In this document: piece by piece, positions 1 through 64,000 of the stretch | Layout of the letters: every line of letters begins with the position of its first letter | Position numbering within the stretch: the first letter of the stretch is position 1 | Assembly (NCBI GenBank): GCA_044229975.1 | Contig: JBGARZ010000024.1 | Span: 1-64,000, forward strand | Direction of reading: 5' to 3' | DNA: 64,000 bases | From: Polyangiales bacterium | GTDB taxonomy: Bacteria > Myxococcota_A > Polyangia > Polyangiales > Ga0077539 | Program-made: the position numbers and the translations under genes | Notes under the pieces: generated by a model | Seen by the model: the letters and a program-made list of their open reading frames with translations, nothing else | Databases searched by the model: none | Told to the model about the DNA's origin: nothing

Positions 1-4746
<4,746 letters not shown>

Positions 4747-4752
4747 CCGCCC

Positions 4753-4770
4753 CGCCCACACGGGTGGGCG
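4753..4770 (+). terminator. GC-rich hairpin after the giant ORF
   Basis: cgcccac-acgg-gtgggcg, a 7-bp stem 6 nt after the stop. The U-tract is weak. Confidence 0.4.
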
Positions 4771-4938
4771 AAGCGTTTCCGGGGGAGCCCCGCAACGATT
4801 GCAGACGCTCGCTTCAGCCGCGGCGCGAGCGGTGCATCGGGTCGATCGGTGGCATCATCAAAGGCCGTGGTACCTCACGCGGTACCAGTCCGTTGGCCCC
4901 GTGAAATCCCTGATGAACCCCGTACAGGTCGTTGACCG

Positions 4939-7900
4939 ATGACCCGCCTGAAGGTGCTCGACGCCTCGCCCGCGCCTCGCGTCGCGTCGCGCCCGTCGCG
5001 CGTCGCGCTCATCAGCCTCACCACGTTCTGCAACGCGCGCTGCCCCTTCTGCTGCGTGCTCGACATCCTCAACCGACCGGAGCTCAACCCCTCGGACGAG
5101 AAGATTCTCGAGCGCATGGCCGAGGCCCGCGCGGAGGGCTGCACCATCCTCGGCTTCACCGGCGGTGAGCCCACGGTGCACCCGCGCTTCGCGGAGTTCT
5201 GCCGACGCGGTCGTGAGCTCGGCTACGAGTCCATCACGATCAACACCAACGGCATCCAGTTCAAGAACCGCGCGTGGACCGAGGCCGCGCTCGAAGCCGG
5301 GCTCTCGCACATCGACTTCTCCATCCACGGCGACTCCCCCGAGCTGCACGACGCCATGATGGATCGGCCGGGCGCCTTCGAGGCCTTCCGCCGCGGGATG
5401 AAGAACCTCCGCGAGCTCTCCGACCGCTACCACCCGGTGCTCGGCACCACCACCGTGGTCACCGCACGCAACGCCCCGCGGCTCGCCTCCATCGCCTCGC
5501 TGCTCATGGACGAGGGCGTCCCCACGCTGCGCTTCAAGCACTGCTTCGAGGGCGCCGAGGGGGCCGACGTCACGCTCGTCGCCCGCTACGCCGACCTCAT
5601 GGGCCACGTGCGCGAGGCCGTTCGTACCGTGCGCGCGCGCGGCGCCATGGTGAGCGTCACGCACTTCCCGCTGTGCCTGCTCGGCGACGAGGCCGTCTTC
5701 GCCACCGACCTCACCGAAGAAGACATCCTCTCCATCAATCGCGACGGCGAGGTGCTCGTCGACGGTCGCGCGTCGGACCACCGCCGCGGCGCCGCCTCGG
5801 TGTGCGAGAACTGCTCCCTCGCGCCGGCGTGCACCAAGCTCGATCGCCGCTACGTCGCCGTCCACGGTGAGTCGGAGCTGCGACCCGTCGTCGGTCGCGC
5901 GGCGCTCAAGGACTTCCTCTACGCCGGGCTCGCGCACCACCGCGGCGAGCCCATGCAGTCCCACGTCCGAAGGTTTCTCGGGGCCACTGAGGTCGCGGCC
6001 GAAGCGCAACGCCCCTCGCTGCTCGTTCCAGGGAGCGATTCCATGAACATCGGTTTCATCAGTCCGACGTTTCGCGTGCTCGAGATGAACTGGGAGCACG
6101 ACTACGAGATGGTGAAGCTCGGGGTGCCCACCGTGATGGGCCACCTCTACCGCCTCGGCCACCGCGACATGGAGCACTGGGACTTCGACGCGCAGATCTG
6201 CGAAGCCTGCGCCGAAGACCCCGACGCCTTCGACCTGCGGCAGTACTTCGACCAGGCCCTCGTCACCGGCTTCCTCAAGGGCACCGACGACTCGCTGCGC
6301 GCGCAGACCGAGAAGCTCCTCGACGTCATGGGCGTCACCGAGAAGACCATCTTCGGCATCTCGCTCTCGGCCGTGCTCGACCGCATCGTCAACGTCATGG
6401 CCCTCGCCGCCGTCGGGCAGTGCATGGCCAAGGTGCTGCGCGAGCGCTACCCCAGGTGCGCCATCATCATCGGCGGCCTCCAGGCGTCGCCCGACAGCAC
6501 GCAGCCCGCCATCTACAAGCAGATCATGGAGGAGTGCCCGGCCATCGACTTCGCCTTCGTCGGGCACGTCGAGGTCATCACCATCCAGACGTTTCGCAAC
6601 ATCTGGAACGGCGACCGCAAGCGCAACCGCATGCTCGGACCGCGCGTTCTCTATCGCGACGACGACGGCACCGTGCGCTTCGGCGTCGATGGTGACGCGG
6701 GCGTCGGCGACGACGTGCTGACCCTCCAGGGGCTGCGGAAGGGCGTTCCGGAGCACACCAACATCGGCGCCAACGCCATGGCCGCTGCGGGCGGGCTCAC
6801 CGACTCCGTCATCGCCGCGTCGAGCCTCACCAAGCGGCGCATGGTCATCGACGGCGTGCAGCACGTGGCCGCGCCCGTCGACTCCAAGGCGGGCGACTTC
6901 GAGCGCACCGACCTGAGCGCGAAGGAAGCCGGCGACCACTCCTACGACACCATCCCCGCCGCGGTGCCGGTGTTCGATCCGAAGCTCGTGAACCTCTTCC
7001 GCTACTCGGGGCGGCAGATCATGAAGCGCTTCCACTTCGACCGCGAGACGATGCTCAAGTACTCGCGCTTCGAGGACGACAAGATCGTCGTGCTGCCGCA
7101 CATCTTCATCCGCGGCTGCAACGCGCCCTGCGGCTTCTGCTCGTACGCGTACACGAAGATCGAAGGCGAAGACCTCGCGCAGACCGTCGCGGGCCTGAAG
7201 TTTCTTTCAGAGACCTACGACTGCAAGCACTTCCACTTCCTCAATACGCAGATCAACTCCGTCTACAAATACGCGGAGATGTTCTGCGATGCGCTCATCG
7301 ACCAGAAGCTCGACCTGCTCTGGTCGGACTGCTGCAACATGCGCTCGCTCGACGAACACCTGCTCGAGAAGATGCAGAAGTCGGGGGCCATGCGGCTCGT
7401 GTTCGGCGTGGAGTCTCCCGAAGACTCCATGCTCCGCATGATCAACAAGGGGATGAACACCGAGACCATCGAGCGGCTCCTCAAGGCCAGCCACGAGCTC
7501 GGCATCTGGAACCACGTGCTGCTCATCGCCGGCATGCCCCATGAGACCAAGCCCAAGCAGGATCGGATCATGGAGTTCCTGGAGCGGACGGCCCCGACCG
7601 TCGACTTCTACTCGGTGTCCTCCTACTACCTGATCGCCACTTCGCCTTGGGGGAAGAACCCCGAGAAGTTCGGCATCGAGCGCATCACCGACTCGGCGGC
7701 CTTCCTCGAAGACCAGGCCTTCAACGAGATTCCGGGCGGGCGCTGGGAGAGCGAGGGCCTCCAGTGGCCCGAGAAGAAGAAGCAGATCGTCGAGTCGACG
7801 CAGCGCTTCTACAAGACCATCACCGCGGCCAAAGGGCAGTCGCGCAGCGTCGCGGGCAACATCGACCTGTACCTGTTGATGTTCCTGTACCGGGCGCTCG

Positions 7901-8481
7901 GGCACGGGCGGAAGGCCGAGATCAGCAAGCTCTACCTGGAGACCGCGAAGACCATCTTCCCGGGACAAGGCCCCGCCGCAGGGTCGAACTCCGCCGACGG
8001 ACCCAACGTGGAGCCCGCCGCTGAGTCCATGCCACGCAACCGCTTCCGCGTGAACATCCCGTACATCCTCGGCCGCGTGAACGAGGCCGATCAGTTCTCG
8101 CTCGTGAACGTGCCCATCGACTTCGACGTGTTTCCGCACGCCTCCGGGCAGCGCGGCTTCGTCAGCTCGGCGCGGTACACGTTCACCTGGCGCAGCCCCG
8201 CGCTCCAGAGCCTCAACGACCGCACCACGCACCAGACCCGCAAGCAGCTCGCCGACAACCTCCCGCAGCTCGCCGCGCAGCTCGTGAAGGTCATCGGGCC
8301 GTTTCTCCAGGCGCTCGACGGTCGCCTCGCGCCCACCACGCCCGAGCGGATGGCCGAGCTCGCGTCCATCAACCTCCCTCGCTACAAGCCCTTCACCAAC
8401 GAGGGCTACACCGTCTACGGACCGCCCACGCAGCGCAACATCATGGAGCGCAACCTCGAATGGAGCGGCCTCAACGGCTGA
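4939..8481 (+). CDS. Double radical SAM protein: N-terminal HxsC-like rSAM, cobalamin-binding-like domain, class B-like rSAM, C-terminal accessory domain
   Basis: The first domain has CNARCPFC, GGEP, an FPLC motif and a CENCSLAPAC tail. The second has IIIGG, CNAPCGFC, FGVES and SPWGKNPEKFGI. Confidence 0.88.
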   Translation: MTRLKVLDASPAPRVASRPSRVALISLTTFCNARCPFCCVLDILNRPELNPSDEKILERMAEARAEGCTILGFTGGEPTVHPRFAEFCRRGRELGYESITINTNGIQFKNRAWTEAALEAGLSHIDFSIHGDSPELHDAMMDRPGAFEAFRRGMKNLRELSDRYHPVLGTTTVVTARNAPRLASIASLLMDEGVPTLRFKHCFEGAEGADVTLVARYADLMGHVREAVRTVRARGAMVSVTHFPLCLLGDEAVFATDLTEEDILSINRDGEVLVDGRASDHRRGAASVCENCSLAPACTKLDRRYVAVHGESELRPVVGRAALKDFLYAGLAHHRGEPMQSHVRRFLGATEVAAEAQRPSLLVPGSDSMNIGFISPTFRVLEMNWEHDYEMVKLGVPTVMGHLYRLGHRDMEHWDFDAQICEACAEDPDAFDLRQYFDQALVTGFLKGTDDSLRAQTEKLLDVMGVTEKTIFGISLSAVLDRIVNVMALAAVGQCMAKVLRERYPRCAIIIGGLQASPDSTQPAIYKQIMEECPAIDFAFVGHVEVITIQTFRNIWNGDRKRNRMLGPRVLYRDDDGTVRFGVDGDAGVGDDVLTLQGLRKGVPEHTNIGANAMAAAGGLTDSVIAASSLTKRRMVIDGVQHVAAPVDSKAGDFERTDLSAKEAGDHSYDTIPAAVPVFDPKLVNLFRYSGRQIMKRFHFDRETMLKYSRFEDDKIVVLPHIFIRGCNAPCGFCSYAYTKIEGEDLAQTVAGLKFLSETYDCKHFHFLNTQINSVYKYAEMFCDALIDQKLDLLWSDCCNMRSLDEHLLEKMQKSGAMRLVFGVESPEDSMLRMINKGMNTETIERLLKASHELGIWNHVLLIAGMPHETKPKQDRIMEFLERTAPTVDFYSVSSYYLIATSPWGKNPEKFGIERITDSAAFLEDQAFNEIPGGRWESEGLQWPEKKKQIVESTQRFYKTITAAKGQSRSVAGNIDLYLLMFLYRALGHGRKAEISKLYLETAKTIFPGQGPAAGSNSADGPNVEPAAESMPRNRFRVNIPYILGRVNEADQFSLVNVPIDFDVFPHASGQRGFVSSARYTFTWRSPALQSLNDRTTHQTRKQLADNLPQLAAQLVKVIGPFLQALDGRLAPTTPERMAELASINLPRYKPFTNEGYTVYGPPTQRNIMERNLEWSGLNG

Positions 8482-8487
8482 CGGTCG

Positions 8488-9135
8488 CTACCGACGCTGC
8501 GCCGGCCCAGGGCCCACCGTGGCGGTCGAGGTCGGCAGCGCAGCGTCGGCCGGAGGCGTTCCGCGGGGCGGCGGGAGCAGCGTCGTGGTCGTCGGGTCGT
8601 CGCCCACGCTCAGGCCGGGCGGCGCCGGGCGGTCGAGGTGCGCGCGGAGGCTGCGCACGAGCGCGTCGGTGAGCGCGGCCGTGGTCTGCGCCGAGGGCCC
8701 CGGCGTCCAGATGTACACCGCGTAGGGGCCGGCGCGCTGGGCCTCGCGGTCGGGGCGCGACAAGCCGATGGCGAAGCCGAAGCGATCGCCGCCGATGCGG
8801 AGGCCGACGTGGATGAGCCCGTGATGCACGGCGCTGATGTTCACCACCTCGGCGCCCCCGAGGGTGCCGCCGACGGTGATGGGCGCCAGAAACGCCAGCA
8901 CCTGGGGAGAGGCCGGCGGAGGATTGACGCTGTCGTAGGGGTGGGTGGCGACGGGCTGCGCCGGCGGGGCGGGCACCCAGTGGTGTCCGCGAACGAGCGA
9001 GCCCGGCGCGCGCAGCCAGCGCGAGATGCGCGGGCGCAGCGCGAAGCCGATGGCGGCCAGCAGCACGAGCGCCACGAGCAGCTTTGGCCAGAGGGGCGCG
9101 GAGGCGGCCTTGGGCTCAGGGTCGGTCGTGCTCAT
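8488..9135 (-). CDS. Single-TM membrane-anchored hypothetical protein (215 aa)
   Basis: MSTTDPEPKAASAPLWPKLLVALVLLAAIGFAL... The upstream extension of the track ORF overlaps the opposite-strand gene and was trimmed. A TACCAT box lies 5 nt before the ATG. Confidence 0.7.
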   Translation of the reverse strand: MSTTDPEPKAASAPLWPKLLVALVLLAAIGFALRPRISRWLRAPGSLVRGHHWVPAPPAQPVATHPYDSVNPPPASPQVLAFLAPITVGGTLGGAEVVNISAVHHGLIHVGLRIGGDRFGFAIGLSRPDREAQRAGPYAVYIWTPGPSAQTTAALTDALVRSLRAHLDRPAPPGLSVGDDPTTTTLLPPPRGTPPADAALPTSTATVGPGPAQRR

Positions 9136-9189
9136 CGAGGATGGTATGTACCGCAGACGGGTGCGTCTGCGTGCGGCCCCGCGTGAGAG

Positions 9190-10044
9190 GTGACAGAGCC
9201 CGTGGACGCCGAGTGGATCGCCTTCGCCGCCGGACTGAAGCCCGCGATCCGACGCACCGCCGACCCGGCCGACCTCGATCGGGTGGAGGCGCAGCTCCGC
9301 GCGAGCGGTGGCGCCGACGTGGTGGTGCTGCGCGCGAGGGAGACGGCGCTGTTCGGCGCGAGGGAGCAGGCGGTGCTCTACGTGGCCCGGTCGCGCGATC
9401 ACGCCGAGGCGCTGCGGGAAGCGGAGGAGGGTGTTCTGTCGGGGCGCGAGCAGGCACCCGATGGTCGGGCGCGACACGCCACCATCGGGCGGCTGCTGGG
9501 CTTCCCAGCGTGCTGTGTCGAGGCGTTTCTGGTGAGGCTCGACCGCGGCGTCGACCGGCTCGAAGCGGGAGGCATCAGCGGGCTCGCGGAGGACTACGTC
9601 GCGCTGCGCAGCGCCTGGGTGGCGGAGGCCGACGCGCGGGTGAACCCGCTGCTCATGGGGGTGCGGGCGCAGCTCGTGTCGTTCTATCCGTGCCGGTACG
9701 ACTGCCCTGAGGCGGTGGCGCGGGCGGAGGGCGTGCGCGCCGTGGTAGCAGCGCGGCAACCGAAGACCGCGGCTTCGCTCATGGGGTTGCTCTCGCGCCC
9801 GGTGGTCGTGACGCCGGATGGGGCGCGGGCGCTGGTGGCGCTGGATGACGCGCGGGTGGTGGAGCGCGCGGCGGCACCGCGGCGACCCGATGGCGGGAGC
9901 AACCCGCGGGACGTCGCGCTGGCCGAGACGCTGACCGGGCAGAGGGTGAAGGACACGGGAGAGGTGGAGGGAGAGCTGACGCGCGGACTGCCGGCGTGGT
10001 GCGTGGACTTCGGGGGCGTGTCCCTGCGGTCGGAGTTCCGCTAA
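9190..10044 (+). CDS. DUF483-like Cys-motif protein
   Basis: WIAFAAGLKPAIR...GRLLGFPACCVEAF...NPL...FYPCRYDC. The same domain occurs in 10055-12652 and 19047-20543. Confidence 0.7.
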   Translation: MTEPVDAEWIAFAAGLKPAIRRTADPADLDRVEAQLRASGGADVVVLRARETALFGAREQAVLYVARSRDHAEALREAEEGVLSGREQAPDGRARHATIGRLLGFPACCVEAFLVRLDRGVDRLEAGGISGLAEDYVALRSAWVAEADARVNPLLMGVRAQLVSFYPCRYDCPEAVARAEGVRAVVAARQPKTAASLMGLLSRPVVVTPDGARALVALDDARVVERAAAPRRPDGGSNPRDVALAETLTGQRVKDTGEVEGELTRGLPAWCVDFGGVSLRSEFR

Positions 10045-10054
10045 GACACCGGGC

Positions 10055-12652
10055 ATGGACGAACCCGCGGTGGCGATCCTGCTGTTTCAGGTCGCGCAGA
10101 GCCGGAACTTCATCCACGACGACCTCATCCCCGCGTTTTCCGCGGCGCTCTCGGCCCGCGGCGTCGGCAACGAGCTCTTCGAGACCACGCTCCCCGCCAT
10201 CGACGCCGCCGACGCGGCCGACCTCTCCGCCGTCGATGCGCTCGCCGATCGCCTCCGCGGGCGCTACCGGGTCTGCGGCTACGTCCGCCTCTGGAGCGAG
10301 GCCGTCTTCCAGCGCCTGCGCTCGCTGCTCCCGGGCGTCACCTGGGTCTACCTCGGTGACCCGCGCGTGGCCTTCCCGGGCACCGATCACGCGCTGCCGC
10401 TCACCCAGGTCGAGTCCTTCGCGGCCGTCACGCGCGCCGTGCTCGCGGGCGATCCCGTCACCGACGCGATGCTCGCGCTGCCCCACACCGAGCTCACCCG
10501 CGCCCACGCGCAGGACAACCTCGTGCGCATCGGCGTCGGCGCCCGGAAGCGACCCGATCGGCCCGCCGTCGTGCACGGCAGCGCCGGGTGCGCCTACGGC
10601 CAGAGCGTGCTGGAGAACCCACACTTCGCGGGCGTTCCGTTTCCCGACGAGAAGGTCGTGCTGAAGGGGTGCAGCTTCTGCGCGACGGGCGGCATCCCGC
10701 GTCGGCCCGCCGGGGAGGTGCTCGCGTCGGTGCTCGCGCAGCTCGACAACCTCCTCGACCACGAGCCCGAGACGGCGCGCATCCAGCTCAACGACCAGAA
10801 CCCCTTTCCCTATCTCGTGCAGTTCATCGAGCGGTTGGGCGCTCGCGCCACGCAGCCCATGGAAGTGCTTATCGAAACGAGGGCCGATTGGTTCCTCGGG
10901 TCGATGGTGGTGATGGAGCGGGCGCTCCAGGCGGCGGAGCGGCACGGGCACCGGATTCTGTTGTTCCTGGTGGGCCTCGAAAGCCTCTCGCAGAAGGACC
11001 TCGACCTCTACAACAAGGGCGTCACCGTCGAGCAGAACGAGCGCACCGTGCTGGAGTGCCGACGCCTCCGCCGTCGCTACCCCAAGAGCTACTCGGACAC
11101 GCCCGCGGCCTTCGGGTTCATCCTCTACAACCCGTGGACCGAGCTCACGGACATCACCCTCAACCTCGACACCGCCGAGCGCATCGGGCTCCAGGAATTC
11201 CGCGGCCAGGTCACGCGCGCCAAGCTGCGGCTCTACCCCGACACCGCGCTCTTCTACAAAGCGAAGCACGAGGGGCTGCTCGCCGATCGCTTCCCCTACG
11301 AAGCGATGGATTCGGCGCGGCGCTATGGCTACGAAGCGGAGGTTCCGTGGCGCTTCGCGCGGCGCGAGACCGACCGCGCGTACGGCGTGCACGACGCCAT
11401 CTTCCGCACCGTCGGCAAGCACGAGGAGGTGCGCATGCTCCGCGAGATCGTGCGCTTCCTCGAACGCCGTCCCGACCGCTGGGACGACACGGTGCCCGTC
11501 CTCGCGCGCGACATCGTCCGCTCGCTCGGGTCGCGCTTCCAACGCGACATCCTCCACGGCGCGCCGATGCCCGCACCGTCGCGCGCACCATCGTCATCGG
11601 GGTCGTCCAACGCGCGGTCCACGGAGCCGGGGGTCACTCCGCTCGCGGTCGATGATCGCGCCGGGTGGCAGCGAGCGAGCGACGCCGCGCGAGAAGCACG
11701 AACCCCCGCCGACGTGCTGCGAGCGGCGGGCTTCGAGGCGCCCGATGACCTGCCCAGCGAGCTGCCCGCGATGGCGGTGGATCCGTGGCGGGTGGACGTT
11801 CCGCGGCTGGAGCTGATGGCCTACGAGCACGGCATCAAAGCCGGGCTCTACCTCACGCTCCCGCGCGCCGAGGCCGACGCCATCGCCGCGCGCTTCGGCG
11901 ACGGCCACCACATGACCCGCGTGGACTACCTCTTCGCCCACGACGCCGTCACCGACGTGCGCCGCCGCGCGCCCGCCGCGCCCGGCGAGGGCACCCACGT
12001 GGACCTCTTCATCGCGCGCGATGCGGCCGTCGTCGAGCGCGCCCGCGTCATCTACGAAGACCCCCGCGGCCCCAGCGAACACCTCGCCGAGATGGGCGCC
12101 ATGCTCGGCTATCCGCCGTGCTGCGTGGCGGCCTTTGCGGCGCTGCCCGACCGCTCCAACAACACGGCCATCCGCTACGCCGCCGTCGCGCGAACGCGGG
12201 CGCAGGGGCTGCCCTTCGCGCCGGTGCTCAACAACCTCTTCGCGTACGTGCTGCCGTCGTTTCCGTGCTCGTACGGGTGCCCGCATGCGATCGCGCAGGC
12301 CGAGGCGGTGCTGGCGATGTTGGAGCGCGTTCAGCCGGAGACGGCGGCGACGCTGCGGAAGGCGCTCGCGCGGCCGGTGCTGTTCGTCGACCACGCGCGG
12401 CTCGTGGTGCTGGAGGGCGCGCGGCAGGACGGCGACGTGGTGCGCTACTCGGGCGCGCTGGGCGGCGTCTCGCCGACGGACGATCGGGCCGTGCGCGATG
12501 GCTTCGAGCGGGCGATGGGCGCGGTGCTCGCGCGGGGCGACGGGCTGCGCGTGACGGCGAGCGGTTTGGAGGTCTTGCGCGGGGGAGAGCGGGCTGTGTG
12601 GTTGCCGCGGCGGGCGCCGGGGCTCGGGGTGCTGGCGCCGTTCGGGCTGTAG
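10055..12652 (+). CDS. Radical SAM protein with non-canonical CX26CX2C motif, fused to a C-terminal DUF483-like domain
   Basis: GC-AYG...LKG-CSFC, VGLESLS..DLDLYNKG and GFILYNPWT, followed by LGYPPCC...FPCSYGC. Confidence 0.8.
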   Translation: MDEPAVAILLFQVAQSRNFIHDDLIPAFSAALSARGVGNELFETTLPAIDAADAADLSAVDALADRLRGRYRVCGYVRLWSEAVFQRLRSLLPGVTWVYLGDPRVAFPGTDHALPLTQVESFAAVTRAVLAGDPVTDAMLALPHTELTRAHAQDNLVRIGVGARKRPDRPAVVHGSAGCAYGQSVLENPHFAGVPFPDEKVVLKGCSFCATGGIPRRPAGEVLASVLAQLDNLLDHEPETARIQLNDQNPFPYLVQFIERLGARATQPMEVLIETRADWFLGSMVVMERALQAAERHGHRILLFLVGLESLSQKDLDLYNKGVTVEQNERTVLECRRLRRRYPKSYSDTPAAFGFILYNPWTELTDITLNLDTAERIGLQEFRGQVTRAKLRLYPDTALFYKAKHEGLLADRFPYEAMDSARRYGYEAEVPWRFARRETDRAYGVHDAIFRTVGKHEEVRMLREIVRFLERRPDRWDDTVPVLARDIVRSLGSRFQRDILHGAPMPAPSRAPSSSGSSNARSTEPGVTPLAVDDRAGWQRASDAAREARTPADVLRAAGFEAPDDLPSELPAMAVDPWRVDVPRLELMAYEHGIKAGLYLTLPRAEADAIAARFGDGHHMTRVDYLFAHDAVTDVRRRAPAAPGEGTHVDLFIARDAAVVERARVIYEDPRGPSEHLAEMGAMLGYPPCCVAAFAALPDRSNNTAIRYAAVARTRAQGLPFAPVLNNLFAYVLPSFPCSYGCPHAIAQAEAVLAMLERVQPETAATLRKALARPVLFVDHARLVVLEGARQDGDVVRYSGALGGVSPTDDRAVRDGFERAMGAVLARGDGLRVTASGLEVLRGGERAVWLPRRAPGLGVLAPFGL

Positions 12653-12655
12653 GCG

Positions 12656-14260
12656 TCAGCGCGGGACGAGGCGGTACCAGCCGAGGCGCACCTGGCAGGG
12701 GCGGGCCCAGGGGCCTTCGAGGGTGAAGCCCGTCGGGTCGCCGGGGCACTGACGGTTGATCATCGTGCTGGTGACGGCCACCGTGCGGGTGACCTCCTCG
12801 ACGGGGACGAGGTCGAAGCGCGCGCGCAGGACGGCGAGGCGCTCTTCGTCGCGGAACAACCCGAGGTAGAGCCGCGCGCGGTCGCCGCCGAGGCGCTCGG
12901 GGCACGAGGCCAGGACGCGCTCGACGTCCCGCACGGCCAGCGGGGCGTGCGAGGCCTCGCAGGCGAGCGGCCAGGGGAGAGGGCCCGCGACGGTCGCCAG
13001 CGCCATGATCGGGTTGCCCTCGACGGCGAGGTTCGACAGCCCTTCGCCGTGGTTGCGGTTGGCCAGCAGCAGCGCCTCGCGGTGGCCGAGCACACGGCGC
13101 GTGGAGGCGCGGAGGTAGTCGAACTCGACGGCGAGGTCTTCCGCGCGGCGGAGCGTCGAGAAGTACAGGGGCAACGGCGCCAGCGCGATCGCGATCGGGA
13201 CCACGGCAAACCACTGGCGCCAGTAGCGCTCGGGCGTCCGTGCGAGGAGCCACTCGACGAAGGCCGCCGCGGCGACCGCGATGGGCGGGGCGAGCGAGAT
13301 GTAGTAGCGCCACTGCCCCCAGCGGGGGTTGGCCTCGGAGGCCATCGTCCAGTAGCTCGCGGCGAGCAGGGCGACGGTGAGCAGGAGGGCGAGGCGGAGG
13401 TTCCAGCGTGGGGCGGTGGGCAGGATGACCCCGGCGGCGGCGGCGTAGAGCCACCACACGGGCATCAGCGCGGCGCCCCGCAGGACGAGCGGGACGAAGC
13501 CGGCCGAGTGCCCCGACCGGATCAGGGTTCCGTGGTCGGGCACGAGCGCGGGCAGGTAGGCCGCGAAGCCGAGGAGCAGGCACGCCGCCAGCTGACCGCG
13601 CTCCTTCCACGTCCACCCGGGGCCGAGCACGACCGCCGCGAGCGGCACCACCAGCAGACGAAACTCCGGCCGCGCGTAGACCCCGAGCACCGTCAGCGCC
13701 GCCAGGATCACCGGACGCCACGGGGCGCCGACGCCGCCCGCCGCGGCCACGGCGAAGGCGGCGATCCAGAAGGGGGTTCCTTCGACGGCGAAGGTCAGCC
13801 CCGTGGAGTAGTGCAGGTGCGCCGGCCACGCGCAGAGGATCGCCGCCGCCAGCAGCGCGCCCGCCCGCTTGAGCCCGAAGCTCTGCGCCATCAGGTAGGT
13901 GGCAGCCACCGCCCCGGCGCCCGCGAGGGGGGGAGTCCAACGCAGCAGGGTGGCCACGCCGAGGCCCAGGCCGTGGAGCGCCGCGGCCAGCAGCGGCACC
14001 GTGGAGAAGTGCTGCGGGAGCTGCCCGGAGATGCCCCACAGGGCTTCGAGGCGCTCGCCGTCGGCGAAGTTGAGCGGCCCCCAGGGCAGCGCGACGCGCG
14101 GCACCAGCGCGGTGACGAACACCACCGGCAGCAGCCATCGCTCGACGGGAGAGCGCCACCACCAGCCCGCGCCGCGGGCGACGACCCAGGTCAGGGTCAC
14201 GGCCCAGGCGGCGGTCACCGCGACCGCGTCGGCGTTTTGGAGGAGGACGTTTTGCGCCAT
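12656..14260 (-). CDS. Polytopic membrane protein, GT-C (PMT/ArnT-like) glycosyltransferase-like
   Basis: About 10 hydrophobic segments, YARPE and WRYY motifs and a soluble C-terminal domain. Paralogous to 29026-31494 (C-termini VRLGWYRL vs VELGLYRI). Confidence 0.6.
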   Translation of the reverse strand: MAQNVLLQNADAVAVTAAWAVTLTWVVARGAGWWWRSPVERWLLPVVFVTALVPRVALPWGPLNFADGERLEALWGISGQLPQHFSTVPLLAAALHGLGLGVATLLRWTPPLAGAGAVAATYLMAQSFGLKRAGALLAAAILCAWPAHLHYSTGLTFAVEGTPFWIAAFAVAAAGGVGAPWRPVILAALTVLGVYARPEFRLLVVPLAAVVLGPGWTWKERGQLAACLLLGFAAYLPALVPDHGTLIRSGHSAGFVPLVLRGAALMPVWWLYAAAAGVILPTAPRWNLRLALLLTVALLAASYWTMASEANPRWGQWRYYISLAPPIAVAAAAFVEWLLARTPERYWRQWFAVVPIAIALAPLPLYFSTLRRAEDLAVEFDYLRASTRRVLGHREALLLANRNHGEGLSNLAVEGNPIMALATVAGPLPWPLACEASHAPLAVRDVERVLASCPERLGGDRARLYLGLFRDEERLAVLRARFDLVPVEEVTRTVAVTSTMINRQCPGDPTGFTLEGPWARPCQVRLGWYRLVPR

Positions 14261-14290
14261 CGAAGATGCGGCTTCGTGAGGGGGGGGGCG

Positions 14291-16831
14291 CTACGCCGTC
14301 TCTTGCATCCGGGTCACGAGCTGCGCTTCGTGGGCGACGAAGCCCAGCAGCGCCTCGCGGTAGCGCTGCACCATGACGGTGTCTTCGAGCGCCGGGTCGA
14401 CCTTGCGGTAGGCGAAGCCGAGCTGCTCGCCGCGCACCAGCGACGGCCGACCGGCCGACAGCAGCCGGACCTCCAGCATGTGCCGCACGCCGCCGCCGTC
14501 GCGGAAGCCCAGCGTGAAGCCGTCGACGCCCAGCACCACCTCGACGCCCGTGCGCCACGGCGCGGGGAGCAGCTCGTCGACGAGCGCGAGGAGACCCGGC
14601 GAGGCGGGCCGCGCGGGCTTGTCCTCCTGGAGCCACGGGAGGATGCGCTCCTCGCGGTCGAGCAGGCGCTGGAGCACGGCGCGGTACTGCGCGGTGCGCG
14701 CGGCGTCCTCGGCCTGGCCGTCGAGCAGGAGGTACGCGTAGGCGAGCCCCGCGCCCGTGAGGAGGGCGGGCGCGTCGGGGTGGATCTCGTGGACGTAGAG
14801 CGTGTGCCAGGCGTCGGTCGCGTCGCGCAGGCGCGCCACGAAGCCGTGCTCGGTGAGGGTGACGTCGAGGTCGCGTCGCCACGTGTCGGGCAGCGCTTCG
14901 GCCACGATGGCGACGAGCTCGGGGGCGGCCGGGCGGATCAGCGGGTCGTTGGGCGGCTCGGAGGGGTAGTAGGCCGGCGCCTTCATGGAGGCGAGCGAGA
15001 GCCACGGGAGGATGTCGTCCTCGCGCTGACTGATGGCGGTGAGCGCCGCGCGGTAGCCGTCGAGCACGGCGGCCTCGTCGAGGGACGGGTCGACGAGGGT
15101 GTACGAGTAGCCGAGCCTGGTGCCCGCGACGAGGGGCGACGGGTCGACGGGGAGCTCGCGGGCGTCGAGGGCGTGCTGGCGCCCGTCGGCGTCGCGGAAG
15201 CGCAAGAGGAAGCCGCCTGGCGACAGCGTCGCGGACACGTCGTGTCGCCACGCCTCGGGCAGCGCCTCGCGCAGTAGGGCGGCGAGCTCGGGCGGCGCGG
15301 GGTTTTCGTTGGGAAACGCGACGGCGGCCTCTTCGCTGACGGGCGCGGCGACGTCGGCCGGCGGGGGCGTGGCGTCGATGAAGGGCAGGAGGTCGTTTTC
15401 CCGGGCGGCGAGCCGGCTGAGGACGGCGCGGTACTCGCCTGCCTGGGCGGTCTCCTCGACGCCCCCTTCGATGAACAGGTACGAAAACGCGAGCACGCGG
15501 CCGTTGACCAGGGTGGGCGCCTCGGGGCTGATCTCGCGGGCGTCGAGGGCGTGGTGGACGCCCGCCTCGTCGACGAACTGGAGCACGAAGCCGCCCTGGG
15601 TGAGCGAGACGGAGAGCTCGCGGCGCCACGCCGCGGGGAGCTCGGCGCGCACGACGGCGACGAGCCCGGCCGGGGCCGGGCGCTCGCTGGGGGGCGGCAG
15701 CTTGCGGGTGCTTCCGGAGGCGACGGCGGTGGGCAGCCCGTCGGCCTCGTCGGGCGAGAACGAGAGCCACGGGAGGATGTCTTCCTCGCGGAGGCTGATG
15801 GCGGTGAGCGCCGCGCGGTAGCCGTCGATCACGGTGGCCGCGTCGAGGGCGGGGTCGACGAGCGTGTACGAGTAGCCGAGGGCGGTGCCCGCGACGAGGG
15901 CGGTGGCGGTGAGGCGCAGCTCGCGGGCGTCGAGGGCGTGCTGGCGCCCGTCGGCGTCGCGGAAGCGCAAGAGGAAGCCGCCTGGCGACAGCGTCGCGGA
16001 CACCTCGTGGCGCCACGCTTCGGGCAGCGCCTCGTGGAGGATGGCGGCGAGCTCGGGCGGCGCGGCGTGCTCGTCGGGGAGCGCGGTGGCGGCCTCTTCG
16101 CTGACGGGGGCGGCGACGTCGGCCGGGGGCGGTGTGGCGTCGAGCCAGGGGAGGAGGTCGTCTTCGCGGGCGGCGAGCCGGCTGAGGACGGCGCGGTACT
16201 CGCCGGCCTGGGCGGTCTCCTCGACGCCGCCCTCGATGAACAGGTACGAGAACGCGAGGACGCGGCCGCTGACCAGCGTCGGGGCCTCGGGGCGAATCTC
16301 GCGGGCGTCGAGGGCGTGGCGCACGCCCGCCTCGTCGACGAACTGGAGCACGAAGCCGCCCTGGGTCAGCGAGATGGAGAGGTTGTTGCGCCACGCCTCG
16401 GGGAGCTCGGCGCGCACGACGGCGACGAGCGCGGCGGGGGCGGGTCGCTCGCCCGGCTGCGGGCCGCGGAAGGGGAGCGCCGTGTTTTCGACGGGCGCCT
16501 CGGGCTCGGGCATCCAGCGCAGGAGGTCTTCCTCGCGGGCCGCGAGGGCGGTGAGCACCGCGCGGTAGTCGTCGAGGACGGTGGCCTCGTCGAGGCCCGG
16601 CTCGGCCAGGGTGTACGAGTAGGCGAGGGCGGTGCCGGTGACGAGCGCGGTGGGGAGCTGCTCCAGCGAGCGCACGTCGAGGGCGTGCTGGCGCCCCTCC
16701 GCGTCGCGAAACCGGAAGGTGAATCCCTCGGGGGAGATGGCGGTTGTCAGCTCGTGTTGCCACGCCTCAGGCAGCGCCTGGCGGAGGATCGCATTGAGCT
16801 CGTCGAGGGCCTGCGCGGAGGGCTCGTCCAT
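14291..16831 (-). CDS. Protein made of seven tandem copies of an unnamed ~100-aa domain (putative scaffold)
   Basis: Seven copies of LPExWRx..GFxLxFxDxxGxxHALDxRE..LVxGxxLxYSY..YRAxLxxLxxREEDLLPW with Pro/acidic linkers. No signal peptide. Confidence 0.85.
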   Translation of the reverse strand: MDEPSAQALDELNAILRQALPEAWQHELTTAISPEGFTFRFRDAEGRQHALDVRSLEQLPTALVTGTALAYSYTLAEPGLDEATVLDDYRAVLTALAAREEDLLRWMPEPEAPVENTALPFRGPQPGERPAPAALVAVVRAELPEAWRNNLSISLTQGGFVLQFVDEAGVRHALDAREIRPEAPTLVSGRVLAFSYLFIEGGVEETAQAGEYRAVLSRLAAREDDLLPWLDATPPPADVAAPVSEEAATALPDEHAAPPELAAILHEALPEAWRHEVSATLSPGGFLLRFRDADGRQHALDARELRLTATALVAGTALGYSYTLVDPALDAATVIDGYRAALTAISLREEDILPWLSFSPDEADGLPTAVASGSTRKLPPPSERPAPAGLVAVVRAELPAAWRRELSVSLTQGGFVLQFVDEAGVHHALDAREISPEAPTLVNGRVLAFSYLFIEGGVEETAQAGEYRAVLSRLAARENDLLPFIDATPPPADVAAPVSEEAAVAFPNENPAPPELAALLREALPEAWRHDVSATLSPGGFLLRFRDADGRQHALDARELPVDPSPLVAGTRLGYSYTLVDPSLDEAAVLDGYRAALTAISQREDDILPWLSLASMKAPAYYPSEPPNDPLIRPAAPELVAIVAEALPDTWRRDLDVTLTEHGFVARLRDATDAWHTLYVHEIHPDAPALLTGAGLAYAYLLLDGQAEDAARTAQYRAVLQRLLDREERILPWLQEDKPARPASPGLLALVDELLPAPWRTGVEVVLGVDGFTLGFRDGGGVRHMLEVRLLSAGRPSLVRGEQLGFAYRKVDPALEDTVMVQRYREALLGFVAHEAQLVTRMQETA
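14995..16450 (-). repeat. Recent 765-bp-period tandem duplication (domain copies 2-3 vs 4-5)
   Basis: Near-identical DNA at a 765-bp offset, for example 15171 vs 15936 and 15541 vs 16306. Confidence 0.85.
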
Positions 16832-16908
16832 GGTGCCGCGATGCTATCATGGCGCCGCTTCGGCAATCCCCGACTCTCCGGCACCGCGAAGGCCGTCAAA
16901 AACACTCC

Positions 16909-19044
16909 ATGGACTCCCTCCCCGCGCTGGATAGCCTCGCCCTCCACGAGGTCTGCATCACGCTCCGGTGCGACGGCGGGTGCTTCTGGAACCAGCACTG
17001 CCGCGGCCCCGAGGGCCCCGCCTTCGAGCCCGGTGAGGGCGGCCACCACTTCGACGCCCGCGAGCCCGGTCGGGTTCGTCTCGCGGGAGGAGACCCGTTT
17101 CGCTACGGCGACGTGGTGGCCTGGGCCCGCTGGGCGCGCTCGCAGCCCCTGGGCTTCCTCGAAGTCGAAGGCCCGGCCGTGTCGCTCGTCGATCCGTCGG
17201 TGGTTCCGCGCCTCGCCGCGGCCACACCCGACGCCGTGCAGGCCGTGCTCCCCACCCTCGACCCCGCGCGCCTCGCCGCGCTCACCGGCCGTCCCGTCGA
17301 CGTCGCAGCCCTGCTCGCCGGGCTCCGCTCGGTGCGCGACGCGGGGCTGCGCCTCGTGGTGGTCGTCCCCGTCGACGCCACCACCGCGCCGCTGCTCACG
17401 GGCACCCTCGCGGCGCTGCGCGAGCACCTCGGTCCCGATCTCCCGGTGGTGCTGCGTCGCCTCCCGGCGAGTCTCTCGGGCGCCGCGCCGTGGTCGGAGG
17501 TCGCGGCCCTCTCGGCGGCGCTCACCACCGTGGCCGAGACGCCGTCGCTCGCGGGCGACCTCACCGTCGACCCGGTGGCCAACTGGGGCGCGTGCCTCGT
17601 TCCGCCGGCGGCGTGGCGTCACGGGCTCATTCCCCTGTCGCGCACTCCGCGTCGCGAGGGACCGCAGCTCGGCCCCGCGTGCGAGACCTGCGCGCTGCGC
17701 CCGCGCTGCACCTGGAACCCCGGCGAGACCCCACCCCCCGACGGCAGCCTGCATCCGCTCACGCACGACGAGGCGCTCTCGCTGCACCGCCTCTCGCCGC
17801 ACCTCTCGCTCGAACACCAGCCCAAGACCGACCGCACCAAACGTGACCGCCGGGCCTTCGATCTCCCCGAGCTGCTCTGCTTCGCGCCCTTCACCTCGCT
17901 CGTGATGTGCGACACGCCCAACGCGCCGGTGCCCTGCGCCGAGTCGTGGGTCCGCACCGAGATGACCGTCGCCGAGCAGGCCCAGTCGCTCGGCATCACC
18001 ACGGCGGAGATCGAGGCGCGCAACACCACCAGCTACGCGCGCTGGGGCTATCCGTCGTTCGTCCCCGCCAACGAGGACTGGTCCATCCGCGAGATGTGGA
18101 ACGGCCCGCTCGTCCTCCACATGCGCCGCCAGATGCTCGGTGGTGGGCCGTCTGATCGGTGCCGCGGCAACTGCCGCCCGATGCTCGGCGTGGAGGAGCC
18201 CTTCTTCGACGCGCTCACCCGCCCCGACGACCGCCTCTCGCCGGAGATCGTCGCCAACCGCCGCAAGCTCATCGAGGAGATTCGCGATGGGCGCAGCGTG
18301 CTCACGGCCAACCCCCTGGAGCTGGTGCTGGGCGTCGCGTCGCACTGCAACATCACGTGCGGGTTCTGCACGGGGCCGATGGGCGCCTACGGCGAGCTCT
18401 CCGAGCGGCGCTTCGACGAGGTCATCGAGCTGCTCCCCACGCTGATGACCCTGAGCGTCATCGGGCCGGGCGAGCCGCTGATGAGCAAGCGCTTCCCGAA
18501 GCTGCTCGCGCACATCAACGACCGCGGCTACCCCGCGCTCCAGGTGTCGCTCACCACCAACGGGACGCTCATGACCAGGAGCTGGCTGGAGCGCCACGCC
18601 AACGTGCGCTTCAACCACATCCGCGTGTCGCTCAACGCGGGCTCGGCCGAGACGCACGAGCGCATGACGGGGAAGAAGTTCTTCGAGCGGCTGATGCCCA
18701 CCATCGACGCGCTCGCCGAGCGCAAGGCCCGCAGCGACTCGCGCTTCGAGCTCACCCTGAGCTGCGTGCTCTCCAGCTATGTCATGGGCGACCTGCGCAA
18801 CTTCGCCGAGATCGTCGACCGCGCCAACGCCAACATCGTCGTCGAGCCCATGTACGGCAACATGCTGGGCCTGAGCCCCTACGTGCGCGGCGAGAAGCTC
18901 CGCGCGCTGCGCGACGAGTGCGCCGGCGTCTCCGCCGCCTTCGAGGTGCGCAACCCGAAGATCTCCCGGGCGTTTCGCGCGATGGAGCAGTTCGCCAGCC
19001 AGCGGCTGCGCACGCGCAACCTCGCGGTGCTCCCGCAGCACTGA
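16909..19044 (+). CDS. Multidomain radical SAM: degenerate rSAM-like N-terminus, SPASM/twitch-like segment, intact C-terminal rSAM
   Basis: CDGGCFWNQHC, AGGDP and a CETCALRPRC tail come first. Then CFAPF..VPC..IREMWNG..CRGNC, then CNITCGFC, GPGEP and TTNG. Confidence 0.82.
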   Translation: MDSLPALDSLALHEVCITLRCDGGCFWNQHCRGPEGPAFEPGEGGHHFDAREPGRVRLAGGDPFRYGDVVAWARWARSQPLGFLEVEGPAVSLVDPSVVPRLAAATPDAVQAVLPTLDPARLAALTGRPVDVAALLAGLRSVRDAGLRLVVVVPVDATTAPLLTGTLAALREHLGPDLPVVLRRLPASLSGAAPWSEVAALSAALTTVAETPSLAGDLTVDPVANWGACLVPPAAWRHGLIPLSRTPRREGPQLGPACETCALRPRCTWNPGETPPPDGSLHPLTHDEALSLHRLSPHLSLEHQPKTDRTKRDRRAFDLPELLCFAPFTSLVMCDTPNAPVPCAESWVRTEMTVAEQAQSLGITTAEIEARNTTSYARWGYPSFVPANEDWSIREMWNGPLVLHMRRQMLGGGPSDRCRGNCRPMLGVEEPFFDALTRPDDRLSPEIVANRRKLIEEIRDGRSVLTANPLELVLGVASHCNITCGFCTGPMGAYGELSERRFDEVIELLPTLMTLSVIGPGEPLMSKRFPKLLAHINDRGYPALQVSLTTNGTLMTRSWLERHANVRFNHIRVSLNAGSAETHERMTGKKFFERLMPTIDALAERKARSDSRFELTLSCVLSSYVMGDLRNFAEIVDRANANIVVEPMYGNMLGLSPYVRGEKLRALRDECAGVSAAFEVRNPKISRAFRAMEQFASQRLRTRNLAVLPQH

Positions 19045-19046
19045 GC

Positions 19047-20543
19047 TCAGAACGCTGGGAACTCCAGCCAGATGGGATCGTCGTCGGAGCGCTCGCCCTC
19101 GGCCAGGTGGCGCCCGCGGCGGTCGATGCCGCAGCGGGTGACGAGCGCGCGGCTCCAGGCGGCCGCGAGGTCGGGCGAGCGGTCGCGCAGGACGCCCAGG
19201 AGCGCGGTCGCGAACTCCGCGGACGCGGGGCAGTCGTAGCGGCACGGGTACCAGGTGACGAGCCGCGGGTGCGCGCGGTCGGGCAGCAGGTTGTTGAGCC
19301 GCCCGAGGAAGGTCTCGCTCGCCCGCGCGGCGGCCTCGGCGGCGGCGTAGTCCTCGTGGGCGAGGGTGCCGTCGAGGCACGCGGTGACGCCGCGGCGCAT
19401 GCGCTCGGCGAAGGCGTCGGCGCAGCACGCGGGGTAGCCCAGCAGCCGGCCGACGTGCGCGTTGCGGCGGGCCCGCTCCTCGCGGTCGTCGCACAGGGAG
19501 GCCCGCTCGGCGTCGGCCAGCGCGCGCGCCGCGGCGTCGTCCCGGGCGACGTACGCGAGGTGCTGGTCGCCGCCGGTGAACTCCAGCGCGTGCTCCGGGG
19601 CGAAGAACCCCCACGACCGCGCGTGCACCCGTCGTTCGAGCGCGGCGAGGTTGGCGTGCTGCGGGAGCACGACGCGGATGGCGGCCTTGAGCCCGGCCTC
19701 GAAGGCCAGCCACTCGGGGCCCTCGTCGATGGCCGGGCCGTGGGCCTCGGGGTCGTGCGCCGTGGCGGCGTCGGCCTCGCCCGCGGCGTAGGCGGCGGTC
19801 AGCAGCGGCGCGAGCTCGTCCTCGCGCTTGGAGAGGGACGTCATCGCGGCGCGGTAGTCGTCGATGAGGCCCACCGGGTCGACGGCCTCGTCGACGCTCA
19901 GGTAGCTGTAGGCGAGCGCCGCGCCCTGCACCAGCGCGGGGCCGCCGGGGCGCAGCGGGTGGATGTTGAAGGCGTGGCGCCGGCCGTCGTCGTCGCGGAA
20001 GTGCAGGAAGATCCCCGGCGGCGACCGCACGGCGACGACGTCGCGGCGCCACCCGGCGGGGAGAGCGTCTCGCGCCGCCTCGGCGAAGCGCAGCGCCACC
20101 GGGTCGGCCGCCGACGCGACGGGAGGAGGCAGGCCCACCACGTGGGAGGAAGGGTTCGTCGCCGCGGAGGTCGGGCCCGTCGTGCTCGGGGTCTGCGTCG
20201 TCGGCCCCGGGATGCACGCGAGGATGTCGTCTTCGTGGGCCGCGAGGGCCGTGAGCGCGTCGCGGTAGGGCTCGAACAGCGCGCTCTCCTCCAGCGCCGC
20301 GGCGACGGGCTCGTGCGCGAAGGCGACCCGCTCCGAGGGGACCAGCGTCGGCATCTGCGGCCGCATCCGGCGCATGGAGAACCCGTGGCGGTGCCCCTCG
20401 GCGTCGTCGAACGACAGCACCAGCGTGTCGCTCACCAGCGCGGCCCTCACGTCGTGGCGCCAGTGTTCTGGCAGCGCGGGGGTCAGCCGCGCGGCGAGCT
20501 CGGCGAGGGTCGTGGGGGAGGGCCGTCCGTCGTTCTCGCGCAT
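19047..20543 (-). CDS. Two copies of the ~100-aa repeat domain fused to a DUF483-like domain
   Basis: LPEHWRHDV.. and LPAGWRRDV.. match the 14291-16831 repeats, followed by WLAFEAGLKAAIR...LGYPACC...YPCRYDC. An alternative start lies at 20558. Confidence 0.8.
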   Translation of the reverse strand: MRENDGRPSPTTLAELAARLTPALPEHWRHDVRAALVSDTLVLSFDDAEGHRHGFSMRRMRPQMPTLVPSERVAFAHEPVAAALEESALFEPYRDALTALAAHEDDILACIPGPTTQTPSTTGPTSAATNPSSHVVGLPPPVASAADPVALRFAEAARDALPAGWRRDVVAVRSPPGIFLHFRDDDGRRHAFNIHPLRPGGPALVQGAALAYSYLSVDEAVDPVGLIDDYRAAMTSLSKREDELAPLLTAAYAAGEADAATAHDPEAHGPAIDEGPEWLAFEAGLKAAIRVVLPQHANLAALERRVHARSWGFFAPEHALEFTGGDQHLAYVARDDAAARALADAERASLCDDREERARRNAHVGRLLGYPACCADAFAERMRRGVTACLDGTLAHEDYAAAEAAARASETFLGRLNNLLPDRAHPRLVTWYPCRYDCPASAEFATALLGVLRDRSPDLAAAWSRALVTRCGIDRRGRHLAEGERSDDDPIWLEFPAF

Positions 20544-20596
20544 GGCCCACAGAGGCATATCACGGCCGTTTCCGGCGCGACCCGCGTCGGCGGTCT

Positions 20597-22930
20597 TCAG
20601 TCGGCCGAGGGCGGCACCGAGCGGAGCTGACCCGCGCGCGTGAAGTACGTCACGCACGACGAGGCGCGGTTGCCACGCAGCATCGACAGCATCTCCGTGA
20701 GCATCGCCACCGGGTCGTCGTCTGATCCCAGCGCGAGCGACGCGTCGGCGTAGAAGCCGGGGCCGCGTCGGCGCAGGGTTGCGAGCACCGCGCGGGCGGC
20801 GTCGAGGTCGCCGTCTGAGACTTCGAGGAGCCCGAGGTTGACCCACGCCCCGATGCGCCCCGGGTTGCGCCGCACCGAGAGCGTGAGGTCGGCGCGCGCC
20901 TCGACCGCGCGGCCCAGGCAACGCATCGCCTCGCCGCGGTAGACGAAGGCCGTGGGGCCAGGGGTTCCGGCCTGCGCGATGCCCTCGGCGAGCCAGCGCA
21001 GGGCCTCCTCGTGGTCGCCGTCGAGCACCCACGCGCCGGCCATGCCGATGTACGCCCAGCGCGACCGGCCGTAGAGCGCGATGGCCCGCTCGAACTCCCG
21101 CTTCGCGGACGCCGCGTCGCCCACGTAGAGGTGCATCTCGCCGCGGTAGTTGTAGGGCTCGGCGGCGTGGGGCGCGCGCTCGTGCACGCGGTCGAGGTCG
21201 GCCATGGGCTCGACCAGGCTGCCCGTCGCGACGAAGCGGTGCAGCGCCCGCTTGGAGGCCACGCGCGGCGACGGCGGGACGTCGAGGCGCACCAGTCGTC
21301 GGTCGGCCGAGCGCACGTAGGTCGCGACCGGCGAGCGGTTGCCCCGCAGCCGCGTGAGGGACTCGGCGAGCGCGGCGTCGAGGTCGTCCTCGGGCGGCGT
21401 TGGAGTGCCCGGCGTCGGGGCCAGGGCGTCGGTGCGCAGGGCCGCGAGCGCGGGGACGAGCACGTACTCGGGCAGACCCGGGAAGGTGTCGGTGCGGAGC
21501 TGCGCGAGCGAGATCACCACCTGCGCCGCGACGTGGTTGGCGATGTCGTCGGACTGCTCGCCGCCGCGCCGGGTCTCGGCCAGCGCCTCGGCGTAGCGGC
21601 CCAGGCGGAGCAGCGCCTCGCCCCGCCACACCGCCGCCACCGGGTCGCCGGGCTGGAGGGCGGCCGCCCGGTCGAGGTCGTCGAGGGCGCCGCCGGGGTC
21701 GCCCGCGGAGACGCGTGAGGCGCCGCGCAGGCACAGCGCGTCGGCGTCGTCGGGGTTGGCCGCGAGCAGGGTGGTGACGTGGTCGAGGGTCGTCGCCCAC
21801 TCGCCGCGCCACGCCGCGAGGGTGGCCAGGGCGAGGCGGGCCCCGGTGTGGTCGGGGTCGAGCGCGAGGAGGCTGGCGTAGCGTTCGCTCGCGGCGTCGT
21901 AGTCGGCGACCTGGCGAGCGAGGTCAGCCAGGTGGAACCGCAGCTTCGGGTCGTCGTCCGCGGTGGCGAGCGCGCGGTCGGCGGCGGCCCGCGCCTCGTC
22001 TTCGAGGCCGAGCGAGAGCAGCACCGTGGCGGCGCGCAGCGTGAGGCCCGTCGATGATCCTGCGAGATCGAGCAGCGTGCGGGCGTGGGCCGCTGCGCGC
22101 TCGGCGTCGTGCATCTCCGCCCGCCGCACGGCCCCCGCGCCGTGCAGCGCGACGCTCTCCGGGAAGCGCACGAGCGCCTCGTCGAGGGCCGCGAGCGCCT
22201 CGTGGCAGCGCCCGATCTGCCACATGCGCTCGAAGCGCAGGGTGAGCGCGGCGAGCGCGTCGAAGGGCGTCGAGTCGCGCGCGATGGCCGCGAGGTCGTC
22301 GAGGGCCGCGTCGAAGTCACCGCGCTCGAATCGCTCGCGGGCCCGCTCGAAGGCTTCGGGGTCGGCGAAGGTCTCCGGGTGCCAGATGGGGTCGCCCTCT
22401 GGGATGGGGCCTGGTTCGGGCTGCCAGGGCGCTTCGCCCTCGGGGATGGGCGCGGGCGGGGGTTGCCACGGCGCTTCGCCCTCGGGGACGGGCGCGGGTT
22501 CGGGTCGCCAGGGCGCTTCGCCCTCCGGGATGGGCGCGGGCGCGGGCGCCCGGCGGGTCGAGCCGTAGGCGGGCGGGGCGGGGGGCGGGGGGCGTTCCCA
22601 GACGAAGTCGGTCTCGGCGTCGCGCACCGCGGCGAGCAGCGCCGAGAGGAGCGGCGCGAGCCCGGCGGTGCCGCGCGGCGCCAGCAGGCGGACGGAGAAG
22701 CGCTCGGTCGCGGGGCCCCCGTCGGCCGCGTCGGAGTGCGCGAGGTGCAGCTCGGCGCGCACCCTCGGCGGGCCCGCTCGCAGGTAGCGCGCGCGGATGG
22801 TGGCGCCCTCGATGCGCGCGTCGACGAAGGCCCACCCGTCGGGCAGCGCGGGCGCGACCATGCGCCGGACGAGCTCTTCCTGGCCCGCGGGGATGACCCT
22901 CTTCTCAGCGGAGTCCGTCGGTGGCGTCAT
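20597..22930 (-). CDS. TPR-repeat protein with N-terminal accessory domain and Pro-rich repeats
   Basis: Many TPR-like helix pairs (ALALDPDH, AEPYNYRGE, AWVNLGLL). The N-terminus IPAGQEELVRRMVAPALPDGW is shared with 61261-63408. Confidence 0.85.
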   Translation of the reverse strand: MTPPTDSAEKRVIPAGQEELVRRMVAPALPDGWAFVDARIEGATIRARYLRAGPPRVRAELHLAHSDAADGGPATERFSVRLLAPRGTAGLAPLLSALLAAVRDAETDFVWERPPPPAPPAYGSTRRAPAPAPIPEGEAPWRPEPAPVPEGEAPWQPPPAPIPEGEAPWQPEPGPIPEGDPIWHPETFADPEAFERARERFERGDFDAALDDLAAIARDSTPFDALAALTLRFERMWQIGRCHEALAALDEALVRFPESVALHGAGAVRRAEMHDAERAAAHARTLLDLAGSSTGLTLRAATVLLSLGLEDEARAAADRALATADDDPKLRFHLADLARQVADYDAASERYASLLALDPDHTGARLALATLAAWRGEWATTLDHVTTLLAANPDDADALCLRGASRVSAGDPGGALDDLDRAAALQPGDPVAAVWRGEALLRLGRYAEALAETRRGGEQSDDIANHVAAQVVISLAQLRTDTFPGLPEYVLVPALAALRTDALAPTPGTPTPPEDDLDAALAESLTRLRGNRSPVATYVRSADRRLVRLDVPPSPRVASKRALHRFVATGSLVEPMADLDRVHERAPHAAEPYNYRGEMHLYVGDAASAKREFERAIALYGRSRWAYIGMAGAWVLDGDHEEALRWLAEGIAQAGTPGPTAFVYRGEAMRCLGRAVEARADLTLSVRRNPGRIGAWVNLGLLEVSDGDLDAARAVLATLRRRGPGFYADASLALGSDDDPVAMLTEMLSMLRGNRASSCVTYFTRAGQLRSVPPSAD
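22380..22545 (-). repeat. Four tandem PxP(I/V)PEG(E/D)xxW linker repeats
   Basis: PAPIPEGEAPW, PAPVPEGEAPW, PAPIPEGEAPW and PGPIPEGDPIW. Confidence 0.85.
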
Positions 22931-22998
22931 CGTCGTTTGGGAGGCCGCAGGAGGCGTTGGTCTGGACGCGACGACACCTGCTAGGGTGCGACGCTACC

Positions 22999-24348
22999 AT
23001 GCCCACTGCCCCCCTCAGCCCCTTCGTCGGCGCGCTGGCCGCCGCGATTCGCGAGGCGCTGTGGGCCCTGGTGGCGACCGACGACGCGCGCCCCGCGGGC
23101 TTCACCCTCGACGTCCGCACGAGCCCTACCCCCGGCTGGAACGCCTCCGTCTCCCTCACCCTCCCCGCGGGCGAAGTGACCCTCGACGTGGCCGACGCCG
23201 CGACGCCGCGCGACGCGTGGTTTCGCACCGCCCACTTCGCGTGGGCCTACCGCGCCGTCGGCGGCCGCGACCCCTTCGCGCACCCCGCGTCCGCCCAGTG
23301 GCTCAAAGGCTTTCGTGAGCGCGTCACGCTGCTCGATCGCTCGCCCCTGGCGCCGCCCGTCGTGCGCGCGGTGCTCGACGCCGCGTCGCGCTACCTGCCC
23401 TTCGCGCGCGTTCGCGACGAGGACTTCCGTCTGTTGATGGAAGGCTCCGAGGGGCCGACGGGCATCCTCTGGCTGGGCTTCGGCTGCGACCAGGACTGCG
23501 TCATCTGCTGGCAGAGCCGCACCGCGCCCGAACCTCCGCCCGAGCACTTCTCCCGCTGGCTCGACGAGATGCTCGCGGCGGGCGTTCGCTCGGTGATTGT
23601 GAGCGGCGGCGAGCCCACGATGCACCCGCTGCTGCTCGACCTCGTGCGCCGCACCCACGCCGCGGGCGTGCACGTCGTCGTCGAGACCAACGGGCTGCGC
23701 CTCGCCGACGACGCGTTCCGTCGCGCGCTGCGCGAGGCGGGCGTCGACGAGCTGTCGGTGTCGCTGCACGCGCCCGACGCCGAGACCTCCGAGGCCATCA
23801 CCCGCGCGCCGGGCACCCACGCGCGCACCGTCGCGGGCGTCGAGGCCTGCCTGCGCGACGGCCTCTCGGTGGGCCTCCACTGCGTCGTCGAGCGCCGCAA
23901 CGCTCCTGCGCTCGCCGCCCACGCGGCCTTCGCGGTCGAGCGCTTCGCCCGCGCCGGTCGCCCGCTGCGGCGCGTCTCGTACAGCCTGCCCACGCGCTAC
24001 GCCGACGCCGAGCGCTACCGCCGCGGCCTCGCGCCCATCGACCAGGTGCGGCCCGGTCTCACGGCGGCGCTCACGACGTTGCGCGGCGCGGGCGTCGAGG
24101 CGCGCTTCCTCGGCATGGGCGGCTTTCCCTTGTGCGCGGTGGACGACCCGCGCGCCGAGCGGCCGTCGGCGATGTTGAGCGCGGGCGAGCGCGGGGATCG
24201 GGTGTACGGGCGGCCCTGCGAGGCGTGCGCGGTGCGGCCGTGGTGCGGTGGTGTTCCGGCGGAGTACCTGGAGGCGTGCGGCGACGGCGGGCTGCGCCCC
24301 GCGCGGGAGTCGTCGATGGCGGGCGTGATGGGAGGGTCTGCGGGATGA
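22999..24348 (+). CDS. HxsC-like radical SAM protein with N-terminal accessory domain
   Basis: CDQDCVIC, SGGEPT, ETNG, FPLC and a CEACAVRPWCGGV..Y..G..GLRP tail. Confidence 0.85.
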   Translation: MPTAPLSPFVGALAAAIREALWALVATDDARPAGFTLDVRTSPTPGWNASVSLTLPAGEVTLDVADAATPRDAWFRTAHFAWAYRAVGGRDPFAHPASAQWLKGFRERVTLLDRSPLAPPVVRAVLDAASRYLPFARVRDEDFRLLMEGSEGPTGILWLGFGCDQDCVICWQSRTAPEPPPEHFSRWLDEMLAAGVRSVIVSGGEPTMHPLLLDLVRRTHAAGVHVVVETNGLRLADDAFRRALREAGVDELSVSLHAPDAETSEAITRAPGTHARTVAGVEACLRDGLSVGLHCVVERRNAPALAAHAAFAVERFARAGRPLRRVSYSLPTRYADAERYRRGLAPIDQVRPGLTAALTTLRGAGVEARFLGMGGFPLCAVDDPRAERPSAMLSAGERGDRVYGRPCEACAVRPWCGGVPAEYLEACGDGGLRPARESSMAGVMGGSAG

Positions 24349-26300
24349 GCGGCGATCGGCCCGAGGGAGCGGCGCTGGCGTCCTTCGGGGCGGAGCGACG
24401 GGTGCTCGGCGAGTGGACCGTGACGGGCGTGACGGGGCTCCTCGCGGGCGGCGTCTCGGTGTGGCTGGAGCGCTCGCGCGACGGGGCGACGTTGCAGGTC
24501 GTGGTGGCCGCTCGCGGCAGCCGCGCGCTGGTCGAGACCCCGTTGGGCAGCGTGCTCTATCACAAGCACACCGGGCTCACCGACCGCGAGGCCGGCGACA
24601 CCACCCGCGCCTTCGCCGCGCTGCTGGAGCGCGGTGACTTCCGCCTCGGCGCGCTCTTCCCCCACCTGATGCTCGGGCAGCGGCCCGACGAGGCCGCCAA
24701 GGCGCGGGTGCTGCAGCTCGCGGGCGCGCAGTTGAAGGCGCTCCCCGGCCCCGGTGGTGCCTCGCTCCCCGAGGCGAAGCGCGAGCTCTTCTTCGACCCG
24801 CCGGGGGTGGCGGAGTTTCTCGCGCCCGAGCTCGTGGTGGAGGGGCCGGGCCTCGCGGGATACAGCCTGCGCGCCATCTACCTGCCCGCCGTGGGCAAGC
24901 GCGCGGCGCAGGAGTTTCGCCACTACGTGCTGGAGTTCGTCGACGTCGCGACGGCCGAGAGCGTGCGGCTGGGCATCGGCGCGGGATCGTCCGGCGAGAG
25001 CTTCGGTCGCGCGGGCGAGCTCTCGCTGAGCGTGCTCGGCTTCACGCAGGACCTCGACGCCCTGCCTCCGCGCGTGGCCTCGCTCTGCTCGTGGGTGCTC
25101 GCGCTCGTGCAGTTGAAGAGCGACGACTCGCTCCGGGTGCGCGTGCCCGCCGATGCCTCCGAGCTGCGCGCGATGGCGCACCCGCCCGAGCGCGGCTGGG
25201 CCAGCTCGCCGGAGGCCAAAGGGAACTCCACCGACACCGCGACGCCGCCCTCGTCGCTCAACCTCGCCATCGACACCGAGTGCGGTCAGCGCTGCGCGTT
25301 CTGCTCGGTGAAGGCGTACGTGCGGCCGCTCGACGAGGGCGCCGTCGCGCTCGACCGCATCCGCGTGCAGCTCCGCATGGCGCGCGACCAGGGCGTGCGC
25401 GAGGTGCGCCTCAACGGCATCGACCCGCTGACCTTCTCGCGCGTGCTCGAAGTGCTCGACGCCGTGCTCGAGTGCGGCTTCCCCAAGCTCTCGGTGTACA
25501 GCCCGTGCCGGCGCCTCGCCGACCCCGACTTCCGCCGGGAGTTTCTGCGCCGCATGCCGCCGGAGTTCGTCATCTCGGTGCCGCTCTACGGTGTCACCGC
25601 GGCGGCCCACGAGGCCGTCACCAACACCCCTGGCTCCTTCGCGGAGGTGCGCGCCGCGCTCGATGGTCTGCTCGCCGAGACCCCGCCCGACCGTGGTCAC
25701 GTGGTGATCTCCACCGTGGTCGTGAAGCAGAACCTCGCGGAGTTTCCCGCCGTCGTGGCCTTCGCGCGGGAGCGCGGTCTTGGTGTGCACCCGCACCTGC
25801 CGTACCCGATGCGCCAGACCACGCGCGACCCCTACGCCGACTCGGCGCTGCGCGAGCGCGACCTCGTCGAGCACTTCGTCGACCACCTCCCGACCGAAGC
25901 GGGCGACGCGCTCACCTGGAGCCTCGGGGTGCTCGGCAGCGCCGTCCCGCACCCGTGCCTGCTCTGGCAGGCCGAGCGAAAGCGCCGCCTCCCGGTCTTC
26001 GGCGCCCGCACCATCGACGACCGCCAGGCCCTCGCGGGGACCGAGTACCGCAGCCGCAAGATCCTCCACGACACCCAAGGGGCCCAGTCGCAGGACAACG
26101 CCTTCGCCGTCGCCACGGTGCCCTGCCCCCACGTCGAGCGGTGCGCCCTCGCGCCGGTGTGCCCGGGCGAGCACTACAGCGTCTACCGCGACCTCTACGG
26201 CCTCGACGAGTTCGCCCCGGTGCGTGTGGCCGACCTCTACGCCGCCGCCCCGCAAGGGGTGGTGCCCGCGATCAGGGCGACGGCGCGGGACTTCGGTTAG
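24345..26300 (+). CDS. Radical SAM protein (NGIDP variant) with N-terminal accessory domains
   Basis: ATGA overlap with the upstream stop. CGQRCAFC, NGIDPL, PHPC and a CPHVERCALAPVC tail. Paralog of 61261-63408. Confidence 0.85.
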   Translation: MSGDRPEGAALASFGAERRVLGEWTVTGVTGLLAGGVSVWLERSRDGATLQVVVAARGSRALVETPLGSVLYHKHTGLTDREAGDTTRAFAALLERGDFRLGALFPHLMLGQRPDEAAKARVLQLAGAQLKALPGPGGASLPEAKRELFFDPPGVAEFLAPELVVEGPGLAGYSLRAIYLPAVGKRAAQEFRHYVLEFVDVATAESVRLGIGAGSSGESFGRAGELSLSVLGFTQDLDALPPRVASLCSWVLALVQLKSDDSLRVRVPADASELRAMAHPPERGWASSPEAKGNSTDTATPPSSLNLAIDTECGQRCAFCSVKAYVRPLDEGAVALDRIRVQLRMARDQGVREVRLNGIDPLTFSRVLEVLDAVLECGFPKLSVYSPCRRLADPDFRREFLRRMPPEFVISVPLYGVTAAAHEAVTNTPGSFAEVRAALDGLLAETPPDRGHVVISTVVVKQNLAEFPAVVAFARERGLGVHPHLPYPMRQTTRDPYADSALRERDLVEHFVDHLPTEAGDALTWSLGVLGSAVPHPCLLWQAERKRRLPVFGARTIDDRQALAGTEYRSRKILHDTQGAQSQDNAFAVATVPCPHVERCALAPVCPGEHYSVYRDLYGLDEFAPVRVADLYAAAPQGVVPAIRATARDFG

Positions 26301-26355
26301 TCTCCGTTCCCTCCCTGGGCGCGCCTGCGGCCCGGCGATCACAGGAGCGATGATC

Positions 26356-28107
26356 ATGAATCGAAGGGCTCGTTCGGTGCGGTTGGGGTGGTGCCTCGCG
26401 GCCCTGGGGTTGATGACTGCGTGCGGGAGTGAGGTCCGCCCCGACGTGATCGACTCCGGCCCGCTCGACGTCGGCACGGCGACGGACATGGGCGTCGACG
26501 CGCAGGACGCGGGCGCTCGTGACGTTCAGGTCGTCGACACCAACCCCCTCATCGACATGCCGCTCGCGGACCAGATGCCCCTCACCGACGTGATCGCCGA
26601 CGCAGGCGTGGACGCGGGCGTGGACGCGGGCTTCTGCGGCACCGTGGGGCTGCCGTGCTGTATGGGCGGCATGGCGCCGTGCGGCACGGGCCTGTCGTGC
26701 ATGGGCGACACCTGCATGGTGCCCGCCCCCATGTGCGGGGCGCTGGGCTCGACGTGCTGTACGGGCGGCGGCCCGATGTGCGCGGGCACCATGGTGTGCG
26801 CGGGCGGCACCTGCCAGATGGGGACCCCGAGCGACGGCGGGTCGATGATGACCACGGACGTCGGGGTGATGGTGCCCTGCGGCGGAACCGACCAGCCCTG
26901 CTGCGCCACGGGGATGGCCTGCGCCTCCACGCTCGCGTGCACGAGCGGCACCTGTCGGCCGGTGCCGTGCGGCGCCAGCGGTCAGGCGTGCTGCATGGGC
27001 GGCATGGCGGCCTGCGGGTCGGGCCTGTCGTGCATGGGCACCACCTGCCAGCCGATGATGATGGTGACCTGCGGCGGCTTCGGCCTGCCGTGCTGCGACG
27101 CCGCCGTGGCGTGCGTCGCGGGGCTCTCGTGCACGAGCGGCACCTGCCAGGGCGACGCGGGCGTCGTCGACTCCGGTCCGCCCGTGGACGTCGGCGGCGG
27201 TCCCACCTGCGGCGCTCCCGGTCAGGCGTGCTGCACGGGCGGCACGGGCACCGGTTGCGGCGTGGGCTACGCGTGCACGGCGGGCACCTGCCAGGCGATG
27301 GCGGTCACGTGCGGCGGCCTCGACCAGGCGTGCTGCACCATCGGCGTGTCGTGCACGACCAGCGGGCTCACGTGCATGGGCGGCTTCTGCCGGGCGCCGA
27401 TCGACGCCGGGATGTCGGGTGCCTGCGGCGCGCTCAACCTGGCGTGCTGCGCGGGGTCCAGCCCGTGCCCGGGTGAGCTCGTGTGCAACGCGGGCTTCTG
27501 CCGCACGCCGACGACCTGCGGCGGGCCCTCGCAGACGTGCTGCGGCGGCAACTGCATCCGCGGGTACACCTGCACCGCGGGCACCTGCCAGGGCGGCGGG
27601 GCGGACTCCGGGACGACCGGCACCTGCGGCGGCCTCGACCAGGCGTGCTGCACCATCGGCGTGTCGTGCACGACCAGCGGGCTCACGTGCATGGGCGGCT
27701 TCTGCCGCGGCGCGGTCGACGCCGGGATGTCGGGCACCTGCGGCGCGCTCAACCTGGCGTGCTGCGCGGGGGTCGACGCGTGTCCGGGCGAGTTCGTGTG
27801 CAACGCGGGCATCTGCCGCACGCCGACGACCTGCGGCGGCGCGGGGCTGGCGTGCTGCGGCTCCAACTGCATCCGCGGGTACGCCTGCACCGGCGGCACC
27901 TGCATGCGGAGCATGGAGGACGCCGGCATGACCGGCGGCAAGTGCGGTGCGCCGATGGGGGCGTGCTGCACCTCGGGGACACCGTGTCCGTTCTCCACCT
28001 GTGTGAGCGGCATCTGCGCCCTGCCCACGACCTGCGGCGCCATCGGGCAGCCCTGCTGCGGCGGCAACTGCTTCGGCGGCACCTGCTCGTCGGGCACCTG
28101 CCGCTGA
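26356..28107 (+). CDS. Lipoprotein with 14 six-cysteine (CGxxxxxCC..C..C..C) repeats
   Basis: AGGAG lies 8 nt upstream. Signal and lipobox MNRRARSVRLGWCLAALGLMTA-C. 14 repeats; repeats 7-9 and 10-12 are duplicated at a 315-bp offset. Confidence 0.9.
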   Translation: MNRRARSVRLGWCLAALGLMTACGSEVRPDVIDSGPLDVGTATDMGVDAQDAGARDVQVVDTNPLIDMPLADQMPLTDVIADAGVDAGVDAGFCGTVGLPCCMGGMAPCGTGLSCMGDTCMVPAPMCGALGSTCCTGGGPMCAGTMVCAGGTCQMGTPSDGGSMMTTDVGVMVPCGGTDQPCCATGMACASTLACTSGTCRPVPCGASGQACCMGGMAACGSGLSCMGTTCQPMMMVTCGGFGLPCCDAAVACVAGLSCTSGTCQGDAGVVDSGPPVDVGGGPTCGAPGQACCTGGTGTGCGVGYACTAGTCQAMAVTCGGLDQACCTIGVSCTTSGLTCMGGFCRAPIDAGMSGACGALNLACCAGSSPCPGELVCNAGFCRTPTTCGGPSQTCCGGNCIRGYTCTAGTCQGGGADSGTTGTCGGLDQACCTIGVSCTTSGLTCMGGFCRGAVDAGMSGTCGALNLACCAGVDACPGEFVCNAGICRTPTTCGGAGLACCGSNCIRGYACTGGTCMRSMEDAGMTGGKCGAPMGACCTSGTPCPFSTCVSGICALPTTCGAIGQPCCGGNCFGGTCSSGTCR

Positions 28108-28125
28108 GGGCGCGAGACCCCGCGC

Positions 28126-28950
28126 ATGGACCGCGAGGCTCCCTCCACCACCCGCCGCGGGCCCTCCTACGAGGACCCGCGCGCCGAGCGCGAGATCGAC
28201 GAGCACCTGGAGCTGGTGCCCTTCATCGACCTCGGGCTCGCGTTCGACCACACCGCCTGCCTCGCCGAGGCGACCGCGCTGCTCGGTGAGTTCGTCCCGT
28301 ACCAGTCCGACCCCCGCTACGGCATCCGGCACTGGAACGGCCTCGCCCTGCGCGCCCTCGACGGCGACCCCGCCAAGGCCGCGGTGCCTCCCTCACCGGG
28401 CGCCGACCAGGAGCCCCGCTACGCCACCACGCCGGTCGCCGCGCGGTGCCCGAAGACCATGGAGCTCCTGCGCGACGTGCTCGACTGGGAGGCGTGCCGC
28501 GCGGTGGCCTTCCTCGCGCTGAGCCCGCGCAGTCGCATCGCGGCGCACGTCGACGACCCGATGCACGAGGTGATGCGCTCGGTGAACGTCGCGCTCAACA
28601 TGCCCGACGGGTGCGAGTTCGTGATCGACACCGAGCCCGACGGTCGCGCGGGGCCCTTCACGCGACCCGTCCCGCTGCGGCCGGGCATGGGGATGGTCGT
28701 CAACGTGGCGCGCCCGCACTACCTCGTGAACGACTCCGACACGGTGCGTATCCACATCGTCGCGCGCGGCCCGGTGCGCTGGCCCGCCGCGCGGGTGCTC
28801 GGCCTCGCCCGCGCGCAGAACGGCCACGCCGACGAAGGCTCGCTGCGCCGCGCCCTCGACGAGCGCTACGCCCGGCTGGGCCGTCCGAGCGACCACGACC
28901 CCGAGCCCACGCGCTACCAGCGCAAGCGCAAGCCGCCAACGGGAGCATGA
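28126..28950 (+). CDS. Aspartyl/asparaginyl beta-hydroxylase-like Fe(II)/2OG dioxygenase
   Basis: CPKTMELL..LSPRSRIAAHVD..PHYLVNDSDTVRIHIV, giving the HxD...H triad and the conserved Arg. Confidence 0.75.
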   Translation: MDREAPSTTRRGPSYEDPRAEREIDEHLELVPFIDLGLAFDHTACLAEATALLGEFVPYQSDPRYGIRHWNGLALRALDGDPAKAAVPPSPGADQEPRYATTPVAARCPKTMELLRDVLDWEACRAVAFLALSPRSRIAAHVDDPMHEVMRSVNVALNMPDGCEFVIDTEPDGRAGPFTRPVPLRPGMGMVVNVARPHYLVNDSDTVRIHIVARGPVRWPAARVLGLARAQNGHADEGSLRRALDERYARLGRPSDHDPEPTRYQRKRKPPTGA

Positions 28951-29025
28951 GGCGGCCCCGACGGCGGGGCGGAGAATTCCTGAGGTGTCCCGGCGCGGGG
29001 TGCTGGTAGCATCGCCGCCGTTGGG

Positions 29026-31494
29026 ATGACCCTCCGTCGGCACATCATCACCCTGCTCTGCGCCGTGGTGTTTGTTCTCTCCGCCGCGGGCTGCTCCCGC
29101 GCCCCGTCGGGGTCGACCTTCAGCGAGCGCTTCGAGGTGGGCCCCGACCAGCAGGCCCTCATCGCCTCGATGGTCGGCCACGGCGTGACGCTGCCGGGCG
29201 GCTGCGTGCACACGACGACGTCGCTCGAACGCACCCACTTCCAGGCGCGCTACACGTGCCCCGGCGTCACCGAGTCGCCCACCATCGAGTTTCGCCACCG
29301 CGAGGTCGCGCCGCGCGGCTGCGTGGTGACGGCGCAGTTCGCCCTGATCCCCTTCGGCGCGCGGGGCGTGCCCCCGGCCCTGCTCACGACCATCACCGAG
29401 CGGGTCAGGGCGCAGGAGTCCGCGTGGCGCTGGGTTCCGTACCGCTCCAACGGCCCGCCCATCTCCCGGGGCCCGCCGCGGCCGTCGCAGCCGCCGGTCA
29501 CGGCACCACCACCGCCGGCCGCACACGACGCCTCGCCGCCCGCCATCGCGCCTCCTGCTCCTCCCCCCGCCGCTCTCCCCTCTCCCCCCGATGCCAGCGC
29601 GCCGCGCTCCGACGCAACCGCTTCGCAGGACGTCGGTCGCGTCGTCGCCACGCCGTCACCACCCGTCGCGCCGCCTCCGCCCGTCGCTGCGCCTTCTCCA
29701 CCCGTCGTACCGTCTCCGTCCGTCGCTGCGCCCTCACCGCCGCTTCCATCTCCGCCCGTCGCTGTGCTCGGGTCGCCGGTCTCCGCGCCGGCGACACCGC
29801 TCGGTGAGCGCAGCCCCAATCGCCTGACCCTCGGCGGGCTGCTCGCCGACGGCGTCGTGCTCTTCCTCGCCGGGCTGATCTTCATCGCCGTGGTGACCCG
29901 TCGGCAGCTCCGCGACACCCCGGCGTGGGTGGGCCCCGCGCTCGCGGCCATCGTCGTCGCGGGCGCCGCGCTCCGCCTGGCGATGTCTCCGGTCGCGCCG
30001 CTCAACGCGTGGTCGTATGCGCGCATCATCCCCCTCGCGCGGCACACCTACGAGGGCGTCGTGCTGCCCAACCTCAGCCAGGCGACGGGGGCGACCTTCT
30101 ACCTCACGGCGGTGAACTTCACCGCGGGCTTCCTGGTCTCGGCGCTGACCCCCCTCGTGCTCTTCGCGCACGCCCGCTACGTCCTCAAGGACCACGTCAG
30201 CGCCCTCGCCGCCGCCGCCATCCTCGCGGTGCTGCCGATGCACCTGCGCTTCTCCCACAGCGACGTGGAGATCCTGCAGACCCTGCTCACCTCGTCGCTC
30301 ACCTTCGTCGTGCTCTACGGCGCCCTCACCGACGACTCGCCGCGCTGGCGGGCCGCCTGCTTCGCCGCGCTCGCCCCGCTCTGCGTCGCGACCTACTACT
30401 CCCGCCCCGAGGCCATCATCTTCTTCCCGCTCGACCTCGGTGGCATCGTCATCGCCTGGTCGTCCACGCCGCGCGCCCGCCGCGCGCTCGCCGCCGGGGT
30501 CATCAGCGCCGCCGGGGTCTTCTCCATCGTCACGCACCTGCTCGTGAGCTACCGCCACAACCTCGACGACGGCCTCAGCCTGCGCACCCTCCAGACCGCC
30601 CTGCGCACGCTCTTCAGCCCGCGCTTCAACATGCTCATCAGCCCGTGGAGCACCCCGCCGGGGCTGCTCCTCGCCGCCGCCCTCGGGGGGCTTTACCTCT
30701 GGCGGCGCGGCGAGCGGGCGCGCAGCGCGTTCCTGGTGACGTGGCTGCTCGCGTTCTTCGTCGTGCACTCCTACGTGATCCCGTGGGCGCCCGCGATGCA
30801 GGCCCGCTACCACCTCAACCTCGTCACGCCCTTCGTGCTGCTGGCCGCCGCGCTCACCCCGGCGCTCGCCCGCGCGCCCCGCTGGGCGATGGCCCTCGCG
30901 GCCGTCTACCTCGCCGCCTCGCCCCTCCTGCACCGCGCCTTCATCCGCGACGTCGACTACTTCGAGATGCGCGAGTACGCCTTCCTCGAGTCCGTGCGCG
31001 ATCGCATCCCCGACCGCTGCACGGTGCTCGAGTTCCAACCGATGCTCTCGGTCTCCAGCCCCACCCACCTGCACGCGTCGCGGCTCAACCGCATCGGCAC
31101 GCGCGTCCGGGCCGGCCAGTCGCGCTGGTCCTGGGACGTCGTCTCCATGGGCGCCGTCGACCCCGCGGCCCACCCTGGCGAGCCGCGCGAGACGCTGTCA
31201 CCCGCCGCCCGCGAGGTGATCGCGCACCCGCCGCCGTGCCTCATGGCCTACCTGGGCCTCATGTGCCGGAGCCACCGCCTGCTCTCCGCGCCCACCGCCC
31301 CGGTCTGCGACGAGCTGCGCGCGTCCGTCGACCTCGAACGCGTCGCCGTCACCCGCTTCCGCTCGCGCATCTACGACCCGGTCAGCGTGGGTCGCATCGT
31401 GCTCGGGCCCACCGGCCGCACCGAGACCCAGCGCGCCCTCCGCGAGGGCGACGAGGTCGAGCTCGGCCTCTACCGCATCCGTCCTCGCCGCTGA
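29026..31494 (+). CDS. GT-C-like polytopic membrane protein with N-terminal lipoprotein-type signal, accessory domain and Pro-rich linker
   Basis: LSAAG-C lipobox-like site, a long P/S/A linker, about 10 TM segments, and YYSRPE and QARY motifs. Confidence 0.65.
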   Translation: MTLRRHIITLLCAVVFVLSAAGCSRAPSGSTFSERFEVGPDQQALIASMVGHGVTLPGGCVHTTTSLERTHFQARYTCPGVTESPTIEFRHREVAPRGCVVTAQFALIPFGARGVPPALLTTITERVRAQESAWRWVPYRSNGPPISRGPPRPSQPPVTAPPPPAAHDASPPAIAPPAPPPAALPSPPDASAPRSDATASQDVGRVVATPSPPVAPPPPVAAPSPPVVPSPSVAAPSPPLPSPPVAVLGSPVSAPATPLGERSPNRLTLGGLLADGVVLFLAGLIFIAVVTRRQLRDTPAWVGPALAAIVVAGAALRLAMSPVAPLNAWSYARIIPLARHTYEGVVLPNLSQATGATFYLTAVNFTAGFLVSALTPLVLFAHARYVLKDHVSALAAAAILAVLPMHLRFSHSDVEILQTLLTSSLTFVVLYGALTDDSPRWRAACFAALAPLCVATYYSRPEAIIFFPLDLGGIVIAWSSTPRARRALAAGVISAAGVFSIVTHLLVSYRHNLDDGLSLRTLQTALRTLFSPRFNMLISPWSTPPGLLLAAALGGLYLWRRGERARSAFLVTWLLAFFVVHSYVIPWAPAMQARYHLNLVTPFVLLAAALTPALARAPRWAMALAAVYLAASPLLHRAFIRDVDYFEMREYAFLESVRDRIPDRCTVLEFQPMLSVSSPTHLHASRLNRIGTRVRAGQSRWSWDVVSMGAVDPAAHPGEPRETLSPAAREVIAHPPPCLMAYLGLMCRSHRLLSAPTAPVCDELRASVDLERVAVTRFRSRIYDPVSVGRIVLGPTGRTETQRALREGDEVELGLYRIRPRR

Positions 31495-31497
31495 GCG

Positions 31498-32253
31498 CTA
31501 CCGCCGCGCGGGGGCCGCGGGTCGCGCCGCGGGTCGTGCGGGCGCTGCCGGTCGCCCAGGGGCCGCGGGTCGTGCAGGCGCTGCCGCCGGGGGGACCACC
31601 ACGGGCGGGCGCGGTCGCCGCGGGCAGCGCTCGGCGGGGCAGTCGTTGTCGGCGCAGTCGACCTGGTTGTCGCAGTCGTTGTCGATGCGGTCACTGCACG
31701 CCGCGGCGGTGTTCTCCGGGCCGCGCGGGGTGCAGTTGATGGGCGGCACTCCGCCCGCGTCGCCGCAGGTGCTGTTGGGCCGCAGCCGGCAGTCGTTGTC
31801 GGCGCAGTCGGTGTGGCCGTCGCAGTCGTCGTCGGTGTGGTTGTCGCACGCCGCGGCGGTGTTCTCCGGGCCGCGCAGGGTGCAGTTGGCCGCCGACGAC
31901 GTGGCGCGGCCGCCGTCGCCGGTGCAGTGGGCCGTCGACGCGCAGTCGTTGTCGGCGCAGTCGATCTGACCGTCGCAGTCGTCGTCGGCCCCGTTACCGC
32001 AGGCGGCCTCGGTGTTTTCCGGCCCCTGGGCGTGGCACTGGATGCCCGGGTCGCCGCCGTCGGGGGGCGTCGGGGGGGGGAGGTTGGGCGGCGGGACGTC
32101 CTGCGCGATGGGATTGGCGTCCAGCGGCCCGAACCCGGCGTCCTGCGTGCTTGCAGGGGTCCGTGGGGTCGAGCGTGGCTGCGCGGGCGGGTTGTTGCAC
32201 CCCACCGCGACCAGTCCGAACCACAACAACCAGCTTCCTGTGCGCGATGGCAT
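31498..32253 (-). CDS. Lipoprotein with three Cys/Asp-rich putative Ca2+/metal-binding repeats
   Basis: GGAGAGG RBS and VAVG-C lipobox. Three copies of GPENTxAACxxxxDxDCDxxxDCADNDC, then a PAAP-rich tail. Confidence 0.8.
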   Translation of the reverse strand: MPSRTGSWLLWFGLVAVGCNNPPAQPRSTPRTPASTQDAGFGPLDANPIAQDVPPPNLPPPTPPDGGDPGIQCHAQGPENTEAACGNGADDDCDGQIDCADNDCASTAHCTGDGGRATSSAANCTLRGPENTAAACDNHTDDDCDGHTDCADNDCRLRPNSTCGDAGGVPPINCTPRGPENTAAACSDRIDNDCDNQVDCADNDCPAERCPRRPRPPVVVPPAAAPARPAAPGRPAAPARPAARPAAPARR

Positions 32254-32300
32254 GGCGATCCTCTCCGTCTTCCGGGGCGCAACCATATCAGAGCCGTCGT

Positions 32301-34085
32301 TCATCCCGCTGATGTGTCGGCGAGGGGCGGTTCGGCCGGGGTCGTGCGGTAGAGCGCCCGGTCGTAGAGCCACTGCCGCGTCTCGAAGCCCAGCAGGTCG
32401 AGCTGCGCCCCTGCCTCGGGCACCGCGAAAAACCCCCGACCCGCCAGGTGCACCGCGAACTCCGGTCCCGACGGCAGAAACCCGAAGTAGTACGGGTTCT
32501 CCCGCAGCCCCTCGGGCACCGGCACCCCCGCCGCCGCGAAGCGCGCCTCCAGGGTGGTGATCCAACCGTCCATCACCCCGCCGAGGCCCTGCGCGGTGAG
32601 GTGCTCACGCGCGAGCTCGCCCAACCGTCGCCAGGTGCGCTCGGCGTTGTCCAGCGCCACGAAGCGCGCCCCGAGGCGGTGCCCCTCGGGCACCCGCGCG
32701 AGCCAGTTGAAGAGCCGTTGCAACGCCACCGTGCGGTCGCGGTAGAGCTCGTCGGCGGCCGGGTCGAGGTACTCGATCTCGCACACCACAGGCGCCCCGG
32801 GGAGCAGCCGGTGAAACGCCGGATCCTTCACGGCGACGGCGGCGTGGAGGTCGTCGACGGGTCGGGCGGCCATGCGTTGGAGGGGGTTGTCCTGCGGGCT
32901 CTTGGTGGTGCCGCGCACGATGGGCTCCAGGGCGTCGCGGGCGCCGCGGGTGGCGCGCAGCACCGAGCGCGAGAAGAAGGTCTCGTCGAGGTCGTCGTTG
33001 TTGCCCGCGTAGAGGCCGAAGTCCTTCGCGATGCCGCCCATGGTGGTGCCCAGGTACGGCGCGAGAATCGACGACCACGCGATGTCGGGCTGGATGCGGT
33101 TGTTGAGCGCGAGGCTCTGGAGGTCGGTCTCGATGTCGCTGAAGGGCACCGCGAGGATCTGCTGCGTGCGCAGCGAGAGCCCGTGCGCCTTCACCTTGCG
33201 GGTGCCCTCGACGATGAGGTCGTCGGGCATCGGGCGCAGCAGCACGTAGCGGCGGAGGAAGTCGTTGCCCGACTCGATGGCGAGCGTGACGCCCGTGCAG
33301 CCGCCCTCGCGGAAGAGGGCGAGGCGCTCCTCGTCGCGGGTGAGCTCCAGGCGGATCTGGCAGTGCCACGGGACGCCCACGCGGGTGCGCCACTCCCGCG
33401 CGAACTCCCGCAGCCACGGGATGTTGAAGCCGAAGATGTCGTCCTGCATGTAGATCATCGACAGCGGCCAGCGGTCGCGGATGGCGATGGCCTCCTGGAC
33501 GATCTCCTCGACGGGTCGGACGTTGAGCGCGAAGCCCCCGTACATCTTGTTGTAGCTGGGCGCGTAGCAGTAGCTGCAATGGAAGGGGCAGCCGACGGAG
33601 CAGAAGATGCTCTTGATGGGGCTCTGCCCCAGCGCGCCGTAGCGCGCGTAGAGCAGGTCGCGGTCGGGCTGCGGAAAGCCTTCGGCGACGCGGTCTTCGT
33701 CGAAGTGTTCGCCCGCCGGGAGCTCGCCTTCGAGGATGCGGCGGAAGGTGCGAAACCCCTCGCCCTTCACCACCCAGTCGGCGTGCGCGGCGCAGTCGCT
33801 GGTGAAGTACGTCGCGTGGGGGCCGCCGATGACCACCTTCGCGCCGAGCTCGCGCACCCGGTCGCAGGCGGCGAACATCCGCGCGTGCCCGCCGGTCCAC
33901 ACGGAGAAGCCGACGACGTCGGGGGCGAAGGCGCGCACCTCGTCGTAGAGCGGCGCGAAGTCGCCGTCCTTCACGAGCACCACGCGGCAGTCCCACCCGA
34001 GGCGCTTCGCGAGCCCGAGCAGGTAGAGAATCCCCAGCGGCTCGATCAGGTAGTACTTGCCGACGAGGATGAGCCGGGGACGCAT
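32301..34085 (-). CDS. B12-binding domain radical SAM protein
   Basis: EPLGILYL, VIGGPHAT, KGEG, GCPFHCSYC, QDDIF and AIESG. Confidence 0.9.
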   Translation of the reverse strand: MRPRLILVGKYYLIEPLGILYLLGLAKRLGWDCRVVLVKDGDFAPLYDEVRAFAPDVVGFSVWTGGHARMFAACDRVRELGAKVVIGGPHATYFTSDCAAHADWVVKGEGFRTFRRILEGELPAGEHFDEDRVAEGFPQPDRDLLYARYGALGQSPIKSIFCSVGCPFHCSYCYAPSYNKMYGGFALNVRPVEEIVQEAIAIRDRWPLSMIYMQDDIFGFNIPWLREFAREWRTRVGVPWHCQIRLELTRDEERLALFREGGCTGVTLAIESGNDFLRRYVLLRPMPDDLIVEGTRKVKAHGLSLRTQQILAVPFSDIETDLQSLALNNRIQPDIAWSSILAPYLGTTMGGIAKDFGLYAGNNDDLDETFFSRSVLRATRGARDALEPIVRGTTKSPQDNPLQRMAARPVDDLHAAVAVKDPAFHRLLPGAPVVCEIEYLDPAADELYRDRTVALQRLFNWLARVPEGHRLGARFVALDNAERTWRRLGELAREHLTAQGLGGVMDGWITTLEARFAAAGVPVPEGLRENPYYFGFLPSGPEFAVHLAGRGFFAVPEAGAQLDLLGFETRQWLYDRALYRTTPAEPPLADTSAG

Positions 34086-34109
34086 GGGACCCGACGGAGG
34101 GTAGCGCGA

Positions 34110-35558
34110 TCACGCCCCTCGGCGGATGTGCTCCAGCAGCGCCGTCGTCGATCGACCCGGCTCCAGCGCGACCAGCTCGACCCGGCCGCCGTGCGCCTCG
34201 ACCGACGCGCGGCCCACCACCTGGTCGACCCGGTAGTCGGCGCCCTTCACCAGCACGTCGGGGCGCACCGCCTCGATGAGCGCGAGCGGCGTGTCGTCGT
34301 CGAAGCCCACCACGCCGTCGACGCAGGCCAGCGCCGCCAGCAGCGCCGCCCGCTCGCCCCACGGCAGCGTCGGCCGCCCCGCGCCCTTCAGCCGCGCCAC
34401 CGAGGCGTCGCCGTTGAGACCCACCAGCAGCACGTCGCCGAAGGCCGCCGCGCGGGCCAGCAGCGCCACGTGCCCGGCGTGCAGCAGGTCGAAGCACCCG
34501 TTGGTGAACACCACCCGCCGCCCGGAGAGGCGCCACCACGCGAGCCGCTCGGCGAGGGCGTCGCGGGTGAGCACCTTGCCCGCGTGCGTGAGGCCGAGCG
34601 CGGCGATGAGCTCGGAGGGCGCGACGACGGCGGTGCCCACGCGGCCGACGGCCACGCCCGCGGCGGCGTTGGCGAGCTGCGCGGCCGTCGCGAGCGGGGC
34701 GCCGCAGGCGAGGCCCAGCGCCAGCACCGCGATGACCACGTCGCCCGCCCCGGTCACGTCGTAGACCTCCTGCCGCTCGGCCGGGATCGTCACCGGCTCG
34801 CGGCCGCGCTCCACCACGCACATGCCGCGCGCGCCGAGGGTCACCACCATCGCCTCGACGCCCGACGACTCCAGCACCGCCCGCGCCGTCGCCGGAACCT
34901 CCTCCGCCGACAGCGACCGGCCCGCCACCGCCTCCAGCTCGCGGAGGTTGGGCGTGATGACCCGCGCGCCCCGGTACACCGAGAAGTCCCGCCGCTTGGG
35001 GTCGACCAGCACCGGCGCGCCCAGCGCGGCGCCGCGCTCGATCACGGCGCGCACCGCCTCGGGGGTGAGCATCCCCTTGGCGTAGTCGCTCAGCACGATG
35101 GCCCCGACGGGCCCGCTCGTCGCGGCCTCGATGAGGCCGACGGCGGTGTCCGGGTCGACCGCGCGGGGCGTCTCCCAGTCCATGCGCAGGAGCTGCTGGT
35201 GCTGCGCGAGCACCCGCACCTTGCGCACGGTGGACCACTGCGCGCCGCGCGCCACCGCCCCGACGTCGACGCCCGCCGACCGGCACGCCGCGAGGAGCGT
35301 CGCGCCCGCTTCGTCTTCACCGACCACGCCGCAGAGGCGCACCGACGCCCCGAGCGCGGCGGCGCAGTGGGCGACGTGCGCGGCGCCGCCCGGCCGGTGG
35401 AAGGTCTCGGTCACCTCGACCACGGGAACCGGCGCTTCGGGCGAGATGCGGCTCACGCTGCCGACGAGGTACTCGTCGAGCATCAGGTCGCCCACCACCG
35501 CGACGCGGGCCCCGGCCACCTGGCGCAGCACATCGATGGCCTCGCCCGCGGGGATCAC
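34110..35558 (-). CDS. hldE: Bifunctional D-glycero-beta-D-manno-heptose-7-phosphate kinase / heptose-1-phosphate adenylyltransferase
   Basis: GDLMLDEY..SRISPEAPVPV, DVTGAGD, FTNGCFDLLHAGH and KGADY. The GTG start is inferred. Confidence 0.93.
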   Translation of the reverse strand: MIPAGEAIDVLRQVAGARVAVVGDLMLDEYLVGSVSRISPEAPVPVVEVTETFHRPGGAAHVAHCAAALGASVRLCGVVGEDEAGATLLAACRSAGVDVGAVARGAQWSTVRKVRVLAQHQQLLRMDWETPRAVDPDTAVGLIEAATSGPVGAIVLSDYAKGMLTPEAVRAVIERGAALGAPVLVDPKRRDFSVYRGARVITPNLRELEAVAGRSLSAEEVPATARAVLESSGVEAMVVTLGARGMCVVERGREPVTIPAERQEVYDVTGAGDVVIAVLALGLACGAPLATAAQLANAAAGVAVGRVGTAVVAPSELIAALGLTHAGKVLTRDALAERLAWWRLSGRRVVFTNGCFDLLHAGHVALLARAAAFGDVLLVGLNGDASVARLKGAGRPTLPWGERAALLAALACVDGVVGFDDDTPLALIEAVRPDVLVKGADYRVDQVVGRASVEAHGGRVELVALEPGRSTTALLEHIRRGA

Positions 35559-35665
35559 CGCGCCGACGCTACGGCACATCCGCCCGCGCAAACAAGCCGC
35601 GCGTTGACGCGCGAGACGCCGCCTCCGTACCATCGAAGGGGCAGCGGCGAAGACACGGCGAGACG

Positions 35666-36922
35666 TTGAACCAGGAAGCCATCCGACGCCTCGACGCGCT
35701 CTTCGGGAGCCAGCTCTGCCTCCTGCTCACGGCGCACCGCCGCGTCGTCGAAGCGCTCGGGGCGCGCGCGCCGTCGGCGGAGCCCACCGGGGTGGTGTTC
35801 ATCAAGCTGGTCGAGCAGGGGGCCACGGTGCTCGCCTCGGCCGCCGTGCGCCGCGCCGTCGCGCGCGTGGGTCGCGACCGGGTGTTCTTCCTCGTCTTCG
35901 AGGAGAACCGCGCCATCCTCGACCTGCTCGACCTCGTGCCGCCCGCCAACGTCCTCGCCGTGCGCAGCAGCTCGCCCGCGGTCTTCGCGCGCGACGTCGC
36001 CCGGGCCCTCTTCACCCTGCGCCGGGCCCGCGTCGACACCGCCGTCGACCTGGAGTTCATGACCCGCGCGCCCGCGGCCCTCGCGTACCTCTCGGGCGCC
36101 ACCCGCCGCGTCGGCCTGCACCGCTTCGGCGCCGAGGCCCCCTACCGCGGCGACCTCATGACCCACCGCGTGCAGCACAACCCCTTCCTGCACACCTCGC
36201 AGGCCTACGCCGCGCTCGTCGAGGCCCTCGGCTGCGACCCGGCCGACACGCCGATGCCGAAGTTCGTGCCCGACCCCATCGACGCCGAGGCGCCGCGCTT
36301 CGTGCCGCGGCCCGACGAGCTCGCGCGGGTGCGGGCGCTCGTCGCCGAGCTCGCCGGGCGCACCCCCGACGGACCGCTGGTGGTGCTCAACCCCAACACG
36401 GGCGACCTCATCCCGCTGCGGATGTGGCCCGCGTCGCAGTTCGCCGCGCTCGGTCGCCTGGTGGTGGAGGCCTTTCCGACGGCGACGGTGGTCATCACCG
36501 GGCTCGCGAGCGAGCGCGAGGGCGCCGAGGCGGTGTGCCGCGCCATCGGCTCCGACCGGGCCATCTGCGTGGCGGGCCGCACCACCCTGCGCGACGTGGT
36601 GGTGCTCTACACCTTCGCCGACGTGCTGGTCGCCAGCGACAGCGGGCCCGGGCACTTCGCCTCGCTCACCGACATCGACATCGTCGTGCTCTTCGGACCG
36701 GAAGCCCCGCAGGTGTTTGGTCCGCTCGGGCCGCGCGCGCACGTCCACTGGGGCGGCCTCGCGTGCAGCCCCTGCGTCAACCCGTACAACCACCGCTCGT
36801 CGCCGTGCACCCGCAACGCGTGCATGGACGTGCACACGCCCGAAGGGGTGTTCGAGACCGTCGCGGCCTGCCTCACCGCGCGCCGCCCGCTCGACGCCCT
36901 CCTGCGCGGAGGTACGGCGTGA
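35666..36922 (+). CDS. GT9 family (ADP-heptose-type) glycosyltransferase
   Basis: IKLVEQG, RMWPASQF, AGRTTL, SDSGPGHFA, LFGP and a C-terminal CSPC..C..C. It sits between hldE and hldD. Confidence 0.85.
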   Translation: MNQEAIRRLDALFGSQLCLLLTAHRRVVEALGARAPSAEPTGVVFIKLVEQGATVLASAAVRRAVARVGRDRVFFLVFEENRAILDLLDLVPPANVLAVRSSSPAVFARDVARALFTLRRARVDTAVDLEFMTRAPAALAYLSGATRRVGLHRFGAEAPYRGDLMTHRVQHNPFLHTSQAYAALVEALGCDPADTPMPKFVPDPIDAEAPRFVPRPDELARVRALVAELAGRTPDGPLVVLNPNTGDLIPLRMWPASQFAALGRLVVEAFPTATVVITGLASEREGAEAVCRAIGSDRAICVAGRTTLRDVVVLYTFADVLVASDSGPGHFASLTDIDIVVLFGPEAPQVFGPLGPRAHVHWGGLACSPCVNPYNHRSSPCTRNACMDVHTPEGVFETVAACLTARRPLDALLRGGTA

Positions 36923-37866
36923 TCGTCGTCACCGGCGGCGCGGGCTTCATCGGCTCCAACCTGGTGCGCGCCCTCAACGCGCGCGGCCGCGACGACGTGC
37001 TCGTGGTCGACGACCTCACCGACGGGCGGAAGTTCGCCAACCTCGCGACGGCCCGCCTCGCCGACTACGTCGACGTCGACGACTTCGCGCGCATGGTCGA
37101 CACCGACGACCCGGCGCTCGGTGGGGTCACCGCGGTGCTGCACCAGGGCGCCTGCTCCGACACCACCGAGCGCGACGGCCGCAAGATGATGCGGGCCAAC
37201 TACGAGTCGTCCAAGCGGGTGTTCGGGTTCTGCCAGCGGCGCGGGGTGCCGCTGGTCTACGCGTCGTCGGCGGCGGTCTACGGCGGCGGCAGGCGCTTCG
37301 TCGAGGAGCCATCGGCCGAGCGACCGCTCAACGTCTACGGCTGGTCGAAGCTGCTCTTCGATCAGTGGGTGCGACGGCGCCCGTCGGAGACCCAGGTGGT
37401 GGGCCTGCGGTACTTCAACGTCTACGGACCGGGCGAGGACCACAAAGGCTCCATGGCGAGCGTCGCGCGGCACCTGCACCGGCAGCTCGTCGACACCGGG
37501 CGCGTACGTCTCTTCGAGGGGACCGACGGCTACGCCCACGGCGAGCAGCGGCGGGACTTCGTCCACGTCGCGGACGTGTGCGACGTGGTGCTGTGGTTTC
37601 TCGACCACCCGGAGCGGTCGGGGATCTTCAACGTGGGCACCGGGGCGAGCCGACCGTTCATGGACGTGGCCCGCGCGGTGATCGCCTTCCATGGTCGTGG
37701 CGAGGTGGAGTTCGTTCCCTTCCCCGCGCACCTGCGCGGCGCCTACCAGAGCTTCACCGAGGCCGACCTCACCGCCCTGCGCGCCACCGGCTACGGCGGA
37801 ACCTTCCGCGACGTCGCCGACGGCGTCCCGCAGTACCTAGCCGAGCTCACCGACCATGTCTTCTGA
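36919..37866 (+). CDS. hldD: ADP-L-glycero-D-manno-heptose 6-epimerase
   Basis: VIVVTGGAGFIGSNL, HQGACSDTTE, YASSAAVYG, PLNVYGWSK and LRYFNVYGPGEDHKGSMAS. GTGA overlap with GT9. Confidence 0.95.
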   Translation: MIVVTGGAGFIGSNLVRALNARGRDDVLVVDDLTDGRKFANLATARLADYVDVDDFARMVDTDDPALGGVTAVLHQGACSDTTERDGRKMMRANYESSKRVFGFCQRRGVPLVYASSAAVYGGGRRFVEEPSAERPLNVYGWSKLLFDQWVRRRPSETQVVGLRYFNVYGPGEDHKGSMASVARHLHRQLVDTGRVRLFEGTDGYAHGEQRRDFVHVADVCDVVLWFLDHPERSGIFNVGTGASRPFMDVARAVIAFHGRGEVEFVPFPAHLRGAYQSFTEADLTALRATGYGGTFRDVADGVPQYLAELTDHVF

Positions 37867-39904
37867 GTGCCTCCGCGCGACCTTCCTGCTGCCGTTCCTG
37901 GTGACGCTGCTGCCGTTCCTGGTCGCGGGCTTCTCGGTCTGGGCGCACCTCCGTCGGCCCGCCTGGGCGGGGCTCCCGACCCCCACGCTGCCGCTCGCGC
38001 GTCGGCTCCTCGCCCTGTCGCCCTACGCCCTCATCTTCGGCCTCGTGCTGGGCGTGTGCCTCTGGAAGCTCGCCCCCCACTGGCGCATGCAGATCGACGA
38101 GGAGCGCGACCAGCTCATGGCCGCCCTCTGCGGCACCGGGCGCGCCTGCCCCCTCGTGGGCAACGAGATGAACCGCCTGCGCGTCCAGCTCGGGCCCCTC
38201 AACCGCTACCTCATGACCGCGACCTTCCTCGCGCACCGCGATCCGCGCACCACCCTGGTGGTGCTCGTGGTCTGCCACGCGCTGGCGATGGCCTGGGCCG
38301 CGCGCCTCGCCGACTCGCTCTTCCGCGCGCCCGCGGGCCTCGGCGTCGCGCTGCTCCTGGGCGTCCACCCGGTGCTGATGGAGTCGTACCTCCAGCCGTC
38401 CAACGGCCCGTGGGTCACGCTCCCGCTCGTCGCCACCATCGCCCTCACCCTGCGCTGGCTGCGCGGCGACGGTGGCGTCCCCCTCGTCGGCGCCGTCACC
38501 GCGCTCGCGTGCGCGATGCAGTTCCACGGCACCTCGATGGAGTTCGCGCCCATCGTGCTCGTGCTCGGGGTGATCTACCGCCCGCGCACGCCGCGCTGGG
38601 CGCTCGTCGCGTCGGCCGCCGTCGTGGCGGTGATGTACCTGCCGTGGCTGTGGTTCCAGTTCATCTCGGACTGGTCGGGCTTCCGGGCGTTCTCGCTGTC
38701 GTGGGTGCTGGGCGGGGGGATGTCCTCGACGGCGATCCCCAACGGCCCGCCGCCCGGGCTCGTCACGCGGCTCATGGCGCCCCTCAAGAGCGTCGGCCCG
38801 GCGGCCCTGCTCCTCGCCCCGGGCATGGTCGCGCTCTGGCCCGGCCGTGACCCCGAGCGCCGCGGCCTGCTGGCCTTCGCGCTGGTCCCGCTCGCCATCT
38901 CCCTCGCCGGCGCGGCCGCCACCGGGGGGCTGTGGGCCGATCGGTACTGCATCGTGTTCCTGCACGCGGTGACGCTCGCGGCCTTCGGGTGGGTGCGGTT
39001 CGCGTGGCAGTGGTTGCCCCGCGCGTCGTGGGCGCTGGTGCCCGCCGTCGCGCTGGTGTGCGCGCAGTCGGCCGCGCAGTCCCTCCGCGACAACCCCAAC
39101 CCCCACGACGTCGCCTCGCGCAGCCGGGTGCAGGTCTCCCTCTCCGAGGACATCGAGGCCACCCGCGTGCTCGCCGCCCACGGCTTCCGCCGCCAGGACC
39201 TCGCCCACCGCGTCCACGGCAAGCCCTGGGCTCGCTGGACCAGCGGCCGCGCCTACCTGGGCTACTGGATCATCGGCCCGCGCTCGACGCCCGCCCCCGC
39301 CGAGCACGCGCTGGCGACCGAGTGCGCCGTCCACGACCCGGGCTTCGTCCGTTGGCAGCGCGCGCTCGCGCCCGGTCCCGGCATCCGGCACCACCTCGTG
39401 GGCTACCGCCCCACCCTCGACCCCGCGCGCCTCGAGATCGACTTCGGCGACGGCCCGCCGTGGAGCCTCGACGACGGGCTGCCGTTCTTCATGGAGCAGA
39501 TGCACGGCGGCGACAGCCGTCTGCGCGGCATGGTCGACCCGGCCCTGGCCTACCCCGAACCCCTCGCGATGCTCAACACCCGGTGGCTGCAACGGCGCAA
39601 CGGCGCCTCCGCTCGGATGCGCGTGGTGACGCGGATCACGCGCTGCGAGGGCGAGCGCTTCGTGACGCTGCTGGCCTCGCGCACGCACGTCCCGACCTTC
39701 ACCGTGGGCGGCGTGGCGCGCGCGCCGGACGCGACCCTGGAGGCCGTCGACGACGTCCGCTACCGCCTCCGCCCGACGCCCGCCGAGTGCGCCGCGGCGC
39801 CCATCGAGGTCGTCGCGGAGATCCCGCTGCCGCCCATGACGTCCGCCCCGCGGCGCATCGACCTGTACGAAGAGCCCGCCCCGGGCTGCGACGGAGACCG
39901 GTGA
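37856..39904 (+). CDS. Polytopic membrane protein, GT-C/ArnT-like
   Basis: Acidic loop IDEERDQ after the first TMs, LGPL..YL, MQFH, DRY and a soluble C-terminal domain. Confidence 0.6.
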   Translation: MSSECLRATFLLPFLVTLLPFLVAGFSVWAHLRRPAWAGLPTPTLPLARRLLALSPYALIFGLVLGVCLWKLAPHWRMQIDEERDQLMAALCGTGRACPLVGNEMNRLRVQLGPLNRYLMTATFLAHRDPRTTLVVLVVCHALAMAWAARLADSLFRAPAGLGVALLLGVHPVLMESYLQPSNGPWVTLPLVATIALTLRWLRGDGGVPLVGAVTALACAMQFHGTSMEFAPIVLVLGVIYRPRTPRWALVASAAVVAVMYLPWLWFQFISDWSGFRAFSLSWVLGGGMSSTAIPNGPPPGLVTRLMAPLKSVGPAALLLAPGMVALWPGRDPERRGLLAFALVPLAISLAGAAATGGLWADRYCIVFLHAVTLAAFGWVRFAWQWLPRASWALVPAVALVCAQSAAQSLRDNPNPHDVASRSRVQVSLSEDIEATRVLAAHGFRRQDLAHRVHGKPWARWTSGRAYLGYWIIGPRSTPAPAEHALATECAVHDPGFVRWQRALAPGPGIRHHLVGYRPTLDPARLEIDFGDGPPWSLDDGLPFFMEQMHGGDSRLRGMVDPALAYPEPLAMLNTRWLQRRNGASARMRVVTRITRCEGERFVTLLASRTHVPTFTVGGVARAPDATLEAVDDVRYRLRPTPAECAAAPIEVVAEIPLPPMTSAPRRIDLYEEPAPGCDGDR

Positions 39905-41490
39905 CCCCGCTGCGTCGCCGGGCGCTGGTCGTCGCCGGGTCGCTGGGCGCCGTGCTGGCGCTGCTGCTCGTGGCCGAAGGGCTGCTCCGTCTGCTGCACA
40001 TCGGCCCCGCGGTGCAGCCCAACGACGCGGAGTTCACCGAGCGCAGCCTCCGCTACCTGGAGCCCTGCTACCGACGTTCGGGCGACTCGCTGGTGGAGAC
40101 CAACACGGGTCGACCGCCGCCGCAGCGCCACGCGACGGTGCGCCGCGCCCGCACCGCGGGGGTGCCGCGCCTCGCCGTCGTGGGCGAGTCCAGCGCCGAC
40201 ATGCTGGGGCAGTCGCTGGAGATGCTCCTCCAGCGGCAGCCGCCGTGTGGTCGCCGCTACGAGGTGCTCCAGTGCGCGATTCCGGGCTCCGGCCTCGAAC
40301 ACCTGGAGCGCCGCTTCGACGAGGTGATGGACCTCTCCCCCGACGCGGTGGTCATCACCTTCGGGCACAACCTGGGCTTCCTCTTCTCGGCCGACGAGGC
40401 TCGCCTGCGGGCCCGCCGCCTGCGCGACCACAGCCGCCTGCTGGCGGTCCTCGGCCCCTCCTTCGACGGGCCGCGCGCGAGCCCCAACGCGACCTTCGCC
40501 GCGCGGCTGCCGCGCTTCGAGGCCTTCCTCGCGCGCGCGGCCCGCGAGGGTCGCCGCCGCCACGTCGGCGTGGTGATGACCACCATGGCGGGCAACCTCT
40601 GGATCCCGCCCACGAGCTACCCCGACGAGCGCGCCGCGCCCGTCCTCGTGGACGCCCGCTACACCGAAGCGACCGTCGGACCGCGCGAGGCGGCCGCGCT
40701 GCTCGACCGCACCGAGACCTCCCTCGCTCGCTTCGAGCGGGGCGTGCTGCTGGCGCGGGCCCACGACCCGACGGCGGCCCGAGCGAGCCTGGCGCACGCG
40801 GTGGAGACCGACTCCTTCGCGTCGCGGGCCACGGACGCCGTCAACGACGCCATCCGCCGGGTCGCCGCGCGCGAGGGAGCGCTGCTGCGCGACACGGTGC
40901 GGGCCGTCGAGGCCGGGGCGCCGCAGGGCCTGCCCGGGTGGGAGAGCTTCCGCGACAACTGCCACCTGCGGACGCCGCTCTTCGACCGCGAGGCGATCGA
41001 GGTGTTCGGGCTCGCGCGGCCCGCGATGGGTCTATCCCCGACGTGCGCGCTGACCGGCACCAGCGGGGGCTCCGAAGCGGGTGACCTGACGGCGTTCTTC
41101 CGACAGCTCCGGGGCTTTCCGCCGGAGATGCGGGTGGGCTGGTACGAGGCCGGGGCGCTACAGATCGAGCGGCGCTCGCTCGACGACGAGGCGAGCGAGT
41201 CGCGCGAGGTGGCGAGCCTCCTGGCGGCGTCGCCGGCGCCCGAGGCGCTCGTGGCCGCGGCGGAGGGACGCTGGCGCGCGGGTCACGTCGACGAGGCGCG
41301 CGCCCTCAACGAGCGGGCGCGCGGCGCCGGGAGCGCCGAGGCGTGGGTGCAGCTCGGGGTCTTCCACCTGCGGCAGCGGGCGCCCGAGGAGGCGCGCGCG
41401 GCGTGGCAGCGGGCGCTCTCCATCGACCCGCAGCGGGCCGACGCGCTGCGCTTCATGGAGCGCCTGGGGACACCGAGCGCGGGGCCCTGA
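39901..41490 (+). CDS. Membrane-anchored SGNH-hydrolase-like protein with C-terminal TPR
   Basis: GTG start overlaps the upstream stop. N-terminal TM ending AEGLLR, VVGESSA, GHN, DNCH and TPR AWVQLG..ALSIDP. Confidence 0.7.
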   Translation: MTPLRRRALVVAGSLGAVLALLLVAEGLLRLLHIGPAVQPNDAEFTERSLRYLEPCYRRSGDSLVETNTGRPPPQRHATVRRARTAGVPRLAVVGESSADMLGQSLEMLLQRQPPCGRRYEVLQCAIPGSGLEHLERRFDEVMDLSPDAVVITFGHNLGFLFSADEARLRARRLRDHSRLLAVLGPSFDGPRASPNATFAARLPRFEAFLARAAREGRRRHVGVVMTTMAGNLWIPPTSYPDERAAPVLVDARYTEATVGPREAAALLDRTETSLARFERGVLLARAHDPTAARASLAHAVETDSFASRATDAVNDAIRRVAAREGALLRDTVRAVEAGAPQGLPGWESFRDNCHLRTPLFDREAIEVFGLARPAMGLSPTCALTGTSGGSEAGDLTAFFRQLRGFPPEMRVGWYEAGALQIERRSLDDEASESREVASLLAASPAPEALVAAAEGRWRAGHVDEARALNERARGAGSAEAWVQLGVFHLRQRAPEEARAAWQRALSIDPQRADALRFMERLGTPSAGP

Positions 41491-41527
41491 CGCCGATGGG
41501 GCGGTGGTACCCTCGGACGCACCATCG

Positions 41528-43330
41528 ATGGAGGCACGCGACGGTCGGCTCTCGCGCTGGGTTTTGTTCTGCGGCGCGGCCACGGTGACGGCGTGCTCGT
41601 CGGGTGACTCCGTCGTCGCGCGCGACAGGGACGCGGCCGTCACGGTGGGCCCGCCCGATGTGACCGAGGTGCTCGACGTGTCGCTGGGGCGGCTGGTCGA
41701 GGAGGGCGCTGACTTCACGGGGATGATCCCGGCGGGGGGCGGCGGCGGGGGGGAGTACTACGGCGCCATCTCCGCGGACGTGAACGGTGATGGTCGCCCC
41801 GACGTGCTCGGGTGGTCCGACCAGGGGTGGGCGCTGTTTCATCAGGGCGCGGACGGGGGCTTCACCCAGGCGAGCCGGGCGAACCAGCGGATGCGCTGCG
41901 CGGGCTTCGGCGACCTCGACGGCGACGGCGCCCCGGACGCGGTGATCGCCCGCCGGGATCCGCGGTTTCTGCGCAACGAGGGGGGCGCGCTGGTCGACCG
42001 GACGGCGCTCGCGCTCGGCGCCCCCGGGACGAAGGACGAGATCTTCGGCATCACCTTCGCGGACGTCGACTCGGACGGGCTGCTGGACGTGGCCGCGGCG
42101 GTGATGAACTGCGGCGTCGGACTGAGCCGGGTGTACCGCAACGAGGGGGACTTCCACTTCGTGGACGTGGCCGCGGAGATGGGGCTCACCCTCCCGGGCG
42201 GGGCGGCGTTTTCGCTGGCGATGGACGCGGTGGAGGACGACGGCGTGCTGCACGTCTGGAACTTCCCCGAGGGCTGCACCGAGCGGCGGATGCGGCACTG
42301 GCGCTTCCGGGCGGGGGACGACCTCCCGGTGCGCGTCGACGAGCGCGGCACCGACGCCGACTGGGCCAACCCCATGGGCAGCGCGCTGCTCGACGTCGAC
42401 GGTGACGGCCGGCTCGACCTGTTCATGAGCGCGGGCGGTCGCAACGTCGTGCTCGGGGCCCCGGAGTTCGTCACCTCGCTGCGCGATCAGCGCGGCCTCG
42501 GCGACCACCCGTCGCGCTTCGAAAACCCCGCGTCGGCGTGGTCGATGGTGCTGCTCGACGCCGACCAGGACGGCGCGCCGGACGTGTACGTCACCCACAA
42601 CGCCGCGCGCCCCGAGCTGCCGCCCATCACCATCACCGACGCGCTCTACCTCCACACCCCGATGGGTCGCTACCAGGACATCGGCGGCCGCGTGGGCATC
42701 GACCGCGACCAGGACTGCCAGGCCGCCTTCGGCGTCGACCTCGACCGCGACGGCGACACGGACCTCCTCGCGGGCTGCCGCGCGGGCGTGCGCGTGCTGC
42801 GCAACGACCTCGTCGCCCCGTCCAGCGGCCGCACCCTCACCCTCCGCGGAACGCTCTCCAACCCCGACGGCGTCCACGCCCTGATCGACGCCGCGGGCGG
42901 CCGACGTCGGGCGCAGCGGGGCGGCGGTCAGCCCTACGCGGGCGGCGTGGTGCGCGAGAGCTTCCGCGCGGCCGACGGTCCGCTCACGGTGCTGTGGCCG
43001 AGCGGCATCCACCAGCGCGTCGACCTCGGGGCCGACCCGACGCTGACGGTGACCGAGCCGCGCGTGGTGCAGGTGACTCCGCGCCGCGTCGCCGTCGGGT
43101 CACAGGCGCCCGTGCGGGTGGTGGTCGACCCCGGCGCGCTGGGCACACCGACGGCGGCGGTGCAGGTCGCGCTCACCGCGGGCGCGCGCTGGACCGAAGC
43201 CCTGTCCATGGGCGCCGACGGTCGGTGGCAGGGGGTGTTCGTGCCGCCGATGGAGCGCTCGACGACGGCGGTCACCGTCACCATCGGGTCGCTCACCCTC
43301 CGGGTGCGGCCGAAGGTGTTCGTTCGCTGA
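41528..43330 (+). CDS. FG-GAP/VCBS repeat (CRTAC1/ASPIC-UnbV-like) lipoprotein
   Basis: VTA-C lipobox, repeated DxDGDGxxD loops, and LRG..SNPDG..A and VLWPSG motifs. Confidence 0.82.
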   Translation: MEARDGRLSRWVLFCGAATVTACSSGDSVVARDRDAAVTVGPPDVTEVLDVSLGRLVEEGADFTGMIPAGGGGGGEYYGAISADVNGDGRPDVLGWSDQGWALFHQGADGGFTQASRANQRMRCAGFGDLDGDGAPDAVIARRDPRFLRNEGGALVDRTALALGAPGTKDEIFGITFADVDSDGLLDVAAAVMNCGVGLSRVYRNEGDFHFVDVAAEMGLTLPGGAAFSLAMDAVEDDGVLHVWNFPEGCTERRMRHWRFRAGDDLPVRVDERGTDADWANPMGSALLDVDGDGRLDLFMSAGGRNVVLGAPEFVTSLRDQRGLGDHPSRFENPASAWSMVLLDADQDGAPDVYVTHNAARPELPPITITDALYLHTPMGRYQDIGGRVGIDRDQDCQAAFGVDLDRDGDTDLLAGCRAGVRVLRNDLVAPSSGRTLTLRGTLSNPDGVHALIDAAGGRRRAQRGGGQPYAGGVVRESFRAADGPLTVLWPSGIHQRVDLGADPTLTVTEPRVVQVTPRRVAVGSQAPVRVVVDPGALGTPTAAVQVALTAGARWTEALSMGADGRWQGVFVPPMERSTTAVTVTIGSLTLRVRPKVFVR

Positions 43331-43359
43331 CGCGCCATCACTCCGCGTGCGAAGAAAAC

Positions 43360-43459
43360 GAAGCCGCAAGGGCGCAAGGGTCGCAAGGAACAGAAGGGAC
43401 GAGTTCTGCTCGGAAACCTTCCCTTCTGTTCCTTGCGACCCTTGCGCCCTTGCGGCTTC
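43360..43459. repeat. Perfect 40-bp inverted repeat (REP-like element or bidirectional terminator)
   Basis: 43360-43399 is the exact reverse complement of 43420-43459, with a 20-nt loop, between convergent genes. Confidence 0.9.
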
Positions 43460-43477
43460 CGGGTCTCCACGCCGCTG

Positions 43478-44857
43478 CTACCGCACGCCGCGCGCATCGA
43501 GCGCCGACCGCAGCCACGCCGTGAACACCCGGTGCCCCAGCGCGCTGAAGTGCACGTCCCCCGGGTACTCCCGCGCGAACAGCGGCGGCCCCTCGCGCTC
43601 GAACGCCGCGCGCACCGGCTCCCACGCGTCGAGCGTGTCGATGCCCGCGGCCCTCGCCAGGTCGACGACGCGCTGCTGGGCCTCGCGCCCGCGGGTGAGG
43701 TCGCCCCAGTAGTCGTGGCCCTCGGGCGTGCGGCCGAGCGATCGCTCCAGCGTGGCGCGGGACGGCAGCACCACCACGAGCAGCGGGGTGCGGTGCGCGG
43801 CGGCCGTCGTGTGGAGGGCGCCGAGCACCGGGGCGAGCTGCTCCCACTCGCGGCCCCGCGCGGGCGGGCGGCGGCCGGAGGACGATCCCCAGCCGCGGCG
43901 GGCGAGCGACTGCTGCACCCCCACGGTGAGTCGCATCAGGGCGTCGGCGACGCGGAAGCTCCCGGCGAGCACCCGGAGTGCGAAGGGCGGAGGGCTCGTC
44001 ACGGCGTGCATCGCCGGCGGAATGGACCACCGCGGCGACGGGCACCGCGGCTCCAGGCGACCGCCGACCGACCGCAACAACGGACCACCCTCGCAGCACA
44101 GGGACGGGGCGCCGAGGTCTTCGAGGTCGTTGCCCGTGAACACGTACACGACCGCGAGCTGCGCGGGTCGCGCGGCGGTCCAGCGGGAGAGCGTGACGAG
44201 GTAGGCCTCGGGCCCGCCGCCCGCGGCGCCGAGGTTGACGTGACGAACGCCCGGCTGCGCGACGCCCAGGTCGGCGACGAAGGTCTCCTCGCGGCGCACG
44301 CCCACGCCGGCCACCAGCGAGTCGCCGATGTGCAGCACCGTCGGTAGGTCGGATGGCCCCTCGGAGAGCCGGTGCTCGATCTCGTGGGGCGACTCGTACA
44401 TGAGGTTGCAGGGCGCGTCGCGGTTGGTCACCGGCATCGACCACCGGGCCTGGCTCGGCGATGGAACCGACTGCGGCGCAGGCAACAGCACGCGCGCCAC
44501 GATCTCCACGAGCGCGACGCCGACGAGCGTTCCGCCGAGCACGCCGGTCACCCCGCGGCGGACGCGTCCTTCGGGCAGGGCCATCACCAGCACGACGCCC
44601 GCGGCGAACCCGCAGGCGAGCCCGAGGAGGTCCCAGAAGCCCACGTCGTCGAGCTGACGGACCTTCCACAGCGCGAGCGCGAAGGGCAGCACCACGAGCG
44701 GCAGCGCCGTGAGGAAACGACGACGACGGACGGCCTCCACCCGGCGCAGCGCGGCCGCGAGGAGACCGCCGAGCAGCGGCGGCAGCGTCAGCAGGGCGAG
44801 CGCGGCGAGGAAGGCGACGAGGTCGCTGGAGAAGGTTCCGGCCCCGGTGTCGAACAA
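43478..44857 (-). CDS. Membrane-anchored SGNH/GDSL hydrolase-like protein
   Basis: Four TMs, then IGDSL, VNLG, GND and DVH. The TTG start is inferred from alignment with paralog 51682-53067. Confidence 0.8.
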   Translation of the reverse strand: MFDTGAGTFSSDLVAFLAALALLTLPPLLGGLLAAALRRVEAVRRRRFLTALPLVVLPFALALWKVRQLDDVGFWDLLGLACGFAAGVVLVMALPEGRVRRGVTGVLGGTLVGVALVEIVARVLLPAPQSVPSPSQARWSMPVTNRDAPCNLMYESPHEIEHRLSEGPSDLPTVLHIGDSLVAGVGVRREETFVADLGVAQPGVRHVNLGAAGGGPEAYLVTLSRWTAARPAQLAVVYVFTGNDLEDLGAPSLCCEGGPLLRSVGGRLEPRCPSPRWSIPPAMHAVTSPPPFALRVLAGSFRVADALMRLTVGVQQSLARRGWGSSSGRRPPARGREWEQLAPVLGALHTTAAAHRTPLLVVVLPSRATLERSLGRTPEGHDYWGDLTRGREAQQRVVDLARAAGIDTLDAWEPVRAAFEREGPPLFAREYPGDVHFSALGHRVFTAWLRSALDARGVR

Positions 44858-44868
44858 CGAACCGCCCT

Positions 44869-45840
44869 CTACTCCCCGGGCGTGGCGCGCGCGTAGGCGA
44901 CGGCCCGGTCGATGATGTCGTCGAGGTCGCGCATGGGCACCGCGCCGAGCAGCGAGCGCAGCCGCGTGAGGTCGGGGACGCGCCGCTGGAGGTCCTCGAA
45001 ATCGGGCCCGTACGCCTCGGTGTAGGGGATGCGTCGGATGGTGCACCCGGGGTCGATGCGCGACCTCACGCGCTCGGCGAGGGCCATGATGGACACCTCG
45101 TGGTCGTGGCCCACGTTGACCACGCGACCGCGCGCGGCGGGTGTTCCCAAGAGGCGCATGAGGATGGACGACACGTCGCTCGCGTCGGCAAAGCACCGGG
45201 TCTGCGATCCGTCGCCGTAGACCACCATCGGACCGCCCGCGAGGCACTGCCGCACGAGGCGCGGGAGCACCATCCCGTAGCGCCCGGTCTGCCTTGCGCC
45301 GACGGTGTTGAAGAGCCGTGTGACGACCACCTGGAGCCCGAGCTCTCGCGCGAAGGCGAGGGCCATGAACTCGTCGACGGCCTTGGAGCACGCGTAGCCC
45401 CAGCGGGCGCGCGTGGTGGCCCCGAGCACCATGTCGGCGTCCTCCTGGAAGGGCACCGCCACGCTCTTGCCGTAGACCTCCGACGACGACGCGAGCAGCA
45501 CGGCCGCGCCCTCGGCGAGCGCCGCGCGCAGCACCCGCTCGGTGCCCGCGATGTTGGTCTCCAGCGTGTGCACCGGTCGGTCGACGATCATCCGAACGCC
45601 CACCGCGGCGGCCAGGTGATAGACCTCGCCGCAGCCCGCGATGGCGCCCGCCAGCGCCGCCTCGTCGAAGATGGACGCCTCGACGAAGCGGAAGCCCGAC
45701 GCGCCATCGAGCGCACGGAGGTTCTCGCGTCGCCCGCTGGAGAGGTCGTCGATGACCACCACCTCGCTGCCGCGCGCGCGGAGGTGCTCGCAGAGGTGGG
45801 AGCCGATGAGCCCGGCGCCGCCGGTGACGAGCGCCCTCAT
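44869..45840 (-). CDS. NAD-dependent nucleotide-sugar epimerase/dehydratase
   Basis: MRALVTGGAGLIGSHL, HLAAAVGV, SSSEVYGK, YACSK and RLFNTVG. Confidence 0.9.
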   Translation of the reverse strand: MRALVTGGAGLIGSHLCEHLRARGSEVVVIDDLSSGRRENLRALDGASGFRFVEASIFDEAALAGAIAGCGEVYHLAAAVGVRMIVDRPVHTLETNIAGTERVLRAALAEGAAVLLASSSEVYGKSVAVPFQEDADMVLGATTRARWGYACSKAVDEFMALAFARELGLQVVVTRLFNTVGARQTGRYGMVLPRLVRQCLAGGPMVVYGDGSQTRCFADASDVSSILMRLLGTPAARGRVVNVGHDHEVSIMALAERVRSRIDPGCTIRRIPYTEAYGPDFEDLQRRVPDLTRLRSLLGAVPMRDLDDIIDRAVAYARATPGE

Positions 45841-46589
45841 GCCGACCCCAGCGTCACGAAGCGCGCCCCGCTCGTCCGCCATCCATCCACCGACCGCCAG
45901 AGCGTGGCCTCGGCCGCGGCGCCCTGTCCGAAGGTCACGAAGGGCTTCATCCACCGCGGCAACGCAAAGCCCTCGACCCGATCGAGCAGCTCGTAGGGGT
46001 GCAGGTAGAAGACCCGCGGCGGCTGCGTCGCCAACCGCGCGAGCGGCGCGAAGAGCCGCCGGTACGACAGCCCCTCCGGGATGGGCAGCCCCAGCATCCG
46101 CGGAACCGGAAACTCCTCCACGGCGCTCCCCTCCAGCCGATGCGGACCGCCCGTTCGCACGAGGTGCCGATAGCCCGCCCGCGGCGAGAACGGCGCCTCG
46201 GACGACGACCACCGATAGCCCGTCTCCTCCAACAGCGGACCAAACCCATGCGGCAGGTCGAAGAAGGGCGCGCGGAAGCCATCACACGTCGTCCCCGTGG
46301 CGTCCTCGATGGCCGCGCGGGAGTCCGCGAGCTCGGCGCGTTGCTGCACCGTCGAGCAGCGCGAGAGCGCCGGGTGCGTCATGGAGTGCGACGCCACGAC
46401 GTGCCCGCGACCGACCGCATCACGCAGCACCGCGGGGCGCTGGCGGGCGACGTCACCCACCACGAAGAGCGTCGCGGGGATGCGCCGCGCGTCGAGCGCA
46501 TCGAGCAGCCGCGGGAGCACCTCGTCGAGGCCGCGCAGGGACGCCGTCCCGAAGTCGCCCTCGACGTCGAGGGTGAGGGCCACGTCCAC
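45837..46589 (-). CDS. Polysaccharide deacetylase (NodB/CE4)
   Basis: LTLDVE, ATLFVVG, ASHSMTH, GFRAPFF and YLHPYE. Confidence 0.88.
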   Translation of the reverse strand: MDVALTLDVEGDFGTASLRGLDEVLPRLLDALDARRIPATLFVVGDVARQRPAVLRDAVGRGHVVASHSMTHPALSRCSTVQQRAELADSRAAIEDATGTTCDGFRAPFFDLPHGFGPLLEETGYRWSSSEAPFSPRAGYRHLVRTGGPHRLEGSAVEEFPVPRMLGLPIPEGLSYRRLFAPLARLATQPPRVFYLHPYELLDRVEGFALPRWMKPFVTFGQGAAAEATLWRSVDGWRTSGARFVTLGSA

Positions 46590-46592
46590 GGC

Positions 46593-46748
46593 CTAGGGTT
46601 CCTTCTCGTCGCGATCGGCGACGCGGCGGATCTGCGTGGCGATGTCCCGCAGGGCCCGGTGCACGCCGCGCATCTCCCAGGCGACCCACACGCACGCGAG
46701 GGCGATGGGCGTCTGCGTCAGCAGGATCATCCAGACCGTGTCCCTCAC
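46593..46748 (-). CDS. Small single-TM protein (51 aa), not in the ORF track
   Basis: VRDTVWMILLTQTPIALACVWVAWEMRGVHRALRDIATQIRRVADRDEKEP. GTGA overlap upstream; the stop lies 3 nt before the next start. Confidence 0.6.
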   Translation of the reverse strand: MRDTVWMILLTQTPIALACVWVAWEMRGVHRALRDIATQIRRVADRDEKEP

Positions 46749-46909
46749 GGCGCGGACGCCTTCGCGCGCAGGTTGGCGGCGATGCCTTCGAGCACGCGTC
46801 GGGCGTGGCGCAGGGCGAGGGCGATGGCCACCGCGGCGACCCAGTAGGCCGCGTGCGTGGCGTACATCGATTGGAGGAAGTCGTGGTGGCGCACCGCCGG
46901 GAGTCTCAC
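46745..46909 (-). CDS. Small single-TM protein (54 aa)
   Basis: VRLPAVRHHDFLQSMYATHAAYWVAAVAIALALRHARRVLEGIAANLRAKASAP, with GTGA overlaps at both ends. Confidence 0.55.
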   Translation of the reverse strand: MRLPAVRHHDFLQSMYATHAAYWVAAVAIALALRHARRVLEGIAANLRAKASAP

Positions 46910-47670
46910 CCCTTCGGCGGGCGAAGGTCCATGGCCCACGCGGCGGGGGCTCCCACGGCGAGTCCGGCGATGCATCCCGCGGCGAGGATGGGCTTGCGCC
47001 ACGCGGGGACCGGCAGCGACGCCAGCTCGCGCAGCACCCAGCGGTCGAAGTGGTTGTTGGCGCGGATCATCTCGCGCGCGGTGACGTGCGACGTGGTCGA
47101 GGGGACGGTGGTGATGGGCACCGACGCGAGGCGCAGCCCCGCGGCGACGGCGCGGAGGATGACCTCGTGCTCGTACACGAAGCCGCCCGACGTGTTGTGC
47201 ACCGCGGCGAGGGCCGACGCGCGAAACCCGCGGAAGCCGCAGATGGTGTCCTCGATGCTCGGGTCGAGCACCCGAAACCAGAAGAGCGCCAGCGCGTTGA
47301 GGGCCCGCCGCGCCCCGGAGCGGTAGACCGTTCGGCTTCCCAGCGCGACGTCGCAGTGTTCGAGCGCCGCGAGAAAGCCGGGGATCTCATCGGGGTCGTG
47401 CTCGCCGTCGGCGTCGAGGGTGATGACCTGCGCGGCGCCCATCGCGACCGCTGCTTCCAGCCCGTGCACCAGCGCCGCCCCTTTGCCCCGGTTGGGGTCG
47501 AGGCGCAGCACCGTGGCGCCACCAGCCTTGGCGCGCTCGCTGGTGTCGTCGCGTGAGCCGTCGTCGACGACGATCACGGTGTCGACGTACTTCGCGGCGC
47601 GTCGCACGACGTCCTCGACGTGCTCGGCTTCGTTGTGCGCGGGGATGACCGCGACCGACGTCACCGTCAC
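46906..47670 (-). CDS. GT2 family glycosyltransferase (polyprenol-phosphate sugar synthase-like)
   Basis: VIPAHNE, VVDDGSRDDT, NRGKGAA, LDADGEH and DTICGFR. Confidence 0.9.
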   Translation of the reverse strand: MTVTSVAVIPAHNEAEHVEDVVRRAAKYVDTVIVVDDGSRDDTSERAKAGGATVLRLDPNRGKGAALVHGLEAAVAMGAAQVITLDADGEHDPDEIPGFLAALEHCDVALGSRTVYRSGARRALNALALFWFRVLDPSIEDTICGFRGFRASALAAVHNTSGGFVYEHEVILRAVAAGLRLASVPITTVPSTTSHVTAREMIRANNHFDRWVLRELASLPVPAWRKPILAAGCIAGLAVGAPAAWAMDLRPPKG

Positions 47671-49127
47671 GCCTTGAACCCCGAGCGAACGAACTTCAGC
47701 CCCGACGCCGACATGAAGCGGACGTTCTCGACGAAGTCGGCGTTGAAGATCTCGCGCGCGACCTTGCGCGGCCGCAGGTAGAAGCGCGAGAGCGCGCGGT
47801 CTTGCAGCGCCTTCATGCGGTCGAGGTCGATGACGCCGTTGAAGGAGAGCTTCGGGTCACCGTCGAGGAGGTCGTCGAGGGTGATGGGCTTGGTCCACCC
47901 CTTGCGCACGGCCTGCGCGTAGAGCTCGGTGCCGGGGAAGGGCGTGGCGACCTCGTAGTTCATGTACGAGATGTCGAGCGTCTCGACCCAGTCGAGGGTG
48001 CGGCCCATCTCGTCCTCGGACTGCTCCGGCGTTCCCACCACGAAGAGCCCGGCCGTCGCGATGCCGTTGCGCTCCATCACCCGGATGAGCTCCGCGGCGC
48101 GCGCCGGCTTGATGCCCTTGCGGTGCGACGCCTGCCGCGTGTGCTCGTCGATGGGGTCGACGCCAAACTCCGCCGAGCGGCATCCCGCGCGGCCGAGCAG
48201 CTCGATCATCGCTTCGTCCATGCGGTCGAGCCGCGTCTCGATGCCCCACTCCAGCGGCAGGCGACGGTCGATGACCATCTGGCAGAGGTCCTTCACGCGC
48301 TTCATGTCGAGCGAGAAGGTGGGGTCGCGGAAGAGCAGGCTGCGGATGCCGAAGCGCTCGACGACGTGCTGCATCTCATCGGCGACGAGGGCCGCGCTGC
48401 GCGGTCGGAAGGGAGCGCCCTGGGCCACCGGGTACGGGCAGAAGTGGCACTGGTAGGGGCAGCCGCGCGACGACAGCGCCGTGAGAAACGGCCGCTTCTT
48501 CAGCAGCGGGAAGTACCCGTAGTCGGAGATCGGAAACGCGTCCCAGCGAGGCTGCGGGAGCGTGTCGAGGTCGTCGATGAAGCCGCTCATGGCGGGGGCG
48601 GGCGTGCCGTCGTCGTCGAGCATCAGCACACCCGGAAGACCGGGTTTCAGTGTGCCTTTGGCGAGGTGACCGAGCACCACCTCGGGGTCGCCGCGCGGGA
48701 TCACCTCGGCCATCCCGCGTCGCAGGATGTCGTCCGAGAAGAAGGTGGCCGACTGGTTGAGCAGCAGCCGACGCGCGCCCGTGGCGGCCTTCACGCGTTC
48801 GAGGTAGCGCAGCTCGGCGCCGAGGTACGCAAACGACGACGCGGCCACGACCCAGTCGGGCTTCGCGCGCACGATGGCGTCGAGGGCTTCGGGGTCGTGC
48901 GGGTCGAGGCGCGACTGGTCGAGGACGACGACGTCGTGGTCGCGCAGGATGGCCGCGGCGAAGGCCAGCGAGATGACCGGGAGGCGGGTGCCTTCGTTCT
49001 TGAGGAGGGCGACGAAGCGGGGCCCCAGGCCGACGCCGAAGTCGTCGTCGATGCCCATGCCGCCCATGAGGTCGCGGTTGGTGAAGCGCCCCGCCGGAAC
49101 AGGTGGATTGACCAGCGCGATTCGCAT
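47667..49127 (-). CDS. B12-binding-like radical SAM protein
   Basis: MRIALVNPP, SSRGCPYQCHFC, FRDPTF, ETRLD and TPFPGTELY. Confidence 0.9.
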   Translation of the reverse strand: MRIALVNPPVPAGRFTNRDLMGGMGIDDDFGVGLGPRFVALLKNEGTRLPVISLAFAAAILRDHDVVVLDQSRLDPHDPEALDAIVRAKPDWVVAASSFAYLGAELRYLERVKAATGARRLLLNQSATFFSDDILRRGMAEVIPRGDPEVVLGHLAKGTLKPGLPGVLMLDDDGTPAPAMSGFIDDLDTLPQPRWDAFPISDYGYFPLLKKRPFLTALSSRGCPYQCHFCPYPVAQGAPFRPRSAALVADEMQHVVERFGIRSLLFRDPTFSLDMKRVKDLCQMVIDRRLPLEWGIETRLDRMDEAMIELLGRAGCRSAEFGVDPIDEHTRQASHRKGIKPARAAELIRVMERNGIATAGLFVVGTPEQSEDEMGRTLDWVETLDISYMNYEVATPFPGTELYAQAVRKGWTKPITLDDLLDGDPKLSFNGVIDLDRMKALQDRALSRFYLRPRKVAREIFNADFVENVRFMSASGLKFVRSGFKA

Positions 49128-49155
49128 CGACCGACTGTACTTGAGCACACGCCCG

Positions 49156-49566
49156 TTAGAACAGCCGCTCCCAATGCGCGGGGTCATCCGGCGCCTTCGG
49201 CAGATCGACCCAGTAGCTCTCGCCCTTGCCCTTCTTCAGCCGCATGCGGTCGCGCCCCGCCGCGCGCGAGATGAGCCCCGCGGGCACCACCGCGAGCAGC
49301 CACGTCAGCACCAGGATGATTCGCCCGGTGATGTTGCCCATCACGAACGCGACGCCCATCCACGCCCAGTAGAAGGGCAGCGCCACGCGCGTCCCGGTGA
49401 GCCCGGTGAGCCCGAAGAGCAGCGCCACCACGCCCGCCACCAGCGCGGCCGTCGGGCGGTGCCGCCACGTCATCACGGCGGCGATGACGCCGAAGCCCAC
49501 CAGCGTGACCGCGCCGAAGCTACGCAGCTCCTTCGGGGAGGGCTTCCACTCGATGCGAACCAGCAC
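49156..49566 (-). CDS. SxtJ-family membrane protein
   Basis: LRSFG..FYWAWM..MGNITGRIIL..RDRMRLK..SYW. It lies next to a carbamoyltransferase. Confidence 0.8.
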   Translation of the reverse strand: MLVRIEWKPSPKELRSFGAVTLVGFGVIAAVMTWRHRPTAALVAGVVALLFGLTGLTGTRVALPFYWAWMGVAFVMGNITGRIILVLTWLLAVVPAGLISRAAGRDRMRLKKGKGESYWVDLPKAPDDPAHWERLF

Positions 49567-49570
49567 GGCG

Positions 49571-49729
49571 TCAGAACACCGTGTAGAGGAACGGCCCCGC
49601 GCTCGTGGAGCCCGCGTAGACCAGCGCCCCGAGCAGCAGCAGCACCACCACGATGGGCGTGAGCCAGTAGGCCCGGTGCTCCCGCAGCAGGGCCAGAACG
49701 TCCTTCAGTACGCTGCGCCGTCGCGCCAT
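49571..49729 (-). CDS. SxtK/DUF5989-like small membrane protein (52 aa), not in the ORF track
   Basis: MARRRSVLKDVLALLREHRAYWLTPIVVVLLLLGALVYAGSTSAGPFLYTVF, with the WLxP..PFxYTxF signature. Confidence 0.85.
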   Translation of the reverse strand: MARRRSVLKDVLALLREHRAYWLTPIVVVLLLLGALVYAGSTSAGPFLYTVF

Positions 49730-49756
49730 GCGGCCGATGCTATCACCGCCCGAAGC

Positions 49757-51592
49757 TCAATCGAGAACGTTGGGCGCCGTGCGCTTCGCCGACTCCGGGA
49801 TCACCTGCTCGTCCTTCAGGCAGAGGCAATCACCCACCACGAGCGCATCGATGTCCGTCGCGGCGAAGCAGCGCCAGGCGTCCTCCGGCGTGCACACCAC
49901 CGGCTCGCCGCGCAGGTTGAACGACGTGTTGATGAGCACCGGGCAACCGGTTCGCTGGTGCCACGCGCGCATCAGCGCATGGAAGCGCGGGTTGGGCTGC
50001 GGGCCCACGGTCTGGATGCGCGCGGTGTCGTCGACGTGCGTGATCGCCGGGACATCCGAGCGCGCCACGTCGAGCCGCGCGAGCCCCTGCAACCCCTCGG
50101 CTTCGGGCGGCGTCGGTAGTCTGTGCGCGGCGCTCACCTCGGCGACGAGCAGCATGTACGGGCTCGGCCGATCGAGGTCGAAGTACTCCGAGACGTGCTC
50201 CTCCAGGCACACCGGCGCGAAGGGTCGAAACGACTCGCGCAGCTTCACCCGGAGGTTGAGCGTCTTCTGCATCGCGCGGTCGCGCGGGTCGGCGAGGATC
50301 GACCGGTTGCCCAGCGCGCGCGGACCAAACTCCATCGGCCCGTCGCACCGCGCGACCACCTTGCCCGTCGCGAGCAGCTCCACCACCGCCGCGTCGAGCG
50401 CGCCCGCGTCGTCGTACGCGGTGTACTTCGCGCCGACCTTGTCGAGGGCCGCGCGCACCGCCGCGCGGTCGAAGCTCGGGCCCAGCAGCGCGCCCTTCAT
50501 CGCGTCGCGCGTGTGCACCGTGCGCGGCTTGCCCATGATGCCGTGATAGCCCTGAAGAGCAGCCCCGAGCGCGCCGCCCGCATCGCCCGCAGCGGGCTGT
50601 ATCCAGAGGTCTTCGAAGGGCCCTTCGCGCAGCAGCTTCCCGTTGGCGACGCAGTTGAGCGCGACGCCTCCCGCGAGGCAGAGCTTCTTCATCCCGGTCT
50701 GCTGGTGCACGTGCCGGGCGACGCGCATCACGACCTCTTCGGTGAAGCGCTGCACGGCGCCCGCGAGGTCCATCTCGCGCTGCGTGAGCGGAGCTTCGGC
50801 CAGGCGCGGCGGCGCGCCGAAGAGCGCGTGAAAGCGCGGCCCCGTCATGGCGTGACCGGCGCAGTAGTCGAAGTACGACTGGTCCATCCAGAGCGAGCCG
50901 TCGTCGCGCAGGTCGACCACGTGCTCCTTCAAGAGCGTGAGGAAGCGCTCGACGCCCGCCGGGTCGGCGTAGGGCGCGAGGCCCATCACCTTGTACTCAC
51001 CCGAGTTCACCCGGAAGCCCGTGTACTGCGTAAACGCGCTGTACAGCAGGCCGAGTGAGTGCGGGAAGCGCTGCTCCTGGCGCAGCTCGACGCGCGACCC
51101 GCGGCCGACGCCCCAGGTGCTCGTCGACCACTCGCCGACGCCGTCGAGCGTGACGATGGCGGCCTCCTCGAAGGGCGACGCGAGGAAGGCGCTCGCCGCG
51201 TGGGCCTCGTGGTGGCGCGTGTAATAGATGGGCGCCTCGCACTTCTCACCGAGCACACGGTCGACGGCGCGGTGCACGAAGAGCTTGTGGTCGAGCCACG
51301 ACGGCGCCGCCCGCATGAACGACAGCAGCCCCTTCGGCGCGAACGCGAGGTAGGTCTCCAGCAGCCGCTCGGCCTTGAGCACCGGCTTGTCGTAGAAGAC
51401 CACCGCGTCGAGGGCGCTCGCGTCGCGTCCCCACGCGCCGAGGCAGTACGCGATGGCGCGCTCGGGGAAATCCCCGTCGTGCTTCTTGCGCGTGAAGCGC
51501 TCTTCTTCCGCGGCGGCGACGATGTCCCCGTCGACGACCAGCACCGCGGCGCTGTCGTGATAGTAGGCCGAGAGGCCGAGCACCGCGGTCAT
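49757..51592 (-). CDS. O-carbamoyltransferase (NodU/CmcH/SxtI family)
   Basis: YYHDSAA, HHEAHAASAF, DGVGE, EYKVMGLAPY, EFGPRALGNRSIL, FRPFAP and NTSFN. Confidence 0.95.
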   Translation of the reverse strand: MTAVLGLSAYYHDSAAVLVVDGDIVAAAEEERFTRKKHDGDFPERAIAYCLGAWGRDASALDAVVFYDKPVLKAERLLETYLAFAPKGLLSFMRAAPSWLDHKLFVHRAVDRVLGEKCEAPIYYTRHHEAHAASAFLASPFEEAAIVTLDGVGEWSTSTWGVGRGSRVELRQEQRFPHSLGLLYSAFTQYTGFRVNSGEYKVMGLAPYADPAGVERFLTLLKEHVVDLRDDGSLWMDQSYFDYCAGHAMTGPRFHALFGAPPRLAEAPLTQREMDLAGAVQRFTEEVVMRVARHVHQQTGMKKLCLAGGVALNCVANGKLLREGPFEDLWIQPAAGDAGGALGAALQGYHGIMGKPRTVHTRDAMKGALLGPSFDRAAVRAALDKVGAKYTAYDDAGALDAAVVELLATGKVVARCDGPMEFGPRALGNRSILADPRDRAMQKTLNLRVKLRESFRPFAPVCLEEHVSEYFDLDRPSPYMLLVAEVSAAHRLPTPPEAEGLQGLARLDVARSDVPAITHVDDTARIQTVGPQPNPRFHALMRAWHQRTGCPVLINTSFNLRGEPVVCTPEDAWRCFAATDIDALVVGDCLCLKDEQVIPESAKRTAPNVLD

Positions 51593-51681
51593 GCGCTCCG
51601 TCTACCGGTACCGCGGCCCGGCTTCAATCCCGACGCTGCACTTGACCAGAACGCGGCGGCTGCGGTCCCATCGCGGCCTCG

Positions 51682-53067
51682 ATGTTCAGCATTGGCGAGG
51701 GGTCCTTCACCAGCGACTGGGTCGCCATCTTCGTCGCCTGCGCGCTGCTCCTGGCGCCGGTGCTCGCCGGCCTGCTGGTCGCGGCGCTCCTGCGCGCTGT
51801 GCTCACCATCCGCCGTCGCGCGCTCTGGACGGTGCCGCTCGTCGTCGTGCCCGTCGCGCTCTCGCTCGCCGCGATTCCGCGCACCGACCAGCTCAGCTTC
51901 TGGGACCTCCTCATCACCGGTCTCGGCTTCGCCGCGGGCGCGGTGCTCGCCATGGGACAGCCCGACGGCGCGGTGCTCCGCGGCGCCCTCCGCACGAGCG
52001 GTCGCATCACCGTGGGGCTGCTCATCGCCGAGGTCATCGCGCGCGTGCTGCTGCCCTCCCTCGGGGACTTTCCCTCGCCGCGCACCGCGCGCCTGGTGGT
52101 GCCCATCACCAACCGCGATCCGCCGTGCAACGTGCTCTATCCGCCGAGCGGCATGATCCACGAGGTCTTGCGCCGCGGCGAGCCGGGGCGCCCCAGGGTG
52201 CTGCACTTCGGCGACTCGCTCGTGGCGGGCATCGGCATCCCCTCGTCGGAGAACTTCGTCTCCGCGCTCGGCAACGCGCAGCCCGGCGTCCAGCACGTGA
52301 ACCTCGGCGCCGTGGGCGCGGGCCTCGACGTGTACCTCCTCGCGATGCGCCTCTGGGGCCCGGCCGCGCAGCCGCGCCTCAACGTCGTCTACATCTTCGC
52401 GGGCAACGACATGTTCGACCTCAACGCGCGCTACCTCTGCTGCGCACACGGCGGTCTGCTCGTCGACCAGGGCGGCCGCCTCACGCCGCGCTGCCCCACC
52501 GCGCAGTGGAACATTCCCCTGAAGGCCCACCTCGCGAGCAGCCCACCGCCCTTCGTGCTGCGCGCGCTCGCGCGGCCCTCGCGCGTCGCGGGTCACCTCC
52601 TCCGCTTCGTCATCCGCGTGCAGCAGGACGCCATGCGCCACGGCTTCAGAAACCTCCCGAGCCCCGGCGACCCGGCCTCGCAGACGCCCCGCTGGAACCT
52701 CCTCGACCAGCGCATCCGCGCCATCGCCGCGACCTCCCGCGAGCAAAACGCCCGGCTGTTGATGGTGGTGATCCCGAGCCGCACGACCATCGAGAAGACC
52801 CTCGGCTGGCCCGCCGTCGCCAACGACTACTGGGGCGACGGCCCGACCGGCGTGGCGGGTCATCGCCGCATCGTCGAGACGGCGCGCGCGGCGGGCGTCG
52901 ACGTGCTCGACGGCTGGGACACGCTGCGCGACGCCATGCAGCAGGACGGCGTCGAGCGCGTCTTCGCCAACGAGTACCCGGGCGACGTCCACCTCGGCCG
53001 CCTCGGCCACCAGCGCTTCGCCGTCTGGCTGCTGCCAGCACTCCAGGCCCGCGGCGTCAACCCCTAA
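51682..53067 (+). CDS. Membrane-anchored SGNH/GDSL hydrolase-like protein
   Basis: FGDSL, VNLG, GND and DVH. Colinear paralog of 43478-44857. Confidence 0.85.
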   Translation: MFSIGEGSFTSDWVAIFVACALLLAPVLAGLLVAALLRAVLTIRRRALWTVPLVVVPVALSLAAIPRTDQLSFWDLLITGLGFAAGAVLAMGQPDGAVLRGALRTSGRITVGLLIAEVIARVLLPSLGDFPSPRTARLVVPITNRDPPCNVLYPPSGMIHEVLRRGEPGRPRVLHFGDSLVAGIGIPSSENFVSALGNAQPGVQHVNLGAVGAGLDVYLLAMRLWGPAAQPRLNVVYIFAGNDMFDLNARYLCCAHGGLLVDQGGRLTPRCPTAQWNIPLKAHLASSPPPFVLRALARPSRVAGHLLRFVIRVQQDAMRHGFRNLPSPGDPASQTPRWNLLDQRIRAIAATSREQNARLLMVVIPSRTTIEKTLGWPAVANDYWGDGPTGVAGHRRIVETARAAGVDVLDGWDTLRDAMQQDGVERVFANEYPGDVHLGRLGHQRFAVWLLPALQARGVNP

Positions 53068-53163
53068 ACGCAGCTTCGCGCGCGTGTTGTCTGTGGGCCC
53101 ACGCCGCGGCGTCAGCGCGGCGCGTGAGCGACCACGTCCCCTGTCCTCATCCCTGCTCTTCCA

Positions 53164-53195
53164 TAGCTCACGGAAAGGAATGTTTCCGTGAGCTA
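53164..53195. other. Candidate lox-like recombination site
   Basis: TAGCTCACGGAAA-GGAATG-TTTCCGTGAGCTA: perfect 13-bp arms with an asymmetric 6-bp core (or 12+8+12), 43 nt upstream of the recombinase ATG. Confidence 0.7.
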
Positions 53196-53238
53196 GACAG
53201 CGCCTCGGCACCTCGGGTACCGAGCACCTCTACCGCCC

Positions 53239-54366
53239 ATGGCCCGCCCACCCCGACCCGCCGCCCCGGTCGCCGTCCCGGTCACCTCCGCGATCGAGCT
53301 CGCGGTGGTCGACCCACCCTCTCCGTTGCCCGCCGCCCTCCAGCGACGGCTGGCCGACGCGAGGCGCTTTCTCCGCGAAGGCTCCCACGCCCCCGGCACC
53401 CGTCGGAAGTACACCGAGGACTTCGAGCAGTTCTCCGGCTGGTGCCAGCGCCACGGGCTCTCTCCCCTCCCCGCCGAACCCGGCCTGCTCGCCCTCTACA
53501 TCCACGCCCTCGCCGAACCCGACCCCGCCAACCCGCCGCGCGTCCGCCGCTCGCTCCATGGTCCGCGCGGCCCCGAGCCCGGTCAGTCGCCGATGCACCC
53601 CAGCTCCATCACCCGCGTCATCGCGGCCATCCGCTACGCCCACACCCAGCAGGGCGTCGCCTCGCCCACCTCCCACCCGCTGGTGCAGGAGGCCCTGCGC
53701 GCCGCTCGTCGCACGCTCGGGGTCGCGCCGCGTCGACGCGTCCAGGCCGCGGTGGTCGAGGTGCTCCGTCGGCTCGTGCTCGGGCTCGACGACTCGCTGC
53801 GCCACCGCCGCGATCGCGCGCTGCTCACGCTCGGCTTCGCGGGCGCATTTCGTCGCGCGGCTTTGGTCTCCCTCGACCTCGCCGACGTCGCGCGCGTGCC
53901 CGATGGCCTCGAAGTCACGCTCCGCCGCGACAAGACCGACCAGGCCGGCGCGGGTCGCACCCTCACCATCGCCCACGGCGCCAACCCCCTCACCTGCCCG
54001 GTGCGTTCGGTGCTCGCCTGGGTCGACGCGCTCGCCGCGCTCGGCCTCACCGAGGGCCCGCTCTTCCGCTTCATCGACCGCCACGGCAACGTCCGCCCGG
54101 CCCATCGCGGAAGCAGGAGCGACCGGCTCAGCCCGCAGTCCGTCGCCCTCGTCGTGCAGCGGCGGGCGCGCGCGGTGGGCCTCGACGCGACGCAGTTCGC
54201 GGGTCACTCGCTGCGGGCGGGCTTCGTCACCAGCGCGACGCGCGCCGGCAAGGCCATCCCGAAGATCATGGAGCAGACCGGCCACCGCAGCGCCAACACC
54301 GTCATGGCCTACGTGCGCGAGGCCGACCGCTGGCGCGACCCGGCCTCCGGCAACCTGGGCCTCTAG
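53239..54366 (+). CDS. Cre-like tyrosine site-specific recombinase
   Basis: RDRALLTLGFAGAFRR, RRDKTDQ, CPV, GPLFR, GHSLRAG and QTGHRS..TVMAY give the R-K-H-R-H-Y set. There is also an N-terminal SAM-like domain. Confidence 0.92.
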   Translation: MARPPRPAAPVAVPVTSAIELAVVDPPSPLPAALQRRLADARRFLREGSHAPGTRRKYTEDFEQFSGWCQRHGLSPLPAEPGLLALYIHALAEPDPANPPRVRRSLHGPRGPEPGQSPMHPSSITRVIAAIRYAHTQQGVASPTSHPLVQEALRAARRTLGVAPRRRVQAAVVEVLRRLVLGLDDSLRHRRDRALLTLGFAGAFRRAALVSLDLADVARVPDGLEVTLRRDKTDQAGAGRTLTIAHGANPLTCPVRSVLAWVDALAALGLTEGPLFRFIDRHGNVRPAHRGSRSDRLSPQSVALVVQRRARAVGLDATQFAGHSLRAGFVTSATRAGKAIPKIMEQTGHRSANTVMAYVREADRWRDPASGNLGL

Positions 54367-54426
54367 ACGCCTGGACCTCTCAACGCTCCAACGTTGAAGC
54401 GATCAGACGTCTGGACGCTCTAGCGT
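54363..54426. repeat. Degenerate 8-bp-period tandem array
   Basis: ctagacgc ctggacct ctcaacgc tccaacgt tgaagcga tcagacgt ctggacgc tctagcgt. Confidence 0.6.
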
Positions 54427-55814
54427 TCGAAGCCGATCACCGGGCCGAGCAGCTCGGGAGTGAGGGGTCCTGTGCTGCCGAGGCCGGTGCAGTCGGGGGC
54501 AGACCGGACCTCCACGGCGAGGTGCGTCGGGTCGGACATCTGGAGGAGGATCACCTGGGGCTCCGGGGTGCTGCGCCCGCCCTGCCATCGGGTGAGTCCG
54601 TCGTAGCAGTAGATCGCCCCCGGCGTGATGCGGTCGAAGGGAACGTTGTGCGTCGACGAGGCCGAGTCAGGCGAATAGCGGTACACCCCGGGGGACAGCG
54701 CCGGCAGGCTCTCGCCCACCGAGAAGACCGGGTCACGGCGGCCGCGGTTGTCGTGGAAGAGACCGAGCCGCGTGCGCTCGCCCACCCAGGGCATGTCGCC
54801 GGTGCGAAACCACGCGCCGCGCCCGCTGCCAGGGACGTCCTGATTGATGACCCCGCAGTCCATCTGCTCGCTCGACAGCCGCGTGCGGAGCATGGTCCCG
54901 ACGGAGTTGGCGCCCTCCGTGACGAAGTAGTCCAGCGGGCACTGGATGTTGATGCGCTCGTAGCGGTACCGCCGCGGGTTGGCGAAGCGCTGCGTCGCCT
55001 GCCGGGTGTCGAAGGCCTCGATGGCGATCATCCCCTGCGAGGTGTGCGTGAACCCCACCGGATCGCCCGCGGTCACCGGGACGCTGAGGGAGTTCCAGAA
55101 GCACGTGCCGCCGTAGCAGGCGTCGGGCAGACCGAGGCGCTCGCGCAGCCCATCGGGCACGTCGTGCACCAGCCCGACGAAGAGCTCGACCTCGCGGCAC
55201 GGCGAGAACGAATAGTAGTAGTCGTACTTGGAGAGCCGCTCGTTCCAGGAGGTCATCAGTGCGGAGATGACCCCGTCGGACGGGGCATGCACGGGAGCCT
55301 GCGCCTGACTCGCGGGGAGCCCGCCCACCCGCAAGAACATGTGCCGGTTGGGGATCACATGCTCGGGCGGATCGAGGCTCCCCATCGGGTCGATCACCCG
55401 GATGAACTCCGGGTCGACGAGCGAGCGCGTGAAGAACCCCCGGCGCGAGCGATCGGTGCCGCAGGTGGGCAGGTCGGCGCGCTCGGCAAAGACTGCGCGG
55501 GTCGTGAGATCACGGTCCATGGTGAGCGTGCAGAAGAGCCCCTGTCCCTCGCACGCCCCCTCCCACCGCACGAAGCGGGCGCCCACGCCGTGGCGCACCG
55601 CCAGCACCACCGTCTCGCCGGCCGTGTAGTCCGCGCGGGCTTCGCTACAGCCCACCGCGCACAGGATGCCCGGGTGCTCGGTGAGCACGGTGCCCTCCCC
55701 ACCGCTGCGCTGCACCGTGAGCACGAGCGGCGCCGTCGACAGCACCGGCGGACGATCGACGTCGCCACAACCCGCGACCAGCAGCGCTGCCCAGCAAGCC
55801 CGCGTGACCCTCAT
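54420..55814 (-). CDS. Lipoprotein with a divergent InlB B-repeat-like domain and an unknown C-terminal domain
   Basis: GGAGG RBS and LVAG-C lipobox, then LTVQRSGGEGTV..GETVVL..FVRWEGAC..CTLTM..TRAVF. Confidence 0.75.
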   Translation of the reverse strand: MRVTRACWAALLVAGCGDVDRPPVLSTAPLVLTVQRSGGEGTVLTEHPGILCAVGCSEARADYTAGETVVLAVRHGVGARFVRWEGACEGQGLFCTLTMDRDLTTRAVFAERADLPTCGTDRSRRGFFTRSLVDPEFIRVIDPMGSLDPPEHVIPNRHMFLRVGGLPASQAQAPVHAPSDGVISALMTSWNERLSKYDYYYSFSPCREVELFVGLVHDVPDGLRERLGLPDACYGGTCFWNSLSVPVTAGDPVGFTHTSQGMIAIEAFDTRQATQRFANPRRYRYERINIQCPLDYFVTEGANSVGTMLRTRLSSEQMDCGVINQDVPGSGRGAWFRTGDMPWVGERTRLGLFHDNRGRRDPVFSVGESLPALSPGVYRYSPDSASSTHNVPFDRITPGAIYCYDGLTRWQGGRSTPEPQVILLQMSDPTHLAVEVRSAPDCTGLGSTGPLTPELLGPVIGFER

Positions 55815-55956
55815 GAGGCGCTTCCTCCACAGAGATGGCCCGCACCCATCACCGTGGCTTCCTGACACGGTCAGGATGCCGCGCTCATGTGTACGAACAC
55901 TGCGCACGCTATCGGACGGTGCGGCCCGCTGTCCACCCCACCGCGGCACATCACGC

Positions 55957-56020
55957 AGAGACGTCCAGACGTCTCGACGCCTCGACGTCCAGGCGCTTGA
56001 TCACCTGGACACCACGGCGC
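55957..56020. repeat. Degenerate 8-bp-period tandem array
   Basis: agagacgt ccagacgt ctcgacgc ctcgacgt ccaggcgc ttgatcac ctggacac cacggcgc. Confidence 0.65.
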
Positions 56021-56041
56021 TAGAAGCGCTTGTTTTTCAGC

Positions 56042-58234
56042 CTATCCAGGCTCGACGAGGCCCGCGAGGAGCTGCCGCGCGACGGCCGGATAGAACTTCG
56101 GATCGGCCACCTGGGCGTTGCCGATGGCGCATCCCCAGTTGCAATTGCACTTGCCCGCGCCGAGGTGTGCGCCAGCAAAGTCGCGCATGGGCTCGCCCCG
56201 CAGCACCCGCGGCAGGTCGTACGCGTGGTCGCGCACGTTGCCCACGGACTGCTGGAGCGGCTCGCAGGGCTGCACGTCGCCGTAGGGTCCGAGCACCACG
56301 ATCTTCTTGCCCGCGCCGCACACCCGCCCGAGGTCGGCCTCTTCGTGGAGGCGCTTGAGCTGGTTGTCCGAGGCGCGCTTCACGGCCGTGAAGAGCCGGT
56401 GCCGCAGCCCCCGGTAGCCGCGCTTGCCCGACAGACGGAAGGCCTTCTCGGCGAGCTCGATGTAGCGCTCGTGCGGCACCGCGAGGGACTTGTCCTTGAA
56501 GTTGCCGTGCAGCGGAACGAGGTGGATGCGGTCGCACTCCCTGGTCGCCGCGAGCTCTTCGAGCCAGCCGTCGAGCGAGTCGATGTTCTCGGTCGAGACG
56601 GTCACCACGAACTTCAACCCGAGGTTGGCGCGCCGCTTCACCAGCGGGAGCACCGCGGCGTGGGTGGTCATCACCTGGGCGTAGCTGGCAGCCTTGGTCT
56701 TGCGGATGCGGTCGTGCACGGCGGGCGGGCCGTCGAGCGAGAGGTGCACGTCGAAGTTGGTGCGCGGGTTGCGGCGGGTGAGCGCGTCCATCGCGGCGAC
56801 CACGCGCTCGGGAAACGCACCGTTGGTGGGGATGGACACGAACACCGGGTCAGCCGTGTCGACGATGGCCTGCACCACCTCGGCGAGGTCGTCGCGCAGG
56901 TAGGGCTCACCGCCCGAGAGCGAGAGGTAGGTCATCTTCGGCAGCGACTTCGCCACCGACCGGATCTCGTCGAGCGACAGCTCGCGCGACTGCGAGGCGT
57001 GCTCGATCTCCTCCCAGTAGAAGCACATCGAGCAGCGGGCGTTGCAGCGCGCCGTCACGAAGAAGATCAGCCAGCTCGGGAAGTCCCCGGCCGTCCACAC
57101 GCGGTACGGAACCGTCGACCGCGCCTGCGCCCCGAAGCCCTGCGCGACCTCGACGCCCGTGAAGGCCGCGTCCCGATCGCGGTAACGCCACGCCTTGTGC
57201 GAGCGCGCCGCCCCGCTCCGCAGCCACGCGATCGGTCCCCACAGGAGGCCGCACCAGAAGCCCAGGAGCGTTCCGCCGGTGGCGAGCGCGGTGGCGGCGC
57301 CGGTGCGAGCGCGGTCCCAGAGGGCGGGCGAGGGTGAGAGCGAGACGGCACCGTAGAGAGCGACGGCGAGGGTGCCGAGCGTGACCACCGCGGCCAGCGC
57401 GGCGAGGCGCAGCGGTGAGACCACGCAGAAGGCCAGCACCGCGAGCGCGACGACCAGCAGGGCGATGGCGAGCTGCACGCCCCGCTGCGGCAGGTACAGC
57501 TCCGCGAACGACCACGTCGACTGACCGCCGTGCCAGCGCTGCCGGAAGTAGTGGGTGACGAGCGGCCACAGCACCGGGCGCTTCAGGTGCGCCGACGCGA
57601 GGGCCGGGTCGTTGACGATGCGGAAGCCCTCGCGCGCGGCGAGGAAGAAGAACTCGGCGTCGTCGATCCAGTAGGGGGCGACCTCGTTGAAGCCGCCGAC
57701 ACGATCGAAGACGGCGCGGCGCATGGCGACGTTGCAGAGCGACACGCCGAAGTAGGGGACGGGCGTTCGCGTCGGGTTGGCCATGGCCGTCTTCAGGCTG
57801 AAGATCGGCGACGTCACGATGTTGTTGGCCGCGCGCTGCGCGAAGTCGTCGGCGTAGGGCTCGTTGCTCGGGCCCGTCACCACGTCGGCCTCGTCGAGCG
57901 CGGCGAGGGCGGCGGCGACCCAGCCCGGCGCGAGCTTCACGTCGTCGTCGATGAAGGCCAGGTGCTCGGTCGCGAGCGCCGCGGCCGCGCCGACGTTGCG
58001 CTTCACGCAAGGGTGCCGCGAGGGCGAGCGCAGCACCCGGACGGTCACCCGCTCGGAGCCGTACTGCGCGGCGTCGTCGGTCACCAGCACCAGCTCGAAG
58101 GAGTCGCGCGGGGCGGTCTGCGCCTCCAGGCTCGCGATGAGGGGATCGATGATGTCCGCGCCGCGGCTCACCGGCGCCACGAGGCTGATGCGCGGCCGCT
58201 TCGAGCGCGAGATCTGCACCAGACCGGAGGTCAT
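56042..58234 (-). CDS. GT2 glycosyltransferase, TM segment and radical SAM/SPASM fusion
   Basis: KRNVG, AFIDDD, VGGFNE and DDAEF, then about 3 TMs. Then CNARCSMC, SGGEP, PTNG, SLDG and CGAG..QPCE..CNCNWGC. Confidence 0.88.
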   Translation of the reverse strand: MTSGLVQISRSKRPRISLVAPVSRGADIIDPLIASLEAQTAPRDSFELVLVTDDAAQYGSERVTVRVLRSPSRHPCVKRNVGAAAALATEHLAFIDDDVKLAPGWVAAALAALDEADVVTGPSNEPYADDFAQRAANNIVTSPIFSLKTAMANPTRTPVPYFGVSLCNVAMRRAVFDRVGGFNEVAPYWIDDAEFFFLAAREGFRIVNDPALASAHLKRPVLWPLVTHYFRQRWHGGQSTWSFAELYLPQRGVQLAIALLVVALAVLAFCVVSPLRLAALAAVVTLGTLAVALYGAVSLSPSPALWDRARTGAATALATGGTLLGFWCGLLWGPIAWLRSGAARSHKAWRYRDRDAAFTGVEVAQGFGAQARSTVPYRVWTAGDFPSWLIFFVTARCNARCSMCFYWEEIEHASQSRELSLDEIRSVAKSLPKMTYLSLSGGEPYLRDDLAEVVQAIVDTADPVFVSIPTNGAFPERVVAAMDALTRRNPRTNFDVHLSLDGPPAVHDRIRKTKAASYAQVMTTHAAVLPLVKRRANLGLKFVVTVSTENIDSLDGWLEELAATRECDRIHLVPLHGNFKDKSLAVPHERYIELAEKAFRLSGKRGYRGLRHRLFTAVKRASDNQLKRLHEEADLGRVCGAGKKIVVLGPYGDVQPCEPLQQSVGNVRDHAYDLPRVLRGEPMRDFAGAHLGAGKCNCNWGCAIGNAQVADPKFYPAVARQLLAGLVEPG

Positions 58235-58246
58235 GCGAGCGCCACT

Positions 58247-59098
58247 CTACCCCGACACGATGCGGAACTCCGTCGTCGCGAGCGGGGCCATGTCCTCGGT
58301 GCGCCCGTCGGGCACGTCCCCTTTGCCCTCGCGCGTCTCGGCGATGCGGGTGTCGAGCGTCGCCAGGAGCTGACCGACGTTGGCCGTGAAGAGCCGCGCG
58401 AAGTCCGCGAGCCGGCGGCTGCGGCTCCAGACCGCGTAGCAGTAGCGGTTGAGGTCGTTGTCGTAGAAGAACGCCAGCGTCATGGGGGCCGTGGCGCCGG
58501 GGCGATCCCAGGTGGGCCACTCGGCGGGGAAGGCCGCGCGGATGCGCTCACCGAGCGCGTCGATGCTGGCGCGCGGGACGCGGTGGTAGTTCTGCGCGTG
58601 CACGGTGAGGTCGTGCGCGAGCGTGGTGAAGTGCCAGGCGAGCGAGTCGAGGTCGCGCGCGTCGGAGGCCCGCGGAATCTCGCGCGACGCGTAGAAGCCG
58701 GCCGACGCCACATGCAGCGGGATGAGGCCCTCCATGTAGCGGCAGAGCCACGGTCCGCCGCTCAAGGCAGGGCGGTCTTCGACGGTGAGCGAGAGGCGGT
58801 AGCCGTCGCCCGGCGCGTCGAGCGCATCGAGCCCGGCGTTGAAGCTCGACGGGGTGGGCGCGCCGTAGATGCGACCGGTGCCCTCCCAGGCGAAGCCGAG
58901 CGCGCGCATGTGGGCGACGACCTCGTCGCTGCCGCGGAAATGCCCTGTTCCGCCGAGCATTTCCTTCGGCTCGAACACCAGCGGAAAGGCCAGCCGGTAG
59001 CGGTCGCCCGGCAGCGCCTCGACGCCGGGCGGGGCACCGAAGGCGCGGGCGAAGCCGTCCATCCATGGCGTCAGCAGCGCCCGTTCGTCATCGCGCAA
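58247..59098 (-). CDS. Hypothetical protein
   Basis: It fills the gap between co-oriented genes and has ordinary amino-acid composition (AHDLTVH, FFYDND). The start is uncertain. Confidence 0.65.
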   Translation of the reverse strand: MRDDERALLTPWMDGFARAFGAPPGVEALPGDRYRLAFPLVFEPKEMLGGTGHFRGSDEVVAHMRALGFAWEGTGRIYGAPTPSSFNAGLDALDAPGDGYRLSLTVEDRPALSGGPWLCRYMEGLIPLHVASAGFYASREIPRASDARDLDSLAWHFTTLAHDLTVHAQNYHRVPRASIDALGERIRAAFPAEWPTWDRPGATAPMTLAFFYDNDLNRYCYAVWSRSRRLADFARLFTANVGQLLATLDTRIAETREGKGDVPDGRTEDMAPLATTEFRIVSG

Positions 59099-61190
59099 CG
59101 GTCTGGTCCTGTCGGGCGCGCGGCGGGGTGGCGAGCTCGGACCCGGCGCGCGGCGGACCGAAGGTGAGCACGTGGAAGTCGCGGCCGTAGCGCAGGGGCT
59201 CGCTCCAGGCGTCGCCGCTCGCGGGGGTCAGCGCGTCGCCCGAGACGACCAGCGCCGCGCCCGGAACGAGCCGCCCGTAGACCCGGCGGCGGGTGGACGC
59301 CTCGCCGAAGCGGTAGGCCAGCATGCTGTCGACGGAGAGCGTTCGGGGCGCGGGCGACGGGTCGTCGGACCACCCGACGCGGCCGCCAAAGCAGACAAAA
59401 TCGCCGTCGTCGAAGAGCACCATGTGGCCCGCGAGGGTTGCGCCGAGGTTGCGTTCGAGCTGGGGCATCGCCTCGCGCAGGGCCGCCTCGAAGCGGTGGG
59501 TCACCGCGTCGCCGGGCTCGGCCGGGGACAGCAGCCGCGGCGGCTCGACGGGCGTGACCCGGCGGGGCTGCTCGACGGGCGACGGTCCGCCGGTGAAGCG
59601 CAGCGCGGCGGTGTAGGCCTCGTCCTTGGTCGCGAAGGTTCGGCGCAGCGCGAAGATGAACGCCGGCTGCATGGAGTCGAGGGCCGCGCGGTCGCCCCGG
59701 CCCTCGCGCCACGCCTGGCGCAGCACCTCTTCAGAGGGGCGCAGGGTCGCCTGGCGCTCCTCCCAGGTCATGCCGTCGACCTCGTCGTAGGTGAGCGACC
59801 CGAGCTGCTTGCGGAACTTGTAGTCGCCGTCCACCACGCGCTGGCCGCGGATGGTGATGCCGAAGCGCGCCGGGTCGTCCCCGATGGGCGAGTCGCGCAC
59901 CAGGTAGAACGACGAGGGCGCGAGGTCGTCGATGGCGAAGGCGTTTTCGCGGGTCCACTCGACGGTGTCGAGGAGGTCTTCGCGGGTCTCGCCGGGGAAG
60001 CACGGCAGCAGGTTGACCCGCACCATGATCTCGTTGCGGTGCGCCTCGCGGATCACCCGCGTCGCGTGGAAGGGCCGGTGCCCCTTGATCATCCGCTTGA
60101 GCATCTTCTCGGAGCCCGACTCGACGCCGAGCGTGAGGCCCACGCAGCCCGCGCGCGCCATCAGCGTGAGATCACCCTCGCGCGACGGCATCACCCGGTA
60201 GGAGTCCGACCAGCGCACCCCGAGCTTCGCGCCGATGAGGGCGTTGGCGAAGTCCACGGCGTGCAGGTTGATCTGCGTGTCGAAGAGCATGAAATCGCCA
60301 ACGTTCCAGCGCTCGGACATCTCCGCGAGGTCGCGCACCACGCGGTCCATGGACTTCGCGCTCTGGGTGCCGCCGTTCTGGCAGAAGGTGCACTTGTACT
60401 GGCACGCGAAGGTGAAGAGGTACGGCAGGAAGAGCCCTGGCCCCACGCTCCCGTCGTAGGCCGAGAAGGGGTGCGGGGTGACGGCGAAGGGGTCGTAGCG
60501 GTAGTCGTCGAGGCGGTAGATGCCGAAGTCGGGCACGGGCCACTCGTCGGGCGCGGTGTCGCGGGGCTCGGCGACGGGCTCGACGGGCAGCGCGTGACGG
60601 CCCGGCGAGAGCTCGCGCAGCGCCGCGAAGGCGTAGCGGATCTCGTCGGGCGTCGTGGCCGCGGTGACCACGTCGACGAGCAGGGCGCCGAGCTCGGTGA
60701 GGATGCCGTGCGCGGCGCGCGCGTTGACGCCGCCGAGGATGGAGGGCGTTCCGTAGCGGCGCTTGAAGGCCGCGGCGAGGAAGGCGCCGACGCGAATCTG
60801 CGTGTGGCGGTCGAGGGAGACGGCGACGAGGTCGCAGTCACCGGGCGCATCGATGCGGGCGAGGAGGTCGTCGGCGAGGGCTTCGAGGGCCTCGTGGCGC
60901 TCGCCGCGCAGGTAGGCGCCGAGGGCCGCGTCGTCGTCGATGGGCGAAGGGTCGACCGCCGGGGGATGACGGAAGACCGAGAGCTCGAGGTCGACGGCGC
61001 GGGTGACGAAGCCGTCGCGGGCGATGGCGGCGGCGACGAGCGCCGGGCCCTGCGGGGGGAAGCGGTGCAGGCGGTTGACCTCCGGGGCGTCGACGTCCGG
61101 GGGCAGCACCATGAGCACGCTGCGCGGCGGGCCCGGGCGCACCACGGGCGCAGGCACATCACGAACAACGCTCAGGCGCAGGCCGGTCAC
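59088..61190 (-). CDS. B12-binding-like class B radical SAM protein
   Basis: VLPP..PPQGPALV, ILGG, CQYKCTFC, DTQIN, LGVESGS and SPIGDDPARFGI. Paralogous to the second half of 4939-8481. Confidence 0.88.
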   Translation of the reverse strand: MTGLRLSVVRDVPAPVVRPGPPRSVLMVLPPDVDAPEVNRLHRFPPQGPALVAAAIARDGFVTRAVDLELSVFRHPPAVDPSPIDDDAALGAYLRGERHEALEALADDLLARIDAPGDCDLVAVSLDRHTQIRVGAFLAAAFKRRYGTPSILGGVNARAAHGILTELGALLVDVVTAATTPDEIRYAFAALRELSPGRHALPVEPVAEPRDTAPDEWPVPDFGIYRLDDYRYDPFAVTPHPFSAYDGSVGPGLFLPYLFTFACQYKCTFCQNGGTQSAKSMDRVVRDLAEMSERWNVGDFMLFDTQINLHAVDFANALIGAKLGVRWSDSYRVMPSREGDLTLMARAGCVGLTLGVESGSEKMLKRMIKGHRPFHATRVIREAHRNEIMVRVNLLPCFPGETREDLLDTVEWTRENAFAIDDLAPSSFYLVRDSPIGDDPARFGITIRGQRVVDGDYKFRKQLGSLTYDEVDGMTWEERQATLRPSEEVLRQAWREGRGDRAALDSMQPAFIFALRRTFATKDEAYTAALRFTGGPSPVEQPRRVTPVEPPRLLSPAEPGDAVTHRFEAALREAMPQLERNLGATLAGHMVLFDDGDFVCFGGRVGWSDDPSPAPRTLSVDSMLAYRFGEASTRRRVYGRLVPGAALVVSGDALTPASGDAWSEPLRYGRDFHVLTFGPPRAGSELATPPRARQDQTVAR

Positions 61191-61260
61191 GGTGTGTACC
61201 TTGGAGGCGCACGCGGTGTGGTCGAGACCATCGAGCGACCATCATAGCGGGAGACGACCC

Positions 61261-63408
61261 ATGCACATCATCGCCAGCGGGCAGGAGGAGCTCATCCGGC
61301 GCATGGTCGCGCCGCCCCTACCGTCCGGCTGGGAGTTCGCGGGCGCCCGCATCGAGGGGGCCACCGTCGTCGCGCGCTACGGCCGGGCGAGCGATCGCGC
61401 CGTCGCGGTGATGACCCTCGCGCACCCGGCGGCCTCGGAGTCGGCGGTGACCACGCGGCGCTTCGCCGTGCACTGGCGCCTCTCGCCCGGCGCACGCGAC
61501 GCGGCAGCCCTCGCCCGCGCCGTGATCGTCTCGGTGCGCGCCACCGAGGAGGGCTTCGTCTGGACGCTGCCCCCCGCGCCGACCGCCGAGGTGGCGCCCG
61601 CACCACCACCGCCGCCCGCACCACCACCGCCCGACCCGGCGCTCGCACTCATCGAGGAGGCGCTCGCGACCATCGAGGCATCCCCGGTCGGGGAGGCGCT
61701 CGTCGACGGATCGACGCTCACGGCCGCCGCGGACGAGTGGGGCAACGTGGTGCTCGACCTCGCGCGACCCGACGGCGGACGACTGGAGGTGCGCCTCGGA
61801 CCGGCGCAACGCAGCGTCGTCGCCACGTGGACCAGCGCGGGCGACGATGGCTCCGATCCGCGCCGTCACCCGCAGCCCGCGGCCCGGTGGTTTGCCGTCG
61901 CGGCGCGGGTGTTTCCCCACCTCGCGGTCGACGTGAGCGACACGGTGGAGGCGCGCGACCGCGTCGTGCTCGACCCCGTCGGCGTGGCCGAGCTGCTCGC
62001 GCCGGACGTCGCGCTCGGCGGTGCATCCATCGCGGGTCATCGGCTCGTGGCGGTTCGCACCCCGCGCGCCGACGGATCGTCCTCGACCCTGGGGCGCGTG
62101 CGGTTGGAGTTCTCCCAGAGCGACATGGGCGAGTCGCTGGAGGTCGTCGTCGCGCCGGCCGCGGCGCTCGACCCGGTGTTTGCGAGCCACGCGGGCGTCG
62201 GCGTCGGGATGCTGCACTTCGGGCACGCCGATCGTGGTGGCGCCAAGGCGCGGGCCGCGCTGCTCTGCTCGCACCTCGCCGCGCTGCTCGCCCGCAAGCT
62301 CCGGGTCGGCGCGACGGTGGTGGTCCCGTCCGAGGCCGCGGCGGTGCGGCTGCTCGACGGGCGCGCTGCGACGGCATCGGTCCGCGACGAGGTGCTCAAC
62401 CTCAACCTCGACGCCGAGTGCGGGCAGCGCTGCACCTTCTGCCCCATCAAGAGCTTCGTCCCCTCCCACGACGGCGGCGCGCAGGAGCTGGAGTCCCTGC
62501 GGCTCCAGATCCAGGCGGCGGCGGCACGCGGTCAGCGACGGGCGCGGCTCAACGGCATCGACCCGCTGGCCTTCTCGCGCGTGCTCGACCTGGCCTCAGC
62601 CCTGCGCGACGCGGGCTTCGAGTCGCTGGAGGTCATGGGCCCCGGGCGGCGCTTCGCCGACGATGGGTTTCGCCTGGAGTTCCTGCGGAGGAGCCCCGCG
62701 CACACGGAGGTGGTGGTTCCGCTCTACGGCGTCACGGCCGACCTCCATGACGCCGTCACGGGCGCGCCGGGATCGCACGCCGAGGTGCTCCGCGCCCTCG
62801 ACGGCCTGCGCGCCGACCTCGCACCCGGTCGCCTCGGCCTCGCCACGGTGATCACCCGCCAGAACGTCGACGGCTTCGCCGACCTCGTGCGCTTCGCCCG
62901 CGAACGATCGCTCACCCTCTGGCCGCAGCTCCCGTACCCGCTCCGGCAGACGAAGCACGGCGCCTACGCGGACTCGGCCCTGCCCGAGTCGGAGATCGTC
63001 GCGCGCGTGCTGCGGTCGCTCCACGACGCCGACGCCGACGAGCGGGCCGCGTGCCTCTTCGCGCTCGCCAACGCCATCCGTCACCCGTGCCTGCTGTGGC
63101 GCGCCGAGCGCTCGACGGGCCTCGGCGTCTTCGAGGCCGCGCGCACGCTCCCGCGCCGATCGCTCGCGGGCGTCGCGGTGACGGACGAACACGACCCGCG
63201 CGGTGACGGCGGCGCGCGCAGCCTGACGACGCTCCACGTGGTGCGGACCCCCTGCCCCGAGGCGGGCCGCTGCGCGCTGCTCCCGGCCTGCGCGGGCGAC
63301 CACTACACGGCCTACGGCGAGCGCTTCGGGCTCGATGAGTTTGTCGCGGTGGGGGTGTGGGACCTCGCGCTGGCTCCCCTCCGACGCGACGACTACCGTC
63401 CGCCCTGA
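61261..63408 (+). CDS. Radical SAM protein (NGIDP variant) with N-terminal accessory domains
   Basis: GGGAG RBS before MHIIASGQEELIRRMV. CGQRCTFC, NGIDPL, RHPC and CPEAGRCALLPAC. Confidence 0.87.
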   Translation: MHIIASGQEELIRRMVAPPLPSGWEFAGARIEGATVVARYGRASDRAVAVMTLAHPAASESAVTTRRFAVHWRLSPGARDAAALARAVIVSVRATEEGFVWTLPPAPTAEVAPAPPPPPAPPPPDPALALIEEALATIEASPVGEALVDGSTLTAAADEWGNVVLDLARPDGGRLEVRLGPAQRSVVATWTSAGDDGSDPRRHPQPAARWFAVAARVFPHLAVDVSDTVEARDRVVLDPVGVAELLAPDVALGGASIAGHRLVAVRTPRADGSSSTLGRVRLEFSQSDMGESLEVVVAPAAALDPVFASHAGVGVGMLHFGHADRGGAKARAALLCSHLAALLARKLRVGATVVVPSEAAAVRLLDGRAATASVRDEVLNLNLDAECGQRCTFCPIKSFVPSHDGGAQELESLRLQIQAAAARGQRRARLNGIDPLAFSRVLDLASALRDAGFESLEVMGPGRRFADDGFRLEFLRRSPAHTEVVVPLYGVTADLHDAVTGAPGSHAEVLRALDGLRADLAPGRLGLATVITRQNVDGFADLVRFARERSLTLWPQLPYPLRQTKHGAYADSALPESEIVARVLRSLHDADADERAACLFALANAIRHPCLLWRAERSTGLGVFEAARTLPRRSLAGVAVTDEHDPRGDGGARSLTTLHVVRTPCPEAGRCALLPACAGDHYTAYGERFGLDEFVAVGVWDLALAPLRRDDYRPP

Positions 63409-64000
63409 TGCGTGACCTGCTCGCATGTTGGTCGCTCCTGCTGTTGGGGTGCGGCCAGGACCCGCTCCGCGGGCTGACCCTCGCGGCCGAAGACCCGCTG
63501 CCACCGACCCGGAGCGGCACGGCCCACCTGTCGCGCCTGCTGGTGCGAAACGGGCGGGTCTACGGCGGCAACGGCTCCGCCGGTCTGATGTCCTGGCAGG
63601 TGGACGGAGGGCGGCGCCTGACCCCGCGCTCGTCCACCGAGCCGATCGGGCAGGGGTCTCCCTCGACCGAACCCTCCACGGTTCCGCGCTGCGTCGCCAT
63701 GGCCATCGCCCCCGACGGGCGCTGGCTCTATTGCAGCGCCGCCGACTCCGGGGTCGCGGTGTTCGACCTGAGCGACCCCGACCACCCCGTGGTGGTCGAG
63801 CGCGGGGCCCTGACACCGCAGGACGACCTCGGGTACGCCGACCTGCGGGTGGTCGACGGCGCGCTCCTCGTGGCGGCCTTCGACCGCGGACTCCTGCGCG
63901 GCCCCATCGGCGCGGACGGCCGCCCCGGGCCCTGGCAACCCACCGGCATCGAGGGGAACGTCGTCGCCGTCGGCGGTGGCAACGGCGACGCGCTCGTGGC
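63408..64000 (+). CDS. LVIVD-repeat/beta-propeller lipoprotein, 3' truncated, not in the ORF track
   Basis: TGATG overlap. MRDLLACWSLLLLG-C lipobox and WLYCSAADSGVAVFDLSDPDHP. The frame is open to the window end. Confidence 0.75.
   Translation, partial: MRDLLACWSLLLLGCGQDPLRGLTLAAEDPLPPTRSGTAHLSRLLVRNGRVYGGNGSAGLMSWQVDGGRRLTPRSSTEPIGQGSPSTEPSTVPRCVAMAIAPDGRWLYCSAADSGVAVFDLSDPDHPVVVERGALTPQDDLGYADLRVVDGALLVAAFDRGLLRGPIGADGRPGPWQPTGIEGNVVAVGGGNGDALV

Follow-up and report, generated by a model that had tools for sequence, protein, structure and literature searches.

Introduction

The HXS anti-phage system is composed of HxsD, HxsB, HxsC and HxsA (TIGR03976−03979; Li et al. 2026, PMC13128918). 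So far it has been studied only in Escherichia (E.) coli, as a four-gene defence system that blocks the entry of phage DNA and in which a +8 Da change is unexplained, and 99.7% of HXS systems are found in Pseudomonadota (PMC13128918). A "type 4" set, i.e., HxsA4 (NF038313), an HxsD-like protein (NF038315) and HxsC4 (NF038332), is found in NCBIfam; no paper naming HxsA4 or HxsC4 was found. In repeat-core radical-SAM RiPPs such as that of the TVG/poly-cyclopropylglycine pathway (PMC9062424), a leader and a three-residue repeat core are also encoded beside radical-SAM enzymes. Among myxobacterial plasmids are pMF1, pSa001 and the plasmid of Myxococcus sp. MxC21 (PMC11705834; pSa001 preprint); in the phylum, plasmids have been reported from about three strains.

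Here, a 64-kb stretch of DNA (referred to as the window, i.e., the whole stretch analyzed) is described, which is the left 43% of a ~150-kb contig. As in HXS, the contig encodes HxsB (TIGR03978, 533 bits, cut-off 370) and HxsD (TIGR03976, 59.5 bits, cut-off 50), together with HxsC-like paralogs and a presumed His-x-Ser repeat substrate. In contrast to the four genes of HXS in the order D-B-C-A, about 90 genes are found here, and those of the core run D, D-like, B, A, C-like; class-B radical-SAM, DUF483, HExxH, halogenase-like, sugar and carbamoyl genes are added, while none of the contig proteins is a true HxsC (TIGR03977, best 111.6 bits, cut-off 267.9). The HXS HxsA has five basic repeats, a signal peptide and a peptidoglycan-binding domain, whereas the precursor found here (15 bits against 121.65 for TIGR03979) consists only of an acidic leader and 64 neutral repeats, without a signal peptide or a wall- or peptidoglycan-binding domain. 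The similarity to the type 4 set is closer in that the precursor and the HxsD-like protein (73.3 bits, cut-off 41) pass the cut-offs. No protein passes that of HxsC4 (best 142 bits, cut-off 500), yet HxsC4 is the best match for many of the paralogs, including many window enzymes. Unlike that set, the genes are replicon-borne, and the precursors of this family have 26−64 repeats, compared to 12−16 in the other families examined. The TVG pathway differs in motif and enzyme families and has far fewer tailoring enzymes.

Judged from sequence, the system appears to be a far larger relative of the four-gene HXS system. The plasmid family and the scale are new, as is the proposed link to glycosylation.

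Radical-SAM genes of the window

A first-pass annotation, made from the sequence alone, reported ten radical-SAM genes with eleven apparently intact cluster motifs and one degenerate motif (Table 1). All ten genes lie within high-GC3 coding frames, and a recount of the twelve domains yields 11 plausible motifs and one degenerate. Ten of these are canonical CxxxCxxC motifs: two in 4939 and one each in 16909 (C-terminal domain), 22999, 24345, 32301, 47667, 56042, 59088 and 61261. Gene 10055 carries a stretched C-x(26−33)-C-x2-C motif, which is considered atypical rather than decayed because all three Cys are retained in 12/12 aligned homologs. In the N-terminal domain of 16909 the third Cys is lost, as it is in a relative, G145; the motif is canonical in two of three more distant aligned homologs. 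With Pfam Radical_SAM, 10055 and 61261 fall short of the curated cut-off, and the score of 24345 is borderline. An ortholog of 4939 is present in 7/31 genomes of the same family.

The density had been described as exceeding that of typical RiPP or glycan loci. In comparison with the genome, PF04055 matches number 10 in the window, 32 on the contig and 71 in the 10.0-Mb genome, and the remaining 39 correspond to ~0.25 per 64 kb, i.e., the window is at ~40× the genome background. The internal paralog pairs are also real (24345/61261, 40%; N-termini of 20597/61261, 49%; 4939-C/59088, 30%; 43478/51682, 47%), and a domain of an NRPS, PKS or YcaO core is absent from every profile scan. Profile matches agree with the labels DUF483, TPR, AspH-like, GT2, GT9, SGNH, deacetylase and carbamoyltransferase; of the GT-C-like label, the multi-TM topology stands, with no match in Pfam or NCBIfam. 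Fold searches with the DUF483 protein 9202, including the PDB, gave no specific match. A prokaryotic viperin assignment was rejected, as the pVip matches (34−45 bits, in 3/17 proteins) cover the generic radical-SAM core only and are not full-length.

Table 1. Features of the window and of the Hxs core on the same contig; genes are named by the first position given.
Position	Strand	Feature	Remark
1..4746	+	Giant Cys-rich repeat protein, 3' part (disintegrin-like + MopE-like repeats)	Open at contig start; replicon backbone
4939..8481	+	Double radical-SAM: N-terminal HxsC/HxsC4-like domain with CxxCx5C tail; C-terminal class-B methyltransferase-like	
8488..9135	-	Stand-alone accessory-domain protein with membrane anchor	Paralog of core gene at contig 121094
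9202..10044	+	DUF483 protein, four invariant Cys	
10055..12652	+	Fusion of an atypical radical-SAM domain (conserved C-x27-C-x2-C) with DUF483	
12656..14260	-	Multi-TM protein, GT-C-like by topology only	No family match
14291..16831	-	Seven tandem ~95-aa accessory domains	
16909..19044	+	Double radical-SAM, N-terminal motif degenerate, C-terminal intact	
19047..20543	-	Two accessory domains + DUF483	
20597..22930	-	Accessory domain + TPR repeats	
22999..24348	+	HxsC-like radical-SAM protein	
24345..26300	+	Accessory domain + HxsC-like radical-SAM	Paralog of 61261
26356..28107	+	Cys-rich repeat lipoprotein	
28126..28950	+	AspH-like 2OG-Fe(II) hydroxylase	
29026..31494	+	Lipoprotein signal followed by an accessory domain and a multi-TM GT-C-like region	
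31498..32250	-	Acidic double-disulfide repeat lipoprotein (NF033662)	Start approximate
32301..34085	-	B12-binding radical-SAM protein	
34110..37866	.	ADP-heptose block: HldE, GT9 heptosyltransferase-like, HldD	GmhA at contig 67210
37856..44857	.	Multi-TM GT-C-like protein, SGNH-TPR, FG-GAP protein, membrane SGNH	
44869..49127	-	Operon: B12-type radical-SAM (47667), GT2, two small ORFs, polysaccharide deacetylase, SDR epimerase	
49156..53067	.	Carbamoyltransferase, DUF5989, SxtJ-like protein, membrane SGNH	
53239..54366	+	Tyrosine recombinase, replicon backbone	84−85% orthologs on G145:C13, G161:C25, G169:C784
56042..58234	-	GT2 fused to radical-SAM/SPASM	
58247..59062	-	Uncharacterised protein	46% paralog of contig 130168, which adjoins Hxs core
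59088..61145	-	Class-B methyltransferase-like radical-SAM	Closest G145 homolog within Hxs core block
61261..63408	+	Accessory domain + HxsC-like radical-SAM	
63408..64000	+	Lipoprotein gene start	Cut by window edge
contig 124642-125418	-	HxsA4 precursor	NF038313 245.5 bits (cut-off 55); match spans profile positions 1-92 of 93, leader included
contig 125509-130159		HxsB, HxsD-like, HxsD, methyltransferase, HExxH hydroxylase	

The Hxs core and the accessory domain

The cluster had been taken to end at 63408. The part within the window holds, while the end does not, since the cluster reaches ~133.7 kb on the same contig, the whole of which it fills. The Hxs core is located 60 kb past the window and includes the HxsA4 precursor, HxsB, HxsD, HxsD-like and an HExxH hydroxylase (90 bits, cut-off 40). 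HxsA4 is composed of a 65-residue leader, one His-Cys-Ser and 63 His-Gly-Ser, and this leader-and-core architecture is conserved in an alignment of 19 precursors. Except for a TatA gene, no leader peptidase or ABC exporter is annotated on the contig, where several proteins are without a family.

A ~95-residue accessory domain family joins seven window genes to core genes 111716, 121094 and 132138. The repeat profile of 14291 iterated alone reached only 14291 and 19047; the other links were obtained by profile-profile comparison (probabilities 97.6 and 95.9%). In 8/31 scanned matches the domain is fused to radical-SAM domains. It is also found on the GT-C-like membrane protein 29026, a pairing seen in two other families, and on two chromosomal membrane proteins away from any radical-SAM locus. 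Pairwise BLAST between the domains of 29026 and 61261 was not significant (E 0.077), and no link (probabilities <50%) was found to the N-termini of 22999, 108233 and 116183 or the C-termini of 4939 and 59088. The predicted model (pLDDT 86), considered as a possible PqqD-fold recognition element, has a helix-4 strands-helix arrangement, for which a fold search returned non-specific matches only (best Z 7.7, rmsd 4.4, 98 aligned). When the stand-alone domain (121094 family) was modelled in complex with the first repeats and leader of HxsA4, the score was 0.00.

Co-occurrence with the repeat precursor

The 10055 family is present in 60 of the 251 genomes of the order, and the His-Gly-Ser repeat is found in 56 of these 60, compared to 38/191 of the rest; for the 24345 family, present in 32/251 genomes, the repeat is found in 30/32. 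These genomes are related (G045 and G114 are of one genus), so that independence is overstated by the counts. For 34/41 window genes, orthologs are located on a single 137-kb contig of a same-genus relative, which also encodes a 53-repeat precursor. In another family, the density of radical-SAM genes in chromosomal HxsA4 regions is 15 and 21 per 100 kb, and these genes include, in a tree obtained by a quick method only, the closest relatives of 16909, 22999, 24345/61261 and 32301. Homologs scattered without co-occurrence, named beforehand as evidence against a common system, are not what these counts and the synteny reveal. Window and core are thereby supported as a conserved, uncharacterised modification system. 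The initial description as undescribed holds in this sense but not as to kind, because HxsA4 (NF038313) is catalogued; as the likely substrate is the HxsA4 precursor outside the window, the system belongs to the catalogued His-Xaa-Ser branch.

The replicon

The contig is likely a plasmid of ~150 kb because of a Rep-like gene, iterons, a second DnaB, ParA and the contig of a relative (G153:C34), which closes in frame to an 87.6-kb circle. This plasmid-like nature was missed in the first-pass annotation. The iteron-like repeats, Rep-like gene and second DnaB are located at contig 134014−137257, where six direct repeats adjoin the gene of the Rep-like HTH protein. The atlas link of this protein to Rep3 is 0.85 only, and its Rep function is putative. 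The partition ATPase ParA (contig 67977) matches NF041546 with 202 bits (cut-off 180), and an RHH protein gene is found at contig 101108. Like pMF1, pSa001 and the MxC21 plasmid, this would be a large extrachromosomal element in a myxobacterium, and pSa001 (209.7 kb) likewise carries a biosynthetic cluster. It differs from these three in a Rep-like protein without PLSDB match, in its presence in 12/31 genomes of one family, in carrying mostly RiPP-type tailoring genes and in having no annotated relaxase or T4SS.

Alternatively, the contig could be a chromosomal island or integrated element, which would fit with the tyrosine recombinase gene, the lack of a terminal overlap on the contig itself (circularity is seen for G153:C34 only), the lack of matches of the Rep-like protein and the double radical-SAM protein 112855 among 72,556 PLSDB plasmids, and the chromosomal location of the same system in other families. 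This reading is distinctly unlikely in view of the in-frame closure, of three contigs that both start and end within giant repeat genes, and of the repeated 9-mer or iteron-like repeats beside the Rep-like gene in 13/13 loci. In addition, none of the 17 metagenome contigs with a Rep-like gene, nor any of the 69 protein clusters related to 9202, involves a contig >151.5 kb. The tetranucleotide distance of the contig, which ranks fourth of 26 large contigs, is not decisive. No relatives of the Rep-like protein were found in viral contigs, and an Rfam search over 144 kb gave no match; a tRNA-Tyr proposed by ARAGORN at 29208−29290 lies inside gene 29026 and was taken as spurious.

Proposed function

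Gene content, the family membership of HxsA4, HxsB, HxsD and HxsD-like, co-occurrence, synteny, the accessory domain and the replication module are observed in the sequences, whereas the enzymatic steps below are inferred. The window is probably the accessory-enzyme arm of the likely plasmid, in which 29 radical-SAM genes are placed around HxsA4. The enzymes are predicted to mature the (His-Gly-Ser)-repeat peptide, and the resulting polymer would be heavily modified and probably exported. The HxsB and HxsD proteins would bind the conserved leader, and the HxsC-like paralogs (4939-N, 16909, 22999, 24345 and 61261, with about a dozen more located past the window) would perform radical chemistry on the repeat His/Ser, as in E. 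coli HxsA. The class-B enzymes 4939-C, 32301, 47667 and 59088 may methylate, the HExxH and 2OG enzymes may hydroxylate, and the DUF483 proteins, with four invariant Cys, could be metal-binding partners. The accessory domain is suggested to serve as a dock by which enzymes on either side of the membrane reach a shared substrate or partner.

It is very unlikely that the radical-SAM/DUF483 battery instead makes a small-molecule cofactor or metabolite, with the repeat peptide a scaffold, metal store or bystander rather than the substrate of the window enzymes. Such an activity would account for an enzyme number that is hard to rationalise for a three-residue repeat, for the distance of window families from the precursor on chromosomes (for the 10055 family, 0.5−1.9 Mb or another contig in 6/10 well-assembled relatives) and for precursor loci with a single radical-SAM neighbor (G001, G181). 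The four 10055-family genomes without the repeat also point this way, but they are assemblies of 790−1850 contigs, in which repeats are easily lost. Furthermore, most window enzymes match best to HxsC/HxsC4 or class-B families and group with members of Hxs clusters, and the E. coli homologs act on a HxS repeat (PMC13128918). The first-pass claim of one pathway is supported by co-occurrence for the repeat-linked radical-SAM families; for the sugar genes it is unproven because they vary between replicons. On the circular relative, which has kept the Hxs core, orthologs of only 9/41 window genes are found; it retains operon 44869..49127 and is without the heptose, GT9, GT-C-like and carbamoyl blocks. 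The sister replicon G161:C25, which has no radical-SAM gene, carries GT87, PMT-TPR, DegT-type and Cys-rich genes, including genes similar to the giant repeat gene 1..4746. These observations, as well as 47667 and 56042 being within or fused to GT2 modules, would be expected for two unrelated cargos on one replicon, i.e., besides the HxsA4 peptide system, a kit for surface glycans or protein glycosylation (window 28−58 kb), the B12-type enzymes of which methylate sugars for LPS or Cys-rich exported proteins. This separation is rather doubtful, since 29026 shares the accessory domain with radical-SAM enzymes, as do its counterparts in two other families, and sugar and carbamoyl genes recur within chromosomal HxsA4 clusters: at least three tailoring or sugar families per 100 kb are found in 3/7 precursor regions of other families (at most one in 4/7), compared to 0/80 bins of the genome to which the window belongs. 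No close second copies of the ADP-heptose genes were found elsewhere in the genome.

Within the preferred reading, maturation of the repeat peptide, the sugar genes are variable cargo; together with the carbamoyl and acyl genes they are possibly extras that vary among strains and may serve to decorate the exported product. As the role, an envelope barrier is tentatively favored, in analogy to the phage defence of HXS. A bolder version, which appears rather unlikely, is an unrecognised, long-resident myxobacterial plasmid family devoted nearly wholly to one ribosomal polymer, (His-Gly-Ser)26−64. About thirty radical-SAM domains, DUF483 metalloproteins, hydroxylases and a halogenase-like enzyme would remodel this polymer in the cytoplasm, and docking-domain membrane glycosyltransferases would glycosylate it outside, yielding a glyco-RiPP coat of the envelope that would protect from phages or other attackers; if true, this would be the most enzyme-rich RiPP pathway known to us.

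The predicted system would extend HXS chemistry by a branch of about thirty enzymes, in which the repeats number up to 64, and it offers a testable substrate for many orphan radical-SAM enzymes, for DUF483 and for the conserved stretched C-x27-C-x2-C motif. A replicon of this kind is rarely reported in myxobacteria; the family is a possible source of vectors, and its closed 87.6-kb version is a complete, clonable gene set. Contigs ~85−95% alike are found in three RNA libraries, which is no demonstration of transcription, and short near-identical pieces are found in one wastewater DNA run.

Radical-SAM Genes and the Hxs Core

The locus is real and very unusual, and it is likely a plasmid-borne, much expanded form of a His-Xaa-Ser system that has been catalogued yet remains unstudied. 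The first-pass annotation had placed ten radical-SAM genes in the window, and a codon-trained gene call (41 genes in the window, named here by their left ends) recovered every one of them at its claimed position. Ten canonical radical-SAM motifs are found in the window, the degenerate motif being that of the N-terminal domain of 16909. Gene 10055 has a stretched motif, C-x27-C-x2-C, which all 12 sequences of an alignment spanning several families retain; active enzymes with stretched motifs are known, e.g., some QueE. The window covers positions 1-64000 of contig C30, so that window and contig share one numbering. The contig spans 150,355 bp of a 10.0 Mb genome (71% GC, 93% complete), and its radical-SAM genes extend to 133.7 kb, i.e., 28 genes carrying 31 canonical motifs in addition to 10055. 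Matches to PF04055 number 10 in the window, 32 on C30 and 71 genome-wide. For many window enzymes the best match is HxsC or HxsC4, every score being below the cut-off, and many share with HxsC/HxsC4 a CxxCx5C tail; a resemblance to class-B methyltransferases is seen in 4939-C, 32301, 47667 and 59088. In a tree of 96 domains, obtained by a quick method, 24345/61261 (support 98), 22999 (95), 32301 (92) and 16909 (89) group with cluster members from the related genomes G045 and G114, and not with the radical-SAM enzymes of their own chromosome.

The core of the system is found outside the window (see the table). In the precursor an acidic leader of 65 residues precedes one His-Cys-Ser unit, 63 His-Gly-Ser units and a terminal Trp; the protein scores 245 bits against the HxsA4 model (cut-off 55). 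Because the 63 repeat units are encoded by seven synonymous codon sets, the repeat is maintained as protein sequence and does not represent a collapsed perfect repeat. Complete precursors harbor 26−64 repeats in the organism's own family (8 copies) compared to 12−16 in other families (8 copies).

Features discussed in the text, on contig C30 unless another contig is named
Feature	Position	Strand	Remarks
HxsB, HxsD, HxsD-like, aKG-HExxH hydroxylase	125.5-130.2 kb		all above curated cut-offs
HxsA4 precursor	124642-125418	minus	258-residue ORF in a gap of the gene call
HTH (Rep-like) protein	134301-135995		followed by six direct repeats and an AT-rich palindrome
Giant exported Cys-rich protein	137866-150354 (L005:7511-19999)		>4100 residues; 46 disintegrin-like stretches, MopE-like motifs, F5/8 domains
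Strain-specific insert	78074-86688 (L001-L002)		two near-duplicate B12 radical-SAM genes, 2OG oxygenases, three JmjC/cupin-8 genes; missing from G145:C13 and G153:C34
Triple fusion	94576-98262 (L002:12576-16262)		ferredoxin, carbamoyltransferase and radical-SAM domain
HldE, HldD	34110-37866		in the window
GmhA	67210		outside the window
Lipoprotein of unknown family	54420-55814		in the window; missing from syntenic relatives
Second, compact HXS-like candidate operon	G000:C20:549854-553769		large contig, same genome; order A-D-B-C: short HxS-repeat gene, HxsD-like, HxsB (35% to plasmid copy), HxsC-like
Two more distant Rep-like paralogs (59-64%)	G000:C29:39880-47650		152-kb contig, same genome; beside a ParA-like gene
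HxsA4 precursors as tandem pairs, other families	L008 (G013:C20:766981-767715); L205		

The Replicon

C30 resembles a plasmid. Among its genes are those for ParA, a ribbon-helix-helix protein, a tyrosine recombinase and a DnaB that is just 33% like the chromosomal DnaB, as well as for the Rep-like protein, whose nearest atlas cluster is mostly from Myxococcota and points to a likely host in that phylum. Full-length orthologs of the Rep-like protein are found in 12 of 31 family genomes, with an identity of 79−89% within the genus and 66−76% outside it, a spread and divergence that suggest long residence; none were found in five of five genomes examined from other families. Downstream of the Rep-like gene a 9-mer is repeated 4−8 times in all 13 loci (raw count). 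The contig C34 of the relative G153 (87,612 bp) has both its ends inside the HExxH gene, where frame and sequence join exactly. C30 displays no terminal overlap, so that we infer its own circularity; giant Cys-rich repeat genes are found at both ends of C30, G145:C13 and G161:C25. The Rep-like gene is found on 17 metagenome contigs, of which 8 have Hxs-block genes flanking it; none of these contigs exceeds 151.5 kb, and the same limit holds for every contig with one of the 69 clusters related to 9202.

At most of the loci inspected, the giant Cys-rich gene and the replication module are neighbors. In the same genome, contig C29 displays the most deviant tetranucleotide profile and is possibly a second plasmid. 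The genome G161 harbors the same replicon backbone twice without radical-SAM cargo (C25 and C65, L058-L066); here, C25 carries many IS elements, group II intron pieces, and GT87 and TPR genes.

Co-occurrence and Synteny

Judged by sequence comparison, the window genes belong with the Hxs core. Of 251 genomes in the order, 94 contain a pattern of four His-Gly-Ser repeats followed by His (reversed control pattern: 3). The first-pass annotation had taken the radical-SAM families for parts of a single modification system, and the conserved co-occurrence expected of such a system is observed: in the same 251 genomes the repeat accompanies the 10055 family in 56 of 60 (38 of the remaining 191) and the 24345 family in 30 of 32. 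All of these tallies take in the unpublished, repeat-positive G123 and run over kin, so that the genomes are not independent.

Gene content is retained to a variable extent. In the same genus, G145:C13 (137 kb) holds orthologs for 34 of the 41 window genes and a 53-repeat precursor, and G153:C34, from another genus, holds orthologs for 9 of 41. Among ten well-assembled relatives of other families the 10055 homolog resides 31−67 kb from the precursor in four, and 0.5−1.9 Mb away or on a separate contig in six. The number of radical-SAM genes per 100 kb around the precursor is 15 in G045, 21 in G114, 8 in G124 and 1 in G181.

Sugar Genes and the Accessory Domain

Sugar-gene content varies, and it is unproven that all genes serve one product; the sugar genes may instead constitute a separate glycan cargo. 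The circular relative G153:C34 is devoid of heptose, GT9, GT-C-like and carbamoyl genes, and GT87, PMT-TPR and Cys-rich genes are present on the radical-SAM-free G161:C25, which marks the Cys-rich exported proteins as backbone cargo. Of 7 precursor regions of other families, 3 hold at least three of eleven tailoring families per 100 kb, compared to 0 of 80 own-genome bins, where the control is a single genome and the queries were drawn from C30.

What best ties the radical-SAM genes to the sugar genes is the accessory domain on 29026, in which a lipoprotein signal is followed by this domain and a multi-TM GT-C-like region. The domain, of 95 residues, is found in seven copies in 14291 and two in 19047, and is predicted to fold as a helix, a four-stranded sheet and a helix (pLDDT 86). 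It has 51 relatives in 1.84 billion proteins, and 8 of 31 scanned are radical-SAM fusions. Profile comparison joined the 14291/19047 domain to a second family in 20597, 61261, 29026, 111716 and 132138 (95.9%), and the latter to a third in 8488, 24345 and 121094 (97.6%), of which 121094 is a core gene retained even in the minimal locus of the related genome G001. The same domain type is found on proteins near the respective precursors in G013 and G114. However, it is also found on two chromosomal signal-peptide membrane proteins (G000:C11:298951 and C32:681346), which argues against this link.

DUF483 (9202, 10055-C, 19047-C) displays four invariant Cys; comparison of its fold to the PDB gave no match. 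No close counterpart of HldE, HldD or GmhA is found elsewhere in the 93%-complete genome, so that the replicon may be the sole heptose source.

Possible Roles

The chemistry of HxsA4 maturation would be that extrapolated from the E. coli HXS system, in which HxsB, C and D are required both for processing and for a mass change of +8 Da in an HxS repeat, and the product stops, in the periplasm, the entry of phage DNA (PMC13128918). A defence role of the HxsA4 system is drawn by analogy and is, in our judgement, less likely than not, because HxsA4 has neither the signal peptide nor the wall anchor of the E. coli substrate, nor its basic residues. Alternatively, the product may be a surface polymer involved in metal binding or contact. 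No paper on the HxsA4/HxsC4 branch was found in a literature coverage lacking most subscription journals; further types of HxsA may appear in the supplements to PMC13128918.

Occurrence in Other Lineages

A scan of GTDB genomes revealed precursors of the HxsA4 type in Myxococcota, Elusimicrobiota, Patescibacteria, Binatia and Omnitrophota, figures that rest on at least 119 loci among an estimated 1300 stretches, some of which may duplicate loci already counted. In the 80 loci with flanks, an HxsB homolog is found within 10 kb in 30 and a 10055/9202 homolog in 7; many other loci are unrelated His-rich matches. Precursors of the same type are present in Polyangiales or Myxococcales DNA. In Patescibacteria, Omnitrophota and Elusimicrobiota, six loci (L096, L108, L111, L112, L132 and L169) harbor HxS-repeat precursors with 3−9 radical-SAM neighbors, and several of these precursors end in a GGWC or GQW tail.

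What the first reader, a model, noticed from the sequence alone, without database searches (positions are those of the whole stretch)
14291..20543. Seven-copy protein of an unnamed ~100-aa domain, reused in a DUF483-like fusion: possible scaffold
Seen: 14291-16831 consists only of seven copies of one helix/strands/helix module, with no signal peptide or catalytic motif and a recent 765-bp duplication. Two more clear copies form the N-terminus of 19047-20543. Inference: it is a multivalent docking or substrate-binding scaffold for the rSAM enzymes, in a cohesin-like or RRE-like role, or is itself a repetitive substrate.
Basis: partly seen in the sequence, partly recalled or inferred. Interest (0 to 1): 0.8.

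Follow-up and report, generated by a model that had tools for sequence, protein, structure and literature searches.

The report
Seven-domain scaffold for His-Gly-Ser peptide factory
This gene, from a likely myxobacterium, is made only of seven copies of an uncatalogued 100-residue domain that elsewhere is fused singly to radical-SAM and other tailoring enzymes of a large His-Gly-Ser peptide gene island, so it likely works as a many-handed binder that would hold the island's 64-repeat peptide for those enzymes.

Summary
Confirmed. 14291-16831 is seven ~103-aa units (32-89% identical) with a 765-bp duplication (88.7% nt). 19047-20543 has two more before a DUF483-like domain. The unit has no Pfam, NCBIfam, PHROG, PADLOC or PDB match. 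It models confidently as helix-sheet-helix, not the RRE order. New context: the contig is a 150-kb expanded type-4 HXS island (HxsB, HxsD, HxsA4 with 64 HxS repeats, 25 of the genome's 58 rSAM-motif genes). One island rSAM carries a single fused unit in 8 of 9 other genomes but is unfused here. Divergent copies sit on four island rSAMs, a TPR protein and exported-type proteins. 47 of 50 genomes with the domain have HxsB (143 of 401 overall). Best reading (0.4): an accessory recognition domain, freed and polymerised into a multivalent binder of the HxsA4 peptide. The array is optional: 7 of 11 type-4 family genomes lack it.

The parts
14291..16831 (-). Array gene (P0001), 846 aa: seven copies of the ~103-aa unit, nothing else
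14993..16465 (-). 765-bp-offset duplication: units 2+3 and units 4+5 (89% and 83% aa identity)
14300..14608 (-). Unit 7, member of a terminal-unit class shared with distant arrays (9 rows, support 96/36)
19047..20543 (-). P0002, 498 aa: two units (20205-20513, 19794-20102) plus DUF483-like domain with LGYPxCC and YPCRYDC motifs
16909..19044 (+). Radical SAM protein divergent from the array gene; also within 4 kb of the array in related loci
20597..22930 (-). TPR protein with a divergent N-terminal copy of the domain (22586-22882); weak (iE 0.0065, iteration 2)
22999..24348 (+). HxsC-like radical SAM with a divergent N-terminal copy (23032-23361); its orthologue directly follows the array gene in G741 and G742
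   Evidence: (iE 3.8e-4, no decoy under 0.5)
24345..26300 (+). HxsC-like radical SAM; its homologue P0057 carries a fused unit; own N-terminus not matched
29026..31494 (+). Multi-TM protein with lipoprotein-type signal (by eye) and a divergent copy at 29146-29439
   Evidence: (iE 0.0023; hhalign 96.5%, reversed 1.6%)
61261..63408 (+). HxsC-like radical SAM with a divergent N-terminal copy (61282-61575)
   Evidence: iE 3.6e-7
9202..12652 (+). Two further DUF483-like genes: stand-alone (9202-10044) and fused to an rSAM-like protein (10055-12652)
12656..14260 (-). Multi-TM protein, co-oriented 30 nt downstream of the array gene; no Pfam or NCBIfam family of note

Best explanation
The 846-aa protein is a stand-alone chain of seven copies of an uncatalogued, likely non-catalytic domain that is otherwise fused singly to radical-SAM and other tailoring proteins of an expanded type-4 His-Xaa-Ser island, and it likely acts as a multivalent binder that would hold the island's (His-Gly-Ser)64 precursor HxsA4 for enzymes lacking their own copy. 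Shown: the array, the fold model, the fusions, the fused/unfused pattern, the co-occurrence and the precursor. Inferred: that the domain recognises a client shared by all its carriers; that this client is HxsA4 (leader or repeat core) or its modified product; that the array arose by release of the domain from an enzyme and tandem amplification; that several units bind at once and so concentrate substrate or enzymes in trans. The two units on the DUF483-like protein would tether that protein to the same client.
For: (1) 53 hits in 1.84 billion representatives (sorted by reading): 25 all-repeat, 11 rSAM fusions, 3 DUF483-like fusions, 3 single or fragment, 1 other fusion, 2 chimeric-looking, 8 judged false. 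(2) The rSAM part of 10 of the 11 fusions best matches contig gene 131059-132087 ('rSAM X'), which lacks the unit here. An independent search with rSAM X gave 9 other genomes at E<1e-40. 8 of these 9 carry one fused unit, found by the profile of the nine window copies alone (iE 2e-11 to 4e-5), and none has an array. Where an array genome has rSAM X it is unfused: G000, G723, and probably G729 (contig edge). (3) A broader profile matches 50 of 401 phylum genomes. Of 22 ORFs read in 21 new loci, 15 are rSAMs of several kinds (HxsC-like, PA0069-like, B12-type, MiaB-like). The others are 3 multi-TM proteins (2 PMT_2 over cut-off), a TPR protein, a PhyH dioxygenase, a small lipoprotein-like protein and one unassigned. 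Such unrelated carriers point to a shared client, not one cognate enzyme. The narrow profile matches four sub-families at 89-97%, reversed controls under 1%. (4) 47 of the 50 genomes have HxsB, against 143 of 401 overall; within families f2 and f3, 4 of 4 and 2 of 2. (5) The same contig encodes HxsB, HxsD and HxsD-like over cut-off and HxsA4 (NF038313, 245 bits; 64 HxS) with a conserved leader motif. (6) In two genomes of another genus the array gene lies directly before the orthologue of rSAM 22999, overlapping it in one. (7) E. coli HxsA is matured by cytoplasmic-type rSAMs and ends in the periplasm (PMC13128918). That would fit a domain found on both cytoplasmic and exported-type proteins.
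Against: No binding was measured. The array is optional: 7 of 11 HxsD-like-positive genomes in the family had no match to the unit. Among the 6 array genomes, rSAM X was not found in 3, HxsA4 not in 3 and HxsB not in 2 (those genomes are 80-96% complete and mostly fragmented). The array units are acidic (net -2 to -10) and so is this HxsA4 leader, a poor match unless the His-rich core is the ligand. This HxsA4 has no evident signal peptide, so export is an assumption. Three divergent copies lie on other contigs with no rSAM-motif gene next to them. The fused-protein model does not show clear packing (pTM 0.77, low-confidence linker). Array genomes have long HGS tracts (64, 53, 32), but so does the fused-type relative G295 (37); other families have 12-23, so this is confounded by kinship. 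Kin are not independent in any of the counts. The sub-families were picked by a profile that contained the units.
Confidence: 0.4

Rival explanations
1. Enzyme-docking scaffold (cohesin-like role): each unit binds an rSAM barrel directly, above all rSAM X that has lost its own unit, so the array assembles several enzymes.
For: Fused/unfused pattern with rSAM X; array gene coupled to an HxsC-like rSAM in G741 and G742; position-specific unit classes in the tree could have different partners.
Against: The domain is fused to unrelated folds (TPR, PMT_2-type, PhyH, DUF483-like) and to exported-type proteins. rSAM X was not found in 3 of 6 array genomes. The fused model is ambiguous.
Confidence: 0.2
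2. Domain-to-domain assembly: units bind the divergent copies on the enzymes (or each other), so the array is a rack for all domain-bearing proteins.
For: At least four island rSAMs and a TPR protein carry a copy. Array units are acidic, while 7 of 11 rSAM-fused units have net charge 0 to +3 with pI 7 or more.
Against: It does not explain why rSAM X lacks the unit exactly where the array exists. Exported copies could not reach a cytoplasmic rack. The carriers are under 25% identical to the units.
Confidence: 0.14
3. Small-ligand or membrane-lipid binder: the domain holds a lipid or lipid-linked sugar that the island's glycosyl and rSAM enzymes modify, and the array is a carrier or store.
For: Best structural neighbours are TULIP proteins (SPLUNC1 Z 8.2, rmsd 3.1, 97 aligned of 197; BPI Z 7.2), with KA1 domains weaker. 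The island has heptose, GT9 and carbamoyltransferase genes, and PMT_2-type carriers exist.
Against: Z 7-8 is the tool's typical background. The unit is half the TULIP length. It is acidic, unlike basic KA1 lipid-binding surfaces (recalled). Its distribution follows HxsB.
Confidence: 0.11
4. Lineage-specific sponge or by-product: the array titrates the ligand (regulator or decoy) or is a weakly selected expansion without scaffold function.
For: Copy number varies from 2 to 12 among 39 all-repeat records. Arrays were found in 6 of 31 genomes of one family and in no other family in the class-wide sample. There are many non-synonymous changes after the duplication.
Against: Open frames with the LP..W, D..G.H, Y-R and E motifs kept at 81-97% over 91 units; retained in three genera beside rSAM genes.
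Confidence: 0.1
5. The array is itself the repetitive substrate of the rSAM enzymes.
For: Repetitive, and flanked by rSAM genes.
Against: Units are folded domains with no Cys or HxS. The same domain is part of the enzymes. A dedicated HxsA4 precursor exists.
Confidence: 0.05

Closest known systems
RiPP recognition element (RRE) / stand-alone PqqD-type proteins (PMC12710340, introduction read)
   Same: About 100 aa, likely non-catalytic, sequence-divergent; occurs fused to rSAM and other tailoring enzymes or free-standing; lies in a cluster with a leader-bearing precursor.
   Different: [quoted passage not shown] There is no PqqD-type Pfam hit. It occurs as 2-12-copy arrays and on exported-type proteins. 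Peptide binding is not shown.
Canonical HXS anti-phage system HxsD-HxsB-HxsC-HxsA (PMC13128918; TIGR03976-03978)
   Same: The contig has HxsB and HxsD over cut-off and an HxS-repeat protein; many neighbours resemble HxsC below cut-off.
   Different: The published system has four genes and five HxS repeats and is 99.7% Pseudomonadota. This island has 25 or more rSAM-motif genes and 64 repeats. The unit is not homologous to HxsD (hhalign under 1%). No such accessory domain appears in the parts of the paper I read.
NCBIfam type-4 set: HxsA4 (NF038313), HxsC4 (NF038332), HxsD-like (NF038315)
   Same: HxsA4 and HxsD-like pass their cut-offs on this contig.
   Different: No protein scanned reaches the HxsC4 cut-off; NCBIfam has no model for the unit or the array.
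Cellulosome scaffoldin (cohesin arrays; recalled, no call)
   Same: One polypeptide of tandem similar domains with Pro-rich linkers and variable copy number, beside many enzymes.
   Different: Alpha/beta model rather than beta-sandwich; no signal peptide; the enzymes carry the same domain, not a separate dockerin.
TULIP/BPI-like and KA1 folds
   Same: Helix - curved antiparallel sheet - helix arrangement (Z 8.2 to 4.3).
   Different: Background-level Z, 12% identity, half the TULIP length; no Foldseek E below 0.08.

Membership tests
RRE (strict definition) | [quoted passage not shown] | tested here: not met
   DSSP on two confident models: H-E-E-E-(E)-E-H-H; definition from PMC12710340
RRE (strict definition) | Structural or profile match to known RREs | tested here: inconclusive
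   No RRE among listed fold rows; no PqqD-type Pfam hit in 29 members; no match to HxsB N-terminus
RRE (strict definition) | Binds the precursor's leader | not testable with these tools
RRE (works like) | Fused to or free beside precursor-modifying enzymes | tested here: met
Cohesin/scaffoldin | All-beta sandwich modules in a secreted protein (recalled) | tested here: not met
   Alpha/beta model; no signal or TM segment; no cohesin Pfam hit
Cohesin/scaffoldin (works like) | Each module docks an enzyme | not testable with these tools
   Fused-protein model ambiguous; no complex prediction
Type-4 HXS system (the locus) | HxsA4, HxsB, HxsD and HxsD-like over family cut-offs | tested here: met
Type-4 HXS system (the locus) | HxsC4 over cut-off (500 bits) | tested here: not met
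   Best 142 bits among proteins scanned
HXS anti-phage system | Blocks phage DNA entry through a matured periplasmic HxsA | not testable with these tools
   No HXS model hit in PADLOC 2023; this HxsA4 lacks an evident signal peptide
HxsD family | Profile homology of the unit to HxsD or HxsD-like | tested here: not met
   hhalign probability under 1%
DUF483 (C-terminus of 19047-20543) | Pfam PF04467 gathering score 25 | tested here: not met
   22.1 bits, E 1.6e-4; the paralogue 9190-10044 passes at 26.9, so 'DUF483-like'
TULIP/BPI-like | ~190-aa barrel with lipid tunnel (recalled) | tested here: inconclusive
   Z 8.2, rmsd 3.1, 97 of 197 aligned, background level

The most novel reading that the evidence does not exclude
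The unit is a new-fold precursor-recognition element, a non-RRE handle shared by cytoplasmic radical-SAM, halogenase and dioxygenase enzymes and by exported glycosyltransferase-type, TPR and Tat-signal proteins. It escorts the His-Gly-Ser protein through maturation and across the membrane. One myxobacterial family has polymerised it into a 2-12-unit scaffold that spreads a 30-64-repeat substrate out for dozens of enzymes: a scaffoldin for post-translational modification.
Probability: 0.28. Interest if true: 0.87.

Novelty: new variant of a known kind. Interest (0 to 1): 0.64.

Why it matters
The type-4 HXS islands of Myxococcota carry many rSAM enzymes around one precursor, and how they find it is open. 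This domain is a concrete candidate: it marks enzymes of the pathway even when they are scattered over the genome, and it gives a small, soluble, well-folding protein to test against a synthetic leader or (HGS)n peptide. If it binds, it is a recognition fold outside the RRE definition and a new genome-mining handle. An all-recognition-domain array would be an unusual scaffold for peptide modification.

Tried and rejected
Family libraries: no Pfam hit at cut-off for the array or for 29 aligned members; none in NCBIfam, PHROGs or PADLOC. PDB sequences gave nothing below E 0.07. ESM Atlas returned no usable hit for two units, which is no evidence of novelty. Foldseek PDB and viral gave no E<=0.001. 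My early guess of a frataxin/CyaY fold (recalled) did not appear among listed rows. Two class-wide hits (G335, G176) were partial matches and were dropped. Of 23 by-eye candidate domains on the contig, most were not supported: 8488-9135, the N-terminus of 24345, contig 116183 and 108233 stay unassigned; the C-termini of 4939 and of the halogenase 109614 are only suggestive (16% and 25-39%). Three iteration hits (C31, C38, C27) were removed as likely false; reversed decoys appeared from iteration 2 at iE 0.04-0.5, and E-values of rows already in the profile are circular and not used. The C-terminus of P0042 looked SCP2-like by eye but had no Pfam or PDB support. AF2 of the natural fusion P0062 did not settle domain packing. 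No RNA holder was listed. Literature: 'His-Xaa-Ser'+'radical SAM', 'radical SAM'/'HxsC'/'Myxococcota', 'DUF483', 'HxsA'/'His-Gly-Ser'/'myxobacteria', tandem/multivalent RRE scaffold and 'HGSHGS' (131) showed no paper on this domain or array; I saw listings only, except the two papers cited. Supplements of PMC13128918 were not read and may list Myxococcota variants.
Full report
Observation. 14291-16831 (-) encodes 846 aa made of seven ~103-aa units and linkers; 19047-20543 (-) encodes two more units and a DUF483-like domain below Pfam's cut-off. A profile of the nine finds only these nine close copies in the 10.0-Mb genome. The repeat is far beyond chance (E 7e-92 against 0.23 for the best of 200 shuffles). 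Units 2+3 and 4+5 are a 765-bp duplication at 88.7% nucleotide identity. Independent records show the same layout, and 39 all-repeat records, fragments included, have 2-12 units.

The unit. There is no match in Pfam, NCBIfam, PHROGs, PADLOC, PDB sequences or the ESM Atlas. AF2 gives a confident helix, three strands, short strand, strand, helix, helix model (pLDDT 89), and a fused copy folds the same way. Fold searches give only background-level neighbours, best SPLUNC1 at Z 8.2, rmsd 3.1, 97 aligned. [quoted passage not shown] Conserved positions (LP..WR, D..G.H, G, Y, YR, E) look structural to me; there is no Cys.

The locus. The window is the first 64 kb of a 150-kb contig that holds 25 of the genome's 58 genes with a strict rSAM motif. 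Near its far end are HxsB, HxsD, HxsD-like and an HExxH enzyme over cut-off. Between hxsB and an HxsC-like gene is a 258-aa HxsA4 with 64 HxS repeats (contig 124642-125418). HxsA4 proteins share a short leader motif. The published HXS system is a four-gene anti-phage module in which HxsB/C/D mature HxsA, which then acts in the periplasm; HxsC pulls down HxsD (PMC13128918: abstract, introduction, first results part, passages on HxsD and the distribution section read). A close relative's record title names a Myxococcaceae MAG, hence 'likely myxobacterium'. Earlier notes of this scan describe the expanded system in other genomes; none of those shown mentions this domain, and a search with the array protein found nothing.

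Link to the enzymes. The sensitive search gave 53 hits. By my reading, 25 are all-repeat, 11 are single units fused to rSAMs, 3 are DUF483-like fusions, 3 are single or fragment, 1 is another fusion, 2 look chimeric and 8 are false. The rSAM part of 10 of the 11 best matches contig gene 131059-132087 (rSAM X), which begins after the place of the unit. Searching 401 genomes with rSAM X gave 14 with a match and 9 others at E<1e-40; the four weaker ones are other paralogues and were not counted. Eight of the nine have one fused unit and none has an array; G449 has neither. Arrays occur in 6 of 31 genomes of the own family, three genera (G723 and G743 give identical coordinates and count once). 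rSAM X was found in three of them and is unfused in two clearly and one probably. In G741 and G742 the array gene lies directly before the orthologue of rSAM 22999. In a tree of 59 units, 8 of 11 rSAM-fused units group together (94/88) and array units fall into position classes; the root and direction of events are unresolved.

The wider family. A 29-row profile matches 50 of 401 phylum genomes. I read 22 ORFs in the 21 new loci returned, out of 74 listed matches: 15 rSAMs, 3 multi-TM proteins with signal-like N-termini (2 PMT_2), a TPR protein, a PhyH dioxygenase, a small lipoprotein-like protein and one unassigned. 47 of the 50 have HxsB, against 143 of 401; kin are not independent. Two of the three exceptions are half-length matches. 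In this genome, divergent copies were first detected on contig 111716 (hhalign 95%), 61261 (iE 3.6e-7), 22999 (3.8e-4), 132138 and 20597 (iteration 2), 29026 (0.0023) and, weakly, the Tat-signal protein beside hxsC (75%). Three copies are on other contigs. None of the 33 rSAM-motif genes off the contig has one.

Mechanism. A domain carried by several rSAM classes, TPR, dioxygenase, DUF483-like and exported-type membrane proteins, and tracking HxsB, most simply recognises something all of them act on. The obvious shared client is HxsA4. The array would then be the freed and amplified recognition module, binding one long precursor at several sites or several precursors at once, and serving enzymes such as rSAM X in trans (0.4). 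Enzyme docking (0.2), domain-domain assembly (0.14), lipid or glycan binding (0.11), sponge or by-product (0.1) and substrate (0.05) remain. All binding steps are inferred.

Against. The array is optional (7 of 11 HxsD-like-positive family genomes had no unit match). Three of six array genomes gave no rSAM X, three no HxsA4 and two no HxsB, all in incomplete or fragmented assemblies. Units and this leader are both acidic. The long-repeat correlation (64, 53, 32 against 12-23) is confounded, since fused-type G295 has 37.

Verdict. The feature is real. It is an uncatalogued accessory domain of an uncharacterised, previously noted system, here in an array form for which I found no description in seven literature searches. 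It works like an RRE or scaffoldin at best and is a member of neither. New variant of a known kind; interest 0.64.

Noticed in passing
G000:C30:124642-125418 (L019:8642-9418, -): HxsA4 with 64 HxS repeats, the longest among those I saw (12-53 in the others); no evident signal peptide.
   Followed up: partly
G000:C20:549233-552103 (L119): A second HxsB with a short HxS protein (5 repeats), so the genome has both a compact and an expanded HXS locus.
   Followed up: no
G000:C30:120863-121609 (L019:4863-5606, +): Tat-signal protein beside the hxsC core, a weak distant member of the domain family (75%); candidate escort for the signal-less HxsA4.
   Followed up: partly
window 9202-12652 and 19047-19720: Three DUF483-like domains share LG(Y/F)PxCC and (Y/F)PCxxxC motifs, one fused to an rSAM-like protein; possible metal or Fe-S binding.
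   Followed up: no
window 26446-28107, 31498-32226, 1141-4746; contig 65327-67204 and 137866-150355: Cys-rich repeat proteins (6-17% Cys), some with lipoprotein-like starts, scattered through the island; 213 such genes genome-wide, so not island-specific.
   Followed up: partly
window 34110-37866 and 49757-51592; contig 67210-67776: Heptose-type sugar genes, GT9 and a NodU-like carbamoyltransferase inside the rSAM island suggest a glycan is built or attached.
   Followed up: no
window 58247-59062 and contig 130168-131049: Two related unannotated proteins (shared FF/DNDxNRYCYA-like stretch by eye), each next to rSAM genes, one beside rSAM X.
   Followed up: no
L107:379-3087 (G722): rSAM + domain copy + nitrogenase component 1-type fusion in a genome where HxsB was not found.
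   Followed up: no
window 53239-54366: Possible integrase-like gene inside the island (by eye); the island was not found in several same-genus genomes (G347, G744, G746, G749 lack HxsB and units).
   Followed up: no
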